This document shows, piece after piece, positions 1-64,000 of a stretch of DNA of 64,000 nucleotides; position 1 is the first letter of the stretch; every line of letters begins with the position of its first letter. The stretch is taken from NCBI GenBank assembly GCA_963783375.1, contig CAWANH010000028.1:1976327-2040326 (forward strand), given 5' to 3'. The notes under the pieces were generated by a model. That model was not told the origin of the DNA. It was given only the letters and a program-made list of their open reading frames with translations, and made no database searches. This DNA comes from Candidatus Eiseniibacteriota bacterium (GTDB lineage: Bacteria > Eisenbacteria > RBG-16-71-46 > JABDJR01). A program made the position numbers and the translations under genes.

Positions 1-252
1 CCGGGGGATGGAGGCGACCTCCGTTCGCAAACGCTCGGTGCTGCTTCGCTCGGATGGTCGTCGCGTCGACGGGAACCGGGATGCGGCCGGGCGGGCCGGA
101 GGCCTCGAGGCCGCGGCCCAGGACGCCCTCACCCCGGTCAAGGCCCGGACCAACCGGCGGCGCGGAAACGGAGACTGATTGGACATGAACCCGGCAGGAT
201 CGCTCGCGTCATTGCACCATGAAGGAACGCCTATCAAGCAGGAGATCCAACC

Positions 253-2145
253 ATGAAGCGCGGACTGATACCCATCATGCTCTTCGCCCTGGCGGTGGCC
301 GGAACGGCCCCCGCCTTCGCCCAAGCTCCGCGACAGGACATCATTTGGGCCAGGCAAACCACCTCTGCCATCACCCTGGACGGTAAGCTCGACGAAGCGG
401 ACTGGGCCAAGGCGGAGTCCACCATCGTGGTCTTCGGGACGGACAACGGCGTCCCGGGAAGCGGTTGGAAGATCGAGGGAGGCACCCTCCCCAACGACAC
501 CACCTACGCGGTGCTCAAGCTACTGGTCAAGGACAACCAGCTCTATCTGGGAGCGCAGATAAAGGACCGGTCGATCGGTGGGTCCAAGGACTTCAACCGC
601 TTCGACGGCCTCCTCATGAACATCCCGGACCACTCGATCGCCACCGCCCCCAAGCCGCCGACGGAGTACCTGTACTCCTGGTGGTATCCCAATGAGGACA
701 GCACCGGCGCGCCGGGCCAGCTCCCGAGCTTCAAGGGATCCTGGGCCCCGGACAGCGTGGGCGCCCCACGGGACTCCACCCAGATCGCCAACTGGGACGC
801 CGTCACCATCGTGCACGGCCTCTCCAATTCCGACGCGGTTCCCGACACCGGCTACACCGTGGAAATGCGCTTCAACCTCACCCCCATGGGCTACGACGTC
901 ATGCAGCCCGGCGGGGGCATCATCGAGTGGAGCGTTTCCGTCTACGACTGCGACTGGCTGTGGCCGCTCGACGTGTTCCACCTGAGCTACAACCGGGTGT
1001 GGTGGCAGAACCCGTGGGGAAACACCTACTGGTACGATCTCGTCCACGTCTTCTCGCGTCCGAGCGTGACGGTGAACTCCGGAGCGGTGCCCTACGTGGG
1101 ACCGGAATACTACGTCCCGGACGGAAACGCCTATGCCGCGCCCACCGTCGACGGCCAGCTGGACGAACCCATCTGGAGCCAGATCCAGGGCTTCGACATC
1201 CGGTACGACGACGACCCCCTGCGCCAGACCTATCCGGGCATCGGACCCTACCGGTCCGGCCAGTACCAGGCCCCGGTGAACGGCCGCACCGACGCGGTGC
1301 TCGATCCGGGCGACGCCACGGTCAAGATGTTCTTCCAGGACAGCACGCTCTACATGGGCTTCGACGTGCGGGACCAGGCGGTGCAGTACGTCTCCAACTT
1401 CGATCGTTGGGACGGCATCCTCCTCACCTTGAACGACCGGACGCTCCGGAATGCGGACAACGTGCTTTTGCCCCGCCGGCTGTCGTTCCAGGTGGGGGCG
1501 AGCGGGAACGCCGTGCCCTCGGACTATCTGGCCACCCTGGTGAACGAGGGAGGCGCGGAGGTGGCGATACACCTCAACGCGGGGACCACGGTTGACACGC
1601 TGGGGGCGTCGGCGGACAACGGGTACACCGCGGAACTCAAGATCCACCTCACGCGATTGGGCTATCCCCCCGACCTGGGGGACGGCTCCCTGTTCATCGG
1701 GATGTGCCTGCTCGACGGCGACACGTTCAACTCCCTCAGCATCGCCACCGGAACCCGGACCTGGTGGTTCCGGCAGTACGAAGGCGACTGCTGCGCGGCC
1801 TGGGCCTACCTGGCCTCGGGCACGTCGGTCACCGGGGTGGAGAACCCTCCCATTCCGGTCACCCAGCGCTATACCCTGATGGGCAGCTTCCCGAACCCGG
1901 CTTCCCGCACCACGATCCAGTATTCGCTGGGCGCGCCGAGTGAGGTGAACCTGGAGATCTTCGATGTCTCCGGCCGCCTGGTCACCAGCCGGGACCTGGG
2001 CGTCCAGGAGGCGGGCGTGCGGAACGCGGCTTATGACGGGAGCGGACGGGCCGCGGGCGTGTACCTGTACCGCCTCAAGGTTTCCGATCCCGCCACCGGA
2101 TCGTTGCGGGCCGTGCTTCACGGCCGCATGGTCCTCACCCGGTAA
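253..2145 (+). CDS. Secreted protein with two CBM9-like sugar-binding domains and a C-terminal T9SS/FlgD-Ig-like sorting domain
   Basis: AGGAG RBS and signal peptide (AFA-Q). Two CBM9-type starts (AITLDGKLDEADW, APTVDGQLDEPIW). C-terminal VTGVE...SFPNP...IFDVSGRLV...GVYLYRL. Confidence 0.75.
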   Translation: MKRGLIPIMLFALAVAGTAPAFAQAPRQDIIWARQTTSAITLDGKLDEADWAKAESTIVVFGTDNGVPGSGWKIEGGTLPNDTTYAVLKLLVKDNQLYLGAQIKDRSIGGSKDFNRFDGLLMNIPDHSIATAPKPPTEYLYSWWYPNEDSTGAPGQLPSFKGSWAPDSVGAPRDSTQIANWDAVTIVHGLSNSDAVPDTGYTVEMRFNLTPMGYDVMQPGGGIIEWSVSVYDCDWLWPLDVFHLSYNRVWWQNPWGNTYWYDLVHVFSRPSVTVNSGAVPYVGPEYYVPDGNAYAAPTVDGQLDEPIWSQIQGFDIRYDDDPLRQTYPGIGPYRSGQYQAPVNGRTDAVLDPGDATVKMFFQDSTLYMGFDVRDQAVQYVSNFDRWDGILLTLNDRTLRNADNVLLPRRLSFQVGASGNAVPSDYLATLVNEGGAEVAIHLNAGTTVDTLGASADNGYTAELKIHLTRLGYPPDLGDGSLFIGMCLLDGDTFNSLSIATGTRTWWFRQYEGDCCAAWAYLASGTSVTGVENPPIPVTQRYTLMGSFPNPASRTTIQYSLGAPSEVNLEIFDVSGRLVTSRDLGVQEAGVRNAAYDGSGRAAGVYLYRLKVSDPATGSLRAVLHGRMVLTR

Positions 2146-2228
2146 CCCCCCCGGCGGATCGGGCGGGACGAGGCCTCCGCGCCCCGCCCCGTCCGGTCGC
2201 CGGGATTCATCGAAGCAAAGGAGACGCG

Positions 2229-4895
2229 GTGGCAGGCCACAGGAGCCGGACGGCGGTGGGGATGGCCGTCCTCGGAATCGGGATGCTGTGCGTGGTGGCG
2301 GCGGCCATGGCGGGCACCACCGGCAAGATCGCCGGGACGGTGACCGACCAGGACGGGAAACCGGTGGTGGCGGCGACGATCAAGGTCGTCGACCAGCCGA
2401 TGGGCGCCTACGCGGATCAGAACGGCCAGTTCACGATCCTGAACGTTTCGCCGGGGACCTACGAGGTGAGCATCGGCCGCCTGGGTTACCGGACCACGGT
2501 GGTCAACAACGTCGCGGTGTCGGCGGACAACACCACCCGCCTCGACGTGACCATCAAGGAGGCGGCGGTGAAGACCGAGGAGGTCGTGGTCACCGCAAAG
2601 CGGCCCATGGTGGACGTGAACCTCACCAGCACCCGGGCCACCCTCTCCAGCAAGGAGATCGAGAACCTCCCGGTCCAGGAGCTCGAAGACGTGGTGAACC
2701 TCCAGGCCGGTGTGGTGAACGGCCATTTCCGCGGCGGCCGAATCGGCGAGGTGCAGTACCAGGTGGACGGCGTGAGCGTGAACAACGCCTTCAACAACAC
2801 CTCGGCGGTGCGGGTGGATCGCTCCCTGCTCCAGGAGGTCCAGGTGATCAGCGGGACCTTCGACGCGGAGTACGGCCAGGCCATGAGCGGGGTGGTCAAC
2901 GCCGTGCTCAAGACGGGGACCAGCAAGTTCCAGTGGGGCGGGGAGGCCTTCACCGGCGGCTACGTCTACCCCGGGGACGGCAGCGCCCGCCTCATGTCGG
3001 ACAAGGTGCATCCCTTCGCCCTCCAGAACTACCAGATCAACCTGAGCGGACCCCTTCCCCTCGGGAAGACCGTGTATCTCCTGAGCGGCCGGCGCTCCCT
3101 CTCCGACAGCTGGGTGTACGGTGAGCGGCGGTTCGTCCCCACCGACTCCTCGGACTTCGAGAACAAGGTGTTCAATCCCACCGGGGATCGGAAGCGCGTC
3201 CCCCTGGGCTACTCCCGGGAATGGTCGGGGGTGGTGAAGATCACCAACACCTCCATCGCCAACACCAAGCTCAACTACCAGGCGCTCCTGAACCGCGTGG
3301 ACGGACGCCAGGACGATTGGGCCTATCGCCTGAATCCCGACGGTCTCTCCAAGCAGTGGACGTTCGCCATCTCCCACGGCCTGGACATCAACCACACCCT
3401 GGGGAAGGCGTCCTTCGTGAACCTGGCCTTCCGGCAGAACTACCTGCACTACAAGGACCGCGTCTACGACAACGTCTACGACGCGCGGTACGACTCGGCC
3501 GGGGCGCCGACCGGCGACCCGACCTACGATATGGGGGCCTTCGTGCAGGGGGTCTCGTTCACGCGCTTCGAGCAGGAGACCAACACGCGATTGTTCGACG
3601 GCTCCCTGGTGAGCCAGGTGACCCCCGAGCACCAGGTGAAGGCCGGGCTGGAGCTGCAGTTCCCCAAGGTCCGCTTTGGATCTCCGGGTTCCCTCACCTA
3701 CACCACGGTCAACGGCGTTCTGACCCTGGTCCGGCACGAGAACGACCCGCCCGACTATCCGGGGGTGGAGGAGTACAATCCGGTCTTCGGAGCCACCTAC
3801 CTCCAGGACCAGATGGAGCTGAAGGATCTCACGGTGCGGGCAGGGGTCCGCCTCGAGTACTTCGACGCGCGCTCCACCGTCCCCAGCGACCTGGCCAACC
3901 CGGCCAACGCCATCGCCGGGGCGCCGGAGTCGCACCAGAAGGGCACCACCGTCAAGACCAGCCTGGCCCCGCGATTGGGGGTGGCCTATCCCATCACCGA
4001 TCGGGCGGCCATCCATTTCGCCTACGGGCACTTCTACCAGTTCCCGGCCATCGGACAGATCTTCTCGAATTCGGACTACCGGGTGCTGGCCAACATCCAG
4101 GCCGGGGGGATCAGCTACGGGGTGCTGGGGAATCCGGACGTGAAGCCCGAGAGAACGGTGCAGTACGAGTTCGGGTACAAGCACGCGCTGACCGAGGACC
4201 TGGGGCTGGACGTCACCGCGTTCTACAAGGACGTTCGGGATCTCCTGGGGGTGGAGTTCGTCTCGACCTACAACGGGGCCGAGTACGCGCGGCTGGCCAA
4301 CGCCGACTTCGGAAACGTGGTGGGGCTCACCCTCTCCCTGGACGATCGCAAGCTCGGGCCGGTCTCGTTCACCATGGACTACACCTGGCAGCTCGCGACC
4401 GGGAACTCCAGCGACCCCCGGGAGACCGCGACCCGGGCGGCGGCGGGGGAGGACCCCCGGCCGCGGATCGTTCCGTTCAACTGGGACCAGCGGCATACCT
4501 TCAACATGACGGTGTCCATGAACCGGTCCGGCGACTACACCGCCAGCGCGGTGCTCCGGTTGGCCAGCGGCCAGCCGTACACCCCGGTCATCACCTCCGG
4601 TTTCGGGCACGGACTCGAAGACAACTCCGGGCGGAAGCCGGCGGGAATGCTCCTGGATTTCCGGGGGGAGAAGTTCCTGGGATTCGGCCACCCCCAGGTC
4701 AGCGTGTTCGGACGGGTGTTCAACGCCTTCGACACCCGGTACTTCAACAACTCGGTCTTCCCCAGCACGGGGAGCCCGTACTACTCGCGATTCCCCAGAT
4801 CGGACGAGAACGCCCTCGCCAATCCCACGCGCTTCTACGAACCGAGGCGATTCGAGATGGGGATCACGGTGAGGCCGGGAGGCGGGAACTCATGA
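2229..4895 (+). CDS. TonB-dependent receptor with N-terminal carboxypeptidase-regulatory-like domain
   Basis: GTG start after AAGGAG. Signal peptide, GTTGKIAGTV domain, EEVVVTA, plug (FRGGRIGEVQYQVDG, GTFDAEYGQAMSGVVN) and beta-barrel strands. Confidence 0.9.
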   Translation: MAGHRSRTAVGMAVLGIGMLCVVAAAMAGTTGKIAGTVTDQDGKPVVAATIKVVDQPMGAYADQNGQFTILNVSPGTYEVSIGRLGYRTTVVNNVAVSADNTTRLDVTIKEAAVKTEEVVVTAKRPMVDVNLTSTRATLSSKEIENLPVQELEDVVNLQAGVVNGHFRGGRIGEVQYQVDGVSVNNAFNNTSAVRVDRSLLQEVQVISGTFDAEYGQAMSGVVNAVLKTGTSKFQWGGEAFTGGYVYPGDGSARLMSDKVHPFALQNYQINLSGPLPLGKTVYLLSGRRSLSDSWVYGERRFVPTDSSDFENKVFNPTGDRKRVPLGYSREWSGVVKITNTSIANTKLNYQALLNRVDGRQDDWAYRLNPDGLSKQWTFAISHGLDINHTLGKASFVNLAFRQNYLHYKDRVYDNVYDARYDSAGAPTGDPTYDMGAFVQGVSFTRFEQETNTRLFDGSLVSQVTPEHQVKAGLELQFPKVRFGSPGSLTYTTVNGVLTLVRHENDPPDYPGVEEYNPVFGATYLQDQMELKDLTVRAGVRLEYFDARSTVPSDLANPANAIAGAPESHQKGTTVKTSLAPRLGVAYPITDRAAIHFAYGHFYQFPAIGQIFSNSDYRVLANIQAGGISYGVLGNPDVKPERTVQYEFGYKHALTEDLGLDVTAFYKDVRDLLGVEFVSTYNGAEYARLANADFGNVVGLTLSLDDRKLGPVSFTMDYTWQLATGNSSDPRETATRAAAGEDPRPRIVPFNWDQRHTFNMTVSMNRSGDYTASAVLRLASGQPYTPVITSGFGHGLEDNSGRKPAGMLLDFRGEKFLGFGHPQVSVFGRVFNAFDTRYFNNSVFPSTGSPYYSRFPRSDENALANPTRFYEPRRFEMGITVRPGGGNS

Positions 4896-7800
4896 CCGGC
4901 GGGGAACGGAGGAGGTTTCGTGAGGCGAAGGAGATCGGTGTGGCGCGCATGATCAGGGTGCGGAGGCTCGCGCTGGCCGCGGTCGCTCTCGCCGCCCTGG
5001 CCTGGCTGGGGATCGCCTGGGCCGGCGTGCCGACCCCGGTGCCCAAGAACCAGCGGGGGCGTCTGGACGCGGAGCGGTCCGGCACCCACGACGCGGCGAA
5101 CATCCGGACCTTGTTCTGGAACTACGGCATGGTGGGAGACTATCCCCCCGATCCCGGAAACGTGGATCTGAGCGTGTTCCATTCCGTCGAGGTGCCCAAG
5201 GGCAGCGGCATGGACTACTCGGATGGGATCACCCCCTTCGTGCTGGCCAAGATCAAGCAGCGGAACGGACTCGACGCCTACATCATGGAGACGGGGTTCC
5301 GCGAGCGCCAGGCCACCAGCCCCTACTACAACCGGATCATGCGGTTCGAGCCGCGGCCGGGCTACTTCCAGGCCGACCCCAGCATCAACAAGGGCCGCTC
5401 CCCGGCCATCAGCAACGATCCCCGGACCTGGCCCGACTTCTGGCCGGACAAGCTCGACCAGGCCGACGACCCGGGGTGGAAGGGGAGCTGGGACGGCTAC
5501 TTCGGGAAGGTCCCTAACGCCGACCAGGAAAGCTACATGGTGATGGACGACGACTTCTACGACGCCTGGGACTTCCGCCCGGACAGCCGGGACTCCACCC
5601 GCCGGGGGCTGGGGCTCAGGATCGAAGTCCGCGGGTTCCAGTGGGCGAACCCCCAGGCCCAGAACGTGATCTTCTGGCACTACGACATCACCAACGAGGG
5701 GACCACCGACTACGACGACAACATCGTCTTCGGCCTCTACATGGACTCCGGGGTGGGCGGGTCCGCTCTCTCCTGCGACGGGATCTACGAGTCGGACGAC
5801 GACAACGCCTATTTCGACCGCACCATCAACGACCAGATCCTGAACCTGGTCTACACCTGGGACAACCACGGGACCGGGGTGGACCTGACCAGCAACTGCG
5901 CCCGCACCGGGTACCTGGGCTACGCCTATCTGGAGACCCCGGGGAACGCCACCGACGGTATCGACAACGACAACGACGGGATCACCGACGAGGTCCGCGA
6001 CGGCGGCCCCGGGGACGTGATCGAGGGGAAGGACGCCATCCGGGCCTACGTCGAGAGCCACTACAACATGGTCAAGTTCGTGGCCACCTACGGACCGCTG
6101 GAGAATCGCCCGCCGTATCGGGCCGGGCGCTGGTGGACCGGCGACGAGGACATGAACTGGAACCAGGAAATCGACGACGTGGGGGCGGACGGGGCGCGGG
6201 AGACCGGGGACCTCGGGGAAGGGGACGGGATCCCCACCGAGGGCGAGCCGAACTTCGACCGCACCGATCTCAACGAGTCGGACCAGATCGGGCTCACCGG
6301 TTTCAAGCTGAACCGGATCAAGGCCGGCCAGGGAAACCCCAACACCGATGTGGACGGGATCGTCTTCTACACCGACAAGGCCAACTGGCCCCAACGGCTC
6401 TACGAGCAGTTCACCGATCCCGATTCGTCCAAGCGATACGATCCTCCGCTGACCACCAACTACAACATCGGCTTCCTGTTCGCCTCGGGTCCCTTCGTCC
6501 TGAAGGCGGGAAAGACCGAGCGGTTCAGCTTGGCCCTGGCCTACGGGGGGGATCTGAACGAGCTGAAGCGCACGGTCAAGGTGGTCCAGCAGATCTACAA
6601 CGCGAACTACCGGTTCGCGGTTCCCCCCGAGCTCCCGACCCTCACCGCCGAGTCGGGCGACGGCTACGTGCAGCTCTCCTGGGACGACGTGGCCGAGCGC
6701 GGGGCGGATCCGGTCACCGGCCAGTACGATTTCGAGGGGTACCGGATCTACCGATCCACGGATCCCGAGTTCCGGGATCCCCGGGTGATCACCAACGCCA
6801 CCGGAACCGGGCCGGTCGGAAACGGTCGTCCGATCGCCCAGTGGGACCTGGTGGACGGGAAGAACGGATTCTCCAACATCACGGTGGAGGGGGTCGCCTA
6901 CTACCTGGGGAACGACTCCGGGATCATTCACCACTGGACCGACACCACCGCGACCAACGGCCAGCAGTACTACTACGCGGTTACCGCCTACGACTTCGGC
7001 TCGGATTCGCTGGCCTTCTACCCCTCGGAGAACTCGATCGCGGTGTCGCGGACCCCCCGGGGCGGCACCATTCTCCCCAAGAACGTGGTCTCGGTGCGAC
7101 CCGAGCCGAAGGTCCTGGGATACGTGCCCGCCTCCACCGACGACGTCCAGCACGTCGCCGGCGACGGCACGGGCGCGGTGGCGATCCATGTGGTGAACTC
7201 CAACCTGGTTCCCGACGGCCATCTCATGAAGCTCGGGTTCACCTCGCCGTCCCCGGACAGCATCCGGGCCCGGACCTACTCCCTGGTGGACAGCACCACC
7301 CACCAGACGGTGATCAAGATCGGGGAGGATCTGGAGGGACTGGGGATCGGTCCGGTGGGCGCGGGGCTCCTGCCGGTGGTCCAGACCCAGCAGATACCGG
7401 CGGTGGATCCCTCACGGACCGGCTTCGCGGAGGGGAGCCCCACCAACGCCGGGCTCCTGGTGAGCTACAAATCCGGCCTCTCCCCCGATTTCCGGCGTCC
7501 CGGCTACCCGGACGACTTCACCGTCACGTTCCACGACGAGGTGGTGGACACCTCCCTGGTGGTCTTCCCGTTCAAGGTCGGTCAACCGGCGAAGTTCAAC
7601 GTGGTCATCCACGCTCCCGAGGGCGACCGGCGCGCGGACTTCATCTTCTACGATCCGGACAAGGATGGGACCCTGAGCCGGAGCGACGAGTACGTCGACA
7701 TGGTGACCTACTCGCCCTACCAGCCGGGCGTGGCCCAGTCGACCTGGCGCCTCCAGCTGGACCCGAACGTGCCCGGCGAAGGCGAGACGCGGCAGCCCCT

Positions 7801-8227
7801 CGGGGCCGGGGACGTCTTCCAGGTGCGTCTCACCAAGCCTTTCCAGGCCAGCGACGTCTTCCTCTTCACCAGTCACGGGGAGTATGTCGACGCGGCCAAG
7901 GCCAAGACGGACAAGGGATTCGAGCCCTACGTGGTTCCCAACCCCTACATCGGGTCGGCCAGCTTCGAGCCGGAGCGATTCGCCATCTCGGGGCGGGGGG
8001 AGCGGCGGATCGAGTTCCGGGGCCTCCCCAAGAAGTGTACGATCCGCGTCTACACCGTGCGGGGAGACCTGGTGCAGACCCTGCATCACGACGGATCCGA
8101 CGACGGGTTCGTGGCCTGGGATCTTCGCAGCAAGGACAACCTGGAGGTGGCGCCCGGCCTCTACGTCTTCCACGTGGACGGAGGCACCCTGGGATCGCGA
8201 ATCGGCAAGTTCGCGATCATCAAGTGA
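4892..8227 (+). CDS. Large secreted protein with DxDxDG Ca-binding-like motifs, an FN3-like region and a T9SS-like C-terminal domain
   Basis: True start is inside ORF 3221..8227: ATG 4892 overlaps the TBDR stop (ATGA); alternative GTG 4940 follows AAGGAG. Signal peptide, DGIDNDNDGITDE, FEGYRIYRS/YYYAVTAYD, C-terminal VVPNPY...WDL...GLYVFHV...GKFAIIK. Confidence 0.75.
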   Translation: MTGGERRRFREAKEIGVARMIRVRRLALAAVALAALAWLGIAWAGVPTPVPKNQRGRLDAERSGTHDAANIRTLFWNYGMVGDYPPDPGNVDLSVFHSVEVPKGSGMDYSDGITPFVLAKIKQRNGLDAYIMETGFRERQATSPYYNRIMRFEPRPGYFQADPSINKGRSPAISNDPRTWPDFWPDKLDQADDPGWKGSWDGYFGKVPNADQESYMVMDDDFYDAWDFRPDSRDSTRRGLGLRIEVRGFQWANPQAQNVIFWHYDITNEGTTDYDDNIVFGLYMDSGVGGSALSCDGIYESDDDNAYFDRTINDQILNLVYTWDNHGTGVDLTSNCARTGYLGYAYLETPGNATDGIDNDNDGITDEVRDGGPGDVIEGKDAIRAYVESHYNMVKFVATYGPLENRPPYRAGRWWTGDEDMNWNQEIDDVGADGARETGDLGEGDGIPTEGEPNFDRTDLNESDQIGLTGFKLNRIKAGQGNPNTDVDGIVFYTDKANWPQRLYEQFTDPDSSKRYDPPLTTNYNIGFLFASGPFVLKAGKTERFSLALAYGGDLNELKRTVKVVQQIYNANYRFAVPPELPTLTAESGDGYVQLSWDDVAERGADPVTGQYDFEGYRIYRSTDPEFRDPRVITNATGTGPVGNGRPIAQWDLVDGKNGFSNITVEGVAYYLGNDSGIIHHWTDTTATNGQQYYYAVTAYDFGSDSLAFYPSENSIAVSRTPRGGTILPKNVVSVRPEPKVLGYVPASTDDVQHVAGDGTGAVAIHVVNSNLVPDGHLMKLGFTSPSPDSIRARTYSLVDSTTHQTVIKIGEDLEGLGIGPVGAGLLPVVQTQQIPAVDPSRTGFAEGSPTNAGLLVSYKSGLSPDFRRPGYPDDFTVTFHDEVVDTSLVVFPFKVGQPAKFNVVIHAPEGDRRADFIFYDPDKDGTLSRSDEYVDMVTYSPYQPGVAQSTWRLQLDPNVPGEGETRQPLGAGDVFQVRLTKPFQASDVFLFTSHGEYVDAAKAKTDKGFEPYVVPNPYIGSASFEPERFAISGRGERRIEFRGLPKKCTIRVYTVRGDLVQTLHHDGSDDGFVAWDLRSKDNLEVAPGLYVFHVDGGTLGSRIGKFAIIK

Positions 8228-8235
8228 GCGCGACC

Positions 8236-9255
8236 ATGGAGCGGTTGATGAGGAAATTCATCGGAGTCCTGGTCCTGACCGCGGTGCTCGGCCCGGGGCC
8301 GGCGTTCGCCCAAAGCAAGACCGGGACCACCATCGCCCAGTTCATGGGCATCGAGCCGAGCGCCCGGATCGCGGCCATGGGGAACGCGGGCGTCGCGCTG
8401 TTCGACGGCATTCAGGCCGCCTACTACAACCCCGCCGCCATCGGCTCGGTGCTGGACCCGGCGGTCCAGTTCACCCACAGCGCCTGGTTCGCGGGCATCT
8501 CTTACGACTACGTGGCCGGCGGTCTTCCCCTGAGCGCCGGCACCCTGTTCGCCAGCGTGACCGCTCTCAACTCGGGGGAGATCGACGTCCGCACCGTGGA
8601 CCAGCCGCTGGGCACCGGGGAGCGCTACACCGTTTCCGACTTCGCTCTTGGCCTGGGATTCGGGAGGAGCATCACCGATCGATTCGGCGCGGGGTTCCAG
8701 GTCAACTACATCAACGAGACGATCTGGCACAGCACCCTGAACGTGCTCACCTTCAGCGCGGGGACCGCCTACCGGCTGATGGACAACGGGTTGATGATCG
8801 GGGCCAGCCTCTCGAACTTCGGAACCAAGGGCAAGTACGACGGACGGGATCTGGCCATCCAGTACGACGCCGATCCGTCCCGATACGGGGACAACGGCTC
8901 GCTCCCGGCCAACCAGGCCACCGACGCCTATCCGGTGCCCATCCTCTTCCGGGTGGGATTCAGCCTCCCCCGTCAGATAACCAGCGATAGCGCGGTCCTC
9001 CTGGTGGCGGATGCGGCTCATCCCAACGACAACACCGAGAGCCTGAGCCTGGGCGGGGAGTGGGCCTGGAAGAACGCGGTGGCGGTGCGAGCCGGCTACC
9101 AGGGCCTGTTCCTGCGGGATTCGGACGTGGGGCTGACCCTGGGGGTCGGTCTCAAGGGGGGCCTGGGGGAGACCGGGTTCCAGTTCGACTACGCGTGGGC
9201 GAAACACGATCGCCTGCAGGAGACGCATCGCATGACCTTCGCGATTTCATTTTGA
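8236..9255 (+). CDS. PorV/PorQ-family outer-membrane beta-barrel protein
   Basis: 3' part of ORF 5641..9255 (ATG 8236 or 8248). Signal peptide, QFMGIEPSARIAAMGNAG, YYNPA, terminal Phe. Confidence 0.8.
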   Translation: MERLMRKFIGVLVLTAVLGPGPAFAQSKTGTTIAQFMGIEPSARIAAMGNAGVALFDGIQAAYYNPAAIGSVLDPAVQFTHSAWFAGISYDYVAGGLPLSAGTLFASVTALNSGEIDVRTVDQPLGTGERYTVSDFALGLGFGRSITDRFGAGFQVNYINETIWHSTLNVLTFSAGTAYRLMDNGLMIGASLSNFGTKGKYDGRDLAIQYDADPSRYGDNGSLPANQATDAYPVPILFRVGFSLPRQITSDSAVLLVADAAHPNDNTESLSLGGEWAWKNAVAVRAGYQGLFLRDSDVGLTLGVGLKGGLGETGFQFDYAWAKHDRLQETHRMTFAISF

Positions 9256-9346
9256 GCACGAGGCGCTGCCGGGGACATTTCCCCTCCCCGGGCGACGCCG
9301 TTCGGGTCCTGAGTCGGCGACGGGTGGAGATGGGGAACAGACCGGA

Positions 9347-10966
9347 GTGAAAGACATGGCAACCAAGGCAATCGGCACCATAGGGTTCGGCATCGTTCTC
9401 CTCCTGGGGGTAGTCGGTCCGGCGAACAAGGCAGAAGCGCTCACGACCCCGGCCCTCCTGGACACGCTCCAGCACACCGCGTTCGACTATTTCTGGAACG
9501 AGGCGAACCCGGCGAACGGCCTGATCAAGGACCGGAGCACGACCTACTCCCCCTGCAGCATCGCCTCGACGGGCTTCGGCCTCTCCGCCATCTGCATCGG
9601 GGTGGACCACGGCTGGGTTTCCCGGACCGACGGGGGGAACCGGGTGCTGACCACCCTCCAGACCCTCTGGACCAAACCCCAGGGGAGCGGGGGAAGCGGG
9701 TACATCGGGTACAAGGGGCTCTACTACCACTTCCTGGACATGACCACGGGCCTGCGTACCTGGGATTCCGAGCTATCCACCATCGACACCGCCCTTCTCA
9801 TGGCCGGGGTGCTGGACACCAAGCAGTACTTCTCGACCTCGGATACCCTGGACGTCCAGATCCGGGCCCTGGCCGATTCGATCTACTACCGCGTGGACTG
9901 GGAGTTCATGCGCGGGGTGAACCCCGGGGCCTACACCCCGATATACATGGGTTGGAAACCGGGGACCCTGTTCTCCGGGTACGGCGGCTGGTACGGCTAC
10001 AACGAGGCCATGGTCCTCTACCTCCTGGCCCTGGGGTCGCCCACCCACCCCGTGCCGGCCACCACCTGGATGACCTGGACCAGCGGCTATCAGTGGCAGA
10101 CCTGGTACGGATACACCTACGTGAACTTCCCGCCGCTCTTCGGACATCAATATTCCCACTGCTGGTTCGATTTCCGGAACCGCCCCGACGCCTACATGAC
10201 GAGCAAGGGGATCGACTACTTCGAGAACTCCCGGCGGGCGACCCTGGCCGCGCGCGAGTACTGCATCGCCAATCCGGGCGGGCATACCGGATACGGCGCG
10301 AACCTGTGGGGTCTGACCGCCAGCGACGACCCCTGGGGATACTCCGCCCACGGGGCTCCGCCGGCCCAGAACGACAACGGGACCATCACCCCGACCGCCG
10401 CGGCGAGCTCCATCCCCTTCGCCCCCGAGGTGGTGATTCCCACCCTGCACTACATGTACGACAACCTCGGGGCGGGGCTCTGGGGGCCCTACGGGTTCCG
10501 CGACGCGTTCAACCTCGACCAGGTCTGGTGGGACACCGATTACATCGGCATCGACGAGGGTCCGATCATCATCATGATCGAGAACTACCGGAACCAGGCG
10601 GTATGGAACCGGTTCATGATGAACCCCGACGTGGTGACCGGACTCCAGCAGGCCGGTTTCGCCAACGTGACCGGGGTGGGAGGCGAGGTGGCCTCGGGTT
10701 CGATCCCCCGGCGGCTGCAGCAGAACCGGCCGAACCCGTTCCGGGCCGCATCGACGATTTCGTTCCGCTTGGAGAACCCGGGGCCGGCCTCGTTGGTGCT
10801 CTACGACGCCTCGGGGAGACAGGTTCGGACGCTCCTGGACGGTTTCCAGGAGGCCGGGGATCACGAGATCCGCCTGGACGGGGGAGACCTCGCCAGCGGG
10901 GTCTACTTCTATCGACTGGACTACGAAGGCGGGCGGGAGTCGAGGCGCTGCATCGTGTTGCGCTGA
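9347..10966 (+). CDS. GH144-like (glucoamylase/DUF3131 family) endo-beta-1,2-glucanase with T9SS/FlgD-like C-terminal domain
   Basis: Motifs ELSTIDTALL, YNEAMVLYLLALGSPTH, PLFGHQYSH, WGLTASD, GIDEGPIIIMIENYR. Signal peptide. C-terminal QNRPNPF...SGVYFYRL. Alternative ATG at 9356. Confidence 0.8.
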   Translation: MKDMATKAIGTIGFGIVLLLGVVGPANKAEALTTPALLDTLQHTAFDYFWNEANPANGLIKDRSTTYSPCSIASTGFGLSAICIGVDHGWVSRTDGGNRVLTTLQTLWTKPQGSGGSGYIGYKGLYYHFLDMTTGLRTWDSELSTIDTALLMAGVLDTKQYFSTSDTLDVQIRALADSIYYRVDWEFMRGVNPGAYTPIYMGWKPGTLFSGYGGWYGYNEAMVLYLLALGSPTHPVPATTWMTWTSGYQWQTWYGYTYVNFPPLFGHQYSHCWFDFRNRPDAYMTSKGIDYFENSRRATLAAREYCIANPGGHTGYGANLWGLTASDDPWGYSAHGAPPAQNDNGTITPTAAASSIPFAPEVVIPTLHYMYDNLGAGLWGPYGFRDAFNLDQVWWDTDYIGIDEGPIIIMIENYRNQAVWNRFMMNPDVVTGLQQAGFANVTGVGGEVASGSIPRRLQQNRPNPFRAASTISFRLENPGPASLVLYDASGRQVRTLLDGFQEAGDHEIRLDGGDLASGVYFYRLDYEGGRESRRCIVLR

Positions 10967-11235
10967 GGGAGCCCGCTCCGGAGAGAGCCGGGGAGGCGGA
11001 TCGGCCTCCCCAAGAACGACACGGAGAACGGAAACGATCCGAGTTGTCGGAGCGGGGGGAGAATCATATCCCCAGCCTGAAAAAACACGGTAACTCGTTC
11101 TGCTACTTACATTTCTATTGCTTTTGGATGCCGATCGTGACATCATGATTTCATCCGGGGGTGGGCCTTTCGGATCGCCACTCCTGATGAAAGCCCGAGG
11201 AGGGCTCGAGAGACGCACAAGGAGGTTACGCAACT

Positions 11236-12045
11236 ATGAAACGGATCAGCTACACGAAGGGGATTCTTACGGTGGCGATGGCGGCGATCCTGGCCCTGGG
11301 GATCGTCTCGGTAGTCGCCGCGGCGACACCCAACCCGAACAGCGCGGTGCTGCTGGAGCGGGTCTTCAACGACTGCCCCGCCTCCGCTCTGACCTCGCTC
11401 AACAACTACCCGGCCGAGGTTTCGTTCGAAGACGTCGGAAGCGGCTGCTTCGGTTACGCCAACCTGCATTGCTGGCGCTTCTCCGAGGACGGAAGCACCC
11501 CGGCGGAGTTCGAGAACGGTTCCTCGTTCGAGTTCTCCGCGGACCTCGTGATCACCGGCGACGGCGCAGCCGAGGCGGGCCTCCAGGTCCGTCCGTGGTG
11601 GTCGGAGTCGGACGGACGCTTCAACTGCCGGACCACCGACGGCGAGATCGCCTGCTTCGGCGGCCGCCTGCCCTTCTACAGCTTCACCGCCTCCGACGGG
11701 TTGGTCTACGTGAAGGGCGACACCATCCACCTGGCGATCAACTATCAGCCGCACTGCCTGACCAGCGGCTGCCCGGCCGAGATCACCTACAGCCTGGTCT
11801 ACGGCGGGATGTCCTACTCGAGCGGCCCCCTGGCCTTCGACGAGGGGAACCCGGCCGAGGATCCTCCCCACGGTCTCTGGGGCATGCTGTCCCCGGCCTA
11901 CGTGGGCGGGCACGACCAGATCTTCTGGCAGACCGGCGGCCCGGACAGCGCGGTCAAGGTGCAGTGGTTGAACATCACGTTCGCGGAGCAGCCCGTTCCG
12001 ACCGAGCCCACCACCTGGGGCAAGGTCAAGAACCTGTACAACTAG
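11236..12045 (+). CDS. Secreted Cys-containing hypothetical protein with C-terminal TWGxxKxxY motif
   Basis: AAGGAGG RBS, signal peptide, ends VPTEPTTWGKVKNLYN. Confidence 0.8.
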   Translation: MKRISYTKGILTVAMAAILALGIVSVVAAATPNPNSAVLLERVFNDCPASALTSLNNYPAEVSFEDVGSGCFGYANLHCWRFSEDGSTPAEFENGSSFEFSADLVITGDGAAEAGLQVRPWWSESDGRFNCRTTDGEIACFGGRLPFYSFTASDGLVYVKGDTIHLAINYQPHCLTSGCPAEITYSLVYGGMSYSSGPLAFDEGNPAEDPPHGLWGMLSPAYVGGHDQIFWQTGGPDSAVKVQWLNITFAEQPVPTEPTTWGKVKNLYN

Positions 12046-12066
12046 CACCGAGTTCGATTCGCTTTG

Positions 12067-12105
12067 GGGCCGTCTCCGGTATTCCGGAGGCGGCCCTCTC
12101 TCTTT
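12067..12105 (+). terminator. Putative intrinsic terminator
   Basis: GGGCCGTCTCCGG-TATT-CCGGAGGCGGCCC hairpin followed by TCTCTCTTT, just after the 12045 stop. Confidence 0.6.
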
Positions 12106-12266
12106 GGGGGAGAATTTCCGGCCGCGGTTCGGGGTGGGGGACCCGGGGCCGCTCGGTTCCCTCCCCGCCACCCGCCGCCAGCTTCCCCGGTTCAACAACC
12201 CCGCCGCTTCGCGTAGAATCCCCGAAACGAACGTCGTTCCGTCACCTCGTCACGCGGGAGTCACCC

Positions 12267-13250
12267 ATGAGCCGTATTCTCGACACGATCCTCCTCACCG
12301 CCCTTCCCGCCTCGGGGAAGTCCGAGGTCCGCCGCTACCTGGACCGGCTGGACGCCCGGGCGGTGGCCGGAGATTTTCACATGGGCCCGATCGTCCAGCT
12401 CGACGATTACCCCTACGTGCACCTGATGCGTCGGATCTCCCAGGAGATGCGGGACGCCGGCGCCGCCCCCCTCTTCTTTCCGTCCAACGACCAGCCTTTC
12501 TCCGAGCCCAAGGACTGGGGCACCCTGATCGAGCTGGTGAACGAGGACTATCGGGACCTCCACGAACGGCCGAAGATCGAGCCGGCGTCCGCGGCGGAGT
12601 GGCTGTTCGACCGCTTCGACGCCGCCCGCTCCCGGGTGGGCGCCGACCCCGCCCTGGGCAAGCTTCCCGCGACCCTCCGGGCGCGGCTGGCCGCCGCCCT
12701 GGAGAACGAGGCGAGGGAACTCCTCGCCGAGAAGCTCGGGGGCATCCCGGAGAGCCTCGAGGGGCGGACCATCGTGATCGAGTTCGCGCGCGGGGGTCCC
12801 CAGGGGTCGTCTCTGCCCCTCGCCCCCCCCTACGGCTACGCCTACAGCTTCTCCCGCCTCTCCGACGAGATCCTGGAGAGCGCCGCCGTGCTCTACATCT
12901 GGGTCACCCCCGAGGAGTCCCGTCGGAAGAACGAGGAGCGGGCGAAGCCGGGCCCGGAGGGGGACGCCTCGATCCTCCACCACGGGGTGCCCATCGCGGT
13001 GATGCTGGGGGACTACGGCACCGACGACATGGGCTGGCTCATCGAGCAGAGCGACCGGCCGGACACCGTCCGGGTGGAGACCCGGGGAAAGACCTTCCAT
13101 CTGCCGGTGGCGCGGTTCGACAATCGGACCGACCTCACCACCTTCGTCCGGGAGGATCCCGCCGGCTGGCCCGAGGCCTCGGTGAAAGCCATCCACGCCG
13201 AGCTTCGGCGGGCCTTCGCCAAGCTGGCCGGGGTGGCGAGGAACGGCTGA
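12267..13250 (+). CDS. Hypothetical P-loop NTPase/kinase-like protein
   Basis: GGGAG RBS and ATG 12267. N-terminal Walker A-like ILLTALPASGKSE. Later IVIEFARG and VLYIWV strands as in nucleoside-kinase-like folds. Confidence 0.7.
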   Translation: MSRILDTILLTALPASGKSEVRRYLDRLDARAVAGDFHMGPIVQLDDYPYVHLMRRISQEMRDAGAAPLFFPSNDQPFSEPKDWGTLIELVNEDYRDLHERPKIEPASAAEWLFDRFDAARSRVGADPALGKLPATLRARLAAALENEARELLAEKLGGIPESLEGRTIVIEFARGGPQGSSLPLAPPYGYAYSFSRLSDEILESAAVLYIWVTPEESRRKNEERAKPGPEGDASILHHGVPIAVMLGDYGTDDMGWLIEQSDRPDTVRVETRGKTFHLPVARFDNRTDLTTFVREDPAGWPEASVKAIHAELRRAFAKLAGVARNG

Positions 13251-13480
13251 GCCGCCGGCCGGCGCCCGCCTCCTCCCGGTTCCGGATACCGGATAGGACC
13301 GGTCGGCTTTGAGATTTCCAAGCTTCGTCATGGACAGGTCGGGCTTCCGTTTCGGTCCCGAGGGGCGTAGGCTCGAAAGATAGCCGACGAGCGGCGCGAT
13401 TGTTTATCCCCCCTGGCCGTGTTTGGCGCGCCGAATCGAGGATTGTGGCGGCCGGGGCTTTCTTTTCAATCGAGGCGGTC

Positions 13481-14953
13481 ATGAACATCCTCCTGGTTTC
13501 TCCCCGCACCCCCGACACCTTCTGGAGCTTCAAGCACGCCCTGCCGTTCATCTCCAAGAAGTCCACGCTGCCGCCGCTCGGGCTCCTCACCGTGGCCGCC
13601 ATGCTGCCCGCTCGCTGGAACCTGAAGCTGGTCGATCTCGACGTCTCCTCCCTCGGCGACGACGAGATCCGGTGGGCGGACTACGTCATGGTGGGAGGGA
13701 TGATCGTGCATCGCGATTCGGCGGCCGGGATCGCCCGCCGCGCGCGGGACCTGGGGCGGACGGTCATCGGCGGCGGTCCGCTCTTCACCACCGGCCACGA
13801 GAACTTCCCCGAGATCGACCACTTCGTGCTCGGCGAGGCCGAGGGGCTCATGGACCGCGTGGTCCGGGACATGGAGGCGGGGACCCTGGCCCCCATCTAC
13901 GAGGACGCGAACCGTCCGTCCCTGGCCGGGACCCCCGTTCCCCGCTGGGATCTCATCGACCTTTCGAACTACGCCGGCATGTCGGTCCAGTTCTCCCGGG
14001 GATGCCCCTTCAACTGCGAGTTCTGCGACATCATCGTCATGAACGGACGGGTGCCCCGGACCAAGTCCCCGGCCCAGGTCGTCGCCGAGCTCGACGCTCT
14101 CCGCGGCCGGGGATGGAACGGCGAGGTGTTCCTGGTGGACGACAACTTCATCGGGAACAAGCGGCTGGTGAAGGAGCTTCTTCGCGAGCTGATCGTCTGG
14201 CGCCGCCGGACCCGGTCCCGGATGGAGTTCTTCACCGAGGCCTCGGTAAACCTCGCCGACGACCCGGAGCTTCTCGAGCTGCTTCCCGCGGCGGGGTTCC
14301 GGCGGGTCTTCCTCGGGATCGAGACCCCCCATCTCGAGAGCCTCCAGGAGTGCAGCAAGGCCCAGAACACGCGCGGCGACCTGGTGGCCTCGGTGCTTCG
14401 GATCCAGCGGGCGGGGATCGAGGTCATGGGCGGGTTCATCGTCGGCTTCGACCACGACCCCCCGGACATCTTCGAGCGGCAGTTCGAGTTCATCCAGCGG
14501 TCGGGGATCGTGACCGCGATGGTGGGGATCCTCACCGCGCTCCCCCAGACCCGGCTCTACCAACGCCTGGCCGAGGAAGGGCGGCTCCTGGGAGAGAGCT
14601 CCGGCAACAACACCGAGGCCTGCCTGAACTTCCTGCCCAAGATCGAACGCGAGGATCTGGTGGGGGGGTATCGGCGCCTGGTGCGGGCCCTCTACGAGCC
14701 GGAAGCGTTCTACGCGCGGGTAAGCCGGTTCCTCAAGGAGTCCCGGCACTCGGGACCCCGTCCCCACATCGGTGTGCGCCAGGTCCAGGCCCTGGTGAAG
14801 TCGCTCTGGAGGCTCGGGGTCCGTTCATCGGGGCGGCGGGCCTACTGGCGGTTCCTCGGGGCCACGCTGTTTCGCCGGCCGGGATCCCTGAGCACGGCGA
14901 TCACCTTCACGATCTACGGCCACCACTTCCGCCGGGTGGCGGAGACGCTATAG
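13481..14953 (+). CDS. Cobalamin-binding radical SAM protein (DUF4070-type)
   Basis: GAGG RBS, PPLGLLTVAAML B12-binding domain, SRGCPFNCEFC CxxxCxxC motif, DDNF. Confidence 0.88.
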   Translation: MNILLVSPRTPDTFWSFKHALPFISKKSTLPPLGLLTVAAMLPARWNLKLVDLDVSSLGDDEIRWADYVMVGGMIVHRDSAAGIARRARDLGRTVIGGGPLFTTGHENFPEIDHFVLGEAEGLMDRVVRDMEAGTLAPIYEDANRPSLAGTPVPRWDLIDLSNYAGMSVQFSRGCPFNCEFCDIIVMNGRVPRTKSPAQVVAELDALRGRGWNGEVFLVDDNFIGNKRLVKELLRELIVWRRRTRSRMEFFTEASVNLADDPELLELLPAAGFRRVFLGIETPHLESLQECSKAQNTRGDLVASVLRIQRAGIEVMGGFIVGFDHDPPDIFERQFEFIQRSGIVTAMVGILTALPQTRLYQRLAEEGRLLGESSGNNTEACLNFLPKIEREDLVGGYRRLVRALYEPEAFYARVSRFLKESRHSGPRPHIGVRQVQALVKSLWRLGVRSSGRRAYWRFLGATLFRRPGSLSTAITFTIYGHHFRRVAETL

Positions 14954-14958
14954 ACGGA

Positions 14959-15594
14959 TCAGGGCGCCGCCGGGGCGGTGGTCCCCGGGATCCGCCGACC
15001 CGCCTCGAAGGCGCGGCGGTTGACGTCGCGGAACCGCTCGGGGAAGCGCCCGTCCAGGGCTTCGGTCCACGCGCGCTCGCCCAGGGGGAGGAGCGCGGAG
15101 AGAACCCCCAGGAGCACGACGTTGGCCGCCCGCTTCTCGCCCAGCTCCACCGCCAGAGTCAGGGCCGGAACGGAGAGCACCCGGAACCCGTGCCCGGAGA
15201 GGAACCCGGCCACGTCCTCCGGGTAGGCGTTCTCGGCCGCACCCGGCATCCGGATGGGCTTCACCGCCTGGTCGTTGAGGACGATCGCGCCCCCGGGCTT
15301 CAGGCCGTGGGCGTAGCGGAGCGCCTCCAGGCGCTCCATCGCGTAGAGCACGTCGGCGGTTCCGGAGCGGATGAGGGGGGAGTGGACCCGGGGTCCGAAC
15401 CGGACGTGGCTCACCACGCTCCCTCCCCGCTGCGCGACCCCGTGAACCTCGGATTGCTTGGCCTCGAGCCCCTCGCCCAGGGCGGCCAGGGCCAGCACCT
15501 CGCTGGCCAGGAGCACCCCCTGTCCCCCCACTCCGGCCATGAGGACGTTGACCGCGATCCCAACCGCCGGGGAGACCCCGGTACCGGCACTCAC
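14959..15594 (-). CDS. iorB: Indolepyruvate:ferredoxin oxidoreductase subunit beta
   Basis: GVGGQGVLLAS, SEVHGVAQRGGSV, ANVVLLG. GTG start overlaps the iorA stop. Confidence 0.88.
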   Translation of the reverse strand: MSAGTGVSPAVGIAVNVLMAGVGGQGVLLASEVLALAALGEGLEAKQSEVHGVAQRGGSVVSHVRFGPRVHSPLIRSGTADVLYAMERLEALRYAHGLKPGGAIVLNDQAVKPIRMPGAAENAYPEDVAGFLSGHGFRVLSVPALTLAVELGEKRAANVVLLGVLSALLPLGERAWTEALDGRFPERFRDVNRRAFEAGRRIPGTTAPAAP

Positions 15595-17351
15595 GGCGCG
15601 GCCTCGGCGGGATGGAGGGCGCCGGGATGGCAGACCGCGGCGCACATCTCGCACCCCACGCACTGGAGGGCGTCGACGACCGGACCCTCGCCGTCCCGCC
15701 ACTCGATGGCCGGACATCCCAGCTCGTGGCAGAGCTTGCAGAGGTTGCAGTCCCCGGCGTCGAACTCGATCGGGGGACGGATCTTCTCCCGCTCCTCGGG
15801 GATGCGGAGACACGGATGCCGCGCGATCACCACCGAGGGGCCTTCGTGGCGGATGGCCGAGATCAGGATCCGGCGGAGGAGCTTGACGTCGTAGGGATCG
15901 ACGGTGCGGACGTCGGCCACCCCGATCGCCTCCACCAGGCGGACCAGGTCGACCCGGGGCGCGGCTTCCCCGTCGATGGCCCGGCCGCTGGCCGCGTTCT
16001 CCTGCTGGCCGGTCATGCCGGTGGTGGAGTTGTCGCAGATGACCAGGGTGGCTCCGCTTCCCCGGTAGACCATGTCGATGAGGCCGGGGATCCCCCCGTG
16101 GAGGAACGTCCCGTCCCCGATCACCCCCACCGCCTTGTGGGGTCCGCCGTCCCGGTTCCCCTCCCAGAACCCCACCGCGTTCCCCACGCTCGCCCCCATG
16201 CAGAACGAGGTCTGCATGGAGGAGTAGGGGGGAAGGCCGCCCAGGGTGTAGCAGCCGATGTCCCCCAGGGCGACCACGTTCTGCTTGAGCAGGGTGCTCA
16301 GCACGTAGAACACCGCGCGGTGGGGACAGCCGAGGCAGAATAGCGGCGGACGGGGGGGAATGGGGATCTCGGCCGCGAAGCCGGCCGGGGCGGGTTCACC
16401 CAGGATGGCCTGGGCCAGGATCTCGGGGTTGAGTTCCCCCATGAGCGGGATCTTCCCCTTCCCCTCGATGTTCGTGATCCCCAGGATACGAAGCTGCTCC
16501 TCCACGAAGGGCTCGCCCTCCTCGATCACGGTGACCGTGTCGAAGCGGCGGCAGAAGCTCCGGGCCAGCTCCCCCGGGAAGGGAAAGGACATCCCCAGGC
16601 GAAGGTAGGTGGCGTCGGGGAGGACCTCCCGGGCGTACTGGTAGGCCACCCCGCTGGCGATCACCCCCACCGACGGATCGCCCTCCTCCACCCGGTTGTA
16701 GGGGAAGGTCTCGCTGAACTCGCGAAGGCGGTCGAGACGATCCTCCACCGTGGGGCGCCGTCTCCGGGCGAAGGGCGGGACCAGGAACCGGGGTATGTCG
16801 GTCCGGTACTCCCGGACCGGGCCGGGCGCGGGCTCACCGAACTCCACCACCCCCTTGGCGTGGGAGATCCGGGTGGTGGACCGCAAGAGGACCGGGGTTT
16901 CGAATCGTTCGGAGATCTCGAAGGCGAGCCGGACGAAGTCCTTGGCCTCCTGGGGATCCACCGGCTCCAGGAGCGGCACCTTGGCGAACTTGGCGTAGTA
17001 CCGGTTGTCCTGCTCGTTCTGGGAGGAGTGCATGCCGGGGTCGTCGGCGGAGAGGACCACCAGCCCCCCCAGGCAGCCGGCGTAGGGAAGCACCATGAAG
17101 GTGTCCGAGGCCACGTTCAGCCCCACGTGCTTCATGGTGACCAGGGCGCGCTTTCCGGAGAGGGAGACCCCCATGCCGATGTCGAGCGCGGTCTTCTCGT
17201 TGGCCGCCCAGTGGGTCTCGATCTCGCCCCGGGCGGCCAGGGTCTCCAGGATCTCGGTGCTCGGGGTGCCGGGATAGCCGGTGGCGAAGCGCACCGAGGC
17301 CTCGTAGGCGCCCCGGGCGAAGGCCTGGTTTCCGGAGAGCAGCGCTTTCAT
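15591..17351 (-). CDS. iorA: Indolepyruvate:ferredoxin oxidoreductase subunit alpha
   Basis: GYPGTPSTE, DDPGMHSSQNEQD, CLGCPHR, GDIGCY, GDGTF TPP motif, C-terminal ferredoxin cysteines. Confidence 0.92.
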   Translation of the reverse strand: MKALLSGNQAFARGAYEASVRFATGYPGTPSTEILETLAARGEIETHWAANEKTALDIGMGVSLSGKRALVTMKHVGLNVASDTFMVLPYAGCLGGLVVLSADDPGMHSSQNEQDNRYYAKFAKVPLLEPVDPQEAKDFVRLAFEISERFETPVLLRSTTRISHAKGVVEFGEPAPGPVREYRTDIPRFLVPPFARRRRPTVEDRLDRLREFSETFPYNRVEEGDPSVGVIASGVAYQYAREVLPDATYLRLGMSFPFPGELARSFCRRFDTVTVIEEGEPFVEEQLRILGITNIEGKGKIPLMGELNPEILAQAILGEPAPAGFAAEIPIPPRPPLFCLGCPHRAVFYVLSTLLKQNVVALGDIGCYTLGGLPPYSSMQTSFCMGASVGNAVGFWEGNRDGGPHKAVGVIGDGTFLHGGIPGLIDMVYRGSGATLVICDNSTTGMTGQQENAASGRAIDGEAAPRVDLVRLVEAIGVADVRTVDPYDVKLLRRILISAIRHEGPSVVIARHPCLRIPEEREKIRPPIEFDAGDCNLCKLCHELGCPAIEWRDGEGPVVDALQCVGCEMCAAVCHPGALHPAEAAP

Positions 17352-17357
17352 GGCCGC

Positions 17358-18638
17358 CTACATCGATTCCAGGACCAGGGCGATCCCCTGACCCCCGCCG
17401 ATGCACATGGTCGCCACCCCGAACCGCTCGCCCTTCCGGCGGAGGGCGTAGGCGCAGGTGAGGGTGAGGATGGCCCCGGTGGCTCCCAGGGGATGTCCCA
17501 GGGCGATGGCGCTTCCCATGGGGTTCACCTTCTCCGGATCGATGCCCATCTTCTCGAAGTCGCGGATGCAGGCCAGGGCCTGGGGGGCGAAGGCCTCGTT
17601 CAGCTCCACCTGGTCCACGGCGTCGCCGGTGAGCCCGGCCGAGGCCAGCGCCTTCTCCACCGCGGGAACCGGCCCCCATCCCATGATCTGCGGATCGCAG
17701 GCCGCCACGCCCATTCCGGCGATCCGGGCCAGGGGTTTCAAGCCGTGCTTCCCGGCGTCGGACTCCTTCCCGATCACCATGGCCGCGGCCCCGTCCACCA
17801 CCGCGCTGGCGTTCCCCGCGGTGATCACCCCGCCGGCCTCGAACGCCGCGGGGAGCCGGGCCATCTTGGGGAGCGAGATCCCGTCCATGATGTGGGTGTC
17901 GTGCTTCACCTCGATCGACTCCGTGGTGGCGTCGCCTTCCACGGTGACCGGCTCGATCTCCTCGTCGAACCACCCGGCGTCGCGGGCGGCCTTGGCGTTG
18001 GCGTGGGAACGGAACCCGAAGCGATCGGCCTCCTCACGGCTCACGTGATAGCGCCGGCCCAGCTCCTCCGCGGTGTTGGCCATGGACATCTGCGCGCCCG
18101 GATCGTAGAGGGCCATGAGGAGGGCGTCCTGGAGATGCGTTCCGGGGGGGAGCGATTTGACGTCGACCGGCCCGTACTTCTGCACCGCCTCGCCGAGCTT
18201 CCGTCCCCGGTAGTTGTAGAGGGTGAAGGGGTACTGCATGCTCTCGGCCCCGCCCACCACCATGAACGGCCGCGCGCGATCGTGGCGCACCCCGGCCAGG
18301 ATGATCTCGGAACCCACCGCCACCGCCTCCGCCCCGCTCCCGCAGATCCGGGCCACGGTGAGGGCGGGGACATCGTCGGCGAGCCCCCCGCGCCAGCGCA
18401 TTCCCTGGGCCCCGTAGATCGAGTCCCGATGGCTGTGCTGGGCCATGCCCATCACCACGTGGCCGATCAGGGCCGGGTCGACCGGAGTGTTGCCCAGGGC
18501 GGCCCGGATGGCCGTGCCCCCGAGCTGGGTGGCGGTGAACCGCGAGAAGAGCCCCGGTCGCTGGTTGTCCTCCAGGATGTCCGCCCGGGGGGTTCGCCGC
18601 CCGCCGTCGAGGATGACGATGGATCCGTTCGTGCTCAT
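17358..18638 (-). CDS. Acetyl-CoA C-acyltransferase (thiolase)
   Basis: RICGSG, NEAF, GHPLGATG and CIGGGQG catalytic motifs. Confidence 0.9.
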   Translation of the reverse strand: MSTNGSIVILDGGRRTPRADILEDNQRPGLFSRFTATQLGGTAIRAALGNTPVDPALIGHVVMGMAQHSHRDSIYGAQGMRWRGGLADDVPALTVARICGSGAEAVAVGSEIILAGVRHDRARPFMVVGGAESMQYPFTLYNYRGRKLGEAVQKYGPVDVKSLPPGTHLQDALLMALYDPGAQMSMANTAEELGRRYHVSREEADRFGFRSHANAKAARDAGWFDEEIEPVTVEGDATTESIEVKHDTHIMDGISLPKMARLPAAFEAGGVITAGNASAVVDGAAAMVIGKESDAGKHGLKPLARIAGMGVAACDPQIMGWGPVPAVEKALASAGLTGDAVDQVELNEAFAPQALACIRDFEKMGIDPEKVNPMGSAIALGHPLGATGAILTLTCAYALRRKGERFGVATMCIGGGQGIALVLESM

Positions 18639-18659
18639 CTCTCTCCTCTCCTCGTGGAA

Positions 18660-20628
18660 CTACTCGTGCAGGAAATCCGCCGGGACCCGGGGACCGTTCT
18701 GGAGGAAGTTCTTCATGCCGATGTCGAAGTCGATCGTTCCCTTGCACCGGGCCAGGCCCTCGGCCTCCGCCTCCAGCCCTTCGGGAAGCGGGCGGACGGC
18801 GCCGCGGCGGATCGTCTCCACCAGGATGCGGTCGACGACCAGGGAGTGGTGTCCGATGTCCACCCGGGGGAGTTCCTCGGGGACGGTGAGTGGGCGCGGA
18901 TCCACCGGTCCGATCCGGCGGGCGCCGGAGAGGTGGTCCCGGATGACGGTGCGCGCCGCGCCGAGAACGTCGGCGGCCGGCTCGCCGGTCGCCCAGCCCA
19001 GGGCGCAGGCGGTGCGGGCGTCGACGGTGCGTCCGGTCCGGAGCATCTCCAGCGCGGGTTCGAGGCCGACGATCCGGGGGAGCCGCTGGGTGCCTCCGTA
19101 GCCGGGGATGATCCCCAGGTTGACCTCGGGCTGGCCGAGGGCCAGCCGCGGGCCGACCACCCGGGCGTGGCAGGCCATGGCGATCTCGCAGCCGCCGCCG
19201 AGGACGGGTCCGTCCAGCGCCGCCACCACCGGCTTCCTCATCGCTTCGATCCGAGTCAGCACCCGGTGCCCGGCCCGGGCGAGGTTCCGGGCCGCTTCCG
19301 GGGTCTTGAGAGCGGCCAGCTCCATGATGTCGGCGCCGGCCAGGGCCCCGTTGTAGCCGGTGAGGATCACGCCCTCGACGGATTCGTCCGCGTCGAGCTT
19401 CTCCATGACCTCGAGGATCTCGGCCAGGGTGCGCCGGTTCAGCGCGTTCAGGACCTCGGGCCGCTTCACCGTCACCACCGCCACCCCTTCCGCGCGATCC
19501 ACTTCGAGGTTCCGGTGGAATGCCGGCATCCGCTTCTTCTCCACGCTTGCGGTCACGTGGAAGCCGGGGTGGGCCGCGGCGTAGGCGGTGCAGAGCCGGT
19601 GCACCCGGTCCATCCCCAGTTCTTCGGCCAGGTCCAGGAGGCCCTGGGCGAAGCCGAGGGCGGTCCGGGTCATCCAGTTGAATTCGCGGGGGTGGCAGAT
19701 GTCGCGATCCACCACGAAGAAGGAGCGGCCGAGGAGCACGGCCAGCATCCGGTCGAGGACCTCGGTCTTCGTCGCCTCGTCGTGGCTCGGATCCCCGGGG
19801 TTCTTCCGGTCGTGCCAGGGTTTGACCCCCTGCTCGCGGAGAAGCGCCGGGGGCTCGAACCACGCGCTCCCGGTGGGGGCGTCCCGCATCAGCTCCAGGC
19901 AATGGACGTTCAGGGGATTTCCCCGGGTGAGGTCCATGACGTTGAAGGGGCCGCCCCCCCCCACCGCGTCGTTCACGATCCGGTCCACCTGGGCCGGGGT
20001 GGCCACGCCTTCCTCGAACAGGCGAACCGCCTCGGCGCAGTAGTTGACGAAGACGTCGTCGGCGGCGAAGCACTCCACGTCCGCGGTCACCAGGGGAACC
20101 TTTCCCAGCTCCCGAAGCGTCCGCATCATCCGCTCGCCGTATTCCGCGTCCTCGGAGAGCACCACCTCCATGGGCAGGGACCGCCAGGCCGGGAAGAAGG
20201 GGTGGTTCACGAAGCAGCGTTCGGGGTGGCGGGCCCCGGCGGCGATCTCCCGGCGCGGAATTCCCGAGGTCGCAAAGCCGACCAGGCACTCCGGCGAAAC
20301 CACCTTCTCCAGGTCGGCGAGGATGCGTTGCTTCAGGACCAGTTGTTCGGTGGCCGCCTCGAGCACGTAGCCGCAACCGGCGAGATCCCGCGATGTCCAG
20401 GGTGGGAACCAGGCCCTTCTCCACCGCCTCGGCCACCCGGGGGCTGAGCTTCCCCCGGACGAGCCCCTTCCGGACGTAGCCCCGGATCCGCGTGATACCG
20501 GCGTCCAGGGCCTCCTGACGCACGTCCAGGAGATGGACGCGGCCCCCTCCGCCCTTGGCGAGGGCGGTGATGAAGCCGTAGGCCAGGTCGGGACCGATGG
20601 AGCCCGATCCGATCACGCCGATTTCCAT
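18660..20628 (-). CDS. 3-hydroxyacyl-CoA dehydrogenase / enoyl-CoA hydratase fusion (one-base frameshift near 20388)
   Basis: ATG 20628 gives MEIGVIGSGSIG (Rossmann motif). Removing one base of the CCC at 20387-20389 joins it to ORF 18660..20366 (LDIADLAGCGYVLEAATE). C-terminal crotonase motifs GGGCEIAMAC and QPEVNLGIIPGYGGTQRL. Confidence 0.8.
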
Positions 20629-20905
20629 GTCTCTCTCCTTTGCCGGGTTTCGATCGAGGCGTGGATGGGGGAGCGGCTCGCCCGTCGCAGATGGAGTTCC
20701 CGGCCGGGGCCGGGGGCGACGAGACCGGGTCCCGTGCCGGACTTTACCGGAGAACCGGAGGGGTTCAAACAAAAAGACAGGCTCTGCGGTCGGGTGTCGG
20801 CGCGGAGCGGCTTGCCGGCGCACCTACGCCGGCGGAAACGCGAATTCGCGACCGTTTCGATCGGGAAACCGCCGCCCGGCCGCGTCTCCCGGGGCGAAGC
20901 GGGAA

Positions 20906-22810
20906 TCAGGCGCCGAACACCGCCACCTTGAGGATCATGATCACGATGCCGATCAGCGCCCCGCCGGCGATGATCCCGGCGCAGATCGTCTCCTGGTTCC
21001 CCACGATGTTCTCCCGGATCCAGGAGTCGGGGCTCTTGTAGCGTTGGGCCAGCGCCCAGAAGATGAACGCCCCCAGGAACATGGCCCAGGCATCGGAGAA
21101 CCGGAGCACGAAGGCCAGCCCCATTCCCACCCCGGAGATCGGCCAGCGGTTCCGGGTGGTGAGCTTCAGCACCTCGAAGAGGATCCCCCCGAACGCGCCC
21201 ACCACCACCGCGACCAGGGCGGTCGGATCCAGGATGCCGAAGCCCTGGGTGAGCACCTCGGCCACCGCCCGCCAGATCATGGCCGCGATCATGGGCATGC
21301 GCTCGGTGCCGAACAGGTCGATGTTCCCCCGGAAGAGCACGAAGTAGAAGATCGGGGTGCAGGCCAGGCCCCCGGCGATGATGCCCAGGACGTGGCCCAT
21401 GGCCTGGTGGCGGGGTTTGGCTCCCAGCATGTAGCCGGGCTTGATGTCCATGAGCAGGTTCGAGGCGTTGGAGGCGACCTCGCCGGTGATCCCCGCGGTC
21501 ATGAGGTTGGTGGACATGTTCCCCGGGTCGAGGGCGGCGTAGGTGAGCTGGGTGAGCTTTCCCAGGGCCCCGGTGGGGGTGATGGCGGTGAGGCCGGTGG
21601 AGTTGGCCGCGATGAGGGTGAAGATGAACACCATGGGAATGGCCACGATCCCCAGCCAGACCTGGATCCCGAAGAAGGCCCAGGCCATCCAGACGATGAA
21701 GGCGCCGACCAGGGGGATCCCGATCACGAACACCTTCATGGGCAGCTCCACCGCGGCGAGGATGTCCTTCTCCTTCTTCTTTTCGTTCCGGCCCATGCGA
21801 AGGTTCGCGAAGGCGGTGAGGATGGCCCGGGGCTTCGAGAAGAAGGCGAAGAGGGAGGAGGTGGTCATCATGGCCACGCCTCCCCACAGGGACCACATGG
21901 TGATCCCCCGGAAGCTCACGTCGGTGATGATGCCTTTCTGGATGAGGAGGGGGGCCAGGACGAAGTAGTTGAGGACCGCGCCGATGATGAGGGAGACCCC
22001 GGTCCGCATCCCCATCAGCCCGCCCGCCCCGATCATGACGATCTCGGTGTCGAAGTGGATGGTCATGTCCCGGAGGGGGGTGCCGAGAATCCGGGGGGTG
22101 GCGAACTTGTAGATCACGTCGTCCCAGTGCTGCCAGTAGGTGTTCATGATCCCGCCGAGACGCCGGAAACCCAGGAACTGGAGAAGCTCGCCGTCCCGGA
22201 TGAAGTTGATGCCTCCGGAGAGCAGGGCGAAGCCGCCCAGGAGCTTTCCCTGCATGACCCCCTTGGCCCCGGAGCTGGTGTGGAGGGCGTCCATCACCAC
22301 CCCCGCCGCCCGCCCCTCCGGGAAGGGGAACTGCTCGTCGTTGATGAACCGGCGCTTGAGCGGGAAGGCGAAGAGGACGCCCATGAGGGCGAGCCCGATC
22401 ATCCAGAACATGGTGTGAAGCACCGGGATCACCCGTCCGGTCACCATCATGTAGGCGGGGAGGCTCGAGATGAGGGGGGCGGTCATGTAGCCGGCCGCGG
22501 TGGCGATCGACTGCATCTGCACGTTCTCGAGGATCGTGAATTCCCTGGCCAGGCCGACCTTGGCCATGAGCTTGTAGAGGGAGAAGGCCAGGATCACCGA
22601 GGTGATGCCCACCCCCAGGGTCCAGCCGGTGCGGATCCCCACGTAGAGGTTGGTGAGGGAGAGGATGCTCCCCAGGAGCATTCCGGTGATCGCGGAACGC
22701 AGGGTGAGCTGGGGCATGTCCCCGCGGAAGACCTCGCGGAACCACCAGGTGTCCTTCTCCTTGAGGGACCAGGTCCGGACTTCCTCCTCGGTCAACTGCT
22801 TGATGGCCAT
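20906..22810 (-). CDS. OPT-family oligopeptide transporter
   Basis: QLTLRSAITG, NLYVGIRTGW, FPFPEGRA, DIKPGYMLG; many TM helices. Confidence 0.88.
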   Translation of the reverse strand: MAIKQLTEEEVRTWSLKEKDTWWFREVFRGDMPQLTLRSAITGMLLGSILSLTNLYVGIRTGWTLGVGITSVILAFSLYKLMAKVGLAREFTILENVQMQSIATAAGYMTAPLISSLPAYMMVTGRVIPVLHTMFWMIGLALMGVLFAFPLKRRFINDEQFPFPEGRAAGVVMDALHTSSGAKGVMQGKLLGGFALLSGGINFIRDGELLQFLGFRRLGGIMNTYWQHWDDVIYKFATPRILGTPLRDMTIHFDTEIVMIGAGGLMGMRTGVSLIIGAVLNYFVLAPLLIQKGIITDVSFRGITMWSLWGGVAMMTTSSLFAFFSKPRAILTAFANLRMGRNEKKKEKDILAAVELPMKVFVIGIPLVGAFIVWMAWAFFGIQVWLGIVAIPMVFIFTLIAANSTGLTAITPTGALGKLTQLTYAALDPGNMSTNLMTAGITGEVASNASNLLMDIKPGYMLGAKPRHQAMGHVLGIIAGGLACTPIFYFVLFRGNIDLFGTERMPMIAAMIWRAVAEVLTQGFGILDPTALVAVVVGAFGGILFEVLKLTTRNRWPISGVGMGLAFVLRFSDAWAMFLGAFIFWALAQRYKSPDSWIRENIVGNQETICAGIIAGGALIGIVIMILKVAVFGA

Positions 22811-22965
22811 GGGTCATCCTCTCGGTTGGCCGCCGGGGGCGGTTCCGCCGGCCGGCGCCGGTGGGCGGTTCCCGGGAGCGTCGGGGTCCGGGAATGGAAC
22901 CATCGTCCGGCCGCACAATCGATTCGATTCTCGATAATCGGGTTAGCCAGAATTTCGATGAGGGG

Positions 22966-23007
22966 TTGACGGGGAGGGCCTCCCCGCCTACTATTTCGTA
23001 CTCGAAA
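22966..23007 (+). promoter_or_regulatory. Sigma70-type promoter with overlapping inverted repeat (candidate MarR operator)
   Basis: TTGACG (22966)-17 nt-TACTAT (22989). TTTCG-TACT-CGAAA palindrome at 22994-23007. Confidence 0.65.
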
Positions 23008-23044
23008 GATCTCAGTTAGGAACATCATGTGCCGGGAGCCGAAC

Positions 23045-23560
23045 TTGCCCACCCGATTCCGCGGAAGCCCCGAGGAGACCCGCGCCCTCGACGCCTTCAT
23101 CAAGCTCGAGCGGGCGGGCGAGTCGGTTTTCGCGCGGTTGGGGCGGCACCTGGCCGGGCATGGGCTTACCCACGGGCAGCTCGGGGTGCTGGATGCGCTC
23201 CATCACTGCGGGCCCATGTGTCAGAAGGATCTGGGCGGAAAGGTGCTCCGGAGCAGCTCCAACGTCACGGTGGTGGTGGACAACCTGGAGCGCCGCGGCC
23301 TCGTCCGGCGGGTCCGCGACGCCTCGGACCGGCGGATGGTGGAGGTTTCGCTCACCGCCGAGGGCCGGAAGCTCCTGGAGCGGGTGTTCCCGACCCATGT
23401 CCGCGAGATCGTGGAGATATTCTCCGGTCTCTCGGCCAGGGAGGTCGACCGGCTGGGGGAGATCTGCCGGAAGCTGGGGCGGAGCATCCGCCACGAAACG
23501 GCCTCGCCGCCGCTCCGAACGAGGGCGGCCGGCCGACCCCCGCGTTCGGCGGGGAATTGA
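23045..23560 (+). CDS. MarR-family transcriptional regulator
   Basis: TTG 23045 after GGGAG (alternative ATG 23027). GLTHGQLGVLDAL, VVDNLERRGLV and DRR..V.LT.EG winged-helix motifs. Confidence 0.88.
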   Translation: MPTRFRGSPEETRALDAFIKLERAGESVFARLGRHLAGHGLTHGQLGVLDALHHCGPMCQKDLGGKVLRSSSNVTVVVDNLERRGLVRRVRDASDRRMVEVSLTAEGRKLLERVFPTHVREIVEIFSGLSAREVDRLGEICRKLGRSIRHETASPPLRTRAAGRPPRSAGN

Positions 23561-23634
23561 ATCGACGCGGCGCGGGGAGTTCATGAGCGGGACCTCATGA
23601 ACCCCCCGGCCCAAACCATCAATGGAGGTTTCCG

Positions 23635-24482
23635 ATGCCCGACCAACAAATCGTCCTGATCACCGGCGCCACGGGGCAGCAGGGGGAAGCATTCTCAGGG
23701 AGCTGGCGGGGAAGGGGTTCACCCTCCGGGCCATGACCCGCCATCCCACCGGCGACGCCGCCCTGAAGCTCGACGCCCTCGGAGCCCAGATCGTCGAGGG
23801 CGACCTGGACGACGACGCCTCCCTCCGGAAGTGCCTGAAGGACGCCTGGGGGGCCTTTGCGGTCCAGAATACCTGGGAGGCCGGGGTCGAGAAGGAGGAG
23901 GAGCAGGGCAAGCGATTCGCCAGGCTGGCCCGGGAGGCGGGGATCCAGCACTTCGTCTACTCCTCGGTCGCCTCCGCCCACCGCCGGACCGGCATTCCCC
24001 ATTTCGAGAACAAGTGGCGGGTGGAGGAAACCGTTCGAGGCCTCGACTTTCCGTCCCACGTCATTCTCCGCCCGGTGTTCTTCATGGAGAACCTGATCTC
24101 CCCCTGGTTCCTGAACGACGGGAAGCTCATGACCGCCTTGAAGCCGGACACCGTGCTCCAGATGGTGGCGGTGAAGGATATCGGCCGGATCGGGGCCCAC
24201 GCCTTCACCCACGCCGCCGAGATGAAGGGCCAGGAGGTGGACTTCGCCGGGGACGCGGCCACCATGCCCCAGACCGCGGCGGCGCTGAGCGAGGGGATGG
24301 GGAAGAAGATCCCCTTCGTGCCGATCCCCATCGAGGGGGTCCGGAAGAACAGCGAGGACTTCGCGCTCATGCTGGAATGGTTCGACCGGGTGGGCTACGA
24401 CGCGGACATCCCCGCGGTCGAGAAGCGGTTCGGGAAGATGACCTCCCTCGCCGAGTGGGTGAGCGAGACCGTGAAGAGCTGA
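23635..24482 (+). CDS. NmrA/HSCARG-family NAD(P)H-binding protein (one-base deletion in G run near 23684)
   Basis: GGAGG RBS and ATG 23635 give IVLITGATGQQG. Adding one G to the G5 run at 23682-23686 joins the frame with HFVYSSV, PHFENK, RPVFFMEN. Confidence 0.8.
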
Positions 24483-24496
24483 CCCGCGGGGGCGCG

Positions 24497-24522
24497 GGGC
24501 CGGAGGCGTCGCCCTCCGGCCC
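24497..24522. terminator. Hairpin between convergent genes, possible terminator
   Basis: GGGCCGGAGG-CGTCGC-CCTCCGGCCC; only a weak U-tract. Confidence 0.4.
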
Positions 24523-24526
24523 TTCC

Positions 24527-27500
24527 TCAGCTCTTGATCCGCAGGTTCTCGTAGCGGACGTTGGGGGTGGCGAAGGAAAGGGTGAGGCCCTGGATCTCCG
24601 GCCGGGCGAACCGGGAGACGGTCAGATGGAAGAGCGGCACCAGGAGCGCCTCCCGGGCCACGTGCTCCTCGATCTCGCGGTAGCGGGCGTGCCGGGCGGC
24701 GGGGTCGATCTCCACCTGCGCCCGCTCGATCAGCTTGTCCAGTTCGGGTGAACCGCAGTACTTGGCCGCCCAGCCCTCCCGGGAATCCAGGATCCCCCCC
24801 ACCAGGGCGTGGGGGTCGGGATAGTCGGCCACCCACGCGCCCAGGGTGATGTCCGAACCTCCACTGCTCTGGATACGGTTGAAGTCGTCCCGATCACCGA
24901 TCCCGTCGAAAGTAAGCCGGAAGCCGGCCGACCGGAGATCGGCGACCAACCGCTCGATGACCGAGCGGCGGGTTTCCCTCCAGCTCGGGATGACGCACCC
25001 GGTGAGCGCGACCTCCGCCTGGGTCCGGTCGGTGTCCGCGACCGCCCCCGCCGCGGAGGCGGCCAGCCCCGGGCTGTGCCCCAGGAGACCGGGGGGGATC
25101 ATCCCGGTGGCCAGGACCGGGGCGGCGCCGGTCATCTGGGCCACGATGGTGGCCCGGTTGACCGCGTCCACCAGGCGGCGGCGGAGCGCCGGATCCCGCA
25201 GGGGCCCCCGGTGGGTGTTGAGGGCAAGGATGGCGGTGGAGATCCCGGGAATCTCGCGGTAGCCTCCGGCGAACTCGCTGCTCCGGCGGAGGTCCTCGGT
25301 CATCTCGGGCAGGAGGTTGTAGGCCAGGCTGAAGCGGCCCTTGCGGAACCCGGCGTAGAGATCCTCGGCGGAAGGGGTGCTTTCGAACACCAGCTCCTCG
25401 CTTCGCGGATAGCCTTCCCGCCAGTAGCCGGGATTCCGCTCCAGATGGCACCGCTCCCCGGGAACGAACTGCGTGAGCCGGAACGGACCGGTGCCCACGC
25501 ACCCGTCCCGGTGGCGCCGGGCGGCGAAATCGATCCCCTCGGGCACCACCGAGAAGGCGGTGTGGGAGAGCACGGCGGGGAAGTAGGGCACCGCACTCTC
25601 CAGGTGAATGGAGAACTCGCCGGCGGAGTGGATCTGGAACCCCTCCAGCTCCCCGGTCTCGCCGCGGATCAGCGCCGCCGCCCCGCGGACCGGAGACAGC
25701 GCCCAGCGGAACTCGCAGGCCTCGGTGGAGAGCGCCCGCTCCAGGCTGAACCGCACGTCCCGCACGGTGATCCGCCGGCCGTCGTGGAAACGGATGCCGT
25801 CCCGGAGCCGGATCCGATAGCGCTTCCCCCCGTCCTCCACGTCGATCCGGGAGGCCAGCCAGGGAATGATGCGGGCCCCCTCGTCGAGCCGGGTGAGGGT
25901 CTCGAACAGGGTCGACTGGACCTCGGCCTCGTCCACGTGGCTGGAGAGGAGCGGATCGAGGCTCCGGGTCACGGTCCCCATGATCGGGATCCGGATCGTC
26001 CCCTTTCCCACGGTGGCCGGCCCGCCCCCCGCGGTTTCCTCCTCCGCCTTCCCGAGCTTCCGGTAGTTGACGTAGGGGGGGCTGGTCTTGAGCTTCAGGC
26101 CCCGAACCTTGGGTCCGGGGATCCGGTAGTTGGTCTCGTGGAAGAGGGGAAGGAGCGCGCCCTCCTCCTCCAGCAGCCCTTCGAAGCGCCGGTAGAGGGC
26201 GACCCGCGACTCCGGACGGACCTCGGTCCGGGCCTGGTTCAGGAGGTCGTCGCACCGGGGGGAGGAGAAGAGCTTCCGGTACCGGCCGGTCTCGGAGTTG
26301 AAGAGCAGGTAGGTGAGGGCGTCGGGGTCGTCGTAGTCGCTGATGTAGCCCAGGGCCACGAAATCGATGCCGGTCGGATCGACGAGCTTCTCGTCGTAGG
26401 TCTCCTGGGTGGGCGTGACCACCTCGACCTCGACCCCCGCCCCGGCCCACGCGGCGAAGATGGCCCGGAGGAGGACGCCGTGGCGGTCCACCGTGGCCGG
26501 GGAGAGGGCGGCGGTGAGCTTGATCGGTCCGGCGAGCCCGGTCGCGGCGACCCGCCCGGCGGCCTCCTCCGCCCCGATCACCCGCCGCCGGCGTCCGGGA
26601 TCGTGGCCCAGGAGACCGGGGGGGATGAGCCCGGTGGCCGGCTCGGCCAGACGCCCCTTGGCGTTCCAGACCAGGTCGCGGACGCGGACCGACCCCAGGA
26701 GCGCGCGCCGGAGATCGGCGTTCCCGGCCAGCGGGCCGGAGACCACGTTCATCAGCAGGAAGAAGGTGCTCTTTCCGGGGACCTCTTCCAGGCGGCCCCG
26801 GAAGAGGGGCTCGCGCAGGATCCGCTCGAAGTCCTCGGGGGGAAGGCTTCGGCCCAGGTCGAACTCGCCGCTACGCAATCCCGCCGCGATGGCCGAGGCG
26901 GTGAGCCCGGGCCGGAACTCCAGGGTCTCCAGCCGGGGGGGGCCGTTCCAGTAGTCCTCGTTCCGGGCCAGGACGATCCGGTCGGCCATCTGGGACTCGA
27001 TCCGGAACGGTCCGGTGCCGACGGTGTGCTCTCCCGCCTCCCCCCCTTTCCGGAGGGCCACCCCGGTGCTGGAGTCGGTGAGGAGGGCGGGGTAGATGGG
27101 GAGCGGTTCGGAAAGATGGATCTCCAGACGCTGGGGGGCGGCGGCGACCAGGCCGGAAACCTCGGGCGCGTCCCCGTCCAGGAACTCCCGCACCCCGCGC
27201 AGGATGGAGAAGGCCGACCGGGTATCGTTCTTGCCCAGGCGGATCGTCTCCTCGATGGAGCGTTTGACCCGCTCCGAGGTGAGGGGAGTCCCGTCGTGGA
27301 ATCGAACCCCGTCCCGGAGGGTGAAGGTGAACGACCGGCCGCCCTCGGCCATGGTCCAATCCCGGCAGAGATGGGGGTGGAGCCGGCCTTCGGCGTCGGT
27401 GGTGAGCAGGGTCTCGAACACGTTGGCCGCGATCTCGGCCTGGGCGTCGTAGATGACCAGCCCGGGATCGAAGGTGGAGATCGGGCTCACCAGAGGCACG

Positions 27501-30190
27501 GTGAGCCGGCCGCCGGCCGGGATCTCCTCGACGGGTTTGCGGGCCTCGCTCCCCGGGCGGAGCCGCTCCATCTCCTGGAGGTACTCGTTGGCCTTGGCGT
27601 AGTCGGCGCGGAGGTTGGCCAGGGTGGCGGCCAGGGAGAGGAACTCGGCCAGACGCGCGGTGTCGCCGAGAGCCCGGGCCGCGGTCATGCCGCGCTCCAC
27701 CCACACCGTGGTGTCCTCGGCCCGGCGAGCCTGCCAGGCCATCTCCGCGGCCTGAAGGATCGACTCCACCGCGCGCTCGCTCTTTCCGGTGCGCTCGAAG
27801 ACGGCCGCCGCGGCCTCGGTTTCCCGGAGCCCCTCGGCCACGTCCCCCCGCATCTGGTGGGCCCGGGCCAGGAGCATGCGCGCCTCCGCCTCCAGAGACC
27901 GGTCCCCCTCCCACTCCTCGTCCAGGAACTCGAGGGCGGTGCCGGCGGCGCGCTGGGTCTCCTCGGGGCTGAAGGCCTCCAGGGAACGGCGGGCGTGGAG
28001 CAGACCGTACTCCACCGTCTTCTCCGGCTCGTCCCCTTCGGCGAAGTGATAGACGAGCTGGGGATAGACCCGCTCCAGGCGCCCGGTGTGCTTCTCCTCC
28101 AGGAGCTGGGCGTACTTCCGGTGGAGGGAGCGGCGTTTCCGCCGGGAGAGCTTGGCGTAGAGCACCTCGCGCACCACGCCGCTGGTGAAGGCCATGACGT
28201 CGCCCCGGGAGCGGCGGTCCTCCTCGATCAACCCTTCCCGGACCAGCCGGTCGATCACGTCGTCCAGGTCGTCGTCGGCGCCGAGAATCGCCTCCAGGTC
28301 GTCCACGTCGAAGGACTTCCCGATCAGGGCGGCGATGGAGAGCACCTGGATCATCTCCTCGGGGAGACCGGTGATCCGTTTCTCCACCGCCTGCTGGATG
28401 GTTTCGGGCAACTCGTCCGAGGCCACGTCCCCCCGGCCCGAGAGCCTCCACGCGCCGGTGGCGTCCTGGACGATGCTCTCGGCGTCGAGCAGGGAGCGCA
28501 CCAGCTCCTTGACGAAGAACGGGTTCCCCTCGCTCCCCTCGTAGAGCTGGTCGGCGAGACGGGGATCGATCTCGTTTCCCCCCAGGAGGGTGGAGAGGAG
28601 CTTCCGGTGCTCGGAGGCGGCCAGCGAGCCCAGGGTGACCGACGCGAACCGCGGGTCTCCCTGGAACGCCTCCAGCATGCGGTTGAGCGGGGTCTTCCGG
28701 GACATCTCCTCCTGGCGGTAGGTGCCCAGGATCAGGGTGGGGGTGGGGCCGAGGCGGCGGACGATGTACTGGAGGGCCTCGACGGAGATTTCCGCCCCGT
28801 GCAGATCCTCCAGGATCAGCACCAGGGGCTTTCCCCCGGCCAGCCGGATCAGGGTCCGGGCCAGAAGCTCGAAGATCTGGTTCTTGTTGTCGAGAGCCCC
28901 CGCGGGCTCCACGGGGCCGGAGCCGCTCACCGACCCCGACGAGCGGACGTCCTCGATCTCGCTCAGCATGGGGAAGAGCGAGATCAGATCCGCGCGCACG
29001 TCGGAGAGATCGACCGTCGCGGAGGAGCTCCCGGTTCCCCGCTGGCGAAAAAAGTCCTGAATCAGCTCACAAAATCCGTGGTATGGAAACGCGCCGTCCT
29101 GTTCCATGAACCGGCCGTGAAGGACGGGGATCTGCTGGGCGCGGGCCAGGTTCTCGATCTCGTCCAGGAGCCGGGTCTTTCCGATGCCCGCCGCCCCCGA
29201 CACCACCGCGAAGTGGCACTCGCCGGTCTTGGCCGCGTTCAGGCGGGTCTGAAGCTCGCGGAGCTCCTTTTCCCGCCCCACGAACGGAGCCAGGGCCGGC
29301 CGGGCGGCGTGGGTGACCTGGGTGACCATGACCGAGAGCAGGCGATCGCTCTCCCGGTGCTGGTCCCGGTAGCGGCGGAGGACCTGGGCCAGGTCCCCCG
29401 CCCGCTGGGGCCGGTCCTCGGGGGCCTTGGCCAGGCAGGCCAGAACCACCGCGTCGAGGTCCTCGTCCAGATCCGGCACCAGGGCGCGGGGGGACTGGGG
29501 GATCTCGTGCACGATGCGGTAAAGGATCGACTGCAGCTCTCCGGAGAACGGGAGGTCTCCGGTGAGGCATTCGAAGAGCACGGTGCCGAGGGAGTAGAGG
29601 TCGGAGCGGCCGTCGACGGTCCGGCCCATGACCTGCTCCGGGCTCATGTAGCCCATGGTCCCCACCAGGACCCCGCTCTTGGTCATCCGGGACATGTTGT
29701 CGTCGCGGGCCAGCCCGAAGTCCATGAGGCGGAAGCGCACGCCGCCCCCCGGCTCGGGGGAGACCATGAGGTTTTCCGGCTTGATGTCCCGGTGATAGAC
29801 CCCGTGGCCGTGGCTGTACTCCAGGGCCTCGGCGGTCTGGATCACCCCGTCGAGGATGTCCTTCAGGGTGAGGGTCTGGGATTTCAGGTGATAGCGAAGG
29901 CTCCGGCCGGTCAGGACCGGCATCACGAAGAAGAGCGATCCCTCGTGCTCGCCGATGTCGTGGATGGGGACGATCGAGGGGTGGTCGAGCCGGGCCACGG
30001 TCTGGGCCTCGACCCGGAACCGCTGCTCCGCCTCGGCCTGGACCAGACCGGGGGAGGTGAGCTTGATGGCCACCTCGCGGTCCAGGAGGGGATCGCGGGC
30101 CTTGTAGACCACGCCCATTCCGCCCCGTCCCAGCTCGGATATCACTTCATAGCGGCCGGCCAGCTTGGTTCCGATCATGGTTTGGATCAC
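24527..30190 (-). CDS. Ser/Thr kinase - STAND/AAA ATPase - TPR-like - two tandem family-5 (DppA/OppA-like) solute-binding domains
   Basis: Kinase motifs GRGGMG, HRDIKPEN, DFG, YMSPE. Walker A GAAGIGKT, Walker B LILEDLH, EGNPFF. Two copies of FETL.../LRDG.RFHDG/GTGPFR/RN..YW. Alternative ATG 30178. Confidence 0.88.
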   Translation of the reverse strand: MIQTMIGTKLAGRYEVISELGRGGMGVVYKARDPLLDREVAIKLTSPGLVQAEAEQRFRVEAQTVARLDHPSIVPIHDIGEHEGSLFFVMPVLTGRSLRYHLKSQTLTLKDILDGVIQTAEALEYSHGHGVYHRDIKPENLMVSPEPGGGVRFRLMDFGLARDDNMSRMTKSGVLVGTMGYMSPEQVMGRTVDGRSDLYSLGTVLFECLTGDLPFSGELQSILYRIVHEIPQSPRALVPDLDEDLDAVVLACLAKAPEDRPQRAGDLAQVLRRYRDQHRESDRLLSVMVTQVTHAARPALAPFVGREKELRELQTRLNAAKTGECHFAVVSGAAGIGKTRLLDEIENLARAQQIPVLHGRFMEQDGAFPYHGFCELIQDFFRQRGTGSSSATVDLSDVRADLISLFPMLSEIEDVRSSGSVSGSGPVEPAGALDNKNQIFELLARTLIRLAGGKPLVLILEDLHGAEISVEALQYIVRRLGPTPTLILGTYRQEEMSRKTPLNRMLEAFQGDPRFASVTLGSLAASEHRKLLSTLLGGNEIDPRLADQLYEGSEGNPFFVKELVRSLLDAESIVQDATGAWRLSGRGDVASDELPETIQQAVEKRITGLPEEMIQVLSIAALIGKSFDVDDLEAILGADDDLDDVIDRLVREGLIEEDRRSRGDVMAFTSGVVREVLYAKLSRRKRRSLHRKYAQLLEEKHTGRLERVYPQLVYHFAEGDEPEKTVEYGLLHARRSLEAFSPEETQRAAGTALEFLDEEWEGDRSLEAEARMLLARAHQMRGDVAEGLRETEAAAAVFERTGKSERAVESILQAAEMAWQARRAEDTTVWVERGMTAARALGDTARLAEFLSLAATLANLRADYAKANEYLQEMERLRPGSEARKPVEEIPAGGRLTVPLVSPISTFDPGLVIYDAQAEIAANVFETLLTTDAEGRLHPHLCRDWTMAEGGRSFTFTLRDGVRFHDGTPLTSERVKRSIEETIRLGKNDTRSAFSILRGVREFLDGDAPEVSGLVAAAPQRLEIHLSEPLPIYPALLTDSSTGVALRKGGEAGEHTVGTGPFRIESQMADRIVLARNEDYWNGPPRLETLEFRPGLTASAIAAGLRSGEFDLGRSLPPEDFERILREPLFRGRLEEVPGKSTFFLLMNVVSGPLAGNADLRRALLGSVRVRDLVWNAKGRLAEPATGLIPPGLLGHDPGRRRRVIGAEEAAGRVAATGLAGPIKLTAALSPATVDRHGVLLRAIFAAWAGAGVEVEVVTPTQETYDEKLVDPTGIDFVALGYISDYDDPDALTYLLFNSETGRYRKLFSSPRCDDLLNQARTEVRPESRVALYRRFEGLLEEEGALLPLFHETNYRIPGPKVRGLKLKTSPPYVNYRKLGKAEEETAGGGPATVGKGTIRIPIMGTVTRSLDPLLSSHVDEAEVQSTLFETLTRLDEGARIIPWLASRIDVEDGGKRYRIRLRDGIRFHDGRRITVRDVRFSLERALSTEACEFRWALSPVRGAAALIRGETGELEGFQIHSAGEFSIHLESAVPYFPAVLSHTAFSVVPEGIDFAARRHRDGCVGTGPFRLTQFVPGERCHLERNPGYWREGYPRSEELVFESTPSAEDLYAGFRKGRFSLAYNLLPEMTEDLRRSSEFAGGYREIPGISTAILALNTHRGPLRDPALRRRLVDAVNRATIVAQMTGAAPVLATGMIPPGLLGHSPGLAASAAGAVADTDRTQAEVALTGCVIPSWRETRRSVIERLVADLRSAGFRLTFDGIGDRDDFNRIQSSGGSDITLGAWVADYPDPHALVGGILDSREGWAAKYCGSPELDKLIERAQVEIDPAARHARYREIEEHVAREALLVPLFHLTVSRFARPEIQGLTLSFATPNVRYENLRIKS

Positions 30191-30394
30191 CGTTCAGGAG
30201 AGGTTCGGGGAGCGGGTGTCACCGGCGAGCGGGGACGCGAGGCTCGACCGCGCCGTCGGCCCCTTGGGCAACTCCGGGTGGAATCGGATGATAAGTCTAT
30301 CTCATGCCAAACCCGCTCACCAGATGATAAGATAAGTCGCCTTACCGCAAGCTCATCCTGGGTTTTGCTCCACCACCGCCCGCCGGGAGACCTC

Positions 30395-33300
30395 ATGATC
30401 GGCACCAAGCTCGGACCGTACAAGATCACCGAAACCATCGGCGAGGGGGGGATGGCCACGGTTTACCGGGCCTACCAGGCCAGCATGGACCGACACGTGG
30501 CGGTGAAGGTGATCCGGGCCAACATCCTTCACGACCCTTCGCTTCGCGAGCGGTTCCAGCGCGAGGCGCGCCTGATCGCCCGGCTCGAGCATCCCCACCT
30601 GCTACCGGTCTACGACTTCGACGGGGATCACGACCCGCCCTTCATCGTCATGCGGTTCCTGGAGGGGGGCACCTTGAAGCAGATCCTCGATCGGGAGGAA
30701 CTGCCCCGGACCGAGGTCCTCTACATGCTCCGGCAGGTGGCCACCGCCCTGGACTACGCGCACCGCCAGGGAGTGGTGCACCGGGATCTCAAACCCTCCA
30801 ACATCATGATCGACCGCGAGGGGAACGCCTTCGTCACCGACTTCGGGATCGCCCGCGCCGCCGACGGCGGGGAGGACCTGACCGGCACCGGCATCCTGAT
30901 CGGGACCCCGGCCTACATGGCCCCGGAACAGGCCCAGGGGAAGCCGAACGTGGATTCGCGCGCCGACCTCTACGCCCTGGGGGCCATCGTCTACGAGATG
31001 CTGACCGGAAAGCCCCCCTTCGATCACGAGAACAGCATGGGCATCCTGATGGCCCACATCAGCCAGCCCGTGCCCTCGGTGGGCGCGCTCGACCCGTCGC
31101 TTCCCCCGGCGGTGGACGAGGTCGTGGCCAGGGCGATGGCCAAGGACCCGGCCGATCGCTTTCCCACCGCCGACGCCCTGGTCGAGGGCCTGGCCGCCGC
31201 CTTGAGCCTCACCGCCGCGGACGCGCCCCGGCACCTCCAATCGGTGACCGAGATGATCTCGGTGGACCAGCTCGCCGCGTTCCGGGCCCAGATGGACGGC
31301 GGGAAGCAGCCGACCCCGACCGGGAGCACGCCGTCCGAGCAGCAGCGTCAGATGACCTCGGTGTACATGGACGTGACCGAGCTGGCGGAGATCCAGTACG
31401 AATCGGGCGCGGACACCGAAACCGTGCGCGGGCACATGGACCGGCTCTGGGAACGGTTCGCGGGGATCGCCGAGGAGCGGGGCGGGGTGATCCAGAGCCG
31501 CACCGACGAGGTCGGGGTGGCCCTCTGGGGCCGCGACCGGGCCAGCGAGGACGACGCCGAGCGGGCGATCCGGGCCGCGCTCCGCATGCGCGAGGCGGTC
31601 CAGAAGGAAGCCCGGCGCGTCTTCGGCGCCGCCTGGGAGCCCACCGAGGAGAGCCCGCTCCCCTACGCCGCCGGCATCACCACCGGCCCGGTGCTCCTGG
31701 AGCGCGAGGCGGAGACCGGCATCTATTCGGCCCGGGGCGCCTCGATCACCCTGGCCGGACGGTTGCGCGAGGCCGCCCCGGCGGGGAAGGTGCTGGTGGA
31801 CTACGACACCTTCACCCAGGTGCGCGGGATCTTCACCTTCCAGTCCCACGACCCCATCCGGGTGCGCGGGCGGAAGGAGCCCCTGGAGGCGTTCATCGCG
31901 GTCCAGGCCAAGCCCCGGGCCTTCCGCCTCCAGGCCCGGGGGATCGAGGGCGTCGAGACGAGGATGATCGGCCGGGAGATCGAGCTCCGGATCCTCCAGG
32001 AAGCGCTCACCCTGACCCTGGAGGACGGCGAGACCCAGGTGGTGACGGTGGTGGGGGAGGCGGGGATCGGAAAGTCGCGTCTCCTCTACGAGTTCACCAA
32101 CTGGATCGACCTCCTGGACGAGACCCTGTGGCTCTTCCGGGCCCGGGCCACCCAGCCCTCCATGCTCCAGCCCTACTCCCTCACCCGCGACCTCTTCTCC
32201 TTCCGCTTCCAGATCCTGGACTCCGATCCCCTGGAGAGCGTGCACCAGAAGTTCCTCGCCGGGGTGGAAGTCTTCCTGGGCGAGGGAAGCGGGGACAAGG
32301 CCGCCTTCCTGGGGCAGCTGGTGGGGTTCGACTTCTCCGAGTACCCCGCGGTGGCCGCCGCGCTGGAGAACCCCGAGCAGTTCCGGGACACGGCGCTGGG
32401 GTACCTGGGCGAGTTCTTCACCGCGGCTTCGGAATCCAACCCGGTGGTGCTCCAGATCGAGGACATCCACTGGGCCGACGACCGGTCGCTGGACCTCATC
32501 AACCAGCTGGTCCGGGACAACACCCGGCTCCCGCTCTTCGTGATCTGCATGGCCCGGCCCAGTCTCTACGAGCGGCGCCCCCAGTGGGGGGAGGGCCAGC
32601 GCTTCCACGAGCGGGTCCAGCTCGAACCCCTCTCCCAGCTCTCCAGCCGCCGCCTGGTCAAGGAACTCCTGAAGAAGCTTCCCACCGTGCCGGCCGAGTT
32701 GCGGGACCTGGTGGTGGAGCGGGCGGACGGGAACCCGTTCTACATCGAGGAGCTGATCAAGTCCCTCATCGACGACCGGGTGATCCTGAAGGGCGACGAG
32801 GAGTGGTCGGTGGATACCTCGCGCCTGGCCGGGCTCCGGGTGCCTCCCACCCTGACCGGGGTGCTCCAGTCACGGCTCGACACCCTGCCCCCCGTCCTCC
32901 ACCAGCTCCTGCAGCGGGCCTCGGTGGTGGGCCGGATCTTCTGGGACCGCGCGGTGGTGTATTTGAGCCGGGACATGAACCTGAAGGACGACGAGATCGA
33001 GACCATGCTGGAGGAGCTTCGCGAGCGGGAGATGATCCTCCGCCGCGAGCAGTCCTCCTTCGCGGATACGGTGGAGTACGTCTTCCGCCACGCCATCCTC
33101 CGGGACGTGACCTACGAGACCCTGGTTCCCCGCCAGCGCCGCGCCCTCCACGCCCAGACCGCGGAGTGGTTGGTGGAGGCGGGGGGCGAGCGGGCCTCGG
33201 AGTACACGCTCCGGGTGGCCGAACACTACGGCCACGCCGGGGAGCCGGCCAAGGCCGCCGGCCATCTCCAGGATGCGGCCCGGACCGCCGCCGGCCTGGG

Positions 33301-34360
33301 GGCCTACGACGAGGCGATCGCCGTGCTCCGAAAGGCCCTGGAGCTTCTCCAGGGGGAGGAGCATCGTGTGGCCGCGTTCCCGGTGGAGGTCCAGCTCGGG
33401 AGCCTCCTGTCCCAGCGGGGGGGGTTCGCCGAGGGCCGGGAACGGCTCTCCCGGGCCCTGGAGGGGGCGCGGAAGATGGGGGACCGGCCGCTCCAGGCCA
33501 CCGCGCTCGGGGAGCTGGCCCGGCTGTCGCTCTGGACCGACGATCTGGACGCGGCCAAGACCTACCTGAACGAGGCGCTTCCCCTGGTGCGGGAGCTGGA
33601 CGACCGCCCCGCCCTGATGTTCGTCCTCCGGCAGATGGGCAATCTCAACGTCAACGAGCCCGACCGGGCCGAGAGCTACTTCTCCGAAAGCGTCTCGCTG
33701 GCCCGGGAGCTGGGCGATCGCGGCGCCGAGGCCGCGGCGCTGAACGGGCTCGCCATCACCCACGACCTCCGGAACGACTTCGAAGAGAGCATGGAGCGTT
33801 ACCGGGAATCCCTCGAGATCTTCCGGGACCTGGGACAGCCCAAGTGGATGGCCATGGTGGGATCGAACATCGGCGGGGAGTTCACCCGTCGGGGGAAGTT
33901 CGACGAGGCCCGCGAGGCCCTCGATGCGGCGTTCCGGGCGGCCCGTGAATCCCGTGACGATCCCATGACCACCACCGTTCTCCTGGAGCAGGGGCGCCTG
34001 GCGCTGAGGGAAGGTCGGGACGAGGAAGCGGCGGCGCTCCTGGGGAAGTCGCTGGACCTGGCCCTCAAGCTTGGGACCCGGCCGGTGCCGCTTCTCATCT
34101 CCTGCGCCGTGATCCGGGCCCGCGCCGGCCGCCGGGACGAGGCCCTGGCCTGGGTCGGCCTGGCCCGGGCCCAGACCGGCGTCTGGCAGAAGCTCGAGAT
34201 CGACCGGGACATCGCCGAGTGCCTACCCCTGGTTCGCGGCGACCTTGCCGACGAGGCGGTCGAGGCGGCCATGAAGGCGGGCGAGTCGCTGGATCTGGGC
34301 GAGGTGCTGGAGGGGATCCGGCGGGAAGGCATCCTGCCCGGGGGTTCTCAGGGCGCGTAG
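30395..34360 (+). CDS. Ser/Thr kinase - degenerate class III cyclase-like - STAND/AAA ATPase - TPR protein
   Basis: GGGAG RBS and ATG 30395 inside ORF 24809..34360. HRDLKPSN, DFG, YMAPE; EDDAERAIRAAL; GEAGIGKSRL, IEDIHWAD, DGNPFY; C-terminal TPR-like helices. Confidence 0.88.
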   Translation: MIGTKLGPYKITETIGEGGMATVYRAYQASMDRHVAVKVIRANILHDPSLRERFQREARLIARLEHPHLLPVYDFDGDHDPPFIVMRFLEGGTLKQILDREELPRTEVLYMLRQVATALDYAHRQGVVHRDLKPSNIMIDREGNAFVTDFGIARAADGGEDLTGTGILIGTPAYMAPEQAQGKPNVDSRADLYALGAIVYEMLTGKPPFDHENSMGILMAHISQPVPSVGALDPSLPPAVDEVVARAMAKDPADRFPTADALVEGLAAALSLTAADAPRHLQSVTEMISVDQLAAFRAQMDGGKQPTPTGSTPSEQQRQMTSVYMDVTELAEIQYESGADTETVRGHMDRLWERFAGIAEERGGVIQSRTDEVGVALWGRDRASEDDAERAIRAALRMREAVQKEARRVFGAAWEPTEESPLPYAAGITTGPVLLEREAETGIYSARGASITLAGRLREAAPAGKVLVDYDTFTQVRGIFTFQSHDPIRVRGRKEPLEAFIAVQAKPRAFRLQARGIEGVETRMIGREIELRILQEALTLTLEDGETQVVTVVGEAGIGKSRLLYEFTNWIDLLDETLWLFRARATQPSMLQPYSLTRDLFSFRFQILDSDPLESVHQKFLAGVEVFLGEGSGDKAAFLGQLVGFDFSEYPAVAAALENPEQFRDTALGYLGEFFTAASESNPVVLQIEDIHWADDRSLDLINQLVRDNTRLPLFVICMARPSLYERRPQWGEGQRFHERVQLEPLSQLSSRRLVKELLKKLPTVPAELRDLVVERADGNPFYIEELIKSLIDDRVILKGDEEWSVDTSRLAGLRVPPTLTGVLQSRLDTLPPVLHQLLQRASVVGRIFWDRAVVYLSRDMNLKDDEIETMLEELREREMILRREQSSFADTVEYVFRHAILRDVTYETLVPRQRRALHAQTAEWLVEAGGERASEYTLRVAEHYGHAGEPAKAAGHLQDAARTAAGLGAYDEAIAVLRKALELLQGEEHRVAAFPVEVQLGSLLSQRGGFAEGRERLSRALEGARKMGDRPLQATALGELARLSLWTDDLDAAKTYLNEALPLVRELDDRPALMFVLRQMGNLNVNEPDRAESYFSESVSLARELGDRGAEAAALNGLAITHDLRNDFEESMERYRESLEIFRDLGQPKWMAMVGSNIGGEFTRRGKFDEAREALDAAFRAARESRDDPMTTTVLLEQGRLALREGRDEEAAALLGKSLDLALKLGTRPVPLLISCAVIRARAGRRDEALAWVGLARAQTGVWQKLEIDRDIAECLPLVRGDLADEAVEAAMKAGESLDLGEVLEGIRREGILPGGSQGA

Positions 34361-34914
34361 AGCGCCTTGATCCTCCCCCAGGTCACGGGCTCGACCGCGG
34401 TCTGCGGCCGGTCCCGCTCGAAGAGCTCCAGGAGATCGAACCGGCAGGTGCCGTTTCCGATCCGGCGAACGGTGACGGTGTAGGTTCCCGAAACCAGGCA
34501 GCGCACCTCGGACGACTGGACCCAGTCGTATAGAGCCGAGCTTCACCCGACGCCCATCCCGGGAATCGTGGTCACCGTGTCCTCGCACGCGGTCAGCGCG
34601 GGGGGGTCGGGCGCGAACTCGATCGAAAAAGTCCGCCTTTCGCCCACCGCTCCGGCGCTCCGGATCGAGTCCACGAAGCAGAAGCTGTGGGAGAGATCCA
34701 GCCGGAAGCGGACCCACTCCCCCTCCCGGTCGAGCCCGTCCACCGCCAGCCGCTGGGACGCGGCGGAGCAGTTGGTGACGTGGATGCCCGCTCCCCCCCG
34801 GTCGGAATAGTCGATCATGCTCTCCGCCTCGATCCGAACGGTCTCGGACCGGGCGGAGGAGGCGAAAAGCGGCGACAGGAGGGCGATGGTCGCCCCGATC
34901 AGGAACCACCTCAT
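34348..34914 (-). CDS. Candidate secreted selenoprotein (188 aa, Sec124), CBM6/CBM35-like jelly roll, C-terminal TWGxxKxxY motif
   Basis: GGAGG RBS, ATG 34914 and signal peptide. In-frame TGA at 34545-34543 is followed by 64 further sense codons (SSALYDWVQSSEVRCLVSGTYTVTVRRIGNGTCRFDLLELFERDRPQTAVEPVTWGRIKALYAP) to TGA 34350-34348. SECIS-like hairpin directly 3' of the UGA. Confidence 0.75.
34507..34540 (-). promoter_or_regulatory. Putative bacterial SECIS element
   Basis: mRNA UGA-AG-CUCGG-cucuau-ACGACUG-GGUC-CAGUCGU-CCGAG. Perfect 7-bp upper stem, 5-bp lower stem, GGUC loop 20 nt after the UGA. Confidence 0.7.
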
Positions 34915-35227
34915 GAGGTCGGCCTCCGGATGCGCGTGCGCTGGCCTGGTTGGGGGCAAGGAAAGAGCGTGGTCCCAGTCTACCGGATGAGGCGCGCCGA
35001 ATCAGGGAGAATCCCCATGCGCCGCGAGCCGGCCGGTTCCTCCCCGGCCCGCCGGCGAATTGATTCATCTCCATTCTGGGGCTTCCGCTCGCTTTCCGGA
35101 TCGGGTATGAGATTGAAGGGACTCCGGCCCCGCCCGCGCCCCCGCCAGAAGGGGCAACCCGGGCCCGGGCCCGGCCGCGCCCCGCCGGCTCCCGAAGGCG
35201 ATTCCAAACCGAGAGGACGATGGCGCC

Positions 35228-37348
35228 ATGGAACGACGTTTCGGACTGTTCCTTGCCGTATCAATGCTCTTCACCAACGCCGTTGCCGCCGGCCCCGCCC
35301 GGGCCGACGAGGGGATGTGGCTCCTGAATCGTCTGCCCGTCGCGCGCATCCAGGCGGAGTACGGGTTCACCCCCACCCCGGCCTGGGTCGAGCATCTCCA
35401 GCAGGCGGCGGTGAAGTTCGGACGCGGGGGATCGGCGAGCTTCATCTCCTCCGACGGGCTCCTTCTTACCAACCATCACGTGGCCCGGAGCCAGCTGGCC
35501 AAGCTGAGCACCCCGGAGCGCGACCTCCTGGTGGACGGCTACCTGGCGCGCACCCCCGAGCAGGAACTCCAGTGTCCGGACGTGGCAGTGATGTCGCTCC
35601 AGGACATCGTGGACGTGACCGGCCGGGTGGAAGGCGCCGCGGCGGGGGCGGCCGATGCCGTCTCGGCAGAAAGCGCGCGGAACGCGGAGATCGCGGCCAT
35701 CGAGCGGGAGTCCTTCGCCGAAACCGGCCTCACCTCCGAAGTGGTGACCCTGTACGGGGGAGGCCGCTATCACCTCTACCGGTACAAGCGGTTCACCGAC
35801 GTCCGGATCGTGTTCGCCCCCGGGGGACAGGCCGCCGATTTCGGGGGGGACGAGGACAACTTCGAGTTTCCCCGCTACTGCCTCGACGTCGCCTTGCTCC
35901 GGGTCTACGACCACGGGAAGCCGTACCACCCCGAGCAGTACCTGAAGATGGCGCCGGGCGGCATCGCCGACGGCGACCCGGTCTTCGTGATCGGCCACCC
36001 GGGGCGCACCCAGCGCCTGGACACCGTGGCCGACCTCGCGTTCCTCCGCGACGTGCAGTATCCGCGGCAGATGCGCACCGCCCGGACCCGCGAGGTCGAG
36101 CTTTCGATCTACTCCAACCGGGGAGAACGGGAGGCGCGCCTGGCCGAGCGCGAGCTCCTCGGGGTCCAGAACTGGCGCAAGGGGACCGGGGCCAAGCTTC
36201 GCGCCCTGGAGGATCCACGGGTCTTCGCCCAGGTCGTGAAGCGGGAGAAGGCCTTCCGGGACGCGGTGGCCAGGGACCCGAAGCTCCAGCGCGAGGTCGG
36301 CGACGCCTGGGACCGGATCGCCGCCGCCCGCGAGGTCAACACCGGGATCTACGACCGTTACCAGCTCGTGGAGGGGGGACGCCGCTCCTCTCTGGGAGGA
36401 TCGGTACTCTTCCGCATCGCCCGCACCCTGGTGCGCATGGCCGACGAGCGGGGCAGGCCCGACGGCGAGCGCCTGAGGGAATACCGGGAGTCGAATCTCC
36501 CCAACCTGGAGATGGCCCTCTACTCGCGTGCGCCCGTCGTGAACGAGCTGGAGATCGGGCGGGTGGAGAGCCACCTGGCCCTGGCCGCCGAGATCCTGGG
36601 CGGCGACGATCCCGCGGTCCGAACCATGCTCGGCGGCGAGTCCCCGGCGGATCGGGCCCGGGAGCTGGTGGGGGGGAGCCGCCTGGGCGACCCGGCGGTC
36701 CGCCGGGCCCTGGCCGACGGGGGGCGGGCGGCGATCGAGGCCTCGAAGGACCCCATGCTCCGGCTGGCCCTGGCCCTGGACGGGCCCGCCCGCGAGGTTC
36801 GGGCGCGCTACGAGAACGAAGTGGAGGCGGTCCTGCACGACGCCTACGCCCGGCTCGCCCGGGCCCGCTTCGCGGTGTACGGGGAGGACGTCTACCCCGA
36901 CGCCACCGGGACCCTGCGGCTCTCCGCCGGCCGGATCCAAGGCTTCGACCTGGAAGGCGCGCCGGTAGCGCCCTTCACCGATTTCGCGGGTCTCTACGCC
37001 CGGAGCGCCGCCCGCGGTCCGCTGGCCCCCTTCGATCTCCCGGAGAGCTGGACGACAGCGCGGAGCCGCCTCGACCTCGCCACGCCGTTCAACTTCACCT
37101 CCACCAACGACATCATCGGCGGCAACTCCGGGAGCCCGGTGGTGAACCGGGACGGGGAGTGGGTGGGGGTGATCTTCGACGGCAACCGCTACTCGTTCGT
37201 ATGGGATGTCCTCTATCCGGAGAATGGCGAAGGCCGGGCGGTCTCGGTGGACGCCCGGGGGCTGGTTGAAGCGCTTCGGACGGTTTACGGCGCGGACGCG
37301 CTGGCCGCCGAGGTCTCGACGGGCGAACCGCGGGTCCGGGGGGAGTAG
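35228..37348 (+). CDS. S46-family dipeptidyl peptidase (DPP7/DPP11-like)
   Basis: Signal peptide then ADEGMWL; LTNHH; YPDATGTLRLS; DIIGGNSGSPV catalytic Ser motif; FDGN. Confidence 0.92.
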   Translation: MERRFGLFLAVSMLFTNAVAAGPARADEGMWLLNRLPVARIQAEYGFTPTPAWVEHLQQAAVKFGRGGSASFISSDGLLLTNHHVARSQLAKLSTPERDLLVDGYLARTPEQELQCPDVAVMSLQDIVDVTGRVEGAAAGAADAVSAESARNAEIAAIERESFAETGLTSEVVTLYGGGRYHLYRYKRFTDVRIVFAPGGQAADFGGDEDNFEFPRYCLDVALLRVYDHGKPYHPEQYLKMAPGGIADGDPVFVIGHPGRTQRLDTVADLAFLRDVQYPRQMRTARTREVELSIYSNRGEREARLAERELLGVQNWRKGTGAKLRALEDPRVFAQVVKREKAFRDAVARDPKLQREVGDAWDRIAAAREVNTGIYDRYQLVEGGRRSSLGGSVLFRIARTLVRMADERGRPDGERLREYRESNLPNLEMALYSRAPVVNELEIGRVESHLALAAEILGGDDPAVRTMLGGESPADRARELVGGSRLGDPAVRRALADGGRAAIEASKDPMLRLALALDGPAREVRARYENEVEAVLHDAYARLARARFAVYGEDVYPDATGTLRLSAGRIQGFDLEGAPVAPFTDFAGLYARSAARGPLAPFDLPESWTTARSRLDLATPFNFTSTNDIIGGNSGSPVVNRDGEWVGVIFDGNRYSFVWDVLYPENGEGRAVSVDARGLVEALRTVYGADALAAEVSTGEPRVRGE

Positions 37349-37390
37349 CGCCCCCCCCGGGCGGCCCCGGGACGCCGCATGAAATGGTTG

Positions 37391-37430
37391 AAAGAGGACG
37401 GCCCCCCTCGCCGTGGCGAGAGGGGCCGTC
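37391..37430 (-). terminator. Putative intrinsic terminator
   Basis: Minus-strand GACGGCCCCTCTCGCC-AC-GGCGAGGGGGGCCGTC followed by CTCTTT, downstream of 37453. Confidence 0.6.
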
Positions 37431-37452
37431 GTTCCATCGAGGGGCGGTAATT

Positions 37453-38016
37453 CTAGTAGCGGGACTTGAGGAGCCCCCAGGTGGTGGGCTGGGTGGGCAC
37501 CGCTTCCGTCACGTCGGACTGGACGCGAAGCTCCAGGTTGGCCGGGAGTTCGATGCCGGCGCCGGTCGCCGGATCGAAGAAGTACCCGAGGACGAGCTGC
37601 AAGGTGCCGTCCTCCACGAGAACCGGTAGCCCCGGCGCGGGGTACGAGAGCAGACCGCCGTCGCTATCGGAGGTGAAGTCGAAGACGGCGTTGGCCAGGC
37701 CGCTCGCATCCACCGAGAACTGGACGGTGAGCTTGTCGCTGATCGCTCCGGCGTTGGGATCGCTGGCCGGCTCCACCATGTAGAGCACGCCGGTTCCCTG
37801 GTAGCCGGGAGGGCTCAGGGTGATCCAGCAGGCCTCGACGTGGGCGGTCTCACCGGAAGCGGACGTGCCGATCCCGCACTCGAAATTGTTGTCGTAGGAT
37901 ACGGCGGTCGAATCCGCGGTCTCGACAAAAGCGAGGTAGGCGGCCGAGGCGGTGATCGGGGCCAGGGCCAGGATCAGGAAGGGTAGGACGACCAGGAACG
38001 CGTAGCGCTTGGTCAT
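37453..38016 (-). CDS. Secreted hypothetical protein with C-terminal TWGxxKxxY motif
   Basis: AAGGAG RBS, signal peptide (ASA-A), ends AVPTQPTTWGLLKSRY. Confidence 0.8.
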   Translation of the reverse strand: MTKRYAFLVVLPFLILALAPITASAAYLAFVETADSTAVSYDNNFECGIGTSASGETAHVEACWITLSPPGYQGTGVLYMVEPASDPNAGAISDKLTVQFSVDASGLANAVFDFTSDSDGGLLSYPAPGLPVLVEDGTLQLVLGYFFDPATGAGIELPANLELRVQSDVTEAVPTQPTTWGLLKSRY

Positions 38017-38208
38017 GGGTGTCTCCTTGAGGTGATGAGCATGGGTGTTCCAACTCCGGTCAGGACAACGGACAGAATAAGTCGTGATTAATAGGGGTAG
38101 GCGGGAATCCAGTCAACATAAATGTGCATGTCGCTTGATTTTATTGGGATCTTGTCCGGTTTTTCAATGGCGGGGCTGGGCAATCCCGATATTTCCGCCC
38201 GTATGTCG

Positions 38209-38240
38209 AAACGGCCGGCCCCCGAGGGGGACCGGCCGTT
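38209..38240 (-). terminator. Hairpin, possible terminator of the PEP-CTERM gene
   Basis: Minus-strand AACGGCCGGTCCCCC-TC-GGGGGCCGGCCGTTT. Confidence 0.4.
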
Positions 38241-38400
38241 CCGAGGGAATCGCGAGGACCTTCGGTACTTGTCCGCCGGAAGGAACCGTCGGGAACCCCT
38301 GATAGTCCGCCCGGCTCTATCAGGGCCTCCGGCCCACTCCCGGTGAGGCGCTCGGGGGATCGTCGCCCCCGAAGGCCCCCGCGGGGTCATCTACAGGCGA

Positions 38401-39186
38401 CTACGCGGTCTCGGACTCGTCGCTCGTTCCACGCTTCCGCCGCTTGAGGGCCATACCGGCCAGGCCGGCGCCCAGGAGGAGCAGGGTGGTGGGCTCGGGC
38501 ACGGTGGTCTCGAAGTGGATCTTCTGCTGAATCGCGCGATCGAACTCGCCGAAGCTGGAGGCGGTGACCAGGAACGCCCCCGACCCGCCGAGCACGTTGT
38601 TCTGGTAGTAGGTGGCCACGCTGGAGCTGCCTCCCACCACCAGGCCGTTGATCATGTCCACGCCGGCGTTCAGAGCGTTGTCCCGGCCCACGTGGGGGGT
38701 GAGGGCACCGGGGCTATCGTTGTCCACGCCGTCCCCGGATACGTCCATGATCAGCTTGCTCCCCTCGAACCCGTTCTGGGCGAAGAGGGGGGTGCCCCAG
38801 TTCAGGGCGCTCTGGACCGCGGTGTTGTTGCTGAACGGCCGGGCGGCGTTCCCGATCGCGGTGGCGAACGCGTTGGCCGAGGCGGCGTCGGTGAGATGGG
38901 TCCACCCCACGCTCAGGGACTGCTGGTTCGAGCTGGACCAGTAGCCCAGGGCAACGGCGATCCCGCCGGGGCTGTTGATGATGTCCTGCTGGACCGTGGC
39001 GTCCTGGAACGCGGCCACGTAGCCCGACCGCTGGAGGGCGAACTCTCCGGAGTCGATGCTGCCGGAAACGTCCACCAGGAGGAGCAATTCGGTCTGAACG
39101 GGCGTGGCCAAGGCGGCCATGGGGGCCAGGAGGATTCCCAGCGCCGCGGCGGTGATGCCGAGAATAACGGTAGTCTTGAATCTCAT
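38401..39186 (-). CDS. DUF1194 (vWA-like) PEP-CTERM sorting-domain protein
   Basis: Signal peptide; LLLLVDVSGSI MIDAS-like motif; DVSGDG; C-terminal VPEPTTLLLLGAGLAGMALKRRKR. Confidence 0.88.
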   Translation of the reverse strand: MRFKTTVILGITAAALGILLAPMAALATPVQTELLLLVDVSGSIDSGEFALQRSGYVAAFQDATVQQDIINSPGGIAVALGYWSSSNQQSLSVGWTHLTDAASANAFATAIGNAARPFSNNTAVQSALNWGTPLFAQNGFEGSKLIMDVSGDGVDNDSPGALTPHVGRDNALNAGVDMINGLVVGGSSSVATYYQNNVLGGSGAFLVTASSFGEFDRAIQQKIHFETTVPEPTTLLLLGAGLAGMALKRRKRGTSDESETA

Positions 39187-39558
39187 GGACGGGATCTCCC
39201 TGGAGTAGGTTTCCTGATGTTCTGAGCCGGATCGGGACGTACGCGGACCTCCGCAGGATGCGGGTCGTCACCTGTTATCGCAATTGTCGAGCCAAATGAT
39301 AAGTCGCTGCATTTCAACGGGTTCCATCATATCATAATTCATGTTTTGTTAAAGTCACCGACAGATGAGCCGTCACCGGTCACTCCCGTGTACTTGAACC
39401 GGTTTTAAGACAAAGGGTTACGGATCCAGGGATAGCCAGAACCGAACTGTTCTTGTAGGAAATAAATCCGACACACGGAATTCTCAACCCATTGAACAAC
39501 AGGGGATTAGGAAGCTTCATCTTTCCTATCTTGCTGCACCCGGCCGGGAAAGACGCCC

Positions 39559-40908
39559 TCAGCTTCCCATCAGGTACTCGACCAGGTCGATCTTGGTGAG
39601 GATCTGGCGCGGCCGCTTCCCGCCGTCCACGATGACCACCGCCGGGGCCTGCTCGAACAGGGTCCCCAGGACGTTCAGGGGGGTGTTCTCCTGGACGGTG
39701 GGTACGCTCCGGTCCATCACGTCGCCCACCGAGACCTCGGCGTCCTTCTGGCCGGTCCCCAGGTACTTGAGCAGGTCCTCCTCGGTGAGGAGACCGGCCA
39801 GAACCCCCTCCCGGGTGATGGGGATCTGGCTGATGCCCTGGTCGCGCATGCGGGCGACGGCGTCGCGCAGGGGCCGGTCGTGCTCGAGAGCGACGAGCTC
39901 CCGGCCCGCGGGCTTGGCCGCGGCGAGCTGGCCCACGTCGCCCTCCAGGATCGGGCTCCCGGTGAAGTGGTTCTCCCGCATCCAGGCGTCGTCCACGAAC
40001 TTGGTCATGTAGTTCCGGACCCCGTCCGGGAGCACCACCACGCAGTTCTGATCCGGCCCCAGGCTCCGGGCCTCGCGGAGGCCGGCGAAGAGCACGCTTC
40101 CCGAGCTTCCTCCCACCAGGAGCCCTTCCTCCCGGATCAGGCGGCGGGCCAGAAGGAAGCTCTCGCGGTCGGTGGTCTTCACCCACACGTCCACCAGCTC
40201 GCGGTCGAGCACGTCGGGAATGAAGTCGTAGCCGATCCCCTCCACCTTGTAGGTACCGACGATGTCCCCGCCGGCCAGGATCGAGCCCACCGGGTCCGCC
40301 CCCACCACGATACACCGGGGGACCCGCTCCTTCATCTTCCGGGCCACCCCGGTGATGGTGCCGCCGGTCCCCGCTCCCACCACCACCATGTCCACCCGGC
40401 CGTCCAGGTCGTCCAGGATCTCCTGGCCGGTCCCCTCGTAGTGGGCGAGGGGATTCGAGGGATTGGAGTACTGGTCGAGGATGTGGGCGTTGGGGAGCTC
40501 GGTCTGGAGCCGGCGGGCCACCGAGATGTGGCTCTCCGGGGAGTCGAAGGCGGCCTCGGTGGGAGTGCGGATGATCTCCGCCCCCAGGGCCTCCAGGACC
40601 ACCTGCTTCTCCCGCGACATCTTCTCCGGCATGGTGATGATGACCCGGTAGCCCTTCACCGCTCCGGCCAGGGCCAGGCCGATCCCGGTGTTCCCGCTGG
40701 TGGGCTCGATCAGGGTGTCGCCGGGCCGGATGCGCCCCGCCTTCTCCGCGTCCACCACCATGCGGTAGCCGATCCGGTCCTTGACCGAGCCGCCGGGGTT
40801 CAGGAACTCGCACTTCGCGTACAGGTTGCACTTGAGCCCGGCCCCCAGGCGGTGCAGGCGGACCATGGGGGTGCGGCCGATCACTTCGAGGATGTTGTCG
40901 AGCAGCAT
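39559..40908 (-). CDS. Cystathionine beta-synthase with C-terminal CBS domains
   Basis: [23 protein letters not shown] (PLP Lys), [21 protein letters not shown], tandem CBS domains. ATG 40908. Confidence 0.88.
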
Positions 40909-40909
40909 G

Positions 40910-42181
40910 TCAGTGAACCGCTTTCTTGGGTCGGAGTGCCGCGCCCTCGGCCACGTACTCGTTCCAGGTGGCGGGGGCAAATCCGTTGGCGATCTCGACC
41001 ATCGAGATGCAGCCGGGAACCGGGCAGACAATCCGGCAGAGGTTACACCCCACGCACTCCGGCTCGTCGATCACCGGGACGTGGGTTCCGTTCCGGGAAG
41101 GGTGGATGCACTGGTGGGCGCCGTCCTCGCAGGCCACCATGCAGTTGTTGCAGCCGATGCAGAGGGCGGGGTCGATCCGGGCCACCGTCTCGTAGTTGAG
41201 ATCGAGGTTTCCCCACTCGGTGAAGCTGGGGAGGGCGCGGCCGACGAGGTCGTCGAGGGTGGCCATGCCCTTGTCCCGCATGTAGGACGTGAGGCCCTCG
41301 ATCATGTCCTCCACCACCCGGTAGCCGTGGAGCATGACCTCGGTGCAGACCTGGACGGTGGAGGCGCCGAGGAGCATGAACTCCACCGCATCCCGCCAGT
41401 TGCTGATGCCGCCGATGCCGCTCACCGGGAGCCGGAACCCGGGGTCGCGGCCCAGGGCCGCCACCATGTGGAGGGCGATGGGCTTGACCGCCGGCCCGCA
41501 GTAGCCGCCGTGGCTCGAGAGGTCGCCCACCCGGGGCTCGATCACCATGCGGTCCACGTCCACCCCGATGATGCTCTTGATCGTGTTGATGAGGCTCACC
41601 CCGTGAGCCCCGCCCCGCTGGGCGGCGAGCCCGTGGGGAACGATATCGCTGACGTTGGGGGTGAGCTTGACCAGGACCGGAACCGTGGCGTCCTCGACCA
41701 CCCAGGAGGTGATGCGCTCGTTGATCTTGGGCTCCTGCCCCACCGCCGAGCCCATCCCGCGCTCGCACATCCCGTGGGGACAGCCGAAGTTCAGCTCCAG
41801 GCCGTCGGCGCCGGCGTCGATGACCTTCCCCACGATGTCCCGCCACTCCTCCCGCGACTCCACCATGAGGCTGACCACGATCGCGTGCTTGGGATAGCGC
41901 CGCTTGACCTCGCGGATCTCCTTCAGGTTCACCTCCAGCGAGCGGTCGGTGATGAGCTCGATGTTGTTGAACCCGATGGCCCCGGCGCCCTTGTAGTGGA
42001 TCGCGCCGAAGCGGCTGGAGACGTTCTGGATCGGCACCCCCAGGGTCTTCCAGACCGCGCCACCCCAGCCGTGATCGAAGGCGCGCATGATCTGGTCCCC
42101 GGAGTTGGTGGGGGGGGCCGAGGCGAGCCAGAATGGGTTCGGGGACGTGATGCCCGCGCAGCTGGCGGTCAAATCCGGCAT
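40910..42181 (-). CDS. preA: NAD-dependent dihydropyrimidine dehydrogenase subunit PreA
   Basis: [42 protein letters not shown]-terminal 2x[4Fe-4S]. Confidence 0.93.
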
Positions 42182-42182
42182 G

Positions 42183-43490
42183 TCATGAACCTCCCTTGAG
42201 CCAGCGATCGATGGCCCGGGCGGCGATCTTGCCCTCGGCCACCGCGTTCACCACTTCCCGCCCGCCGTTGGCGCCGTCGCCGCCCGCGAAGACCCCGGGC
42301 CGCCCGGTGGCGCCGTTCTCGTCGCGCCGGACGCAACCCGCCTCCACCTCGATCCCGGGGAGCTGGGCCACCAGGGTCCCCAGGGTGCTCTGGCCGATGG
42401 CGATGAGCACGAGGTCGGCCTCCAGGACGTGCTCCGACCCGGGCACGGGCTGCTTGTGCTCGTCCAGGCGCAGGCAGCGCACCCGCTCCACCCGGCCCGT
42501 CCCCTCGTAGGCCACCGGCACCGTCCGCCAGCGCGCCCGCGCCCCTTCGAGCCTGGCCGCGCTCCACTCGTGGTCGTAGCCGGGCATGACCATCCGGGAA
42601 CCCCGATAGACCAGGCTCACCTCGGGGACGCCGAGGTGCTTGAGCTCCCGCACCCCGTCGATCGCGGTGTTCCCGCCGCCCACCACCAGCGCCCGCCGCA
42701 CCCCGGCGAGGTCCACTTTGCCCAGCTTGAATCGCTCGATGAACTCCACCGCCCCCGTGATCCCGGGAAGGTCCTCCCCGGGGACGCCCATGGAGCGGTC
42801 CGGGCCGAGCCCGAATCCCAGAAAGAGCGCGTCGTGGCGGGACTCCAGATCGGTCCAGGAGGGATCGGTTCCCGCCTCGACCCCGGTCTTCACATCGATC
42901 CCGCCGATGGCCAGGATCCAGTTCACCTCTTCCAGCGATCGGTCCGCCTTCATCTTGTAGGGGGCGACGCCGGTGGTGTTGAGTCCCCCCAGGACCGGTC
43001 TCCGCTCGTACACCGTGCACGCATGCCCGAGGCGCCGGAGCTCGTGGGCGCAGGCCAGGGACGCCGGTCCCGCACCCACCAGCCCCACGCTCTTCCCGGA
43101 GTCCGGCCCGGCGGTGAAGTAGCGCCAGCCCGTCTCGAAGGCCCGGTCGGTGGAGTAGCGCTGGAGCTTCCCGATCTGGATGGGGGGCTGCCCCATGCGG
43201 TTGTAGACGCAGGCCCCCACGCAGAGCACCTCCACCGGGCAGACCCGGGCGCAGCTCATCCCCAGGACGTTGGCCTCGAAGATGGTGCGGGCGGAGCCCT
43301 CCAGGTTCTCGGTGGTGATCTTCCGGATGAACTGGGGGATGTCGATCTGGGTGGGGCAGGCGGCGATGCAGGGCGCGTCGGCGCAGTAGAGGCACCGGTT
43401 GGCCTCGGTCATGGCCTGGGCCGGGGTGTACGGGACCTTGTACTCCGGGATGGGCCCTTCGCTGCGGTCGGACGGGATTGAAACGCTCAT
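42183..43490 (-). CDS. preT: Dihydropyrimidine dehydrogenase subunit PreT (GltD-like)
   Basis: EANRCLYCADAPCIAACP, GAGPA, GGGNTAID; adjacent to preA. Confidence 0.85.
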   Translation of the reverse strand: MSVSIPSDRSEGPIPEYKVPYTPAQAMTEANRCLYCADAPCIAACPTQIDIPQFIRKITTENLEGSARTIFEANVLGMSCARVCPVEVLCVGACVYNRMGQPPIQIGKLQRYSTDRAFETGWRYFTAGPDSGKSVGLVGAGPASLACAHELRRLGHACTVYERRPVLGGLNTTGVAPYKMKADRSLEEVNWILAIGGIDVKTGVEAGTDPSWTDLESRHDALFLGFGLGPDRSMGVPGEDLPGITGAVEFIERFKLGKVDLAGVRRALVVGGGNTAIDGVRELKHLGVPEVSLVYRGSRMVMPGYDHEWSAARLEGARARWRTVPVAYEGTGRVERVRCLRLDEHKQPVPGSEHVLEADLVLIAIGQSTLGTLVAQLPGIEVEAGCVRRDENGATGRPGVFAGGDGANGGREVVNAVAEGKIAARAIDRWLKGGS

Positions 43491-43491
43491 G

Positions 43492-44817
43492 TCAGCCCTC
43501 GAACGCCTGGTCGGTCAGTTCCAGCCCCCGGTCCAGGATGGCGAACCCCTCGAGGATCTGCTCCTCGGTGATGCAGAGCGGGGGGTTGCACATGAAGTGG
43601 CTCCAGCGGACGAAGGTGAAGAGCCCGTTCTTCTTGAGGAAGCGGTCGAGCTCGCCCATGGCGGGATGGGTGCCGTTGTAGGGCGCGATGAGATCGCCTC
43701 GGGAGTTCTTCTGGACGTCCATGATCCCGAAGAGCCCCAGGGCCCGGCCACCCTTGACCGAGGGATGCTTGGCGGTCAGGCGGTCCATCTCCCGCCGCAT
43801 CACCGACTGCATCCGGGCCGCGTTCTCCACCATGCCCTCGTCGAGCAGCACGCCGATCGCCGCTTCCGCCGCGGCCAGGCCCACCGGGTGGGCGCTGTAG
43901 GTGAGCCCGCCCCAGAACACGTTCTTCCGGAAGTGCTCGGCGATGGGGTCGGAGACCCCCATCGCGCCGAGGGGGACGTAGGCGCTGGTGAGCCCCTTGG
44001 CCATGGTGAGGATATCCGGAACGACGTCGAAGTGCTCGTAGGCGAAGAGCTTCCCGGTCCGGCCGAACCCGCACATGACCTCGTCCAGGATGAGGAGGAT
44101 GCCGTGGCGATCGAGAAGCTGCTTCAGGGCGGGGAAGTACCCCTCGGGGGGCGGGAGCACGCCGTTGGTGCCGGTCACCGTCTCCGCGATCATGGCCGCG
44201 ATGGTTCCGGGCCCCTCGTAGTCGATCACCTCGGCCAGGTAGCGGAGGTTCCGCTCCACGATCTCGCCGTCGGTGGCCCCGAAGGAGAACTGGTAGGGGC
44301 GGGGATCCATCACGTGGACCACCCCCGGCATCCCGGGCTGGTTGGGGATCCGCCGCGGGTCGCCGGTGAGCTGGAGGGTGGCGTTGGTGCCGCCGTGGTA
44401 GCTCCGGTAGCGGGCCAGGATCTTCGGCCGGCCGGTGTAGAGGCGGGCGGCGCGGATGGCGTTCTCGTTGGCCTCGGCCCCGCCGAGGGTGAAGAAGAAC
44501 GTGTTGATGTTCCCCGGGACGATCTCGGCCAGGAGCTTCGACACCCGGGCCCGGATCTCGGTGGCGGTTCCCGGGTAGGCGAAGGCGAGATGCTTCATCT
44601 GCGCGGCCACCGCGGCGGCGACCTTCGGGTGCCCGTGGCCGATGTTCACGCACATGAGCTGGCTGTTGAAATCCAGGAAACGGCGCCCGTCGGGGGTGTA
44701 CATGTAGACCCCTTCCGCCCGTTCCACCGGGATGGGATCCACCGCGTCCCCCTTGGCCCAGGAATACATCGTGTGCTCCTTGCAGAGCCGGACCATCTCT
44801 TCGGACGACATCGCCAT
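43492..44817 (-). CDS. Class III PLP aminotransferase, likely beta-alanine transaminase
   Basis: DFNSQL, SYHG, DEVMCGFGRTG, AKGLTS; pyrimidine catabolism context. Confidence 0.82.
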   Translation of the reverse strand: MAMSSEEMVRLCKEHTMYSWAKGDAVDPIPVERAEGVYMYTPDGRRFLDFNSQLMCVNIGHGHPKVAAAVAAQMKHLAFAYPGTATEIRARVSKLLAEIVPGNINTFFFTLGGAEANENAIRAARLYTGRPKILARYRSYHGGTNATLQLTGDPRRIPNQPGMPGVVHVMDPRPYQFSFGATDGEIVERNLRYLAEVIDYEGPGTIAAMIAETVTGTNGVLPPPEGYFPALKQLLDRHGILLILDEVMCGFGRTGKLFAYEHFDVVPDILTMAKGLTSAYVPLGAMGVSDPIAEHFRKNVFWGGLTYSAHPVGLAAAEAAIGVLLDEGMVENAARMQSVMRREMDRLTAKHPSVKGGRALGLFGIMDVQKNSRGDLIAPYNGTHPAMGELDRFLKKNGLFTFVRWSHFMCNPPLCITEEQILEGFAILDRGLELTDQAFEG

Positions 44818-44834
44818 GTTTCAATTTCCTTTCG

Positions 44835-44888
44835 CGCTCGTGTACGCCGGGGTGCCCCGGGTCGCTCGTGTACGCCGGGTCGGCCCGG
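44835..44888. repeat. Intergenic tandem duplication (17-bp exact direct repeat, 28-bp period)
   Basis: CGCTCGTGTACGCCGGG at 44835-44851 and 44863-44879; each unit includes a CCGGG/CCCGG mini-hairpin. Confidence 0.8.
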
Positions 44889-44889
44889 T

Positions 44890-46388
44890 TCAGCTCATCC
44901 AGGTGCGGTCCTTGGCCAGTTCCCAGCGCGACGTCACCTTGCGGGGGTTGGTCCAGAACCGGAATCCGTCGTAGCCGGTGATGTCCCCGTGGCCGAACTT
45001 CGATTCGAACCAGCCCCCGAAGCTGAAGGGCTCGCGGGGGACGGGGACGCCGATGTTCACCCCGCACATCCCGGCCCGGAACCGCTCGGTGGCGTAGCGG
45101 GCGATCCCCCCGTTGGTGGTGAAGATGGCGGCGGCGTTCCCGTACGGGCTCTTGTTCTCCATGGCGATCGCCTGGTCCAGGGTGTCCACGTGGAGGATCG
45201 AGAGCACCGGCCCGAAGATCTCCTCGGTGGCGGCGGGCATGTCCGGGGTGACCCCGTCGAGGATGGTGGGGCCGATCCAGCTCCCCGGCTCCCCGTCCAC
45301 CGTGGCCTTCCGCCCGTCCACCAGGACCCGGGCCCCGGCGGCCTCGGCCTGGTCGATGTAGCCGATGATCCGCTCCCGGGCCTCGGGACTGATGATCGCC
45401 CCCATGTCGCGCCCCAGGGTCATCTTCTCGGCGTGGATCTTCATCTTGTCGATGATGGGGGCGACGTCACCCACCGCCACCATGACCGAGGCGGCCATGC
45501 ACCGCTGCCCCGCGCAGCCGAAGGACGAAGCCACCACGGTCTGGGCGGTCAGCTCCTCGTCCGCGTCGGGCACCACCACCAGGTGGTTCTTGGCCCCGCC
45601 CAGGCAGAGCATGCGCTTCCCGGTGGCCGTCCCGCGCTGGTAGACCGCCCGGGCCACCCGGGTGGATCCCACGAAGGTCATGGCCGCGATGTCCGGATGG
45701 TCGGCCAGGGCCTCCACCGTGTCCCGGCGGCCGTTCACCACGTTCAGCACCCCGTCGGGGAGCCCGGCCTCCTTCAGCATCAGGGCCAGGCGCATGGCCC
45801 CGTAGGGCACCTGCTCCGAGGGCTTCAGCACGAAGGTGTTGCCGCTCACCAGGGCCTGGGGAAGCATCCAGAGCGGGACCATGACCGGGAAGTTGAACGG
45901 GGTCACTCCGGCGCACACCCCGATCGGCTCGTAGGCCACCTCGCAATTGATACCCCGGCTCACGTCGAGCTGCTGGCCCTGGGCCAGGTTGGGGAGGGAG
46001 CAGCCGAACTCCACGCACTCGATCCCCTTGAGCACGCTCGCCTTTCCCTCCTCGAAGGTCTTCCCGTTCTCGTGGCTCACCAGCCAGCTCAGCTCGTCGA
46101 CCGCCGCCTCCATGATCTGCTTCAGCCGGAACAGGACCTGGGCGCGTTCCTTGTAGGGGGTCGCCCGCCAGGCCGGGAACGCCTTCTGCGCCGCGGCCAC
46201 CGCCCGGGCCACGTCGGGGCCGGCGGAGTCGGCCACCCGCCCCATGACCTTTCCGTGGCGGGGGTTGGTCACTTCGAGGACCGCCCCGCTCTCGGCGGGG
46301 ACGAAGGCGCCGCCGATCCAGTTGGGGCAGTCGATGTAAGGGGTGAATTCGTTGTTGCGGGCGGAAAAGCGGACGTCGTTGGGTAGGT

Positions 46389-46392
<4 letters not shown>
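44890..46392 (-). CDS. mmsA: CoA-acylating (methyl)malonate-semialdehyde dehydrogenase
   Basis: GTG 46392 overlaps the NCS1 stop. TPFNFP, LKPSE, FVGST, GGAKNH, GCAGQRCMA, EEIFGP, INIG-like VNIGVPVP. Confidence 0.87.
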
Positions 46393-47891
<1,499 letters not shown>

Positions 47892-47894
47892 GGG

Positions 47895-49295
47895 CTACCT
47901 CAGGAGCTCCCCGTTCCGGGCCCGCTCGAGGAAGCGCCCCCCTCCCTCGGTCACCAGCCGGTCCTTCTCCACGATCACCCGGCCGCGGGAGATCACCACC
48001 TCGGGAAAGCCCTTCAGCTCGAAGCCCTCGTAGGCGCTGTAGTCCACCCGCATGTGGTGGGTGGCCGGGTTTTCGATGCCGATGGTCTCGGTCCGCTCGG
48101 GATCGAAGACCACGATGTCCGCGTCGCTCCCCACCGCGATGGTGCCCTTCCGGGGGAAGAGCCCGAAGGTCTTGGCCGCCGCGGTCGAGGTCAGCTCCAC
48201 GAACCGGTTGAGGCCGATCCGGCCCCGGCCCACCCCGGCGGTGTAGATGAGGGGCAGGCGGTTCTCGACCCCCGGGGCGCCGTTGGGGATCTTGGTGAAG
48301 GTGGAGAGCCCCAGCTCCTTCTGGTCCTTGAAGCAGAAGGGGCAGTGGTCGGTGGCCACGCTGGCCAGGTGGCCGAAGCGGAGCCCGTCCCAGAGCGCCT
48401 CCTGGTTCCACTTCTCGCGAAGCGCCGGGGTCATCACCCACTTGGCCCCCTCGAAGCCCTCCCGCTCGTAGTAGCTCTCGTCGAGGAGGAGGTACTGGGG
48501 ACAGGTCTCGGCCATCACGTCCACCCCGCGGTCGCGGGCCCGCTTGACCTCCTCCAGGGCGTCGGCGCTGGAGAGGTGGACGATGTAGAGGGGCACCCGG
48601 GCCACCTCGGCGATGGCGATGGATCGGTACACCCCTTCCGCCTCCATCCGGGTGGGGCGGGTGCGGGCGTGCCAGATGGGGGCGGTCTTCCCCTCGGCCA
48701 CCGCCCGCTTGATGATCTCGTCGATGACGATCCCGTTCTCCGCGTGCATGGAGATCCGGGTGCCGTTCTCGCCGGCCTGGCGGAAGGCCCGGTAGAGGGT
48801 GCCGTCGTCCACGTAGAGGACGCCGGGGTAGGCCATGAAGAGCTTGTAGCTGGTCACCCCGGCCTCGGCCAGGCGGTTCATCTCCGGCAGGCGCTCGTCG
48901 GGCATGTCGGTGACGATCATGTGGAAGCCGTAGTCGATGGTGGCCTTCCCCTCGGCCTTGGCGTGCCAGGCGTCGAGCCCCTCGAGGGTCGACTTCCCCT
49001 TGGTCTGGATGGCGAAGTCGATGATGGTGGTCGTGCCCCCGAAGGCCGCGGCCTTGGTTCCGGTGTCGAAGTCGTCCGCGGACATGGTGCCGCCGAAGGG
49101 CATGTCCATGTGGGTGTGGGGGTCGATCCCCCCCGGGATCACCAGCTTCCCGGAGGCGTCGATCACCCGGTCCGCGGGGCGGTCCAGGTTCCGGCCGATG
49201 GCCGTGACGGTCTCTCCCTCCACGTAGACGTCGGCGATGTAGTCGTCCACCGCGGTGATCACGCGGCCGTTCCGGATCAAAAGTGTCTTGGCCAT
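47895..49295 (-). CDS. hydA: Dihydropyrimidinase
   Basis: PGGIDPHTH, SYKLFMAY, HAENG, ETCPQYL, TDHCPF. ATG 49295 after GGAG. Confidence 0.92.
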   Translation of the reverse strand: MAKTLLIRNGRVITAVDDYIADVYVEGETVTAIGRNLDRPADRVIDASGKLVIPGGIDPHTHMDMPFGGTMSADDFDTGTKAAAFGGTTTIIDFAIQTKGKSTLEGLDAWHAKAEGKATIDYGFHMIVTDMPDERLPEMNRLAEAGVTSYKLFMAYPGVLYVDDGTLYRAFRQAGENGTRISMHAENGIVIDEIIKRAVAEGKTAPIWHARTRPTRMEAEGVYRSIAIAEVARVPLYIVHLSSADALEEVKRARDRGVDVMAETCPQYLLLDESYYEREGFEGAKWVMTPALREKWNQEALWDGLRFGHLASVATDHCPFCFKDQKELGLSTFTKIPNGAPGVENRLPLIYTAGVGRGRIGLNRFVELTSTAAAKTFGLFPRKGTIAVGSDADIVVFDPERTETIGIENPATHHMRVDYSAYEGFELKGFPEVVISRGRVIVEKDRLVTEGGGRFLERARNGELLR

Positions 49296-49308
49296 GATCG
49301 CGCTCTCC

Positions 49309-50175
49309 TCAGTGCTGAACGAGTTCGTCGTAGGCCTCGGGGCGGCGATCACGGTAGAACTGCCAGACCTTGCGGACCTCGTCGATCATCGACAGGTCCA
49401 GGTCCGCCGTGACCAGCTCGTCCTGGTCTTCCGAACCCTCGGCGAGGAACTCCCCCCGCGGGTTCACGAAATAGCTCGAGCCGTAGAATTTCCCGATGTT
49501 CCAGGGGGCCTCGGTCCCCACCCGGTTGCTGGCCCCCACGAAGTAGCCGTTGGCCACCGCGTGCGCCGGCTGCTCGAGCCGCCAGAGATACTGGCTCAAG
49601 CCGGCCACGGTGGCGCTGGGATTGAACACGATCTCCGCCCCGTTCAGCCCCAGGCAGCGGGCCCCCTCGGGGAAGTGGCGGTCGTAGCAGATGTAGACCC
49701 CCACCTTGGCGTAGGCGGTGTCGAAGACCGGGTAGCCGCCGTCCCCCGGCTTGAAGAAGTACTTCTCCCAGAACCCGGCGGTGTGGGGGATGTGCTGCTT
49801 CCGGTACTTTCCCATGTAGGTCCCGTCGGCGTCGATCACCGCGGCGCTGTTGTAGTAGACCCCGCGCATGGCCTCTTCGTAGACCGGGACGACCAGGACC
49901 ATCCGGTGCTTGCGGGCGAACTCCTGCATCAGCTCGGTGGTGGGGCCGGGAATGGGCTCGGCGGCGTCGTACCAGCGCTTGTCCTGGCTGGGGCAGAAGT
50001 AGGGGCCGTTGAAGATCTCCTGGAGGCAGAGGATCTGGACCCCCTTCTTGGCGGCTTCCTCGATGAAGGGAAGGTGTTTGTCCAGCATCGCCTTCTGGAT
50101 CTCGGCGATCGGCCGGCTCTCGTCGTTGATCGGGTTCGAGCACTGGATGAGCCCGCATCTGACGGTCTGACTCAT
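49309..50175 (-). CDS. Nitrilase-family beta-ureidopropionase (beta-alanine synthase)
   Basis: CLQE, YRKQHIP, FWEKYFF, ICYDRHFPE catalytic E-K-C triad. ATG 50175 after GAGGAG. Confidence 0.88.
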   Translation of the reverse strand: MSQTVRCGLIQCSNPINDESRPIAEIQKAMLDKHLPFIEEAAKKGVQILCLQEIFNGPYFCPSQDKRWYDAAEPIPGPTTELMQEFARKHRMVLVVPVYEEAMRGVYYNSAAVIDADGTYMGKYRKQHIPHTAGFWEKYFFKPGDGGYPVFDTAYAKVGVYICYDRHFPEGARCLGLNGAEIVFNPSATVAGLSQYLWRLEQPAHAVANGYFVGASNRVGTEAPWNIGKFYGSSYFVNPRGEFLAEGSEDQDELVTADLDLSMIDEVRKVWQFYRDRRPEAYDELVQH

Positions 50176-50444
50176 GGTTCCGCTCCTCGTGCCAGGGGTT
50201 CGATAGGGGGGCGGAGCATCCGGGGTCGCCGGGCGGTCGGGCATCGGCGCCGCATCACCGCCCCCCATTCAATTTTGGTGCATAGGAATCTACATCATCG
50301 AGGGGCCGAGGGTCACAAAAACTACCATTCAAATCGACCCGCCGCCCGTTCAAGAGGCGATCCCTCAGGGACTTCCGGGAGGGTAGGCCGGCCGGTGGGC
50401 CGCGGGACGGGAGGAAGCCGCGGGCCGGGTGTCCCCGGCGGAGT

Positions 50445-50468
50445 TTTCATGGAACCGTTTCCATGAAA
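50445..50468. promoter_or_regulatory. LacI/GalR-type operator-like palindrome
   Basis: TTTCATGGAACC|GTTTCCATGAAA, 24 bp with one mismatched pair and a TGnAAnCGnTTnCA core, in the divergent intergenic region. Confidence 0.6.
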
Positions 50469-50641
50469 CCTGTGTATTCGAGTCGTGATTCGGCGGCGGC
50501 GCGGGCTTGCGCCGGGGAAGCGGGGACTCGTTCCGGCTTCCGGCCGCGAATCCGTCGGTCAAGCAATCGATCGGGCGGCGGTCTCCACAGGGCATGGCCG
50601 CGCCCGCTCCCCTCAGGACAACCGGTGGAGGCCCCTCCCCG

Positions 50642-51145
50642 ATGAAACATCGCTGTTTCGTGATTCTGTTGGTAGGCCTCATGGCGCCGGCCCTCCCGGC
50701 CCTCGCCGAGAACGCATCCACGTCCGGGAAATCCCCGACGGCGCCCCACTTCAAGCTCCCCACCGACCGGGGAACCGTCGACTCCGACTCGCTCCGTGGC
50801 AACGTGGTTCTCGTGGATTTCTGGGCCTCCTGGTGCGGGCCGTGCGCGCAGTCGTTTCCGTGGTTGCGGGCGATGGACGCGCGGTTCGCGGGGAAGGGGC
50901 TCCGCATCGTGGCCATCAACCTCGACAAGAAGCACGAAGCGGCCGAGGGGTTCCTCCGGAAGCACGTGGCCCCGTTCACCGTGGCCTTCGATCCACTGGG
51001 AAAGACCGCCGAGGCGTTCCAGGTGCCGGGCATGCCCACCAGCTTCCTGATCGATTCCGAGGGGAAGATCCTCTACTCCCACGTCGGGTTCGATCCCAGG
51101 AAGACCGGGGACCTGGAAGCGCTCATCGCGAAGGAGTGCCCATGA
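50642..51145 (+). CDS. TlpA-family thiol:disulfide oxidoreductase
   Basis: GGAGG RBS, signal peptide, DFWASWCGPC, GMPTSFLID. Confidence 0.9.
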   Translation: MKHRCFVILLVGLMAPALPALAENASTSGKSPTAPHFKLPTDRGTVDSDSLRGNVVLVDFWASWCGPCAQSFPWLRAMDARFAGKGLRIVAINLDKKHEAAEGFLRKHVAPFTVAFDPLGKTAEAFQVPGMPTSFLIDSEGKILYSHVGFDPRKTGDLEALIAKECP

Positions 51146-51378
51146 AACGCGGGGTGAGGATCGTCATCTGGGCGGGGTTGCTCGGCCTTTCCGGCGCCCT
51201 CTTCGGGGGCTGCGCCGCGATGCGGGTGCATCCCTGGGACCGCGACCTCTTGGCCCAGCCCCAGATGAGCTTCGACCCGGTTCCGATGCTGGGCGCCATC
51301 GACGAACACATCTACTTCAGCACCGAGGGATCGACCGGCGGACAGGAGGTCGGCGGGGGCGGGTGCGGATGCAACTAG
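51142..51378 (+). CDS. DUF4266-family small lipoprotein
   Basis: Lipobox-like FGGC, VHPWDR, C-terminal GGGGCGCN. ATGA overlap with tlpA. Confidence 0.82.
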   Translation: MKRGVRIVIWAGLLGLSGALFGGCAAMRVHPWDRDLLAQPQMSFDPVPMLGAIDEHIYFSTEGSTGGQEVGGGGCGCN

Positions 51379-52619
51379 GCTCCTCCGGCGTCCGCGGCCG
51401 GCTGAGCGCGGCGGCCTGCCTGCTCCTGGCCTCGGGGGCGGGAACCGCCCGCGCCGCCACCCCCATCAAGTGGCAGTTCGAGGGCTCCGGGCTCCTCTAC
51501 GGGGAACAGGGGCGGGCGAACGTGGTCGAGCCGACGGGCCGGATCACCCGGCTCTTCGCCGACGGCCAGACCCTCTCCGCCACCCTGGGCATCGACGCCA
51601 TCACCGGCGCCTCGCCCACCGGGGCCATCCCCACCACCACCATCCAGACCACCACCACGCCGTCCGGGAACATCCGGACCATTCCGGTGGGGACCGTCCC
51701 CACCAACAAGTTCAAGGACGCCCGCGGGGTTCTCGACCTGGCCTGGACCAGGCCCTTCGGGGACCGGCTCACCACCACGCTCGGGACCCACCTCTCGCGG
51801 GAGAAGGACTACCGGTCGGTGGGGGCGAACGGGAAGATCTCGCTCAACCTGATGCACCGCCTGACCACGATCACGGTGGGGGGCGGATACAACCGGGACG
51901 GGGTCTTTCCCACCGGGGGGACCCGGGCGCCGCTCTCCGACGGCACGGTCATCATCGGGGTCGGCAGCAACCCCAAGTACGTGAGCACCCTGCTCCTCGG
52001 CGCCTCGCGCGTTCTCACCCGGCGCTGGATGATCGGGCTGGATGCCACCCGGACCTACGAGCGGGGGTACCTGACCGAGCCCTACAAGGTGATCAGCCGG
52101 GTGGATTCGCTGAGCGGGGACCCGATCGGGGTGCTGACCGAGAAGCGCCCCTCGACGCGGGACCGCCGGGACGTGCTGGCCAGCTCGGTCTATCACTTCG
52201 AGACCGACGTCCTCTACGCCTCGGACCGGTACTACTGGGACGACTGGGGGATCCGCTCCAACACCGTCGATCTCCGGTACCGCCACGAGCTGGAGCAGCA
52301 TCGCTACGTCGAGCCGCACGTGCGCTATTACATCCAGACCCGGGCCAATTTCTTTCGCTATTTCCTCCGGGACGGGGCCGCGACTCCGGATTACGCGTCC
52401 TCCGACGCCCGGCTGGGTCCGCTTCAATCGGTGACCCTGGGCGCCACCTACGGGTTCAGGATCCCCGACCAGCCGGGGGAGTGGCGGGTCCGCGCCGAGT
52501 ACCTGCGCCAGTGGGGAAAGGCGCATCCGGAGGAAGCGTTCGGGAGCCAGCGGATGACCAACATGTCGCCGCCGGTCAACATCGGCTCCCTGGCCGTCGT
52601 CTACTCCCTGAAGTTCTGA
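51363..52619 (+). CDS. DUF3570-family outer-membrane beta-barrel protein
   Basis: MQL start (alternative ATG 51369), DAITGASP, EKDYRS, GYLTEPYK, YYWDDWG, terminal Phe; conserved position after DUF4266. Confidence 0.8.
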   Translation: MRMQLGSSGVRGRLSAAACLLLASGAGTARAATPIKWQFEGSGLLYGEQGRANVVEPTGRITRLFADGQTLSATLGIDAITGASPTGAIPTTTIQTTTTPSGNIRTIPVGTVPTNKFKDARGVLDLAWTRPFGDRLTTTLGTHLSREKDYRSVGANGKISLNLMHRLTTITVGGGYNRDGVFPTGGTRAPLSDGTVIIGVGSNPKYVSTLLLGASRVLTRRWMIGLDATRTYERGYLTEPYKVISRVDSLSGDPIGVLTEKRPSTRDRRDVLASSVYHFETDVLYASDRYYWDDWGIRSNTVDLRYRHELEQHRYVEPHVRYYIQTRANFFRYFLRDGAATPDYASSDARLGPLQSVTLGATYGFRIPDQPGEWRVRAEYLRQWGKAHPEEAFGSQRMTNMSPPVNIGSLAVVYSLKF

Positions 52620-52628
52620 GCCGCCTGC

Positions 52629-53552
52629 ATGCCCAGAGACACCGAACTCTCCAACCCCCGGCATGCAGGCGGCGCTCCGCCGTCCCGGGTCGACGACTAC
52701 TTCGCCGGCGGCTTCACCGCCATGGCCAGCCCCTGCCAGATCCTGGTGGACACCGACGACCCGGCGGAAGCCGAAGCGCTGGTCCGGGTCGCCGAAGCCG
52801 AAGCGCTCCGGATCGAGCGGAAGTTCAGCCGCTACCGGGACGACAACGTCGTCCACCGGATCAACCGTTCGGGGGGGCGGCCGGTCGCGGTGGACGAAGA
52901 GGCCGCGCTGCTGCTGGACTACGGCGCCACCTGCTTCGAGGTCTCGGACGGGATGTTCGACCTCACCTCGGGGGTGCTCCGGCGCCTCTGGACCTTCGAC
53001 GGCGGCGACCGCGTCCCCTCCGAGCGCGCGGTGCGCGAGATGCTGGACCTGGTGGGCTGGGACCGGGTGGAGTGGGACGGGAGCGCCCTCACCCTCCCCG
53101 CGGGGATGGAGATCGACTTCGGGGGGATCGGGAAGGAGTACGCGGTGGACCGGGCGGCGGGGCTCCTGGCCGGGCGCACCGGCCGGGCGTTCCTGGTCAA
53201 CTTCGGCGGCGACCTGTTCGCCAGCGGCGAGCGGCGGGGAGGACGGCCCTGGGGGATCGGGGTCGACGATCCCTCGCGGACCGGCGAAGGCACCCTCTCC
53301 CGCATCGACCTCGTCCGGGGCGGCATCGCCACCACCGGCGACGCCCGCCGCTACGTGATGTGGCGGGGCCGGCGGCTGAGCCACATCCTGAACCCCAAGA
53401 CCGGTTGGCCGGTGGTGGAGGCGCCCCGGGCGGTCACGGTGCTGGCCGGGACCTGCCTCGAGGCGGGGACGCTCTCCACCCTGGCCTACCTCCGGGGCCC
53501 CGGCGCGCGCGGGTTCCTGGAGGAACAGGGGGTGCGATTCCGGGTGGTTTGA
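52629..53552 (+). CDS. apbE: FAD:protein FMN transferase
   Basis: FSRYR, SDGMFDLT, DFGGIGKEYAVD, NFGGD, HILNPKTGWP. Confidence 0.88.
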   Translation: MPRDTELSNPRHAGGAPPSRVDDYFAGGFTAMASPCQILVDTDDPAEAEALVRVAEAEALRIERKFSRYRDDNVVHRINRSGGRPVAVDEEAALLLDYGATCFEVSDGMFDLTSGVLRRLWTFDGGDRVPSERAVREMLDLVGWDRVEWDGSALTLPAGMEIDFGGIGKEYAVDRAAGLLAGRTGRAFLVNFGGDLFASGERRGGRPWGIGVDDPSRTGEGTLSRIDLVRGGIATTGDARRYVMWRGRRLSHILNPKTGWPVVEAPRAVTVLAGTCLEAGTLSTLAYLRGPGARGFLEEQGVRFRVV

Positions 53553-53605
53553 TTTCCCTTCACCGGTGACCTAGAATGCGGCGTATTGCACGGGTGCAGT
53601 GGGGG

Positions 53606-54677
53606 ATGAATGCCATGTCGCCTTCCCGATACCGTCTGCTCGTCCTGATCGCCCCGGCCCTGGGGCTTTTTTCCTGCAGCTTTCCTTCCGACGCGCCCAT
53701 CTGGGACACGCGCTGGGTCCTCCCCACCGACCGCACCACGGTCGAGGTCTCGGAATTCCTCCCCGACGGGGTCTCGGTGACGCCGGACGGGCAGACACTT
53801 CTCGGTGGCCGTCGATCCCTTCGATTTCTCCGAGACCCTGGGGGACGTCTGCCCGGCCTGTGGCGCTTTCGACGGCCAGACGGTGCCCAAGCCGGCCTTC
53901 GCGAGCACCCTCGAGGGGACCGGCACCCTCCCCCAGGACATCGTCTCGGCGAACGTCGCCGCGTTGGAGGTCCAGGTCCGGATCACCAACGACTTCGGCT
54001 TCGACCCGATCCGGCCCCAGGCAGGGGTGTACGGGAGCCTGGGGCTCCGGCTCTACGGCGGGCCGAACGCAGAGACGTTGCTCGATGAGATCGTGATCGA
54101 CGGGGCGGCCCAGGCGTTTCCCTCCGGGACGAACCTCGACCGGACGGTGTCGGTCACGGGCGCGACGGTGGGGTCCACCTTCCGGGTGGAGCTGGCCATC
54201 GACTCCCCGGCCGGGGATCCGGTGACCGTGGACACCAGCGCCGGGGTTGCCGTCCACGTGACCCCGGAGACGGTGTTGATCTCCTCCGCGGTGGTGGAGG
54301 TGGCCGGACGCGAGGTCACGGTGGAGCCGGTGGAGCTGAACCTGGGGGACGTGGAGAGCGACCTGGTGGACCGGATCCAGTCCGGGGCGCTGGAGTTCCT
54401 GGTGGAGAACCCCGTCGGCGTCCCGGTGGATTTCCAGCTCCGGATCACCGGGGACTTCCCGGACATCGTGAAGCAGGCGAGCCTCTCGGGGGCGGCGAGC
54501 TCCACCACCCGGGTCGCCTTCACCCAGGACGAGCTGCAGACCTTTCTCGGCAAGGACGGGGTCATGCTCACCGGCACGGGGACGGTACCGGCGAACACAC
54601 CGGCGGCCACGGTGGCTCCGGAGGACACCCTGAAGATCAACACCCGGCTCGACGCCGTGCTCCGGATCGGGGAGTAG
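53606..54677 (+). CDS. Hypothetical lipoprotein (one-base frameshift near 53797)
   Basis: Lipobox LFSC in frame 53576. Removing one base near 53797 joins ORF 53805..54677 (DGQTFSVAVDPF...VCPAC). Confidence 0.65.
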
Positions 54678-54687
54678 GGGAGGGGCC

Positions 54688-55974
54688 ATGCGATGCGTGC
54701 GCGGTCTTCTGATGACGGTTCTGGCCGGGGCGGTCGCGGTATGCGGGACGGCGCGGGCCCAGCTCCCGAGCACGAGCCCGGCGTACCTCGGCACGGCCGG
54801 AAACTCCGCCGCCATGGCCCGGGGGTTCTCGGCGGTGGCGCTCAACCCGGCCAACCTGGGCCTTTCCGACAACCCCCGCTTCTCCCTCACGGTGATCCCG
54901 GTCCAGGCCCGGGCCGGGCTCGGGCCGATCGGGTTCGGGAGCATCGCCGACTACGAGGGGAAGGTGATTCCGGAGTCCCGGAAGGCGGCGTGGTTGCGGG
55001 AGATCCAGAACGCGGGCGGGCTCACCGCGGACTCGGGGGCGGGGGCCTCGGCCGTGTGCCTATCGGCCGGACGGTTCGGCTTCCAGATCACCTCGGTGGC
55101 GAACGTGCGGGCCAAGCTCAACCCGGACGCCGCGGAGCTGGCCTTGTACGGGAACGCCGGACGGACGGGGAGCCCCCGGGACTACGATCTGCAGGGCTCG
55201 TGGGTGGACGGGTTCGCGGCCACGACCTTCGCTGCGAGCTACGCCATGCCGGTTTCGGTCGAGCTGGGCCCGGCGGGGTCGACGTTCGCGGTGGGGGTGA
55301 CGGCCAAGTACACGGTGGGGCACGCGCTGGTGGTGGCCCGGGACGCGGGGACCGCGGTCTCGAGCGATCCGGTGCGGGTGGATGTCCGGTTCCCGATGAT
55401 CGCCCCGGGCTCGGACTACGAGGGGGTGAACAGCGGGGACGGGTTCGGCCTGGACCTGGGGGCGGCCTGGCAGAGCGACGCCTGGACGGTGGGGGCCGCG
55501 ATCCGGAACGTGGTGCAGACCTTCAAGTGGGACCTGGCCGGGCACGCGTACCGGCCGGGGGAGGCGTTCTTCGACACCGACACCTCGTCCACCCAGTTCG
55601 ACGAGATGCCGCTCGCCGACGCGCCGGCGTTCCTCCGGAAGGCGGCGGACGAGCTGGGATTCGACCCCAAGGTGTCGGTGGCGGCGGCGTACCGCGCGCG
55701 GCCTGACCTGACCCTGTGCGGCGACTTCCGCCACCAGTTCGGGGACGGATTGCGGCTGGAGGAGAAGACCCACCTCGGGGCGGGGGCGGAGTTCCGGCCG
55801 GCGCCGCGGTTGCCCTTGCGGGCCGGCGCGGCGGTGGTGAACGGCGGAATGCAGTTCGCCGGGGGAGCCGGGGTGGAGTTCGGGGGGGTCAGACTGTCCG
55901 GCGCGGTGCTGGGCCAGACCGGCGACGAGGGCCTGACCGAGGCGGCGGTGGAGATCTCGTACGGGGCATGGTGA
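54688..55974 (+). CDS. Outer-membrane beta-barrel protein (DUF5723/FadL-like)
   Basis: GGAGG RBS, signal peptide, ARGFSAVALNPANLG, GFGLDLG, LPLRAG, aromatic C-terminus. Confidence 0.65.
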   Translation: MRCVRGLLMTVLAGAVAVCGTARAQLPSTSPAYLGTAGNSAAMARGFSAVALNPANLGLSDNPRFSLTVIPVQARAGLGPIGFGSIADYEGKVIPESRKAAWLREIQNAGGLTADSGAGASAVCLSAGRFGFQITSVANVRAKLNPDAAELALYGNAGRTGSPRDYDLQGSWVDGFAATTFAASYAMPVSVELGPAGSTFAVGVTAKYTVGHALVVARDAGTAVSSDPVRVDVRFPMIAPGSDYEGVNSGDGFGLDLGAAWQSDAWTVGAAIRNVVQTFKWDLAGHAYRPGEAFFDTDTSSTQFDEMPLADAPAFLRKAADELGFDPKVSVAAAYRARPDLTLCGDFRHQFGDGLRLEEKTHLGAGAEFRPAPRLPLRAGAAVVNGGMQFAGGAGVEFGGVRLSGAVLGQTGDEGLTEAAVEISYGAW

Positions 55975-56023
55975 GGACGGGCGCGGGGAGTGGCATGGAC
56001 GGGCCGCGAGGGGTAGGATAGCG

Positions 56024-57752
56024 ATGTCGAAACGGAGCGCGTGGTTCATCTTCGCGGCGGCGCTGATCCTGGCCGGATGCGGGAACGACAAGCCGCCTTC
56101 CCGGCCGGGCGAGGTGTTCAACCCGGTCACGATCGAGTTCATGAGCCAGTGGGGGGACGCCCCGTCCGGGGTGTTCCGCCGCGTCGAGGACCTGGCCCTG
56201 GACGCGACCGGGAACCTCTACCTGGCCGACAACGGCCTGGACCGGATCCAGAAGCTCGGGCCGGGCGGCGATCCGCTCGGGGTCTGGTACCGATCGGCCC
56301 GCGCCTCCCTCGGTGACGCCCCCCGGATCGACGTCGGTCCCGACGGGCGGGTGATACCTGAGCACGCTCCGCCAGATTCTTCGCTACGCCGCCGACGGCG
56401 GGTCCGAGACCGAGATCTACACGTCGCCACCGGGGATCCTGATCCTCGACGTGGTGGTGGGGCCGGAGGGGAACCTCTGGATCCTGACCTCCGGGGGCGA
56501 GAGCGAGCTGATCGAGCTCGACTCCGAGGGCGGGGAGCTTCAGCGGTGGACGGTCGCCCCGTCGGCGCTCTCGGCCGCCAGCAGCCGGATCGGCCTGGAC
56601 GGGGACGGGCTCGTCTACCTGCTCAAGGCTCCCCAGCCCCACGTCACGGTCTTCGGGGCGAGCGGGTCGGTCCTGGCCTCGTGGAACCTCCCGCCGACCG
56701 AGTTCACCGGAAAGATGTCCCTGGCGGTCAGCCCCGGGGGGACGATCTTCGTCCACGACAGCCGGAACAGCCGGGTCCTTAAGTACGCGTCCGACGGGGA
56801 GCTCCTGGCCGAGTGGCCCTACTCGCGGGACGAGCACCCCTGGCACGAGTCGATCGCCCTGGACGGCGGGGGACGGCCGTATCTCTACGACGCGGTCGCG
56901 GGGGCGGTGGACCGGCTGGACCCGGAGACCGGGGCGCCGGCGCGGATCGCCGCGAGCCTGGACGTGCCGTATCTCTTCTCCCCCGGCTCGATCGCGGTCG
57001 ACGGCGCGGGGCGGGTGATCGTCCAGGACTCCGGGGGGATCAAGGTCTTCCAGCGCGACGGGACGCCCATCCGGACGATCCCGGTGAGCTGGAGGCTCAT
57101 GGGGTATGACCGCGCCGGGGAGAGAATCGTGGGGCGGAGTTCCGACCCCGAGCGGCGGCTGCAGGCGGTGGACGTGGAGGGGAACCTGCTCCTGGACGTG
57201 GCGGCCCCGGGAAGCGGCTGCGACGTGGTGAAGGGGCCGGCGGTGGACAGCCGGGGGGTCATCTACATCGCGGTGGCGAGCTGTCTGGGGATCGCCCGGT
57301 ACGACGCGGCGGGCCGGGCGCTGGGCGCCTGGTACTACGGGCCGGACACGTCGTATCCGATGGCGCCGTGGGCGCTGGGGGTGGACGCCGAGGACCGGTT
57401 GCTGGTCCTCTCCCGGGGCCGCGGGGAGATCGTGAAGATCGCGAGCGACGGCCGGCGGGTGGGGGCGATCCCGCTCGAGCTGCCGCCGGAGGCGCACGGG
57501 ATCGACTCCTACGGGGACATCGCGGTGGACGCGGCCGGCCGGGTGTACCTGGTCGAGGCCACGATCGACCGGGTCCAGGTCTACGGCCCCGACGGGGGCC
57601 TCTTGGCGACCTGGGGGGGGTCGGGGGTCGGGGCCGGGCAGTTCCGCTATCCCCAGGGCATCACCGTCACCCCCGAGGGCACGGTGCTGGTCGCCGACCA
57701 GCAGAACCGGCGGGTGCAGGAGTTCCGGGTGACGGAGGTGGGGGGAGAGTAG
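56024..57752 (+). CDS. NHL-repeat beta-propeller lipoprotein (one-base frameshift at about 56354)
   Basis: Lipobox ILAGC. Repeats DLALDATGNLYLAD, IAVDGAGRVIV, QFRYPQGITV...RRVQEF. Deleting A56354 joins the two ORFs (DGRVYLSTLRQILRY). Confidence 0.75.
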
Positions 57753-57876
57753 CGACAGGGATCAGCCCGGCGGCATTCGTACTCTTCCACCTTCCGGGGA
57801 GCGGCTTGCCGCCGGCCCGAGATTCCTTCGGACCGGCGGCAACCGGGCTCCTCAAGCTACGGAAGAGTACCTAGCG

Positions 57877-58569
57877 CTACTCAGCCCCATAGAGCGCCTT
57901 GATCGAACCCCACGTCGCGGGAATGGTCGGGGTGACGCAGTGATCGAACTCCAGCAACACGTCGTCGAAGTAGGCCGGACTGCCGCCGGCGGTGGAGTTG
58001 ACCAGGAACACCTGAGCCAGGATCCACTGCGTGTCGGCAGGGATCTGAACGCAATCCAGAGACACCTGCTCCCAGGTATCCGAATCGGTGTCGAGCACGA
58101 TGAAGGTGTTGATCAGCAGGGTCTCGGTGGGCCAGCCATTCGCGCTGTTGTAGGTTCTGATGTCCACCCCCACCGTCACCCCCGGCGCCGTGGCGCAGGT
58201 GTTGGCCCACGCGCTGAGGTTCACCGTGGTGGGGGGCCCGGACGAGACGTCGACCGCCTGCCAGGCCTGGCTGTAGGACCCCCCCCCCGTCCCGAGGCTG
58301 AGCAGGTAGGGATTGCTCCGCGGCGCGGTGCCGCAGGTGGTGGTGCTGTCGATGGAAGCGTCCTCGGCGCCCCAGAAGCCGGCTTGGAAGGGAGGGCCAA
58401 CGACGGTGCCGAAATTGCCCACCACTCCGGTCGGACCGGAATCGAAGCCGGGGTTCACGAGTTGCGCGCCGGCTACGCCGGTCATCCCCAGGAGGACCGA
58501 CAGGACGAGGGGAACCATGAGCCACGTGGCGGGTACGCGCCGGAGCGGAGGACGGGAAGCCAATCGCAT
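57877..58569 (-). CDS. Secreted CBM4/9-like hypothetical protein with C-terminal TWGxxKxxY motif
   Basis: Signal peptide (AGA-Q), LVNPGFD start, AYFDDVLL end strand, ends VTPTIPATWGSIKALYGAE. Start uncertain (ATG 58569 or GTG 58590). Confidence 0.75.
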   Translation of the reverse strand: MRLASRPPLRRVPATWLMVPLVLSVLLGMTGVAGAQLVNPGFDSGPTGVVGNFGTVVGPPFQAGFWGAEDASIDSTTTCGTAPRSNPYLLSLGTGGGSYSQAWQAVDVSSGPPTTVNLSAWANTCATAPGVTVGVDIRTYNSANGWPTETLLINTFIVLDTDSDTWEQVSLDCVQIPADTQWILAQVFLVNSTAGGSPAYFDDVLLEFDHCVTPTIPATWGSIKALYGAE

Positions 58570-58962
58570 GTTGCGGACCTTCCCGGTCACCGATTACCGC
58601 ATGGACCCAGGCGGCACCGGGACCTGAGTGTGGGTGAAGAGCGCCACCGCGGGGATGCGGCGCGTGTCTCGACCCCTGGTTTGGAGGTACCTGAAGAGTT
58701 GCCCCCGCCGATCGATGCTCGACAGGGGCGAGAGTCGCTGGGCTACGGAGATCCTGATCGATCTCGAGTCGGCCGATTGCCGGGCCAAGGCGACCGCGGG
58801 AGAATATCAGGGGGGGCGGACGGCAATCAATCGTCATTTTATATTTCTTGCCTGACATCGTCACTCGAGGGGGCGAAGTTCTGCCGAATCGCGGTCCGCG
58901 TACCCGTATCGCGACCAAGCCCCGCCTGATTGCCAGTCTGCATGGGTGCCGGCACATACCGA

Positions 58963-58991
58963 TTGAGCAGGTAGCTTGGGTATGCTAACGT
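58963..58991 (+). promoter_or_regulatory. Putative sigma70 promoter of tRNA-Cys
   Basis: TTGAGC-17 nt-TAACGT with a TG extension. Confidence 0.45.
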
Positions 58992-59009
58992 GTTCTGCCC
59001 ACTACAGAA

Positions 59010-59085
59010 GGCGCCATACCCAAGTGGCTAAGGGGACGGTCTGCAAAACCGTTATGCGGCGGTTCGAATCCGCCTGGCGCCTCCA
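59010..59085 (+). tRNA. tRNA-Cys(GCA)
   Basis: Acceptor stem GGCGCCA/TGGCGCC, anticodon arm ACGGT-CTGCAAA-ACCGT, T arm GGCGG-TTCGAAT-CCGCC, discriminator T, encoded CCA. Confidence 0.96.
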
Positions 59086-59345
59086 GCCTATCTTTCTGGT
59101 TCTGCGCAAGATACGTGATCCGAACGATGTGACCGGGGCCCGAGGGGGCACCGGTCACATCTGCGTTTGGGGGCTACGGGTTTGTACTGGAACCTGCGCC
59201 CACGGGTGCCTCTGCGTGGCCGTGGGGCCAGGGGGTTGGGGCAACTGGGTCAAGACCGGCCGGGCAGGTTTGGTGGTCCCCGGAAATGGTTGATGAAAGA
59301 AACGTCTGGCGTTACATTCGCCAAGTAAATCCGGGAGATCCGAGT

Positions 59346-60128
59346 ATGGACATTGCCGATTTCGTCGACCAGCTGGCAGCGAGCGGGAGGTATCACTTCA
59401 CGACGGCTGACGCCGTCGCCGCTCTGGGCGCATCTCCGGTCTCGGTGCGGGCCGCGATCCGTAGGCTTCGGGACAAAGGGCGAGTGGCGATGCCGCACCG
59501 AGGATTCCACGTCATCGTTCCGCCCGAATACCGGAGCCTAGGGTGCTTGCCGGCGGACCATTTCGTTCCACAACTCATGGAGCACCTTGGGTTGGTCTAC
59601 TACGTGGGGCTGCTCTCGGCGGCAAGCCTGCACGGCGCAGCACATCAAGCGCCCATGGTGTTTCAGACCGTCGTGGCGGCGAACCGGCCTCAGATCCGGT
59701 GCGGTCGCGTGCGCGCTGAGTTTGTGGCCAGACGCAATGTGGCCGAGATCCCCGTCGTGCAGAAGAACACGTTGCGTGGCGCCATGCATGTGTCGACCCC
59801 GGAAGCGACGGCCTTCGACCTGGCCGGATACCCTGGGCACGCGGGCGGCCTTTCCAATGTGGTGACCGTGCTTGCCGAGCTTGCGGAGAGCATGGACCCG
59901 GCGAAGCTGCTCGCGGAGACCGAACACTCGCCGTTGCCCTGGGTTCAGCGTCTGGGTTACTTGCTCGAGCAAGCCGGCGCCGAGAACGTAGCTATGCCAC
60001 TGGTTGAACATGTGGCGTCGCGGGCGAAGGAGTACGTGCCGCTTCGCCCCAGGAAGTCCGTTTCAAGAGCATCGCGCGACTCGCGGTGGCGGGTTCTGGT
60101 GAATGAAGCGGTCGAGGCGGATCTATGA
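59346..60128 (+). CDS. Type IV toxin-antitoxin AbiEi-family antitoxin
   Basis: N-terminal wHTH (GRYHFT...AIRRL), VIVPPEY, YYVGLLSAASLHGAAHQAP, VSTPEATAFDL. Confidence 0.85.
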   Translation: MDIADFVDQLAASGRYHFTTADAVAALGASPVSVRAAIRRLRDKGRVAMPHRGFHVIVPPEYRSLGCLPADHFVPQLMEHLGLVYYVGLLSAASLHGAAHQAPMVFQTVVAANRPQIRCGRVRAEFVARRNVAEIPVVQKNTLRGAMHVSTPEATAFDLAGYPGHAGGLSNVVTVLAELAESMDPAKLLAETEHSPLPWVQRLGYLLEQAGAENVAMPLVEHVASRAKEYVPLRPRKSVSRASRDSRWRVLVNEAVEADL

Positions 60129-60943
60129 TCCCGTTCGACTACATCACCGAATGGCGCGAGCAGGCGCCCTGGGCAAACTCCGCGCAGGTCGAGCAGGACC
60201 TCATCCTCTCCCGAGCTGTAGTCAGCATGTTCGCCGACCCCGACATCACACGGCGCCTCGCCTTCCGTGGCGGGACTGCACTCTACAAGCTGCACCTCCA
60301 GCCACCCGCGCGATACTCGGAGGACATCGATCTCGTTCAGATCAGCGCGGGACCGATCGGCGGCATCCTCGACGCGCTTCGAGGGGCGCTCGATCCATGG
60401 CTTGGCACACCACGGCGTACAAGGAGCGAGGGCCGCATAGACCTCATCTACCGGATGACCTCCGAAGGGGAGCCTCCGACCCCCATGCGATTGAAGGTCG
60501 AGATCAATTCCCGTGAGCACTTCTCGGTGTTCGGTTTCGAAGAACGCGAGTTGGCGGTGCGTTCCCGCTGGTTCACAGGAACCAGCACGGTGACGACCTA
60601 CCCGCTCGACGAGTTGCTGGGGACGAAGTTGCGGGCCCTCTACCAGCGCAGGAAGGGGCGAGACCTCTTCGACCTCTACATCGCCGCCCGCCGGGGGACA
60701 GTCTCCCCGGCGCGGGTGGTCGAGTGCTTCAGGCGCTATCTCGCCCACGACGGCCTGACGGTCTCCCGCGCGGAACTCGAGATGAACCTCCACGAAAAGC
60801 TCTCCGACGATACGTTCCTCTCAGATGTCGTGCCGCTTGTGGCTCCTGACGTCGACTGGACCACGGCAGACGCAGCCCGATACGTGCAGGCAGAGCTCCT
60901 GCCGCTCCTTCCGGGCGAGCCGTGGAAGGGCAGGGCCAAGTAG
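60125..60943 (+). CDS. AbiEii/AbiGii-family nucleotidyltransferase toxin
   Basis: QVEQDL, FRGGTAL, RYSEDID, KLRALYQR.KGRDLFDL. ATGA overlap with the antitoxin. Confidence 0.88.
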   Translation: MIPFDYITEWREQAPWANSAQVEQDLILSRAVVSMFADPDITRRLAFRGGTALYKLHLQPPARYSEDIDLVQISAGPIGGILDALRGALDPWLGTPRRTRSEGRIDLIYRMTSEGEPPTPMRLKVEINSREHFSVFGFEERELAVRSRWFTGTSTVTTYPLDELLGTKLRALYQRRKGRDLFDLYIAARRGTVSPARVVECFRRYLAHDGLTVSRAELEMNLHEKLSDDTFLSDVVPLVAPDVDWTTADAARYVQAELLPLLPGEPWKGRAK

Positions 60944-60962
60944 AGAGGGCGGTGGGTGACTG

Positions 60963-63444
60963 ATGGTTTCGAGGGACAAATTGAAGGCCGAGATCGCCAG
61001 GGAGGAGCAGCGCCTGGCGGACCTCAAGGTCGAAGCAGACGCAGCCGCGATTCGACTGGCCGCACTGCAGAAGCAACTGGCCGCGGAGCTCCGTCGGGTC
61101 AACTGTCGTGCTGCCACGGCCAACCCCTCATCAGGCAGAAGCTCCCGGGACGAACCGTGCGAAGGTTGCGCTATTCCGGTCGCTTTTCCGCGGACGTGAG
61201 GATGTCTTTCCCAGGCGCTGGGAAAACGCGAATTCCGGGAAGTCCGGCTACGCTCCTGCTTGCAGCAACGAATGGGATTACAAGCTGTGCCAGAAGAGAA
61301 CAGCCGGGCATGGCGGTCGGCGCTCGACCTGTGGCAACTGTACCAACCAGGCCTTCATTCCGGTCTCTGACGAGGAAGTCGCCCGGCACCTCCGAGGCGA
61401 CCAAGTCATGGGGGTGTACCCGCTCCTGTCCGACGAGACTTGCTGGTTTCTGGCTGTGGACTTCGACAAGAAGGCCTGGCAGGAGGACGTAGCGGCGTTC
61501 GCAGACACGTGCGATCGACACGCCGTGCCGGTGGCGATCGAGCGATCCCGCTCGGGAAACGGCGCGCATGCCTGGCTTTTCTTCGCGTCGCCGGTCCCGG
61601 CGGTCCTGGCGCGCAAGTTGGGTTGTTTCCTGCTCACCGACACCATGGCGCATCGCCACGAACTGTCCATGGCGTCGTACGATCGGTTGTTCCCCAATCA
61701 GGACACGACGCCCAAAGGTGGTTTTGGCAACCTGATCGCGCTGCCGTTGCAACGTGGGCCGCGCGAAGCGGGGAACTCGGTGTTCGTAGACCGTTCGTTC
61801 AACCCGTGGCCAGACCAGTGGGCGTTTCTGGCTCAGGTGAGGCGAATCGATCCGGGCTTTGCGCGCGGTCTTGCCGAGGAAGCGGATCGCAGCGGACAGG
61901 TGGTCGGGGTGCGCGCGATCGACATGGCAGAAGATCACGACCGGATGCCGTGGAGACGGCTACCCTCCAGGCGGCCGCCGAAGCCCGTGATCATCGGGCC
62001 TGTGCCGTCCGCGGTGGATGCAGTGCTCAGCCAGCGTCTCTTCATCGAGAAAGTCGGTCTGCCCCCGGCTCTTATCAACCAACTCAGGCGGCTGGCGGCA
62101 TTTCAGAACCCCGAGTTCTACAAAAAACAGAGCATGCGGTTGTCCACCGCGCTCACCCCGAGGGTGATCGCCTGCTCGGAGGATCTTCCAGATCACGTTG
62201 CGCTCCCTCGGGGGTGTCTGCCCGAGGCGGAAGCAGTGCTCAACGAGCATGGGATCAAGTTCATAGTCAGGGACGAGCGGGAGAGTGGTGAGCCAATCGA
62301 CTTCGAATTCCGCGGGGACCTGACTCCTCTACAGAGGCGAGCGGTCGATGCACTGATGCCTCACGACACCGGCGTGTTGGTCGCCCCGCCCGGGGTGGGG
62401 AAGACCGTGATCGGCACGTACCTTGTTGCCGCCCGGAAGGCGAGCACCCTCATCTTGGTTCATCGTAAGCCCTTGCTTGATCAGTGGATCAGCCAGCTCG
62501 CTCTGTTTCTCGGGCTGGAGCCCAAGGAGATCGGCCGTATCGGCGCGGGGAAGGCCAAGCCCAACGGTCGCCTCGATGTAGCCATGGTGCAGAGCCTGGT
62601 CCGAAAGGGAACGGTCTCCGATTCCATCGCGGGATATGGCCAGGTTGTCCTTGACGAAGCTCACCATTGTCCTGCCGTCAGCTTCGAGCGCGTTCTGGCA
62701 GAGGTGAAAGCGAAGTTCGTGGTCGGCCTGACGGCAACGCCGGAAAGACGTGATGGGCATCATCCGATCCTGAACATGCAGATCGGGCCGGTGCGGTTCT
62801 CGGTCGATTCGAAGAGCCGAGCGGCCCAGCGCCCATTCGACCACACGCTCGTCCTGCGGGAGACGAGTTTCTCCTGTGCTGAGAGGTCGGGCAACCCGGG
62901 GATTCAGGATCTCTACGCCCTTCTGGCATCTGATCAGGCTCGCAATGACCTCATCTTTGAAGACGTCGCGCGGGTTGTCGAGGAAAAGAGGTATCCGATT
63001 CTGCTGACGGAACGGCGAGATCATCTGGAGTACTTCGCCGATCGGCTTCAAGACCTCACGAAGCACGTGGTCGTGCTCCATGGTGGCGTGAAGCCCAAGG
63101 ATCGAAGAGACAGGATCTCCCAGCTCACGGCGATGCCTGACGGCGAACAGCGGATTCTCATCGCCACAGGGCGCTACATCGGTGAGGGCTTTGACGACGC
63201 TCGGCTCGATACGTTGTTTCTCATGCTGCCCGTGTCTTGGAAGGGGACGCTCATTCAGTACACGGGGCGCTTGCACCGTCTGCACCCAAGCAAACATGAG
63301 GTGCGGATCTACGACTATGTGGACCGGGCGGTGCCCATGCTGATGAGGATGTTCGAGAAGCGTCTTCGAGGCTACCGAGCGATCGGCTACGCGCCAGGGG
63401 GAATGCCCCCGGGAGCTTTGTTCCAGGACCCGGGAGGAAGTTGA
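60963..63444 (+). CDS. Archaeo-eukaryotic primase (TOTE-type) fused to SF2 DEAD/DEAH helicase; probable frameshift near 61089
   Basis: Coiled-coil N-terminus in ORF 60963, rest in ORF 61108..63444. AEP motifs FLAVDFD, ERSRSGNGAH, GNLIALPLQ. Helicase motifs APPGVGKT, DEAHH, LTATP, GEGFD, QYTGRLHR. Confidence 0.8.
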
Positions 63445-63616
63445 CCCGCCGGAGGAGGTGGGCCGTCAGAGTTGCCAGGCCGAGAATGGGGTTCGGTGGC
63501 CATCGCGGCGACCTCGGATGCCCTCAGGCGAGTTGCTGTTCAGCGCAGGAATCGACAAGAAACCTGTGAGAAACCGCGCTGAACAACAACGGCAGGTGCC
63601 CTGCCGCGCGCCCGGC

Positions 63617-63639
63617 GGTGGCACGGGTGGCACGGGTGG
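63617..63639. repeat. Short 9-bp tandem repeat (GGTGGCACG x2.5)
   Basis: GGTGGCACG-GGTGGCACG-GGTGG. Confidence 0.6.
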
Positions 63640-64000
63640 TAACTTGTTTCGGAAGTCTGCGACGACTCGAAAACCGGGGTCGCCGGCACCCCCCGCGCGT
63701 CGCCGCCAAAGTACCTAAAGCACCTCCAGGCGTACACGGCCCCATCGCACACTCCCCGCTTCTGACCCGCAACGCTATGGGCAAGAATCACTTATAGGGA
63801 CGGCAAGCCTTGGGCTTCGTCGGTTCCCGGCTCCCTCAGTGATCTGCTGGCGTGTCCCCACTTCTGCCCGCCGCACCCCCTTTGTCCGGTAGGGGAGTGT
63901 TACACCGTGCCAGGTTCAAGGAGGGTTCCGTCTGGACCACCAGTCCTGTGACGCCGAGACGCGTGGGGACCTGACCCGAACCCGAAGAGCCGTGAGATTC

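Follow-up and report, generated by a model that had tools for sequence, protein, structure and literature searches.

The bacterial sorting signals described so far rely, to our knowledge, either on a membrane helix or on a domain with a fold of its own. Dockerin–cohesin pairs and similar non-covalent surface docking modules are portable and can stand at either end of a protein, and in Braun's lipoprotein a C-terminal Lys is cross-linked to peptidoglycan by an L,D-transpeptidase. PEP-CTERM and VPLPA-CTERM signals (TIGR02595, TIGR03370) begin with a VPx-type stretch, and the type A C-terminal domain (CTD; TIGR04183, PF18962, PF13860) of the T9SS, or type IX secretion system (SprA, PorV, PorU), is a C-terminal module on unrelated Sec-exported proteins. 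PMC12618676 describes type A CTDs as seven-strand sandwiches of ~100 residues.

The peptide analysed here, from a 64,000-nt stretch of Eisenbacteria DNA (the window) and the genome around it, resembles the type A CTD in its placement on unrelated Sec-exported proteins, in the similar linker ahead of it and in sharing genomes and protein bodies with it. It differs in being a 17-residue helical motif with no folded sandwich and no CTD model match, in occurring also at N-termini, and in its smaller cargo (median length 224 aa, versus 710 aa for T9SS CTD proteins). With the PEP-CTERM and VPLPA-CTERM signals it shares the VPx-type start, a Trp in the VPLPA register and interchangeability on one body family, but it has no transmembrane helix, basic cluster or model match. 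Like a dockerin it is portable at either end, and the end of one homologous body resembles, by eye, a dockerin repeat, whereas the tail itself is a single short peptide without a repeat and has only a candidate receptor.

Four exported proteins of the window share a C-terminal TWG tail

A search of all six frames of the window with [TS]WGxxKxx[YF] returned four matches only, the same C-terminal peptides that a preliminary description of this DNA had picked out, each lying 0–3 residues from its stop codon (4/4); no tail of this pattern arose in 100 codon shuffles of the window. The tails close an exported protein of 269 aa that belongs to no known family (11236..12045, + strand; tail PVPTEPTTWGKVKNLYN at 11992–12045), a 188-aa exported protein with one UGA read through as a likely selenocysteine (34348..34914, − strand; tail 34348–34404), an exported protein of 187 aa, likewise outside any known family (37453..38016, − strand; tail 37453–37503) and a ~230-aa exported protein with a weak NTTRR-F1 match (E 0.025; 57877..58569, − strand; tail 57877–57936). 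Once leader and tail were trimmed, the four bodies showed no mutual similarity (best E 2.4), in agreement with the earlier view that they are unrelated. All four are exported proteins, as that description had it, but it missed that in the 34348 gene tail and signal peptide are connected only if a UGA in the reading frame is read through. The window also encodes two proteins with a T9SS type A CTD and without TWG (253..2145 and 9347..10966, both + strand), the latter immediately upstream of the 11236 gene, a PorV/PorQ family barrel (8248..9255, + strand) and, immediately upstream of the 37453 gene, a DUF1194 protein bearing a genuine PEP-CTERM signal (38401..39186, − strand).

The tail is widespread in the genome and the phylum

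Across the genome, the tail was present on ~67 distinct genes, a set that leaves out 4 of 75 loose matches without the linker and 4 contig duplicates. The module comprises 17 residues, a Pro/Thr linker P[VT]P[VT]ExT followed by TWGx[ILV]KxxY, and the sequence ends 8–10 residues past the Trp in 54/67 tails. Among strict genome-wide matches the Trp lay at most 21 residues from a stop in 54/56, and called genes held 67 terminal matches versus 2 internal ones, so the motif is not equally common internally. Signal peptides, called with an in-house heuristic rather than SignalP, were assigned to 55/65 tail genes, compared with 57/90 T9SS-CTD genes and 865/3518 others. The tail-bearing bodies sorted into 48 BLAST groups, and the four window proteins are not full-length paralogues; 15/65 tail genes adjoin another tail gene as tandem paralogues. 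Named folds carrying the tail include X25, LTD, cohesin-like, cupredoxin, Big_5, fn3 and beta-helix, alongside unnamed ones; it was also seen on three lipoproteins and on one membrane-anchored protein behind an ECF-sigma-like gene, and in one gene of this genome the motif directly follows the signal peptide. The pattern was matched in all 121 genomes sampled from the phylum, at 1 to 95 tails per genome.

When a profile scan left the Lys position free, Lys occupied it in 71/72 terminal hits and Arg in none, Arg being three times commoner than Lys here. The absence of a transmembrane segment was borne out (0/67 tails with a 17-mer hydropathy of at least 1.6), whereas the proposed amphipathic helix was not: the hydrophobic moment was 0.35, versus 0.37 for shuffled tails. 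Module swapping was evident on shared bodies: within this genome they carry either TWG or a T9SS CTD, and in other genomes TWG alternates with ends of VPLPA type or with a dockerin-like end. Scans of 46 proteins and of 34 tails showed the tail to lie outside every Pfam and NCBIfam model, a PDB sequence search gave no match, and searches of the open-access literature gave no paper on it; searches with the motif strings returned only unrelated splicing papers. No processing enzyme was seen to recur beside tail genes in neighbourhoods inspected by eye. Piggy-backing on neighbouring CTD genes was not convincing (8/65 tail genes adjacent versus 36/465 other signal-peptide genes), and the low-copy family f5, considered as a natural knock-out, was set aside since it keeps SprA (22/26), lipoprotein 1 of the barrel module described below (20/26) and real tails.

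One Patescibacteria clade carries the motif behind signal peptides

The tag also occurs in one clade of the Patescibacteria, very small bacteria with a dependent way of life (19/51 genomes of the clade), in whose tag-bearing members Omp85 was not found. The motif stood right behind the signal peptide in 8/27 inspected genes of the clade, and some of its copies there precede M23, C39 and CHAP enzymes; among 13 scanned proteins with N-terminal or internal copies, nine were M23, C39 or CHAP/NlpC enzymes. Among Patescibacteria at large the tag was not above chance (11/301; control, 7 matches). One of the Patescibacteria copies shares 64% identity with a gene of the Eisenbacteria genome. A contamination origin is unlikely, given contigs of up to 823 kb and housekeeping neighbours whose identity to this genome does not exceed 51%, an argument that may be weaker for small contigs. 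Omp85 was likewise not found in genome G147 (1.1 Mb), Gammaproteobacteria by record label alone.

A barrel and two lipoproteins are candidates for the receptor

A conserved module combines a predicted 28-strand, plug-less outer-membrane barrel with a pair of NTF2-fold lipoproteins; the first lipoprotein (lipoprotein 1) ends in a built-in TWGxLR helix resembling the tail. Lipoprotein 1 was present in 110/121 and 40/41 genomes of two phyla, with the barrel gene upstream in 20/20 and 20/20 loci and a [TS]WG ending in 12/22 and 14/20 orthologues, respectively. The W-motif was found in 81/150 lipoprotein 1 representatives, some of which end in WGEIKGLFR or WGQIKGTYR; at the position of the tail's Lys, Arg is commoner than Lys (56 versus 25), and the copy in this genome is degenerate (TLGSLH). 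In the structural model, helix 164–174 sits on an NTF2 fold, with a pLDDT of 94 over the block dropping to 60 at the end, and profile comparison of tail and lipoprotein gave 31% probability over 11 columns. A fold search with the barrel gave nothing more specific than large barrels of a generic kind (TM no higher than 0.43), and its Atlas match had low recognition value. The module is kept while the tail count varies from 1 to 95 per genome. Because SprA (114/121 genomes) is as universal as lipoprotein 1, co-occurrence cannot choose the receptor.

The 34348 gene probably encodes a secreted selenoprotein

From stop to stop, the frame that holds the 34348 tail spans 64 codons and is joined to the signal peptide only by the UGA at codon 124 (34543..34545, − strand), and the gene therefore has a TWG tail only if this conserved UGA is selenocysteine. 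Among 20 distinct genes of the family, the same alignment column holds UGA in 18, Cys in one paralogue and a deletion in one. A 7-bp hairpin (34512..34529, − strand; −8.8 kcal/mol), with its GGUC loop 20 nt past the UGA, fits the bacterial SECIS (bSECIS) model, as do 151/2398 ordinary TGA stops, and the 56-nt fold has a z of only −1.05. The genome encodes tRNA-Sec and SelA; SelA was found in 16/17 other carriers of the family and in 13/13 comparators. These features are those of known bacterial selenoproteins with bSECIS elements, from which the 34348 protein differs in its signal peptide, its TWG tail and the lack of a Pfam or NCBIfam match. No entry among the 119 selenoprotein families tabulated in a review (PMC13188914) was recognisable by name as this one. 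The gene likely represents an unlisted secreted selenoprotein family. Gene callers cut such genes at the UGA.

Discussion

The TWG peptide is a motif of mostly terminal position, spread over unrelated bodies and found at either end of the protein. The preliminary description proposed an export, cleavage or docking tag; a portable envelope tag is what our data support, and of the three functions docking fits best. A cleavage or export signal bound to the C-terminus agrees less well with the peptide's additional placement right behind signal peptides and with its occurrence in genomes in which Omp85 was not found, and the Patescibacteria copies directly after the signal peptide favour position-tolerant docking over C-terminal cleavage. 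We give about even chances to the tail being a portable module on exported proteins, docked uncleaved by a specific envelope receptor. The ending of most copies 8–10 residues past the Trp also fits a machine that reads the C-terminus.

A serious but doubtful alternative is that the tail serves as a minimal signal for type IX secretion, with PorV-family shuttles or SprA as its readers and a PorU-like protease cutting in the linker. The setting is suitable: tail genes have signal peptides, and the genome encodes SprA, PorV-family barrels, 96 CTD matches and a PorU-like protein (377 bits, below the cut-off of 420); GldM was not found, in a search that gave no signal on any control either. Tail and CTD proteins have bodies in common, and the linker likeness claimed earlier stands as a loose one, a TGV/TAV-type linker preceding 50/96 CTDs versus 8/94 control positions. 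Against this reading, none of the 96 CTD proteins of this genome has the TWG motif, a junction pattern matched 31 times in 121 genomes led into a CTD in 0/15 inspected cases, the tail matches neither TIGR04183 nor a ~100-residue Ig-like CTD, N-terminal copies exist, and some carriers lack SprA or Omp85 matches. The tail was thus not found as a junction ahead of a T9SS CTD in this phylum.

Binding to peptidoglycan, or cross-linking of the tail's Lys to it through an L,D-transpeptidase, would not depend on an outer membrane and would suit both the near-invariant Lys of this genome and the nine wall-active enzymes among the 13 N-terminal or internal carriers, such enzymes being usual carriers of wall-binding modules. 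It is nonetheless improbable, as the Lys is not the terminal residue and is replaced by Arg in 6/17 tails of the selenoprotein family, the cargo resembles surface cargo with T9SS or exosortase ends elsewhere, and the tag is at chance level in Patescibacteria at large. We consider it very improbable that the tail merely seeks membranes as a helix of generic type, or that it is a relic without function spread by gene duplication and transfer: tandem paralogy and the 64%-identical Patescibacteria copy point that way, but the hydrophobic moment does not exceed that of shuffled tails, and W, G/S, K and Y/F are fixed over 48 groups and several phyla, with repeated placement at N-termini. Hardly credible is a VPLPA/PEP-CTERM signal stripped of its membrane helix and still cut by exosortase. 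A same-body homologue does have the Trp in VPxPAAxW register, and exosortase A and EpsI are encoded; the tails, however, lack a membrane helix and basic cluster, none of 34 matches a CTERM model even with E allowed to reach 1, and the exosortase already has four ordinary PEP-CTERM targets.

If docking is correct, the helix would, after Sec export, expose its Trp, Lys and Tyr (i, i+4, i+7) for recognition by a receptor, which may retain small proteins in folded form at the outer membrane or route them across it. The barrel with its two lipoproteins is the best candidate for the source and reader of the tag, a candidacy that bears about half of the docking explanation's weight; the built-in TWGxLR helix of lipoprotein 1 would then be the ancestral form. 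Patescibacteria might reuse the tag, aiming cell-wall enzymes at hosts with such a receptor. The full proposal is rather unlikely to hold as a whole. In it, a docking or transport machine of the outer membrane not described before (the 28-strand barrel and two NTF2-fold lipoproteins) would recognise TWG as its address peptide and serve tens of proteins in each genome across several uncultured phyla; one Patescibacteria lineage would have acquired the peptide from hosts of this kind and put it ahead of its peptidoglycan hydrolases as a means of getting to the host wall.

New here are the observation that the TWG tail was not found ahead of a T9SS domain in this phylum (0/96), the tail-like helix in a lipoprotein encoded behind a barrel, the tag in a Patescibacteria clade and the likely selenoprotein. 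The tag is a bare peptide that occurs at either protein end. With as many as 95 marked genes in a single genome, it defines much of the exported proteome of Eisenbacteria and of uncultured phyla close to them. Docking would give an orphan giant barrel a candidate function and Patescibacteria hydrolases a possible route past the host outer membrane. If the full proposal is true, the tag would also name the hosts of that Patescibacteria lineage, so that host range, long a puzzle in these bacteria, could be predicted at the level of sequence.

A terminal motif on exported proteins

The TWG tail, a short peptide that ends four exported proteins of the window (genes at 11236, 34348, 37453 and 57877), is real, widespread and uncatalogued. 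The preliminary description had placed these peptides on unrelated bodies, and both points held: the four peptides were recovered at the stated positions as the sole six-frame matches in the window, none arose in 100 codon shuffles, and the best pairwise comparison of bodies gave an E value of 2.4. Across the 4.7-Mb genome (G000), 54 of 56 strict matches lay at most 21 residues before a stop. Relaxing the pattern raised the yield to 75 ORFs, which BLAST sorted into 48 groups; removal of four without the linker and four contig duplicates left 67 tail genes. These counts are approximate: frame changes, probably assembly errors, interrupt a number of tail genes as well as SprA (G000 C29:766899-771106, C3:207433-208362 and C28:705416-708056). 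The consensus of the 67 tails reads P[VT]P[VT]ExT-[TS]W[GS]x[ILV]Kxx[YF], and the chain ends 8-10 residues past the Trp in 54 of them.

Within called genes the motif was terminal 67 times and internal twice. By a heuristic of our own, a signal peptide was recognised in 55 of the 65 tail genes that had been called, compared with 57 of 90 genes with a T9SS type A C-terminal domain (CTD) and 865 of 3518 others. The tail proteins had no transmembrane helix in their last 40 residues, as described; the amphipathic character ascribed to the tail helix was not borne out, since it was no more amphipathic than its own shuffles. Few bodies were named by Pfam, no Pfam match covered the tail itself among the tail proteins scanned, and the NCBIfam sorting models matched none of 34 tails. 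A literature string search for the motif returned no relevant paper, and the portion of PMC3909097 that notes CTDs in Poribacteria leaves the TWG motif unmentioned.

Elsewhere in the window, a gene whose product joins a Ser/Thr kinase to ABC-type substrate-binding domains (24527-30190, minus strand) faces a kinase-TPR gene at about 30395-34360. The stretch 59133-63444, poorly resolved by codon-model gene calling, holds a 272-aa ORF (60125-60943) that may resemble an AbiEii-type nucleotidyltransferase.

An exchangeable envelope module

Within the genome, the same bodies end in either a TWG tail or a CTD, and for one body the two homologues found carried, instead of TWG, a dockerin-like end or a signal resembling VPLPA, which scored 21.7 bits against a cut-off of 25.35. 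Because bodies swap end modules, the tail behaves as one among several exchangeable envelope modules; it lacks the defining features of the T9SS CTD and CTERM families, yet is used alike.

We give an even chance to the tail docking, as a helix, on a specific envelope receptor. That it is instead a T9SS mini-signal seems rather unlikely. In favour of that reading, T9SS outer-membrane parts were found in the genome, SprA occurs in 114 of 121 genomes, and the linkers preceding CTDs do resemble the tail linker, as had been proposed, if loosely; against it, the motif lay inside none of the genome's 96 CTD proteins. A role in wall binding or Lys cross-linking is improbable; the consensus Lys speaks for it, and the Arg that replaces this Lys in 6 of 17 tails of the 34348 gene's family speaks against it. 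There is slighter probability still in a generic or relic ending, given the shuffles, and the least in an exosortase signal, which we regard as very improbable even with the sub-threshold VPLPA-like end on a homologue. For the window's phylum the tail as a junction before a CTD was rejected, as a junction pattern gave 31 matches over 121 genomes and none of the 15 inspected continued into a CTD. A PEP-CTERM gene (window 38401-39186, minus strand), one of only four in the genome, adjoins a tail gene.

For the docking helix, the first receptor candidate, and also a candidate origin of the tail, would be a trio conserved in two phyla, comprising a predicted barrel and two lipoproteins. Three tail genes are lipoproteins closing a cluster of ksgA-like gene, barrel, lipoprotein 1 and lipoprotein 2. 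Searches detected lipoprotein 1 in 110 of the 121 genomes from the window's phylum and in 40 of 41 from the other; the barrel precedes it at every one of the 40 loci retrieved. Its C-terminus reads [TS]WGxL[RK] in 12 of the 22 orthologues examined from the first phylum and 14 of the 20 from the second, and such a motif is terminal in 81 of the best 150 representatives, 25 with Lys; some end almost like the free tail. In the predicted structure of one orthologue (mean pLDDT 91), which has an NTF2-like fold, the motif forms a terminal helix. Lipoprotein 2 is a paralogue of lipoprotein 1 (probability 99%) and often stops short of the helix. Against this candidate count the profile match of tail to lipoprotein, at 31% probability, the degenerate lipoprotein 1 of genome G000 and the equally wide spread of SprA. 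The barrel is predicted to have 28 strands by our own count and no plug, and a fold search gave no close match among solved structures. At G000:C28:943432-948916, a predicted 28-strand plug-less barrel is followed by five NTF2-fold lipoproteins.

At another locus (G000:C29:136560-153235), PorU-like and PorV genes are followed by an M6/FG-GAP CTD protein and two unnamed 265-269 aa proteins, alongside a 1125-aa protein with a weak SprA match and an Omp85 piece; these are other possible tail readers. At G000:C28:1952951-1953898, the tail ends an N-terminally membrane-anchored protein encoded behind a gene that looks ECF-sigma-like by eye. This protein may act as an anti-sigma factor that senses the tail receptor.

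A candidate secreted selenoprotein

The tail gene at window 34348-34914 (minus strand) runs signal peptide, 123 codons, in-frame UGA, 64 codons and tail, and all three database matches to its protein are 123 aa long, ending at the UGA. Of the 121 genomes, 18 have homologues, and 20 of the 22 matches contain one TGA. When 20 distinct genes were aligned, the UGA fell in the same column in 18 of them; at that position one gene has Cys and another a deletion. Nearly all homologues have a hairpin 3' of the UGA. The window hairpin, whose stretch encodes the conserved residues DWVQS, fits the model of the bacterial Sec hairpin (bSECIS), as do 151 of 2398 ordinary TGA stops. The tRNA-Sec and SelA are present. 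Sec incorporation at this UGA is highly probable, and the redox partner of the Sec residue may be a conserved Cys around position 49. The protein had no Pfam or NCBIfam match, and comparison by name with section 7 (parts 1 and 2) of PMC13188914 gave no matching entry. The gene likely represents a new secreted selenoprotein family, truncated at the UGA in databases.

Range and N-terminal copies

A GTDB scan gave at least 124 loci with the motif, their titles mostly Eisenbacteria, Krumholzibacteria, Latescibacteria or unnamed bacteria, and a stop lay at most 15 residues away in 116 of the 124 listed. Among the 121 genomes sampled in the window's phylum, none lacked a match; copies ranged from 1 to 95 per genome (reversed control, 0 to 3), with as few as 1 to 5 in one family.

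The motif also tolerates other positions. In one G000 gene, encoding an unnamed 223-aa protein (G000:C28:1279421-1280092), it directly follows the signal peptide; a similar gene occurs in genome G020. Two 1.1-Mb genomes (G189 and G147) gave 7 and 6 matches, several N-terminal, and no Omp85, SprA or lipoprotein matches. G189 is assigned to the Patescibacteria by its sources; together with 50 relatives (0.6-1.3 Mb), 19 of 51 genomes matched, with 36 matches versus 2 in the control, and Omp85 was found in none of the 51. Across Patescibacteria at large, 11 of 301 matched (control, 7). The motif was C-terminal in 18 of 27 clade genes inspected, behind the signal peptide in eight and internal in one; 13 scanned carriers of N-terminal or internal copies comprised five M23, three C39 (one slightly under cut-off), one CHAP/NlpC and four unnamed proteins.

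These tail genes, some of them close in sequence to G000 genes, lie on contigs of up to 823 kb amid housekeeping genes. Horizontal transfer is their likely source, because one tail gene is 64% identical to genome G000 and neighbouring housekeeping genes at most 51%. We infer that this Patescibacteria clade may live on tail-bearing hosts.

Follow-up and report, generated by a model that had tools for sequence, protein, structure and literature searches.

The locus raises the question of how a UGA codon in the middle of a small bacterial reading frame is read, and what kind of protein results if translation continues through it. The preliminary description of this DNA proposed that the UGA is recoded and that the hairpin directly behind it is a selenocysteine insertion (SECIS) element resembling that of Escherichia coli fdhF. 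Analysis of the window, meaning the whole stretch of 64,000 nucleotides, together with homologues from the same phylum, leads to a reading held at a probability of roughly 0.9, in which a SECIS element recodes the UGA at 34545-34543 as selenocysteine (Sec) within a probably exported protein of predicted CBM6/35-like fold that would carry a surface redox site. The features of the gene and its hairpin are as follows.

34348..34914, minus strand: whole gene with read-through, 188 codons, true stop TGA at 34350-34348
34923..34927, minus strand: GGAGG ribosome-binding site, 8 nt 5′ of the ATG at 34914
34543..34545, minus strand: in-frame TGA (codon 124), the predicted selenocysteine site; of 26 homologues, 23 have TGA here when aligned and 2 have Cys
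34512..34529, minus strand: predicted SECIS upper stem-loop, ACGACUG-GGUC-CAGUCGU, with the loop (34522-34519) starting 20 nt past the UGA; codes for Y-D-W-V-Q-S
34507..34540, minus strand: lower 5-bp stem, CUCGG (34540-34536) with CCGAG (34511-34507); folds here, register not conserved

Between the internal TGA (codon 124) and the terminal TGA (34350-34348) lie 64 codons, and the database version of the gene product is a truncated protein of 123 amino acids. A word-indexed protein search returned only three close relatives, all of them truncated as well. The TGA at 34545-34543 is not an assembly error, because the contig of an independent sequencing run (X3), which covers 34330-34691 with six differences, has none listed inside 34507-34545. 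At its 3′ end the gene is overlapped for 13 nt by a plus-strand gene ending at 34360; the stretch 24527-34360 holds two large back-to-back genes, with starts near 30190 (minus strand) and about 30240 (plus strand), and inspection of their translations gives both a Ser/Thr-kinase-like N-terminus. A peptidase S46 gene (35228-37348, plus strand) is divergent from the selenoprotein gene, and a DUF1194 protein with a PEP-CTERM tail is encoded nearby (38401-39186, minus strand).

Read along the minus strand, the order is TGA (34545-34543), AG, CTCGG (34540-34536), CTCTAT, ACGACTG (34529-34523), GGTC (34522-34519), CAGTCGT (34518-34512), and CCGAG (34511-34507), which are the exact letters given in the preliminary description, although the strand was left unstated there. 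RNAfold of this 39-mer (34507-34545, minus strand) recovers the structure as drawn, a perfect 7-bp stem closed by a GGUC loop 20 nt after the UGA, at −14.8 kcal/mol with 92% of the ensemble and a z score of −2.36. When wider flanks are folded the 7-bp upper stem persists while the lower part re-pairs, and z varies with the folded length (−1.81 at 46 nt, −2.20 at 61, −1.05 at 66, and +0.39 at 101), so that significance is lost. A plus-strand reading of the hairpin was rejected, as it folds but the UGA context is absent, and so was a consensus terminator, of which a promoter and terminator scan found none. Rfam, whose models may not cover this type of element, gave three chance-level matches over 34000-35300 (E 5-6), none of them a SECIS. 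In the genome as a whole, 86 of 96,492 TGA triplets precede a Watson-Crick stem of at least 7 bp with a G[GT] loop at 16-24 nt (306 when at least 6 bp are asked for), and when the peptide downstream is recoded synonymously 20,000 times, 17% of the versions also give a stem of at least 7 bp. Because so many similar stems exist, the hairpin in this one sequence is barely beyond chance, and is suggestive but no proof.

The family of homologues is more informative. Profile searching across 206 genomes from the phylum gave 36 matches in 30 genomes, of which ten (E 3.6e-6 to 9.3e-4) were dropped because only the tail or C-terminal part aligned, leaving 26 distinct domains in 21 genomes. The aligned codon is TGA in 23 of these, spread over 19 genomes, TGC in two, and in one the site is lost. 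The 64 codons after the TGA are conserved in frame at overall identities of 25-94%, so that 23 of the 26 combine the TGA with conservation on both sides of it. A search of 1.84 billion representative proteins returned 447 with E ≤ 0.001, and among the best 150 of these 447, which were classified, 116 terminate at the Sec site (in 110 cases with G-x-G-x(x) as the end), 16 are full-length, three are C-terminal halves, ten are weak repeat proteins and five are other. Cys stands at the site in all 16 full-length proteins, as it does in the two genes from the genomes, and the 116 truncated ones probably end in TGA to judge from where they stop. On these counts Sec forms seem to outnumber Cys forms by about 7 to 1, and at 50% identity the family falls into no fewer than 116 clusters. 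A search with protein alignment A4, which excludes fragments and a half-gene and which was run there without a positive control, did not find the family in five further genomes (G058, G003, G006, G008, and G043). A search for related loci gave two loci.

The two Cys genes sit in different groups of Sec genes in the tree, which does not force separate origins of the Cys or U-x-C forms, and a single origin is possible. Tandem arrangements occur: in one genome (G063, locus L053) a Cys copy adjoins a Sec copy as tandem paralogues, in another (G039, L011) two Sec copies stand in tandem, and two metagenome contigs (L055 and L063) each carry three family genes in a row. One homologue (G001, L039 / L018) has lost the Sec-bearing half whole, its N-terminal part being joined straight to the tail.

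The absence of the hairpin from UGA-containing homologues had been named beforehand as the observation that would speak against the element. The core GACTG-G[GT]YY-CAGTC is instead present in 22 of the 23 TGA copies, the exception (G010) having a TGA and a different hairpin, and it decays in Cys homologues; conservation of the hairpin across the family is far beyond chance. The loop follows the UGA at 20 nt in 16 copies and at 17 nt in six, and among the 22 it reads GGTC in 18, GGCT in two, GGTT in one, and GTCT in one. The family consensus stem is 6 bp. In RNA alignment A5, from which G002 was omitted as identical to this genome at that place and in which G010 is misaligned, pairing over 22 distinct sequences is 93.3% for the upper stem and 37.5% for the lower 5-bp stem; the lower stem of the preliminary description thus folds in this gene and is not a family feature. 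Five of the six core stem pairs are invariant. The outer C-G pair is G-C in three sequences from two genomes, where the Tyr codon TAC is replaced by TGG (Trp) and the Ser codon TCG by TCC. The covariation that had been proposed as a check was found in this one compensatory pair, and direct covariation amounts to that pair and probably to one event.

Codon usage within the hairpin points the same way. Asp is GAC in 22 of 22 (62% elsewhere in the same genes), Ser is TCG or TCC in 22 of 22 (53%), Tyr is TAC in 19 of 19 (72%), and Gln is CAG in 22 of 22 (84%), figures that are inflated by the kinship among the genomes. The peptide [YW]DWxQS occurs in none of the 16 Cys forms, and of the two Cys genes examined at the DNA level, one has a broken stem and the other a shortened one. 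Because the codons are fixed, the peptide is absent from the Cys forms and the stem has decayed there, we infer that RNA rather than protein holds the six hairpin codons, and that the stem would have forced Y-D-W-V-Q-S on the Sec versions. A search pattern at the DNA level alone (TGA, 12 N, stem-loop) found 19 loci with 16 distinct matches in metagenomes, and all 16 belong to this family and are in its frame; the upstream half matches in 15, and the remaining one is truncated by its contig end. Since the pattern was derived from the family and some matches repeat known genome sequences, this is a test of specificity, not of independence. Viral contigs gave no matches to the pattern.

In the consensus for bacterial SECIS elements, the apical loop has 3-9 nt and the upper stem 4-16 bp, a G stands within the first two loop positions and is usually followed by G or U, the UGA-to-loop distance is 16-37 nt, and the minimum free energy is −7.5 kcal/mol or lower (PMC13188914). 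The hairpin agrees with this consensus on all four counts (4-nt loop and 7-bp stem, GGUC, 20 nt, −14.8 kcal/mol), and like consensus elements it lies inside the coding region right after the UGA, with a loop starting in GG at a 20-nt spacing. It differs in that its stem sequence is near-invariant across the family, so that the RNA would dictate a hexapeptide. What it has in common with the E. coli fdhF element (NC_000913.3) is the GGUC loop capping a short upper stem and a comparable spacing from the UGA, 18 nt in fdhF against 20 nt in this gene, whereas the fdhF stem of 6 bp has a bulged U and that of the family element is uninterrupted, the stem sequence and the protein are unrelated, and there is no conserved lower stem here. 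The term fdhF-like therefore holds for the loop and its distance but not for the bulge or the lower stem, and the element is best described as a bacterial SECIS that is not specifically of the fdhF type. The bulged U in the upper stem of E. coli fdhF has a role in SelB binding. By analogy, SelB with Sec-tRNA would bind the GGUC loop of the family element and decode the UGA, a step that follows established Sec biology and is strongly supported.

The machinery that such decoding would use is present, as this genome (G000) carries selA, selB, selD, and tRNA-Sec, and its selD bears an in-frame TGA of its own. The tRNA-Sec is the sole tRNA with a UCA anticodon. Among the 19 genomes with a TGA copy, 17 have a full selA, one has a fragment, and one (G150, 54% complete) has none. 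Because five of five related genomes without the family gene also have selA, its presence allows recoding but is no predictor of the gene. A clearly different element in known selenoprotein genes would also have told against the proposal; selD and the MsrA-, DsbA-, and Prx-like genes carry elements of the same kind, short stems with small G-led loops 17-31 nt past the UGA. Five TGAs in the genome are followed by a GGUC hairpin of at least 6 bp, and two of them close coding frames that continue, those of the gene under study and of a second gene listed below with the candidates from a crude coding-potential scan of the genome, which also included selD on contig C1.

G000:C29:1583046-1583402 (L074), minus strand: second gene with a candidate GGUC SECIS, zinc-ribbon (seleno)protein DG-like, 6-bp stem, 20 nt after the TGA
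G000, C3:154520, minus strand: candidate from the scan
G000, C29:23274, minus strand: candidate from the scan
G000, C28:1271171, minus strand: candidate from the scan
G000, C28:74499, plus strand: candidate from the scan
G000, C28:62285, plus strand: candidate from the scan
G000, C28:827464, minus strand: candidate from the scan
G000, C29:400970, plus strand: candidate from the scan
G000, C28:396756, minus strand: candidate from the scan

The DG-like gene matches the NCBIfam (seleno)protein DG model at E 7.5e-22, below the model cut-off and with a gene shorter than the model, and its TGA is kept in seven of seven strong matches. From their motifs we take the candidates other than selD to be MsrA-, DsbA-, and Prx-like, two Trx-like, two UshA-like, and one UxxC lipoprotein-like. 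The scan of this genome gave no formate dehydrogenase candidate. Small contigs C8, C11, C14, C24, and C25 duplicate stretches of large ones, and genome-wide counts hold a few duplicates for that reason. The suggestion that the hairpin could serve as a template for finding other selenoproteins fared unevenly, as its shape is unspecific and needs a coding-frame filter, while the exact stem finds this family alone.

Two readings compete with recoding as selenocysteine. One takes the UGA as a true stop and the hairpin as chance or as mRNA end structure behind a 123-residue protein, which would fit the database product, the fact that TGA is the commonest stop here (1079 of 1657 long training genes) and the similar stems after 86 other TGAs. 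Against it, the 64 codons after the TGA are conserved in frame, complete the fold, and carry a tail found genome-wide; Cys139, after the TGA, co-varies with Cys79, before it; and every one of the 16 uninterrupted homologues has Cys at the site. The other has an alternative code or leaky read-through insert Trp, Gly, or Cys at the UGA, or regards the codon as a sequencing error or pseudogene lesion. UGA is indeed reassigned in some bacterial lineages, but TGA is the main stop in this genome and ends this very gene, the only tRNA with the matching anticodon is tRNA-Sec, and the aligned residue is Cys and never Trp or Gly; an error or lesion is further opposed by the same TGA in 19 genomes and in the contig of the independent run. 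Both readings are very improbable. Recoding as selenocysteine is, by contrast, very likely on the comparative evidence, because UGA, hairpin, and frame are conserved jointly, the Cys versions lose the hairpin, and the genome has selA, selB, selD, and tRNA-Sec, and the earlier judgement that the UGA is recoded and no error is borne out by the independent contig and by the retention of TGA and hairpin throughout the family.

The 188-residue product of read-through would be exported via a signal peptide and sorted by its tail, and the features on which the discussion of its function turns are the following.

34849..34914, minus strand: likely signal peptide, residues 1 to about 22, from inspection and hydropathy only
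34417..34845, minus strand: beta-sandwich predicted to be CBM6/CBM35-like, residues 24 to about 166; the UGA precedes four of its strands
34768..34770, minus strand: Cys49, likely partner of Sec124; kept in 21 of 23, the two without it having U-x-C
34498..34680, minus strand: Cys79 (34680-34678) and Cys139 (34500-34498), a co-varying pair flanking the UGA
34357..34383, minus strand: C-terminal TWGRIKALY tail, reached only by read-through

Hydropathy in an 11-residue window reaches 2.3 at the N-terminus, and later 19-residue windows never rise above 0.82. The tail is of a TWGxIKxLY-like type that ends about 65 proteins of this genome (69 regular-expression matches, a few spurious or duplicated), and Pfam matched no family to it. 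Because a FlgD-Ig or T9SS-A-like domain stands in its place in some family members, the tail may be an interchangeable sorting signal. Export of the protein is likely. Another frame in the window (37453-38016, minus strand) bears such a tail, and on contig C28 near 720995 (minus strand) a tail-bearing gene appears to be broken by frameshifts, only its last 65 codons being in the frame of the tail.

AlphaFold2 with 23 sequences gives a model with a pLDDT of 87.5 in which four strands follow Sec, and the fold as modelled needs the strands after the UGA. The best Foldseek matches are to CBM6 and CBM35 (E about 2e-6, TM 0.73 by target), and VIA-align of the first model with 2cdo gives Z 13.5 and an rmsd of 2.7 over 128 aligned residues, with several CBM and Cry domain-III folds tied nearby, so that the predicted models have the CBM6/CBM35 beta-sandwich (jelly-roll). 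At the level of sequence, Pfam gave no family for this protein, with one of 23 members matching PF03422 at E 0.013, below the gathering score, and no CBM match among 11 Cys forms, and the best hit of a PDB sequence search has E 0.066 (8zvk). A profile alignment (probability 95.9) with a CBM6 repeat protein places Sec in the TGGW loop, with low confidence in that loop. In cleft A of CtGH11-CBM6, the sugar stacks against Trp92 and Tyr34 (PMC10284105). The family resembles CBM6, CBM35, and CBM36 domains (2cdo, 1gmm, 3wnk, 1ux7) in its predicted beta-sandwich, its E-x-E start and its modular fusions, and differs in that the cleft-A aromatics seem not to be kept, Sec or Cys would stand in the TGGW-equivalent loop, and the domain is usually stand-alone, with an export tail and no glycosidase. 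Presuming that the CBM6 residue numbers Tyr34, Trp92, and Asn120 are mapped correctly onto the motifs of the family protein, the first position corresponds to Gly60, invariant in all 23 members, and the second, in a loop aligned with low confidence, to a residue near 126 that varies; 22 of 23 have Arg or Lys near the third, where the loop aligns poorly. Sec124 would thus sit in the loop that holds the sugar-stacking Trp of CBM6, and a surface redox site is the preferred reading.

Cys79 and Cys139 are both present in 15 sequences, both absent in eight, and never found one without the other, a pattern across the UGA that is intelligible only with the two halves in a single chain; this pair is likely a structural disulfide. 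Cys49 is also found in 103 of the 116 truncated database proteins. Because the two genes without Cys49 carry U-x-C, a Cys partner for Sec would appear to be obligatory, and pairing of Cys49 with Sec124 as a selenenylsulfide is reasonably probable.

A possible electron source is a fusion gene joining an AhpC/TSA domain containing CxxC to a predicted beta-barrel (DUF6029/porin-like in the Atlas), which lies head-to-head with the family gene in nine of 21 genomes from five families (loci L025, L021, L024, L026, L027, L052, L053, L036, and L037, in genomes G022, G039, G015, G069, G085, G154, G063, G062, and G061). Of 20 site-bearing genomes, 15 have a close orthologue (E < 1e-90), versus 1 of 21 hand-picked others; searches of this genome (97% complete) and of G002 did not find the gene. 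In the weakest step of the scheme, this neighbouring thioredoxin-fold/beta-barrel fusion would reset the Cys49-Sec124 pair in most carriers. The full proposal, a large, uncatalogued family in which a CBM fold, exported with a tail specific to the lineage, has been rebuilt as an extracellular Cys-Sec redox site fed by an outer-membrane thioredoxin-barrel fusion, is accordingly put forward as a tentative idea against which the odds still stand.

Granted recoding, the protein may still be a lectin, in which a static Se-S bond made by Sec shapes the sugar cleft or acts as its gate. This would suit the best fold matches (CBM6, CBM35, and CBM36), the 16 Cys versions, the fusion of the domain in some members to Ig, FN3, and FlgD-type modules as in CBMs, and the retention of E-x-E and of a final-strand Asp, calcium ligands in CBM6, in 21-23 of 23. 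A common fold is no proof of function, however, the positions of the CBM6 sugar-stacking residues seem, on a tentative mapping, to be an invariant Gly and a variable residue, and a preponderance of Sec of about 7 to 1 over Cys would be needless for a plain structural bond. A soft-metal or metalloid site (Hg, Cu, As), formed by Sec124 with Cys49 (or by C-C-U or U-x-C) and exchanging ligands with the barrel, is suggested by the extra cysteines beside Sec (U-x-C in two genes, C-C before the site in three truncated proteins) and by the stretch rich in Cys (GCGC or GCGVC) that both copies of the barrel partner that were read contain. It is opposed by the Pfam domain of that partner, which is a thiol-redox domain, and by the lack of any recurrent metal-resistance or transport gene among the 34 neighbour or family-associated frames scanned. 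In the order that results, the surface redox site comes first, the metal site, which is unlikely, comes next, and the lectin with a static bond is a little less likely again. Redox turnover at Sec124, as opposed to a static bond or a metal site, is itself put at somewhat under an even chance.

The protein shares with catalogued selenoproteins the combination of UGA, SECIS, and Cys homologues, a Gly-rich run before Sec, and truncation in databases. The G-x-G-U it has in common with UXX-star family 2 (GxGU) and HgcB (GVGU) is a resemblance of motif only, and the exported selenoproteins already catalogued include the ABC substrate-binding SaoB/SaoX. Prokaryotic selenoproteins catalogued so far are for the most part redox proteins of the thioredoxin-like or metal-cofactor kind (PMC13188914), and none of the 119 families listed in Table 1 of that paper, through which together with NCBIfam the families of Haft and Tolstoy (2025) were covered, has a CBM or lectin fold by name or domain identifier. 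In NCBIfam (release June 2026), none of 23 members matches any model at E ≤ 0.5, no family was returned for nine members either, and 11 Cys forms matched no selenoprotein model, whereas the same library flagged the DG-like control. The BSepDB main text, as far as it was available, mentions neither Eisenbacteria, Krumholz-, nor carbohydrate; a literature search found no paper pairing Eisenbacteria with selenocysteine; and a search for selenoproteins with a carbohydrate-binding module returned only genome papers with single mentions, and the listings of further literature searches had nothing on this family. The comparisons point to a large selenoprotein family on a lectin-like fold that was not found in Pfam, NCBIfam, the 119-family catalogue, or the literature searched.

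The hairpin itself is an ordinary SECIS of a known class, and what it marks is less ordinary, a protein that is predicted to fold like a lectin and has a likely signal peptide and a tail of the export type. Over 100 diverse database entries are cut at the Sec site and labelled hypothetical or unnamed. The family is also a natural experiment on overlapping codes, in which the SECIS would fix six codons in the Sec forms and the peptide drifts once Sec has become Cys. Since this is a small protein of which one genome (G063) encodes a natural Sec form and a natural Cys form next to each other, the benefit of Sec outside the cytoplasm is directly testable. If the proposed reading is true, uncultured Eisenbacteria-type bacteria would possess a cell-surface selenium redox system.
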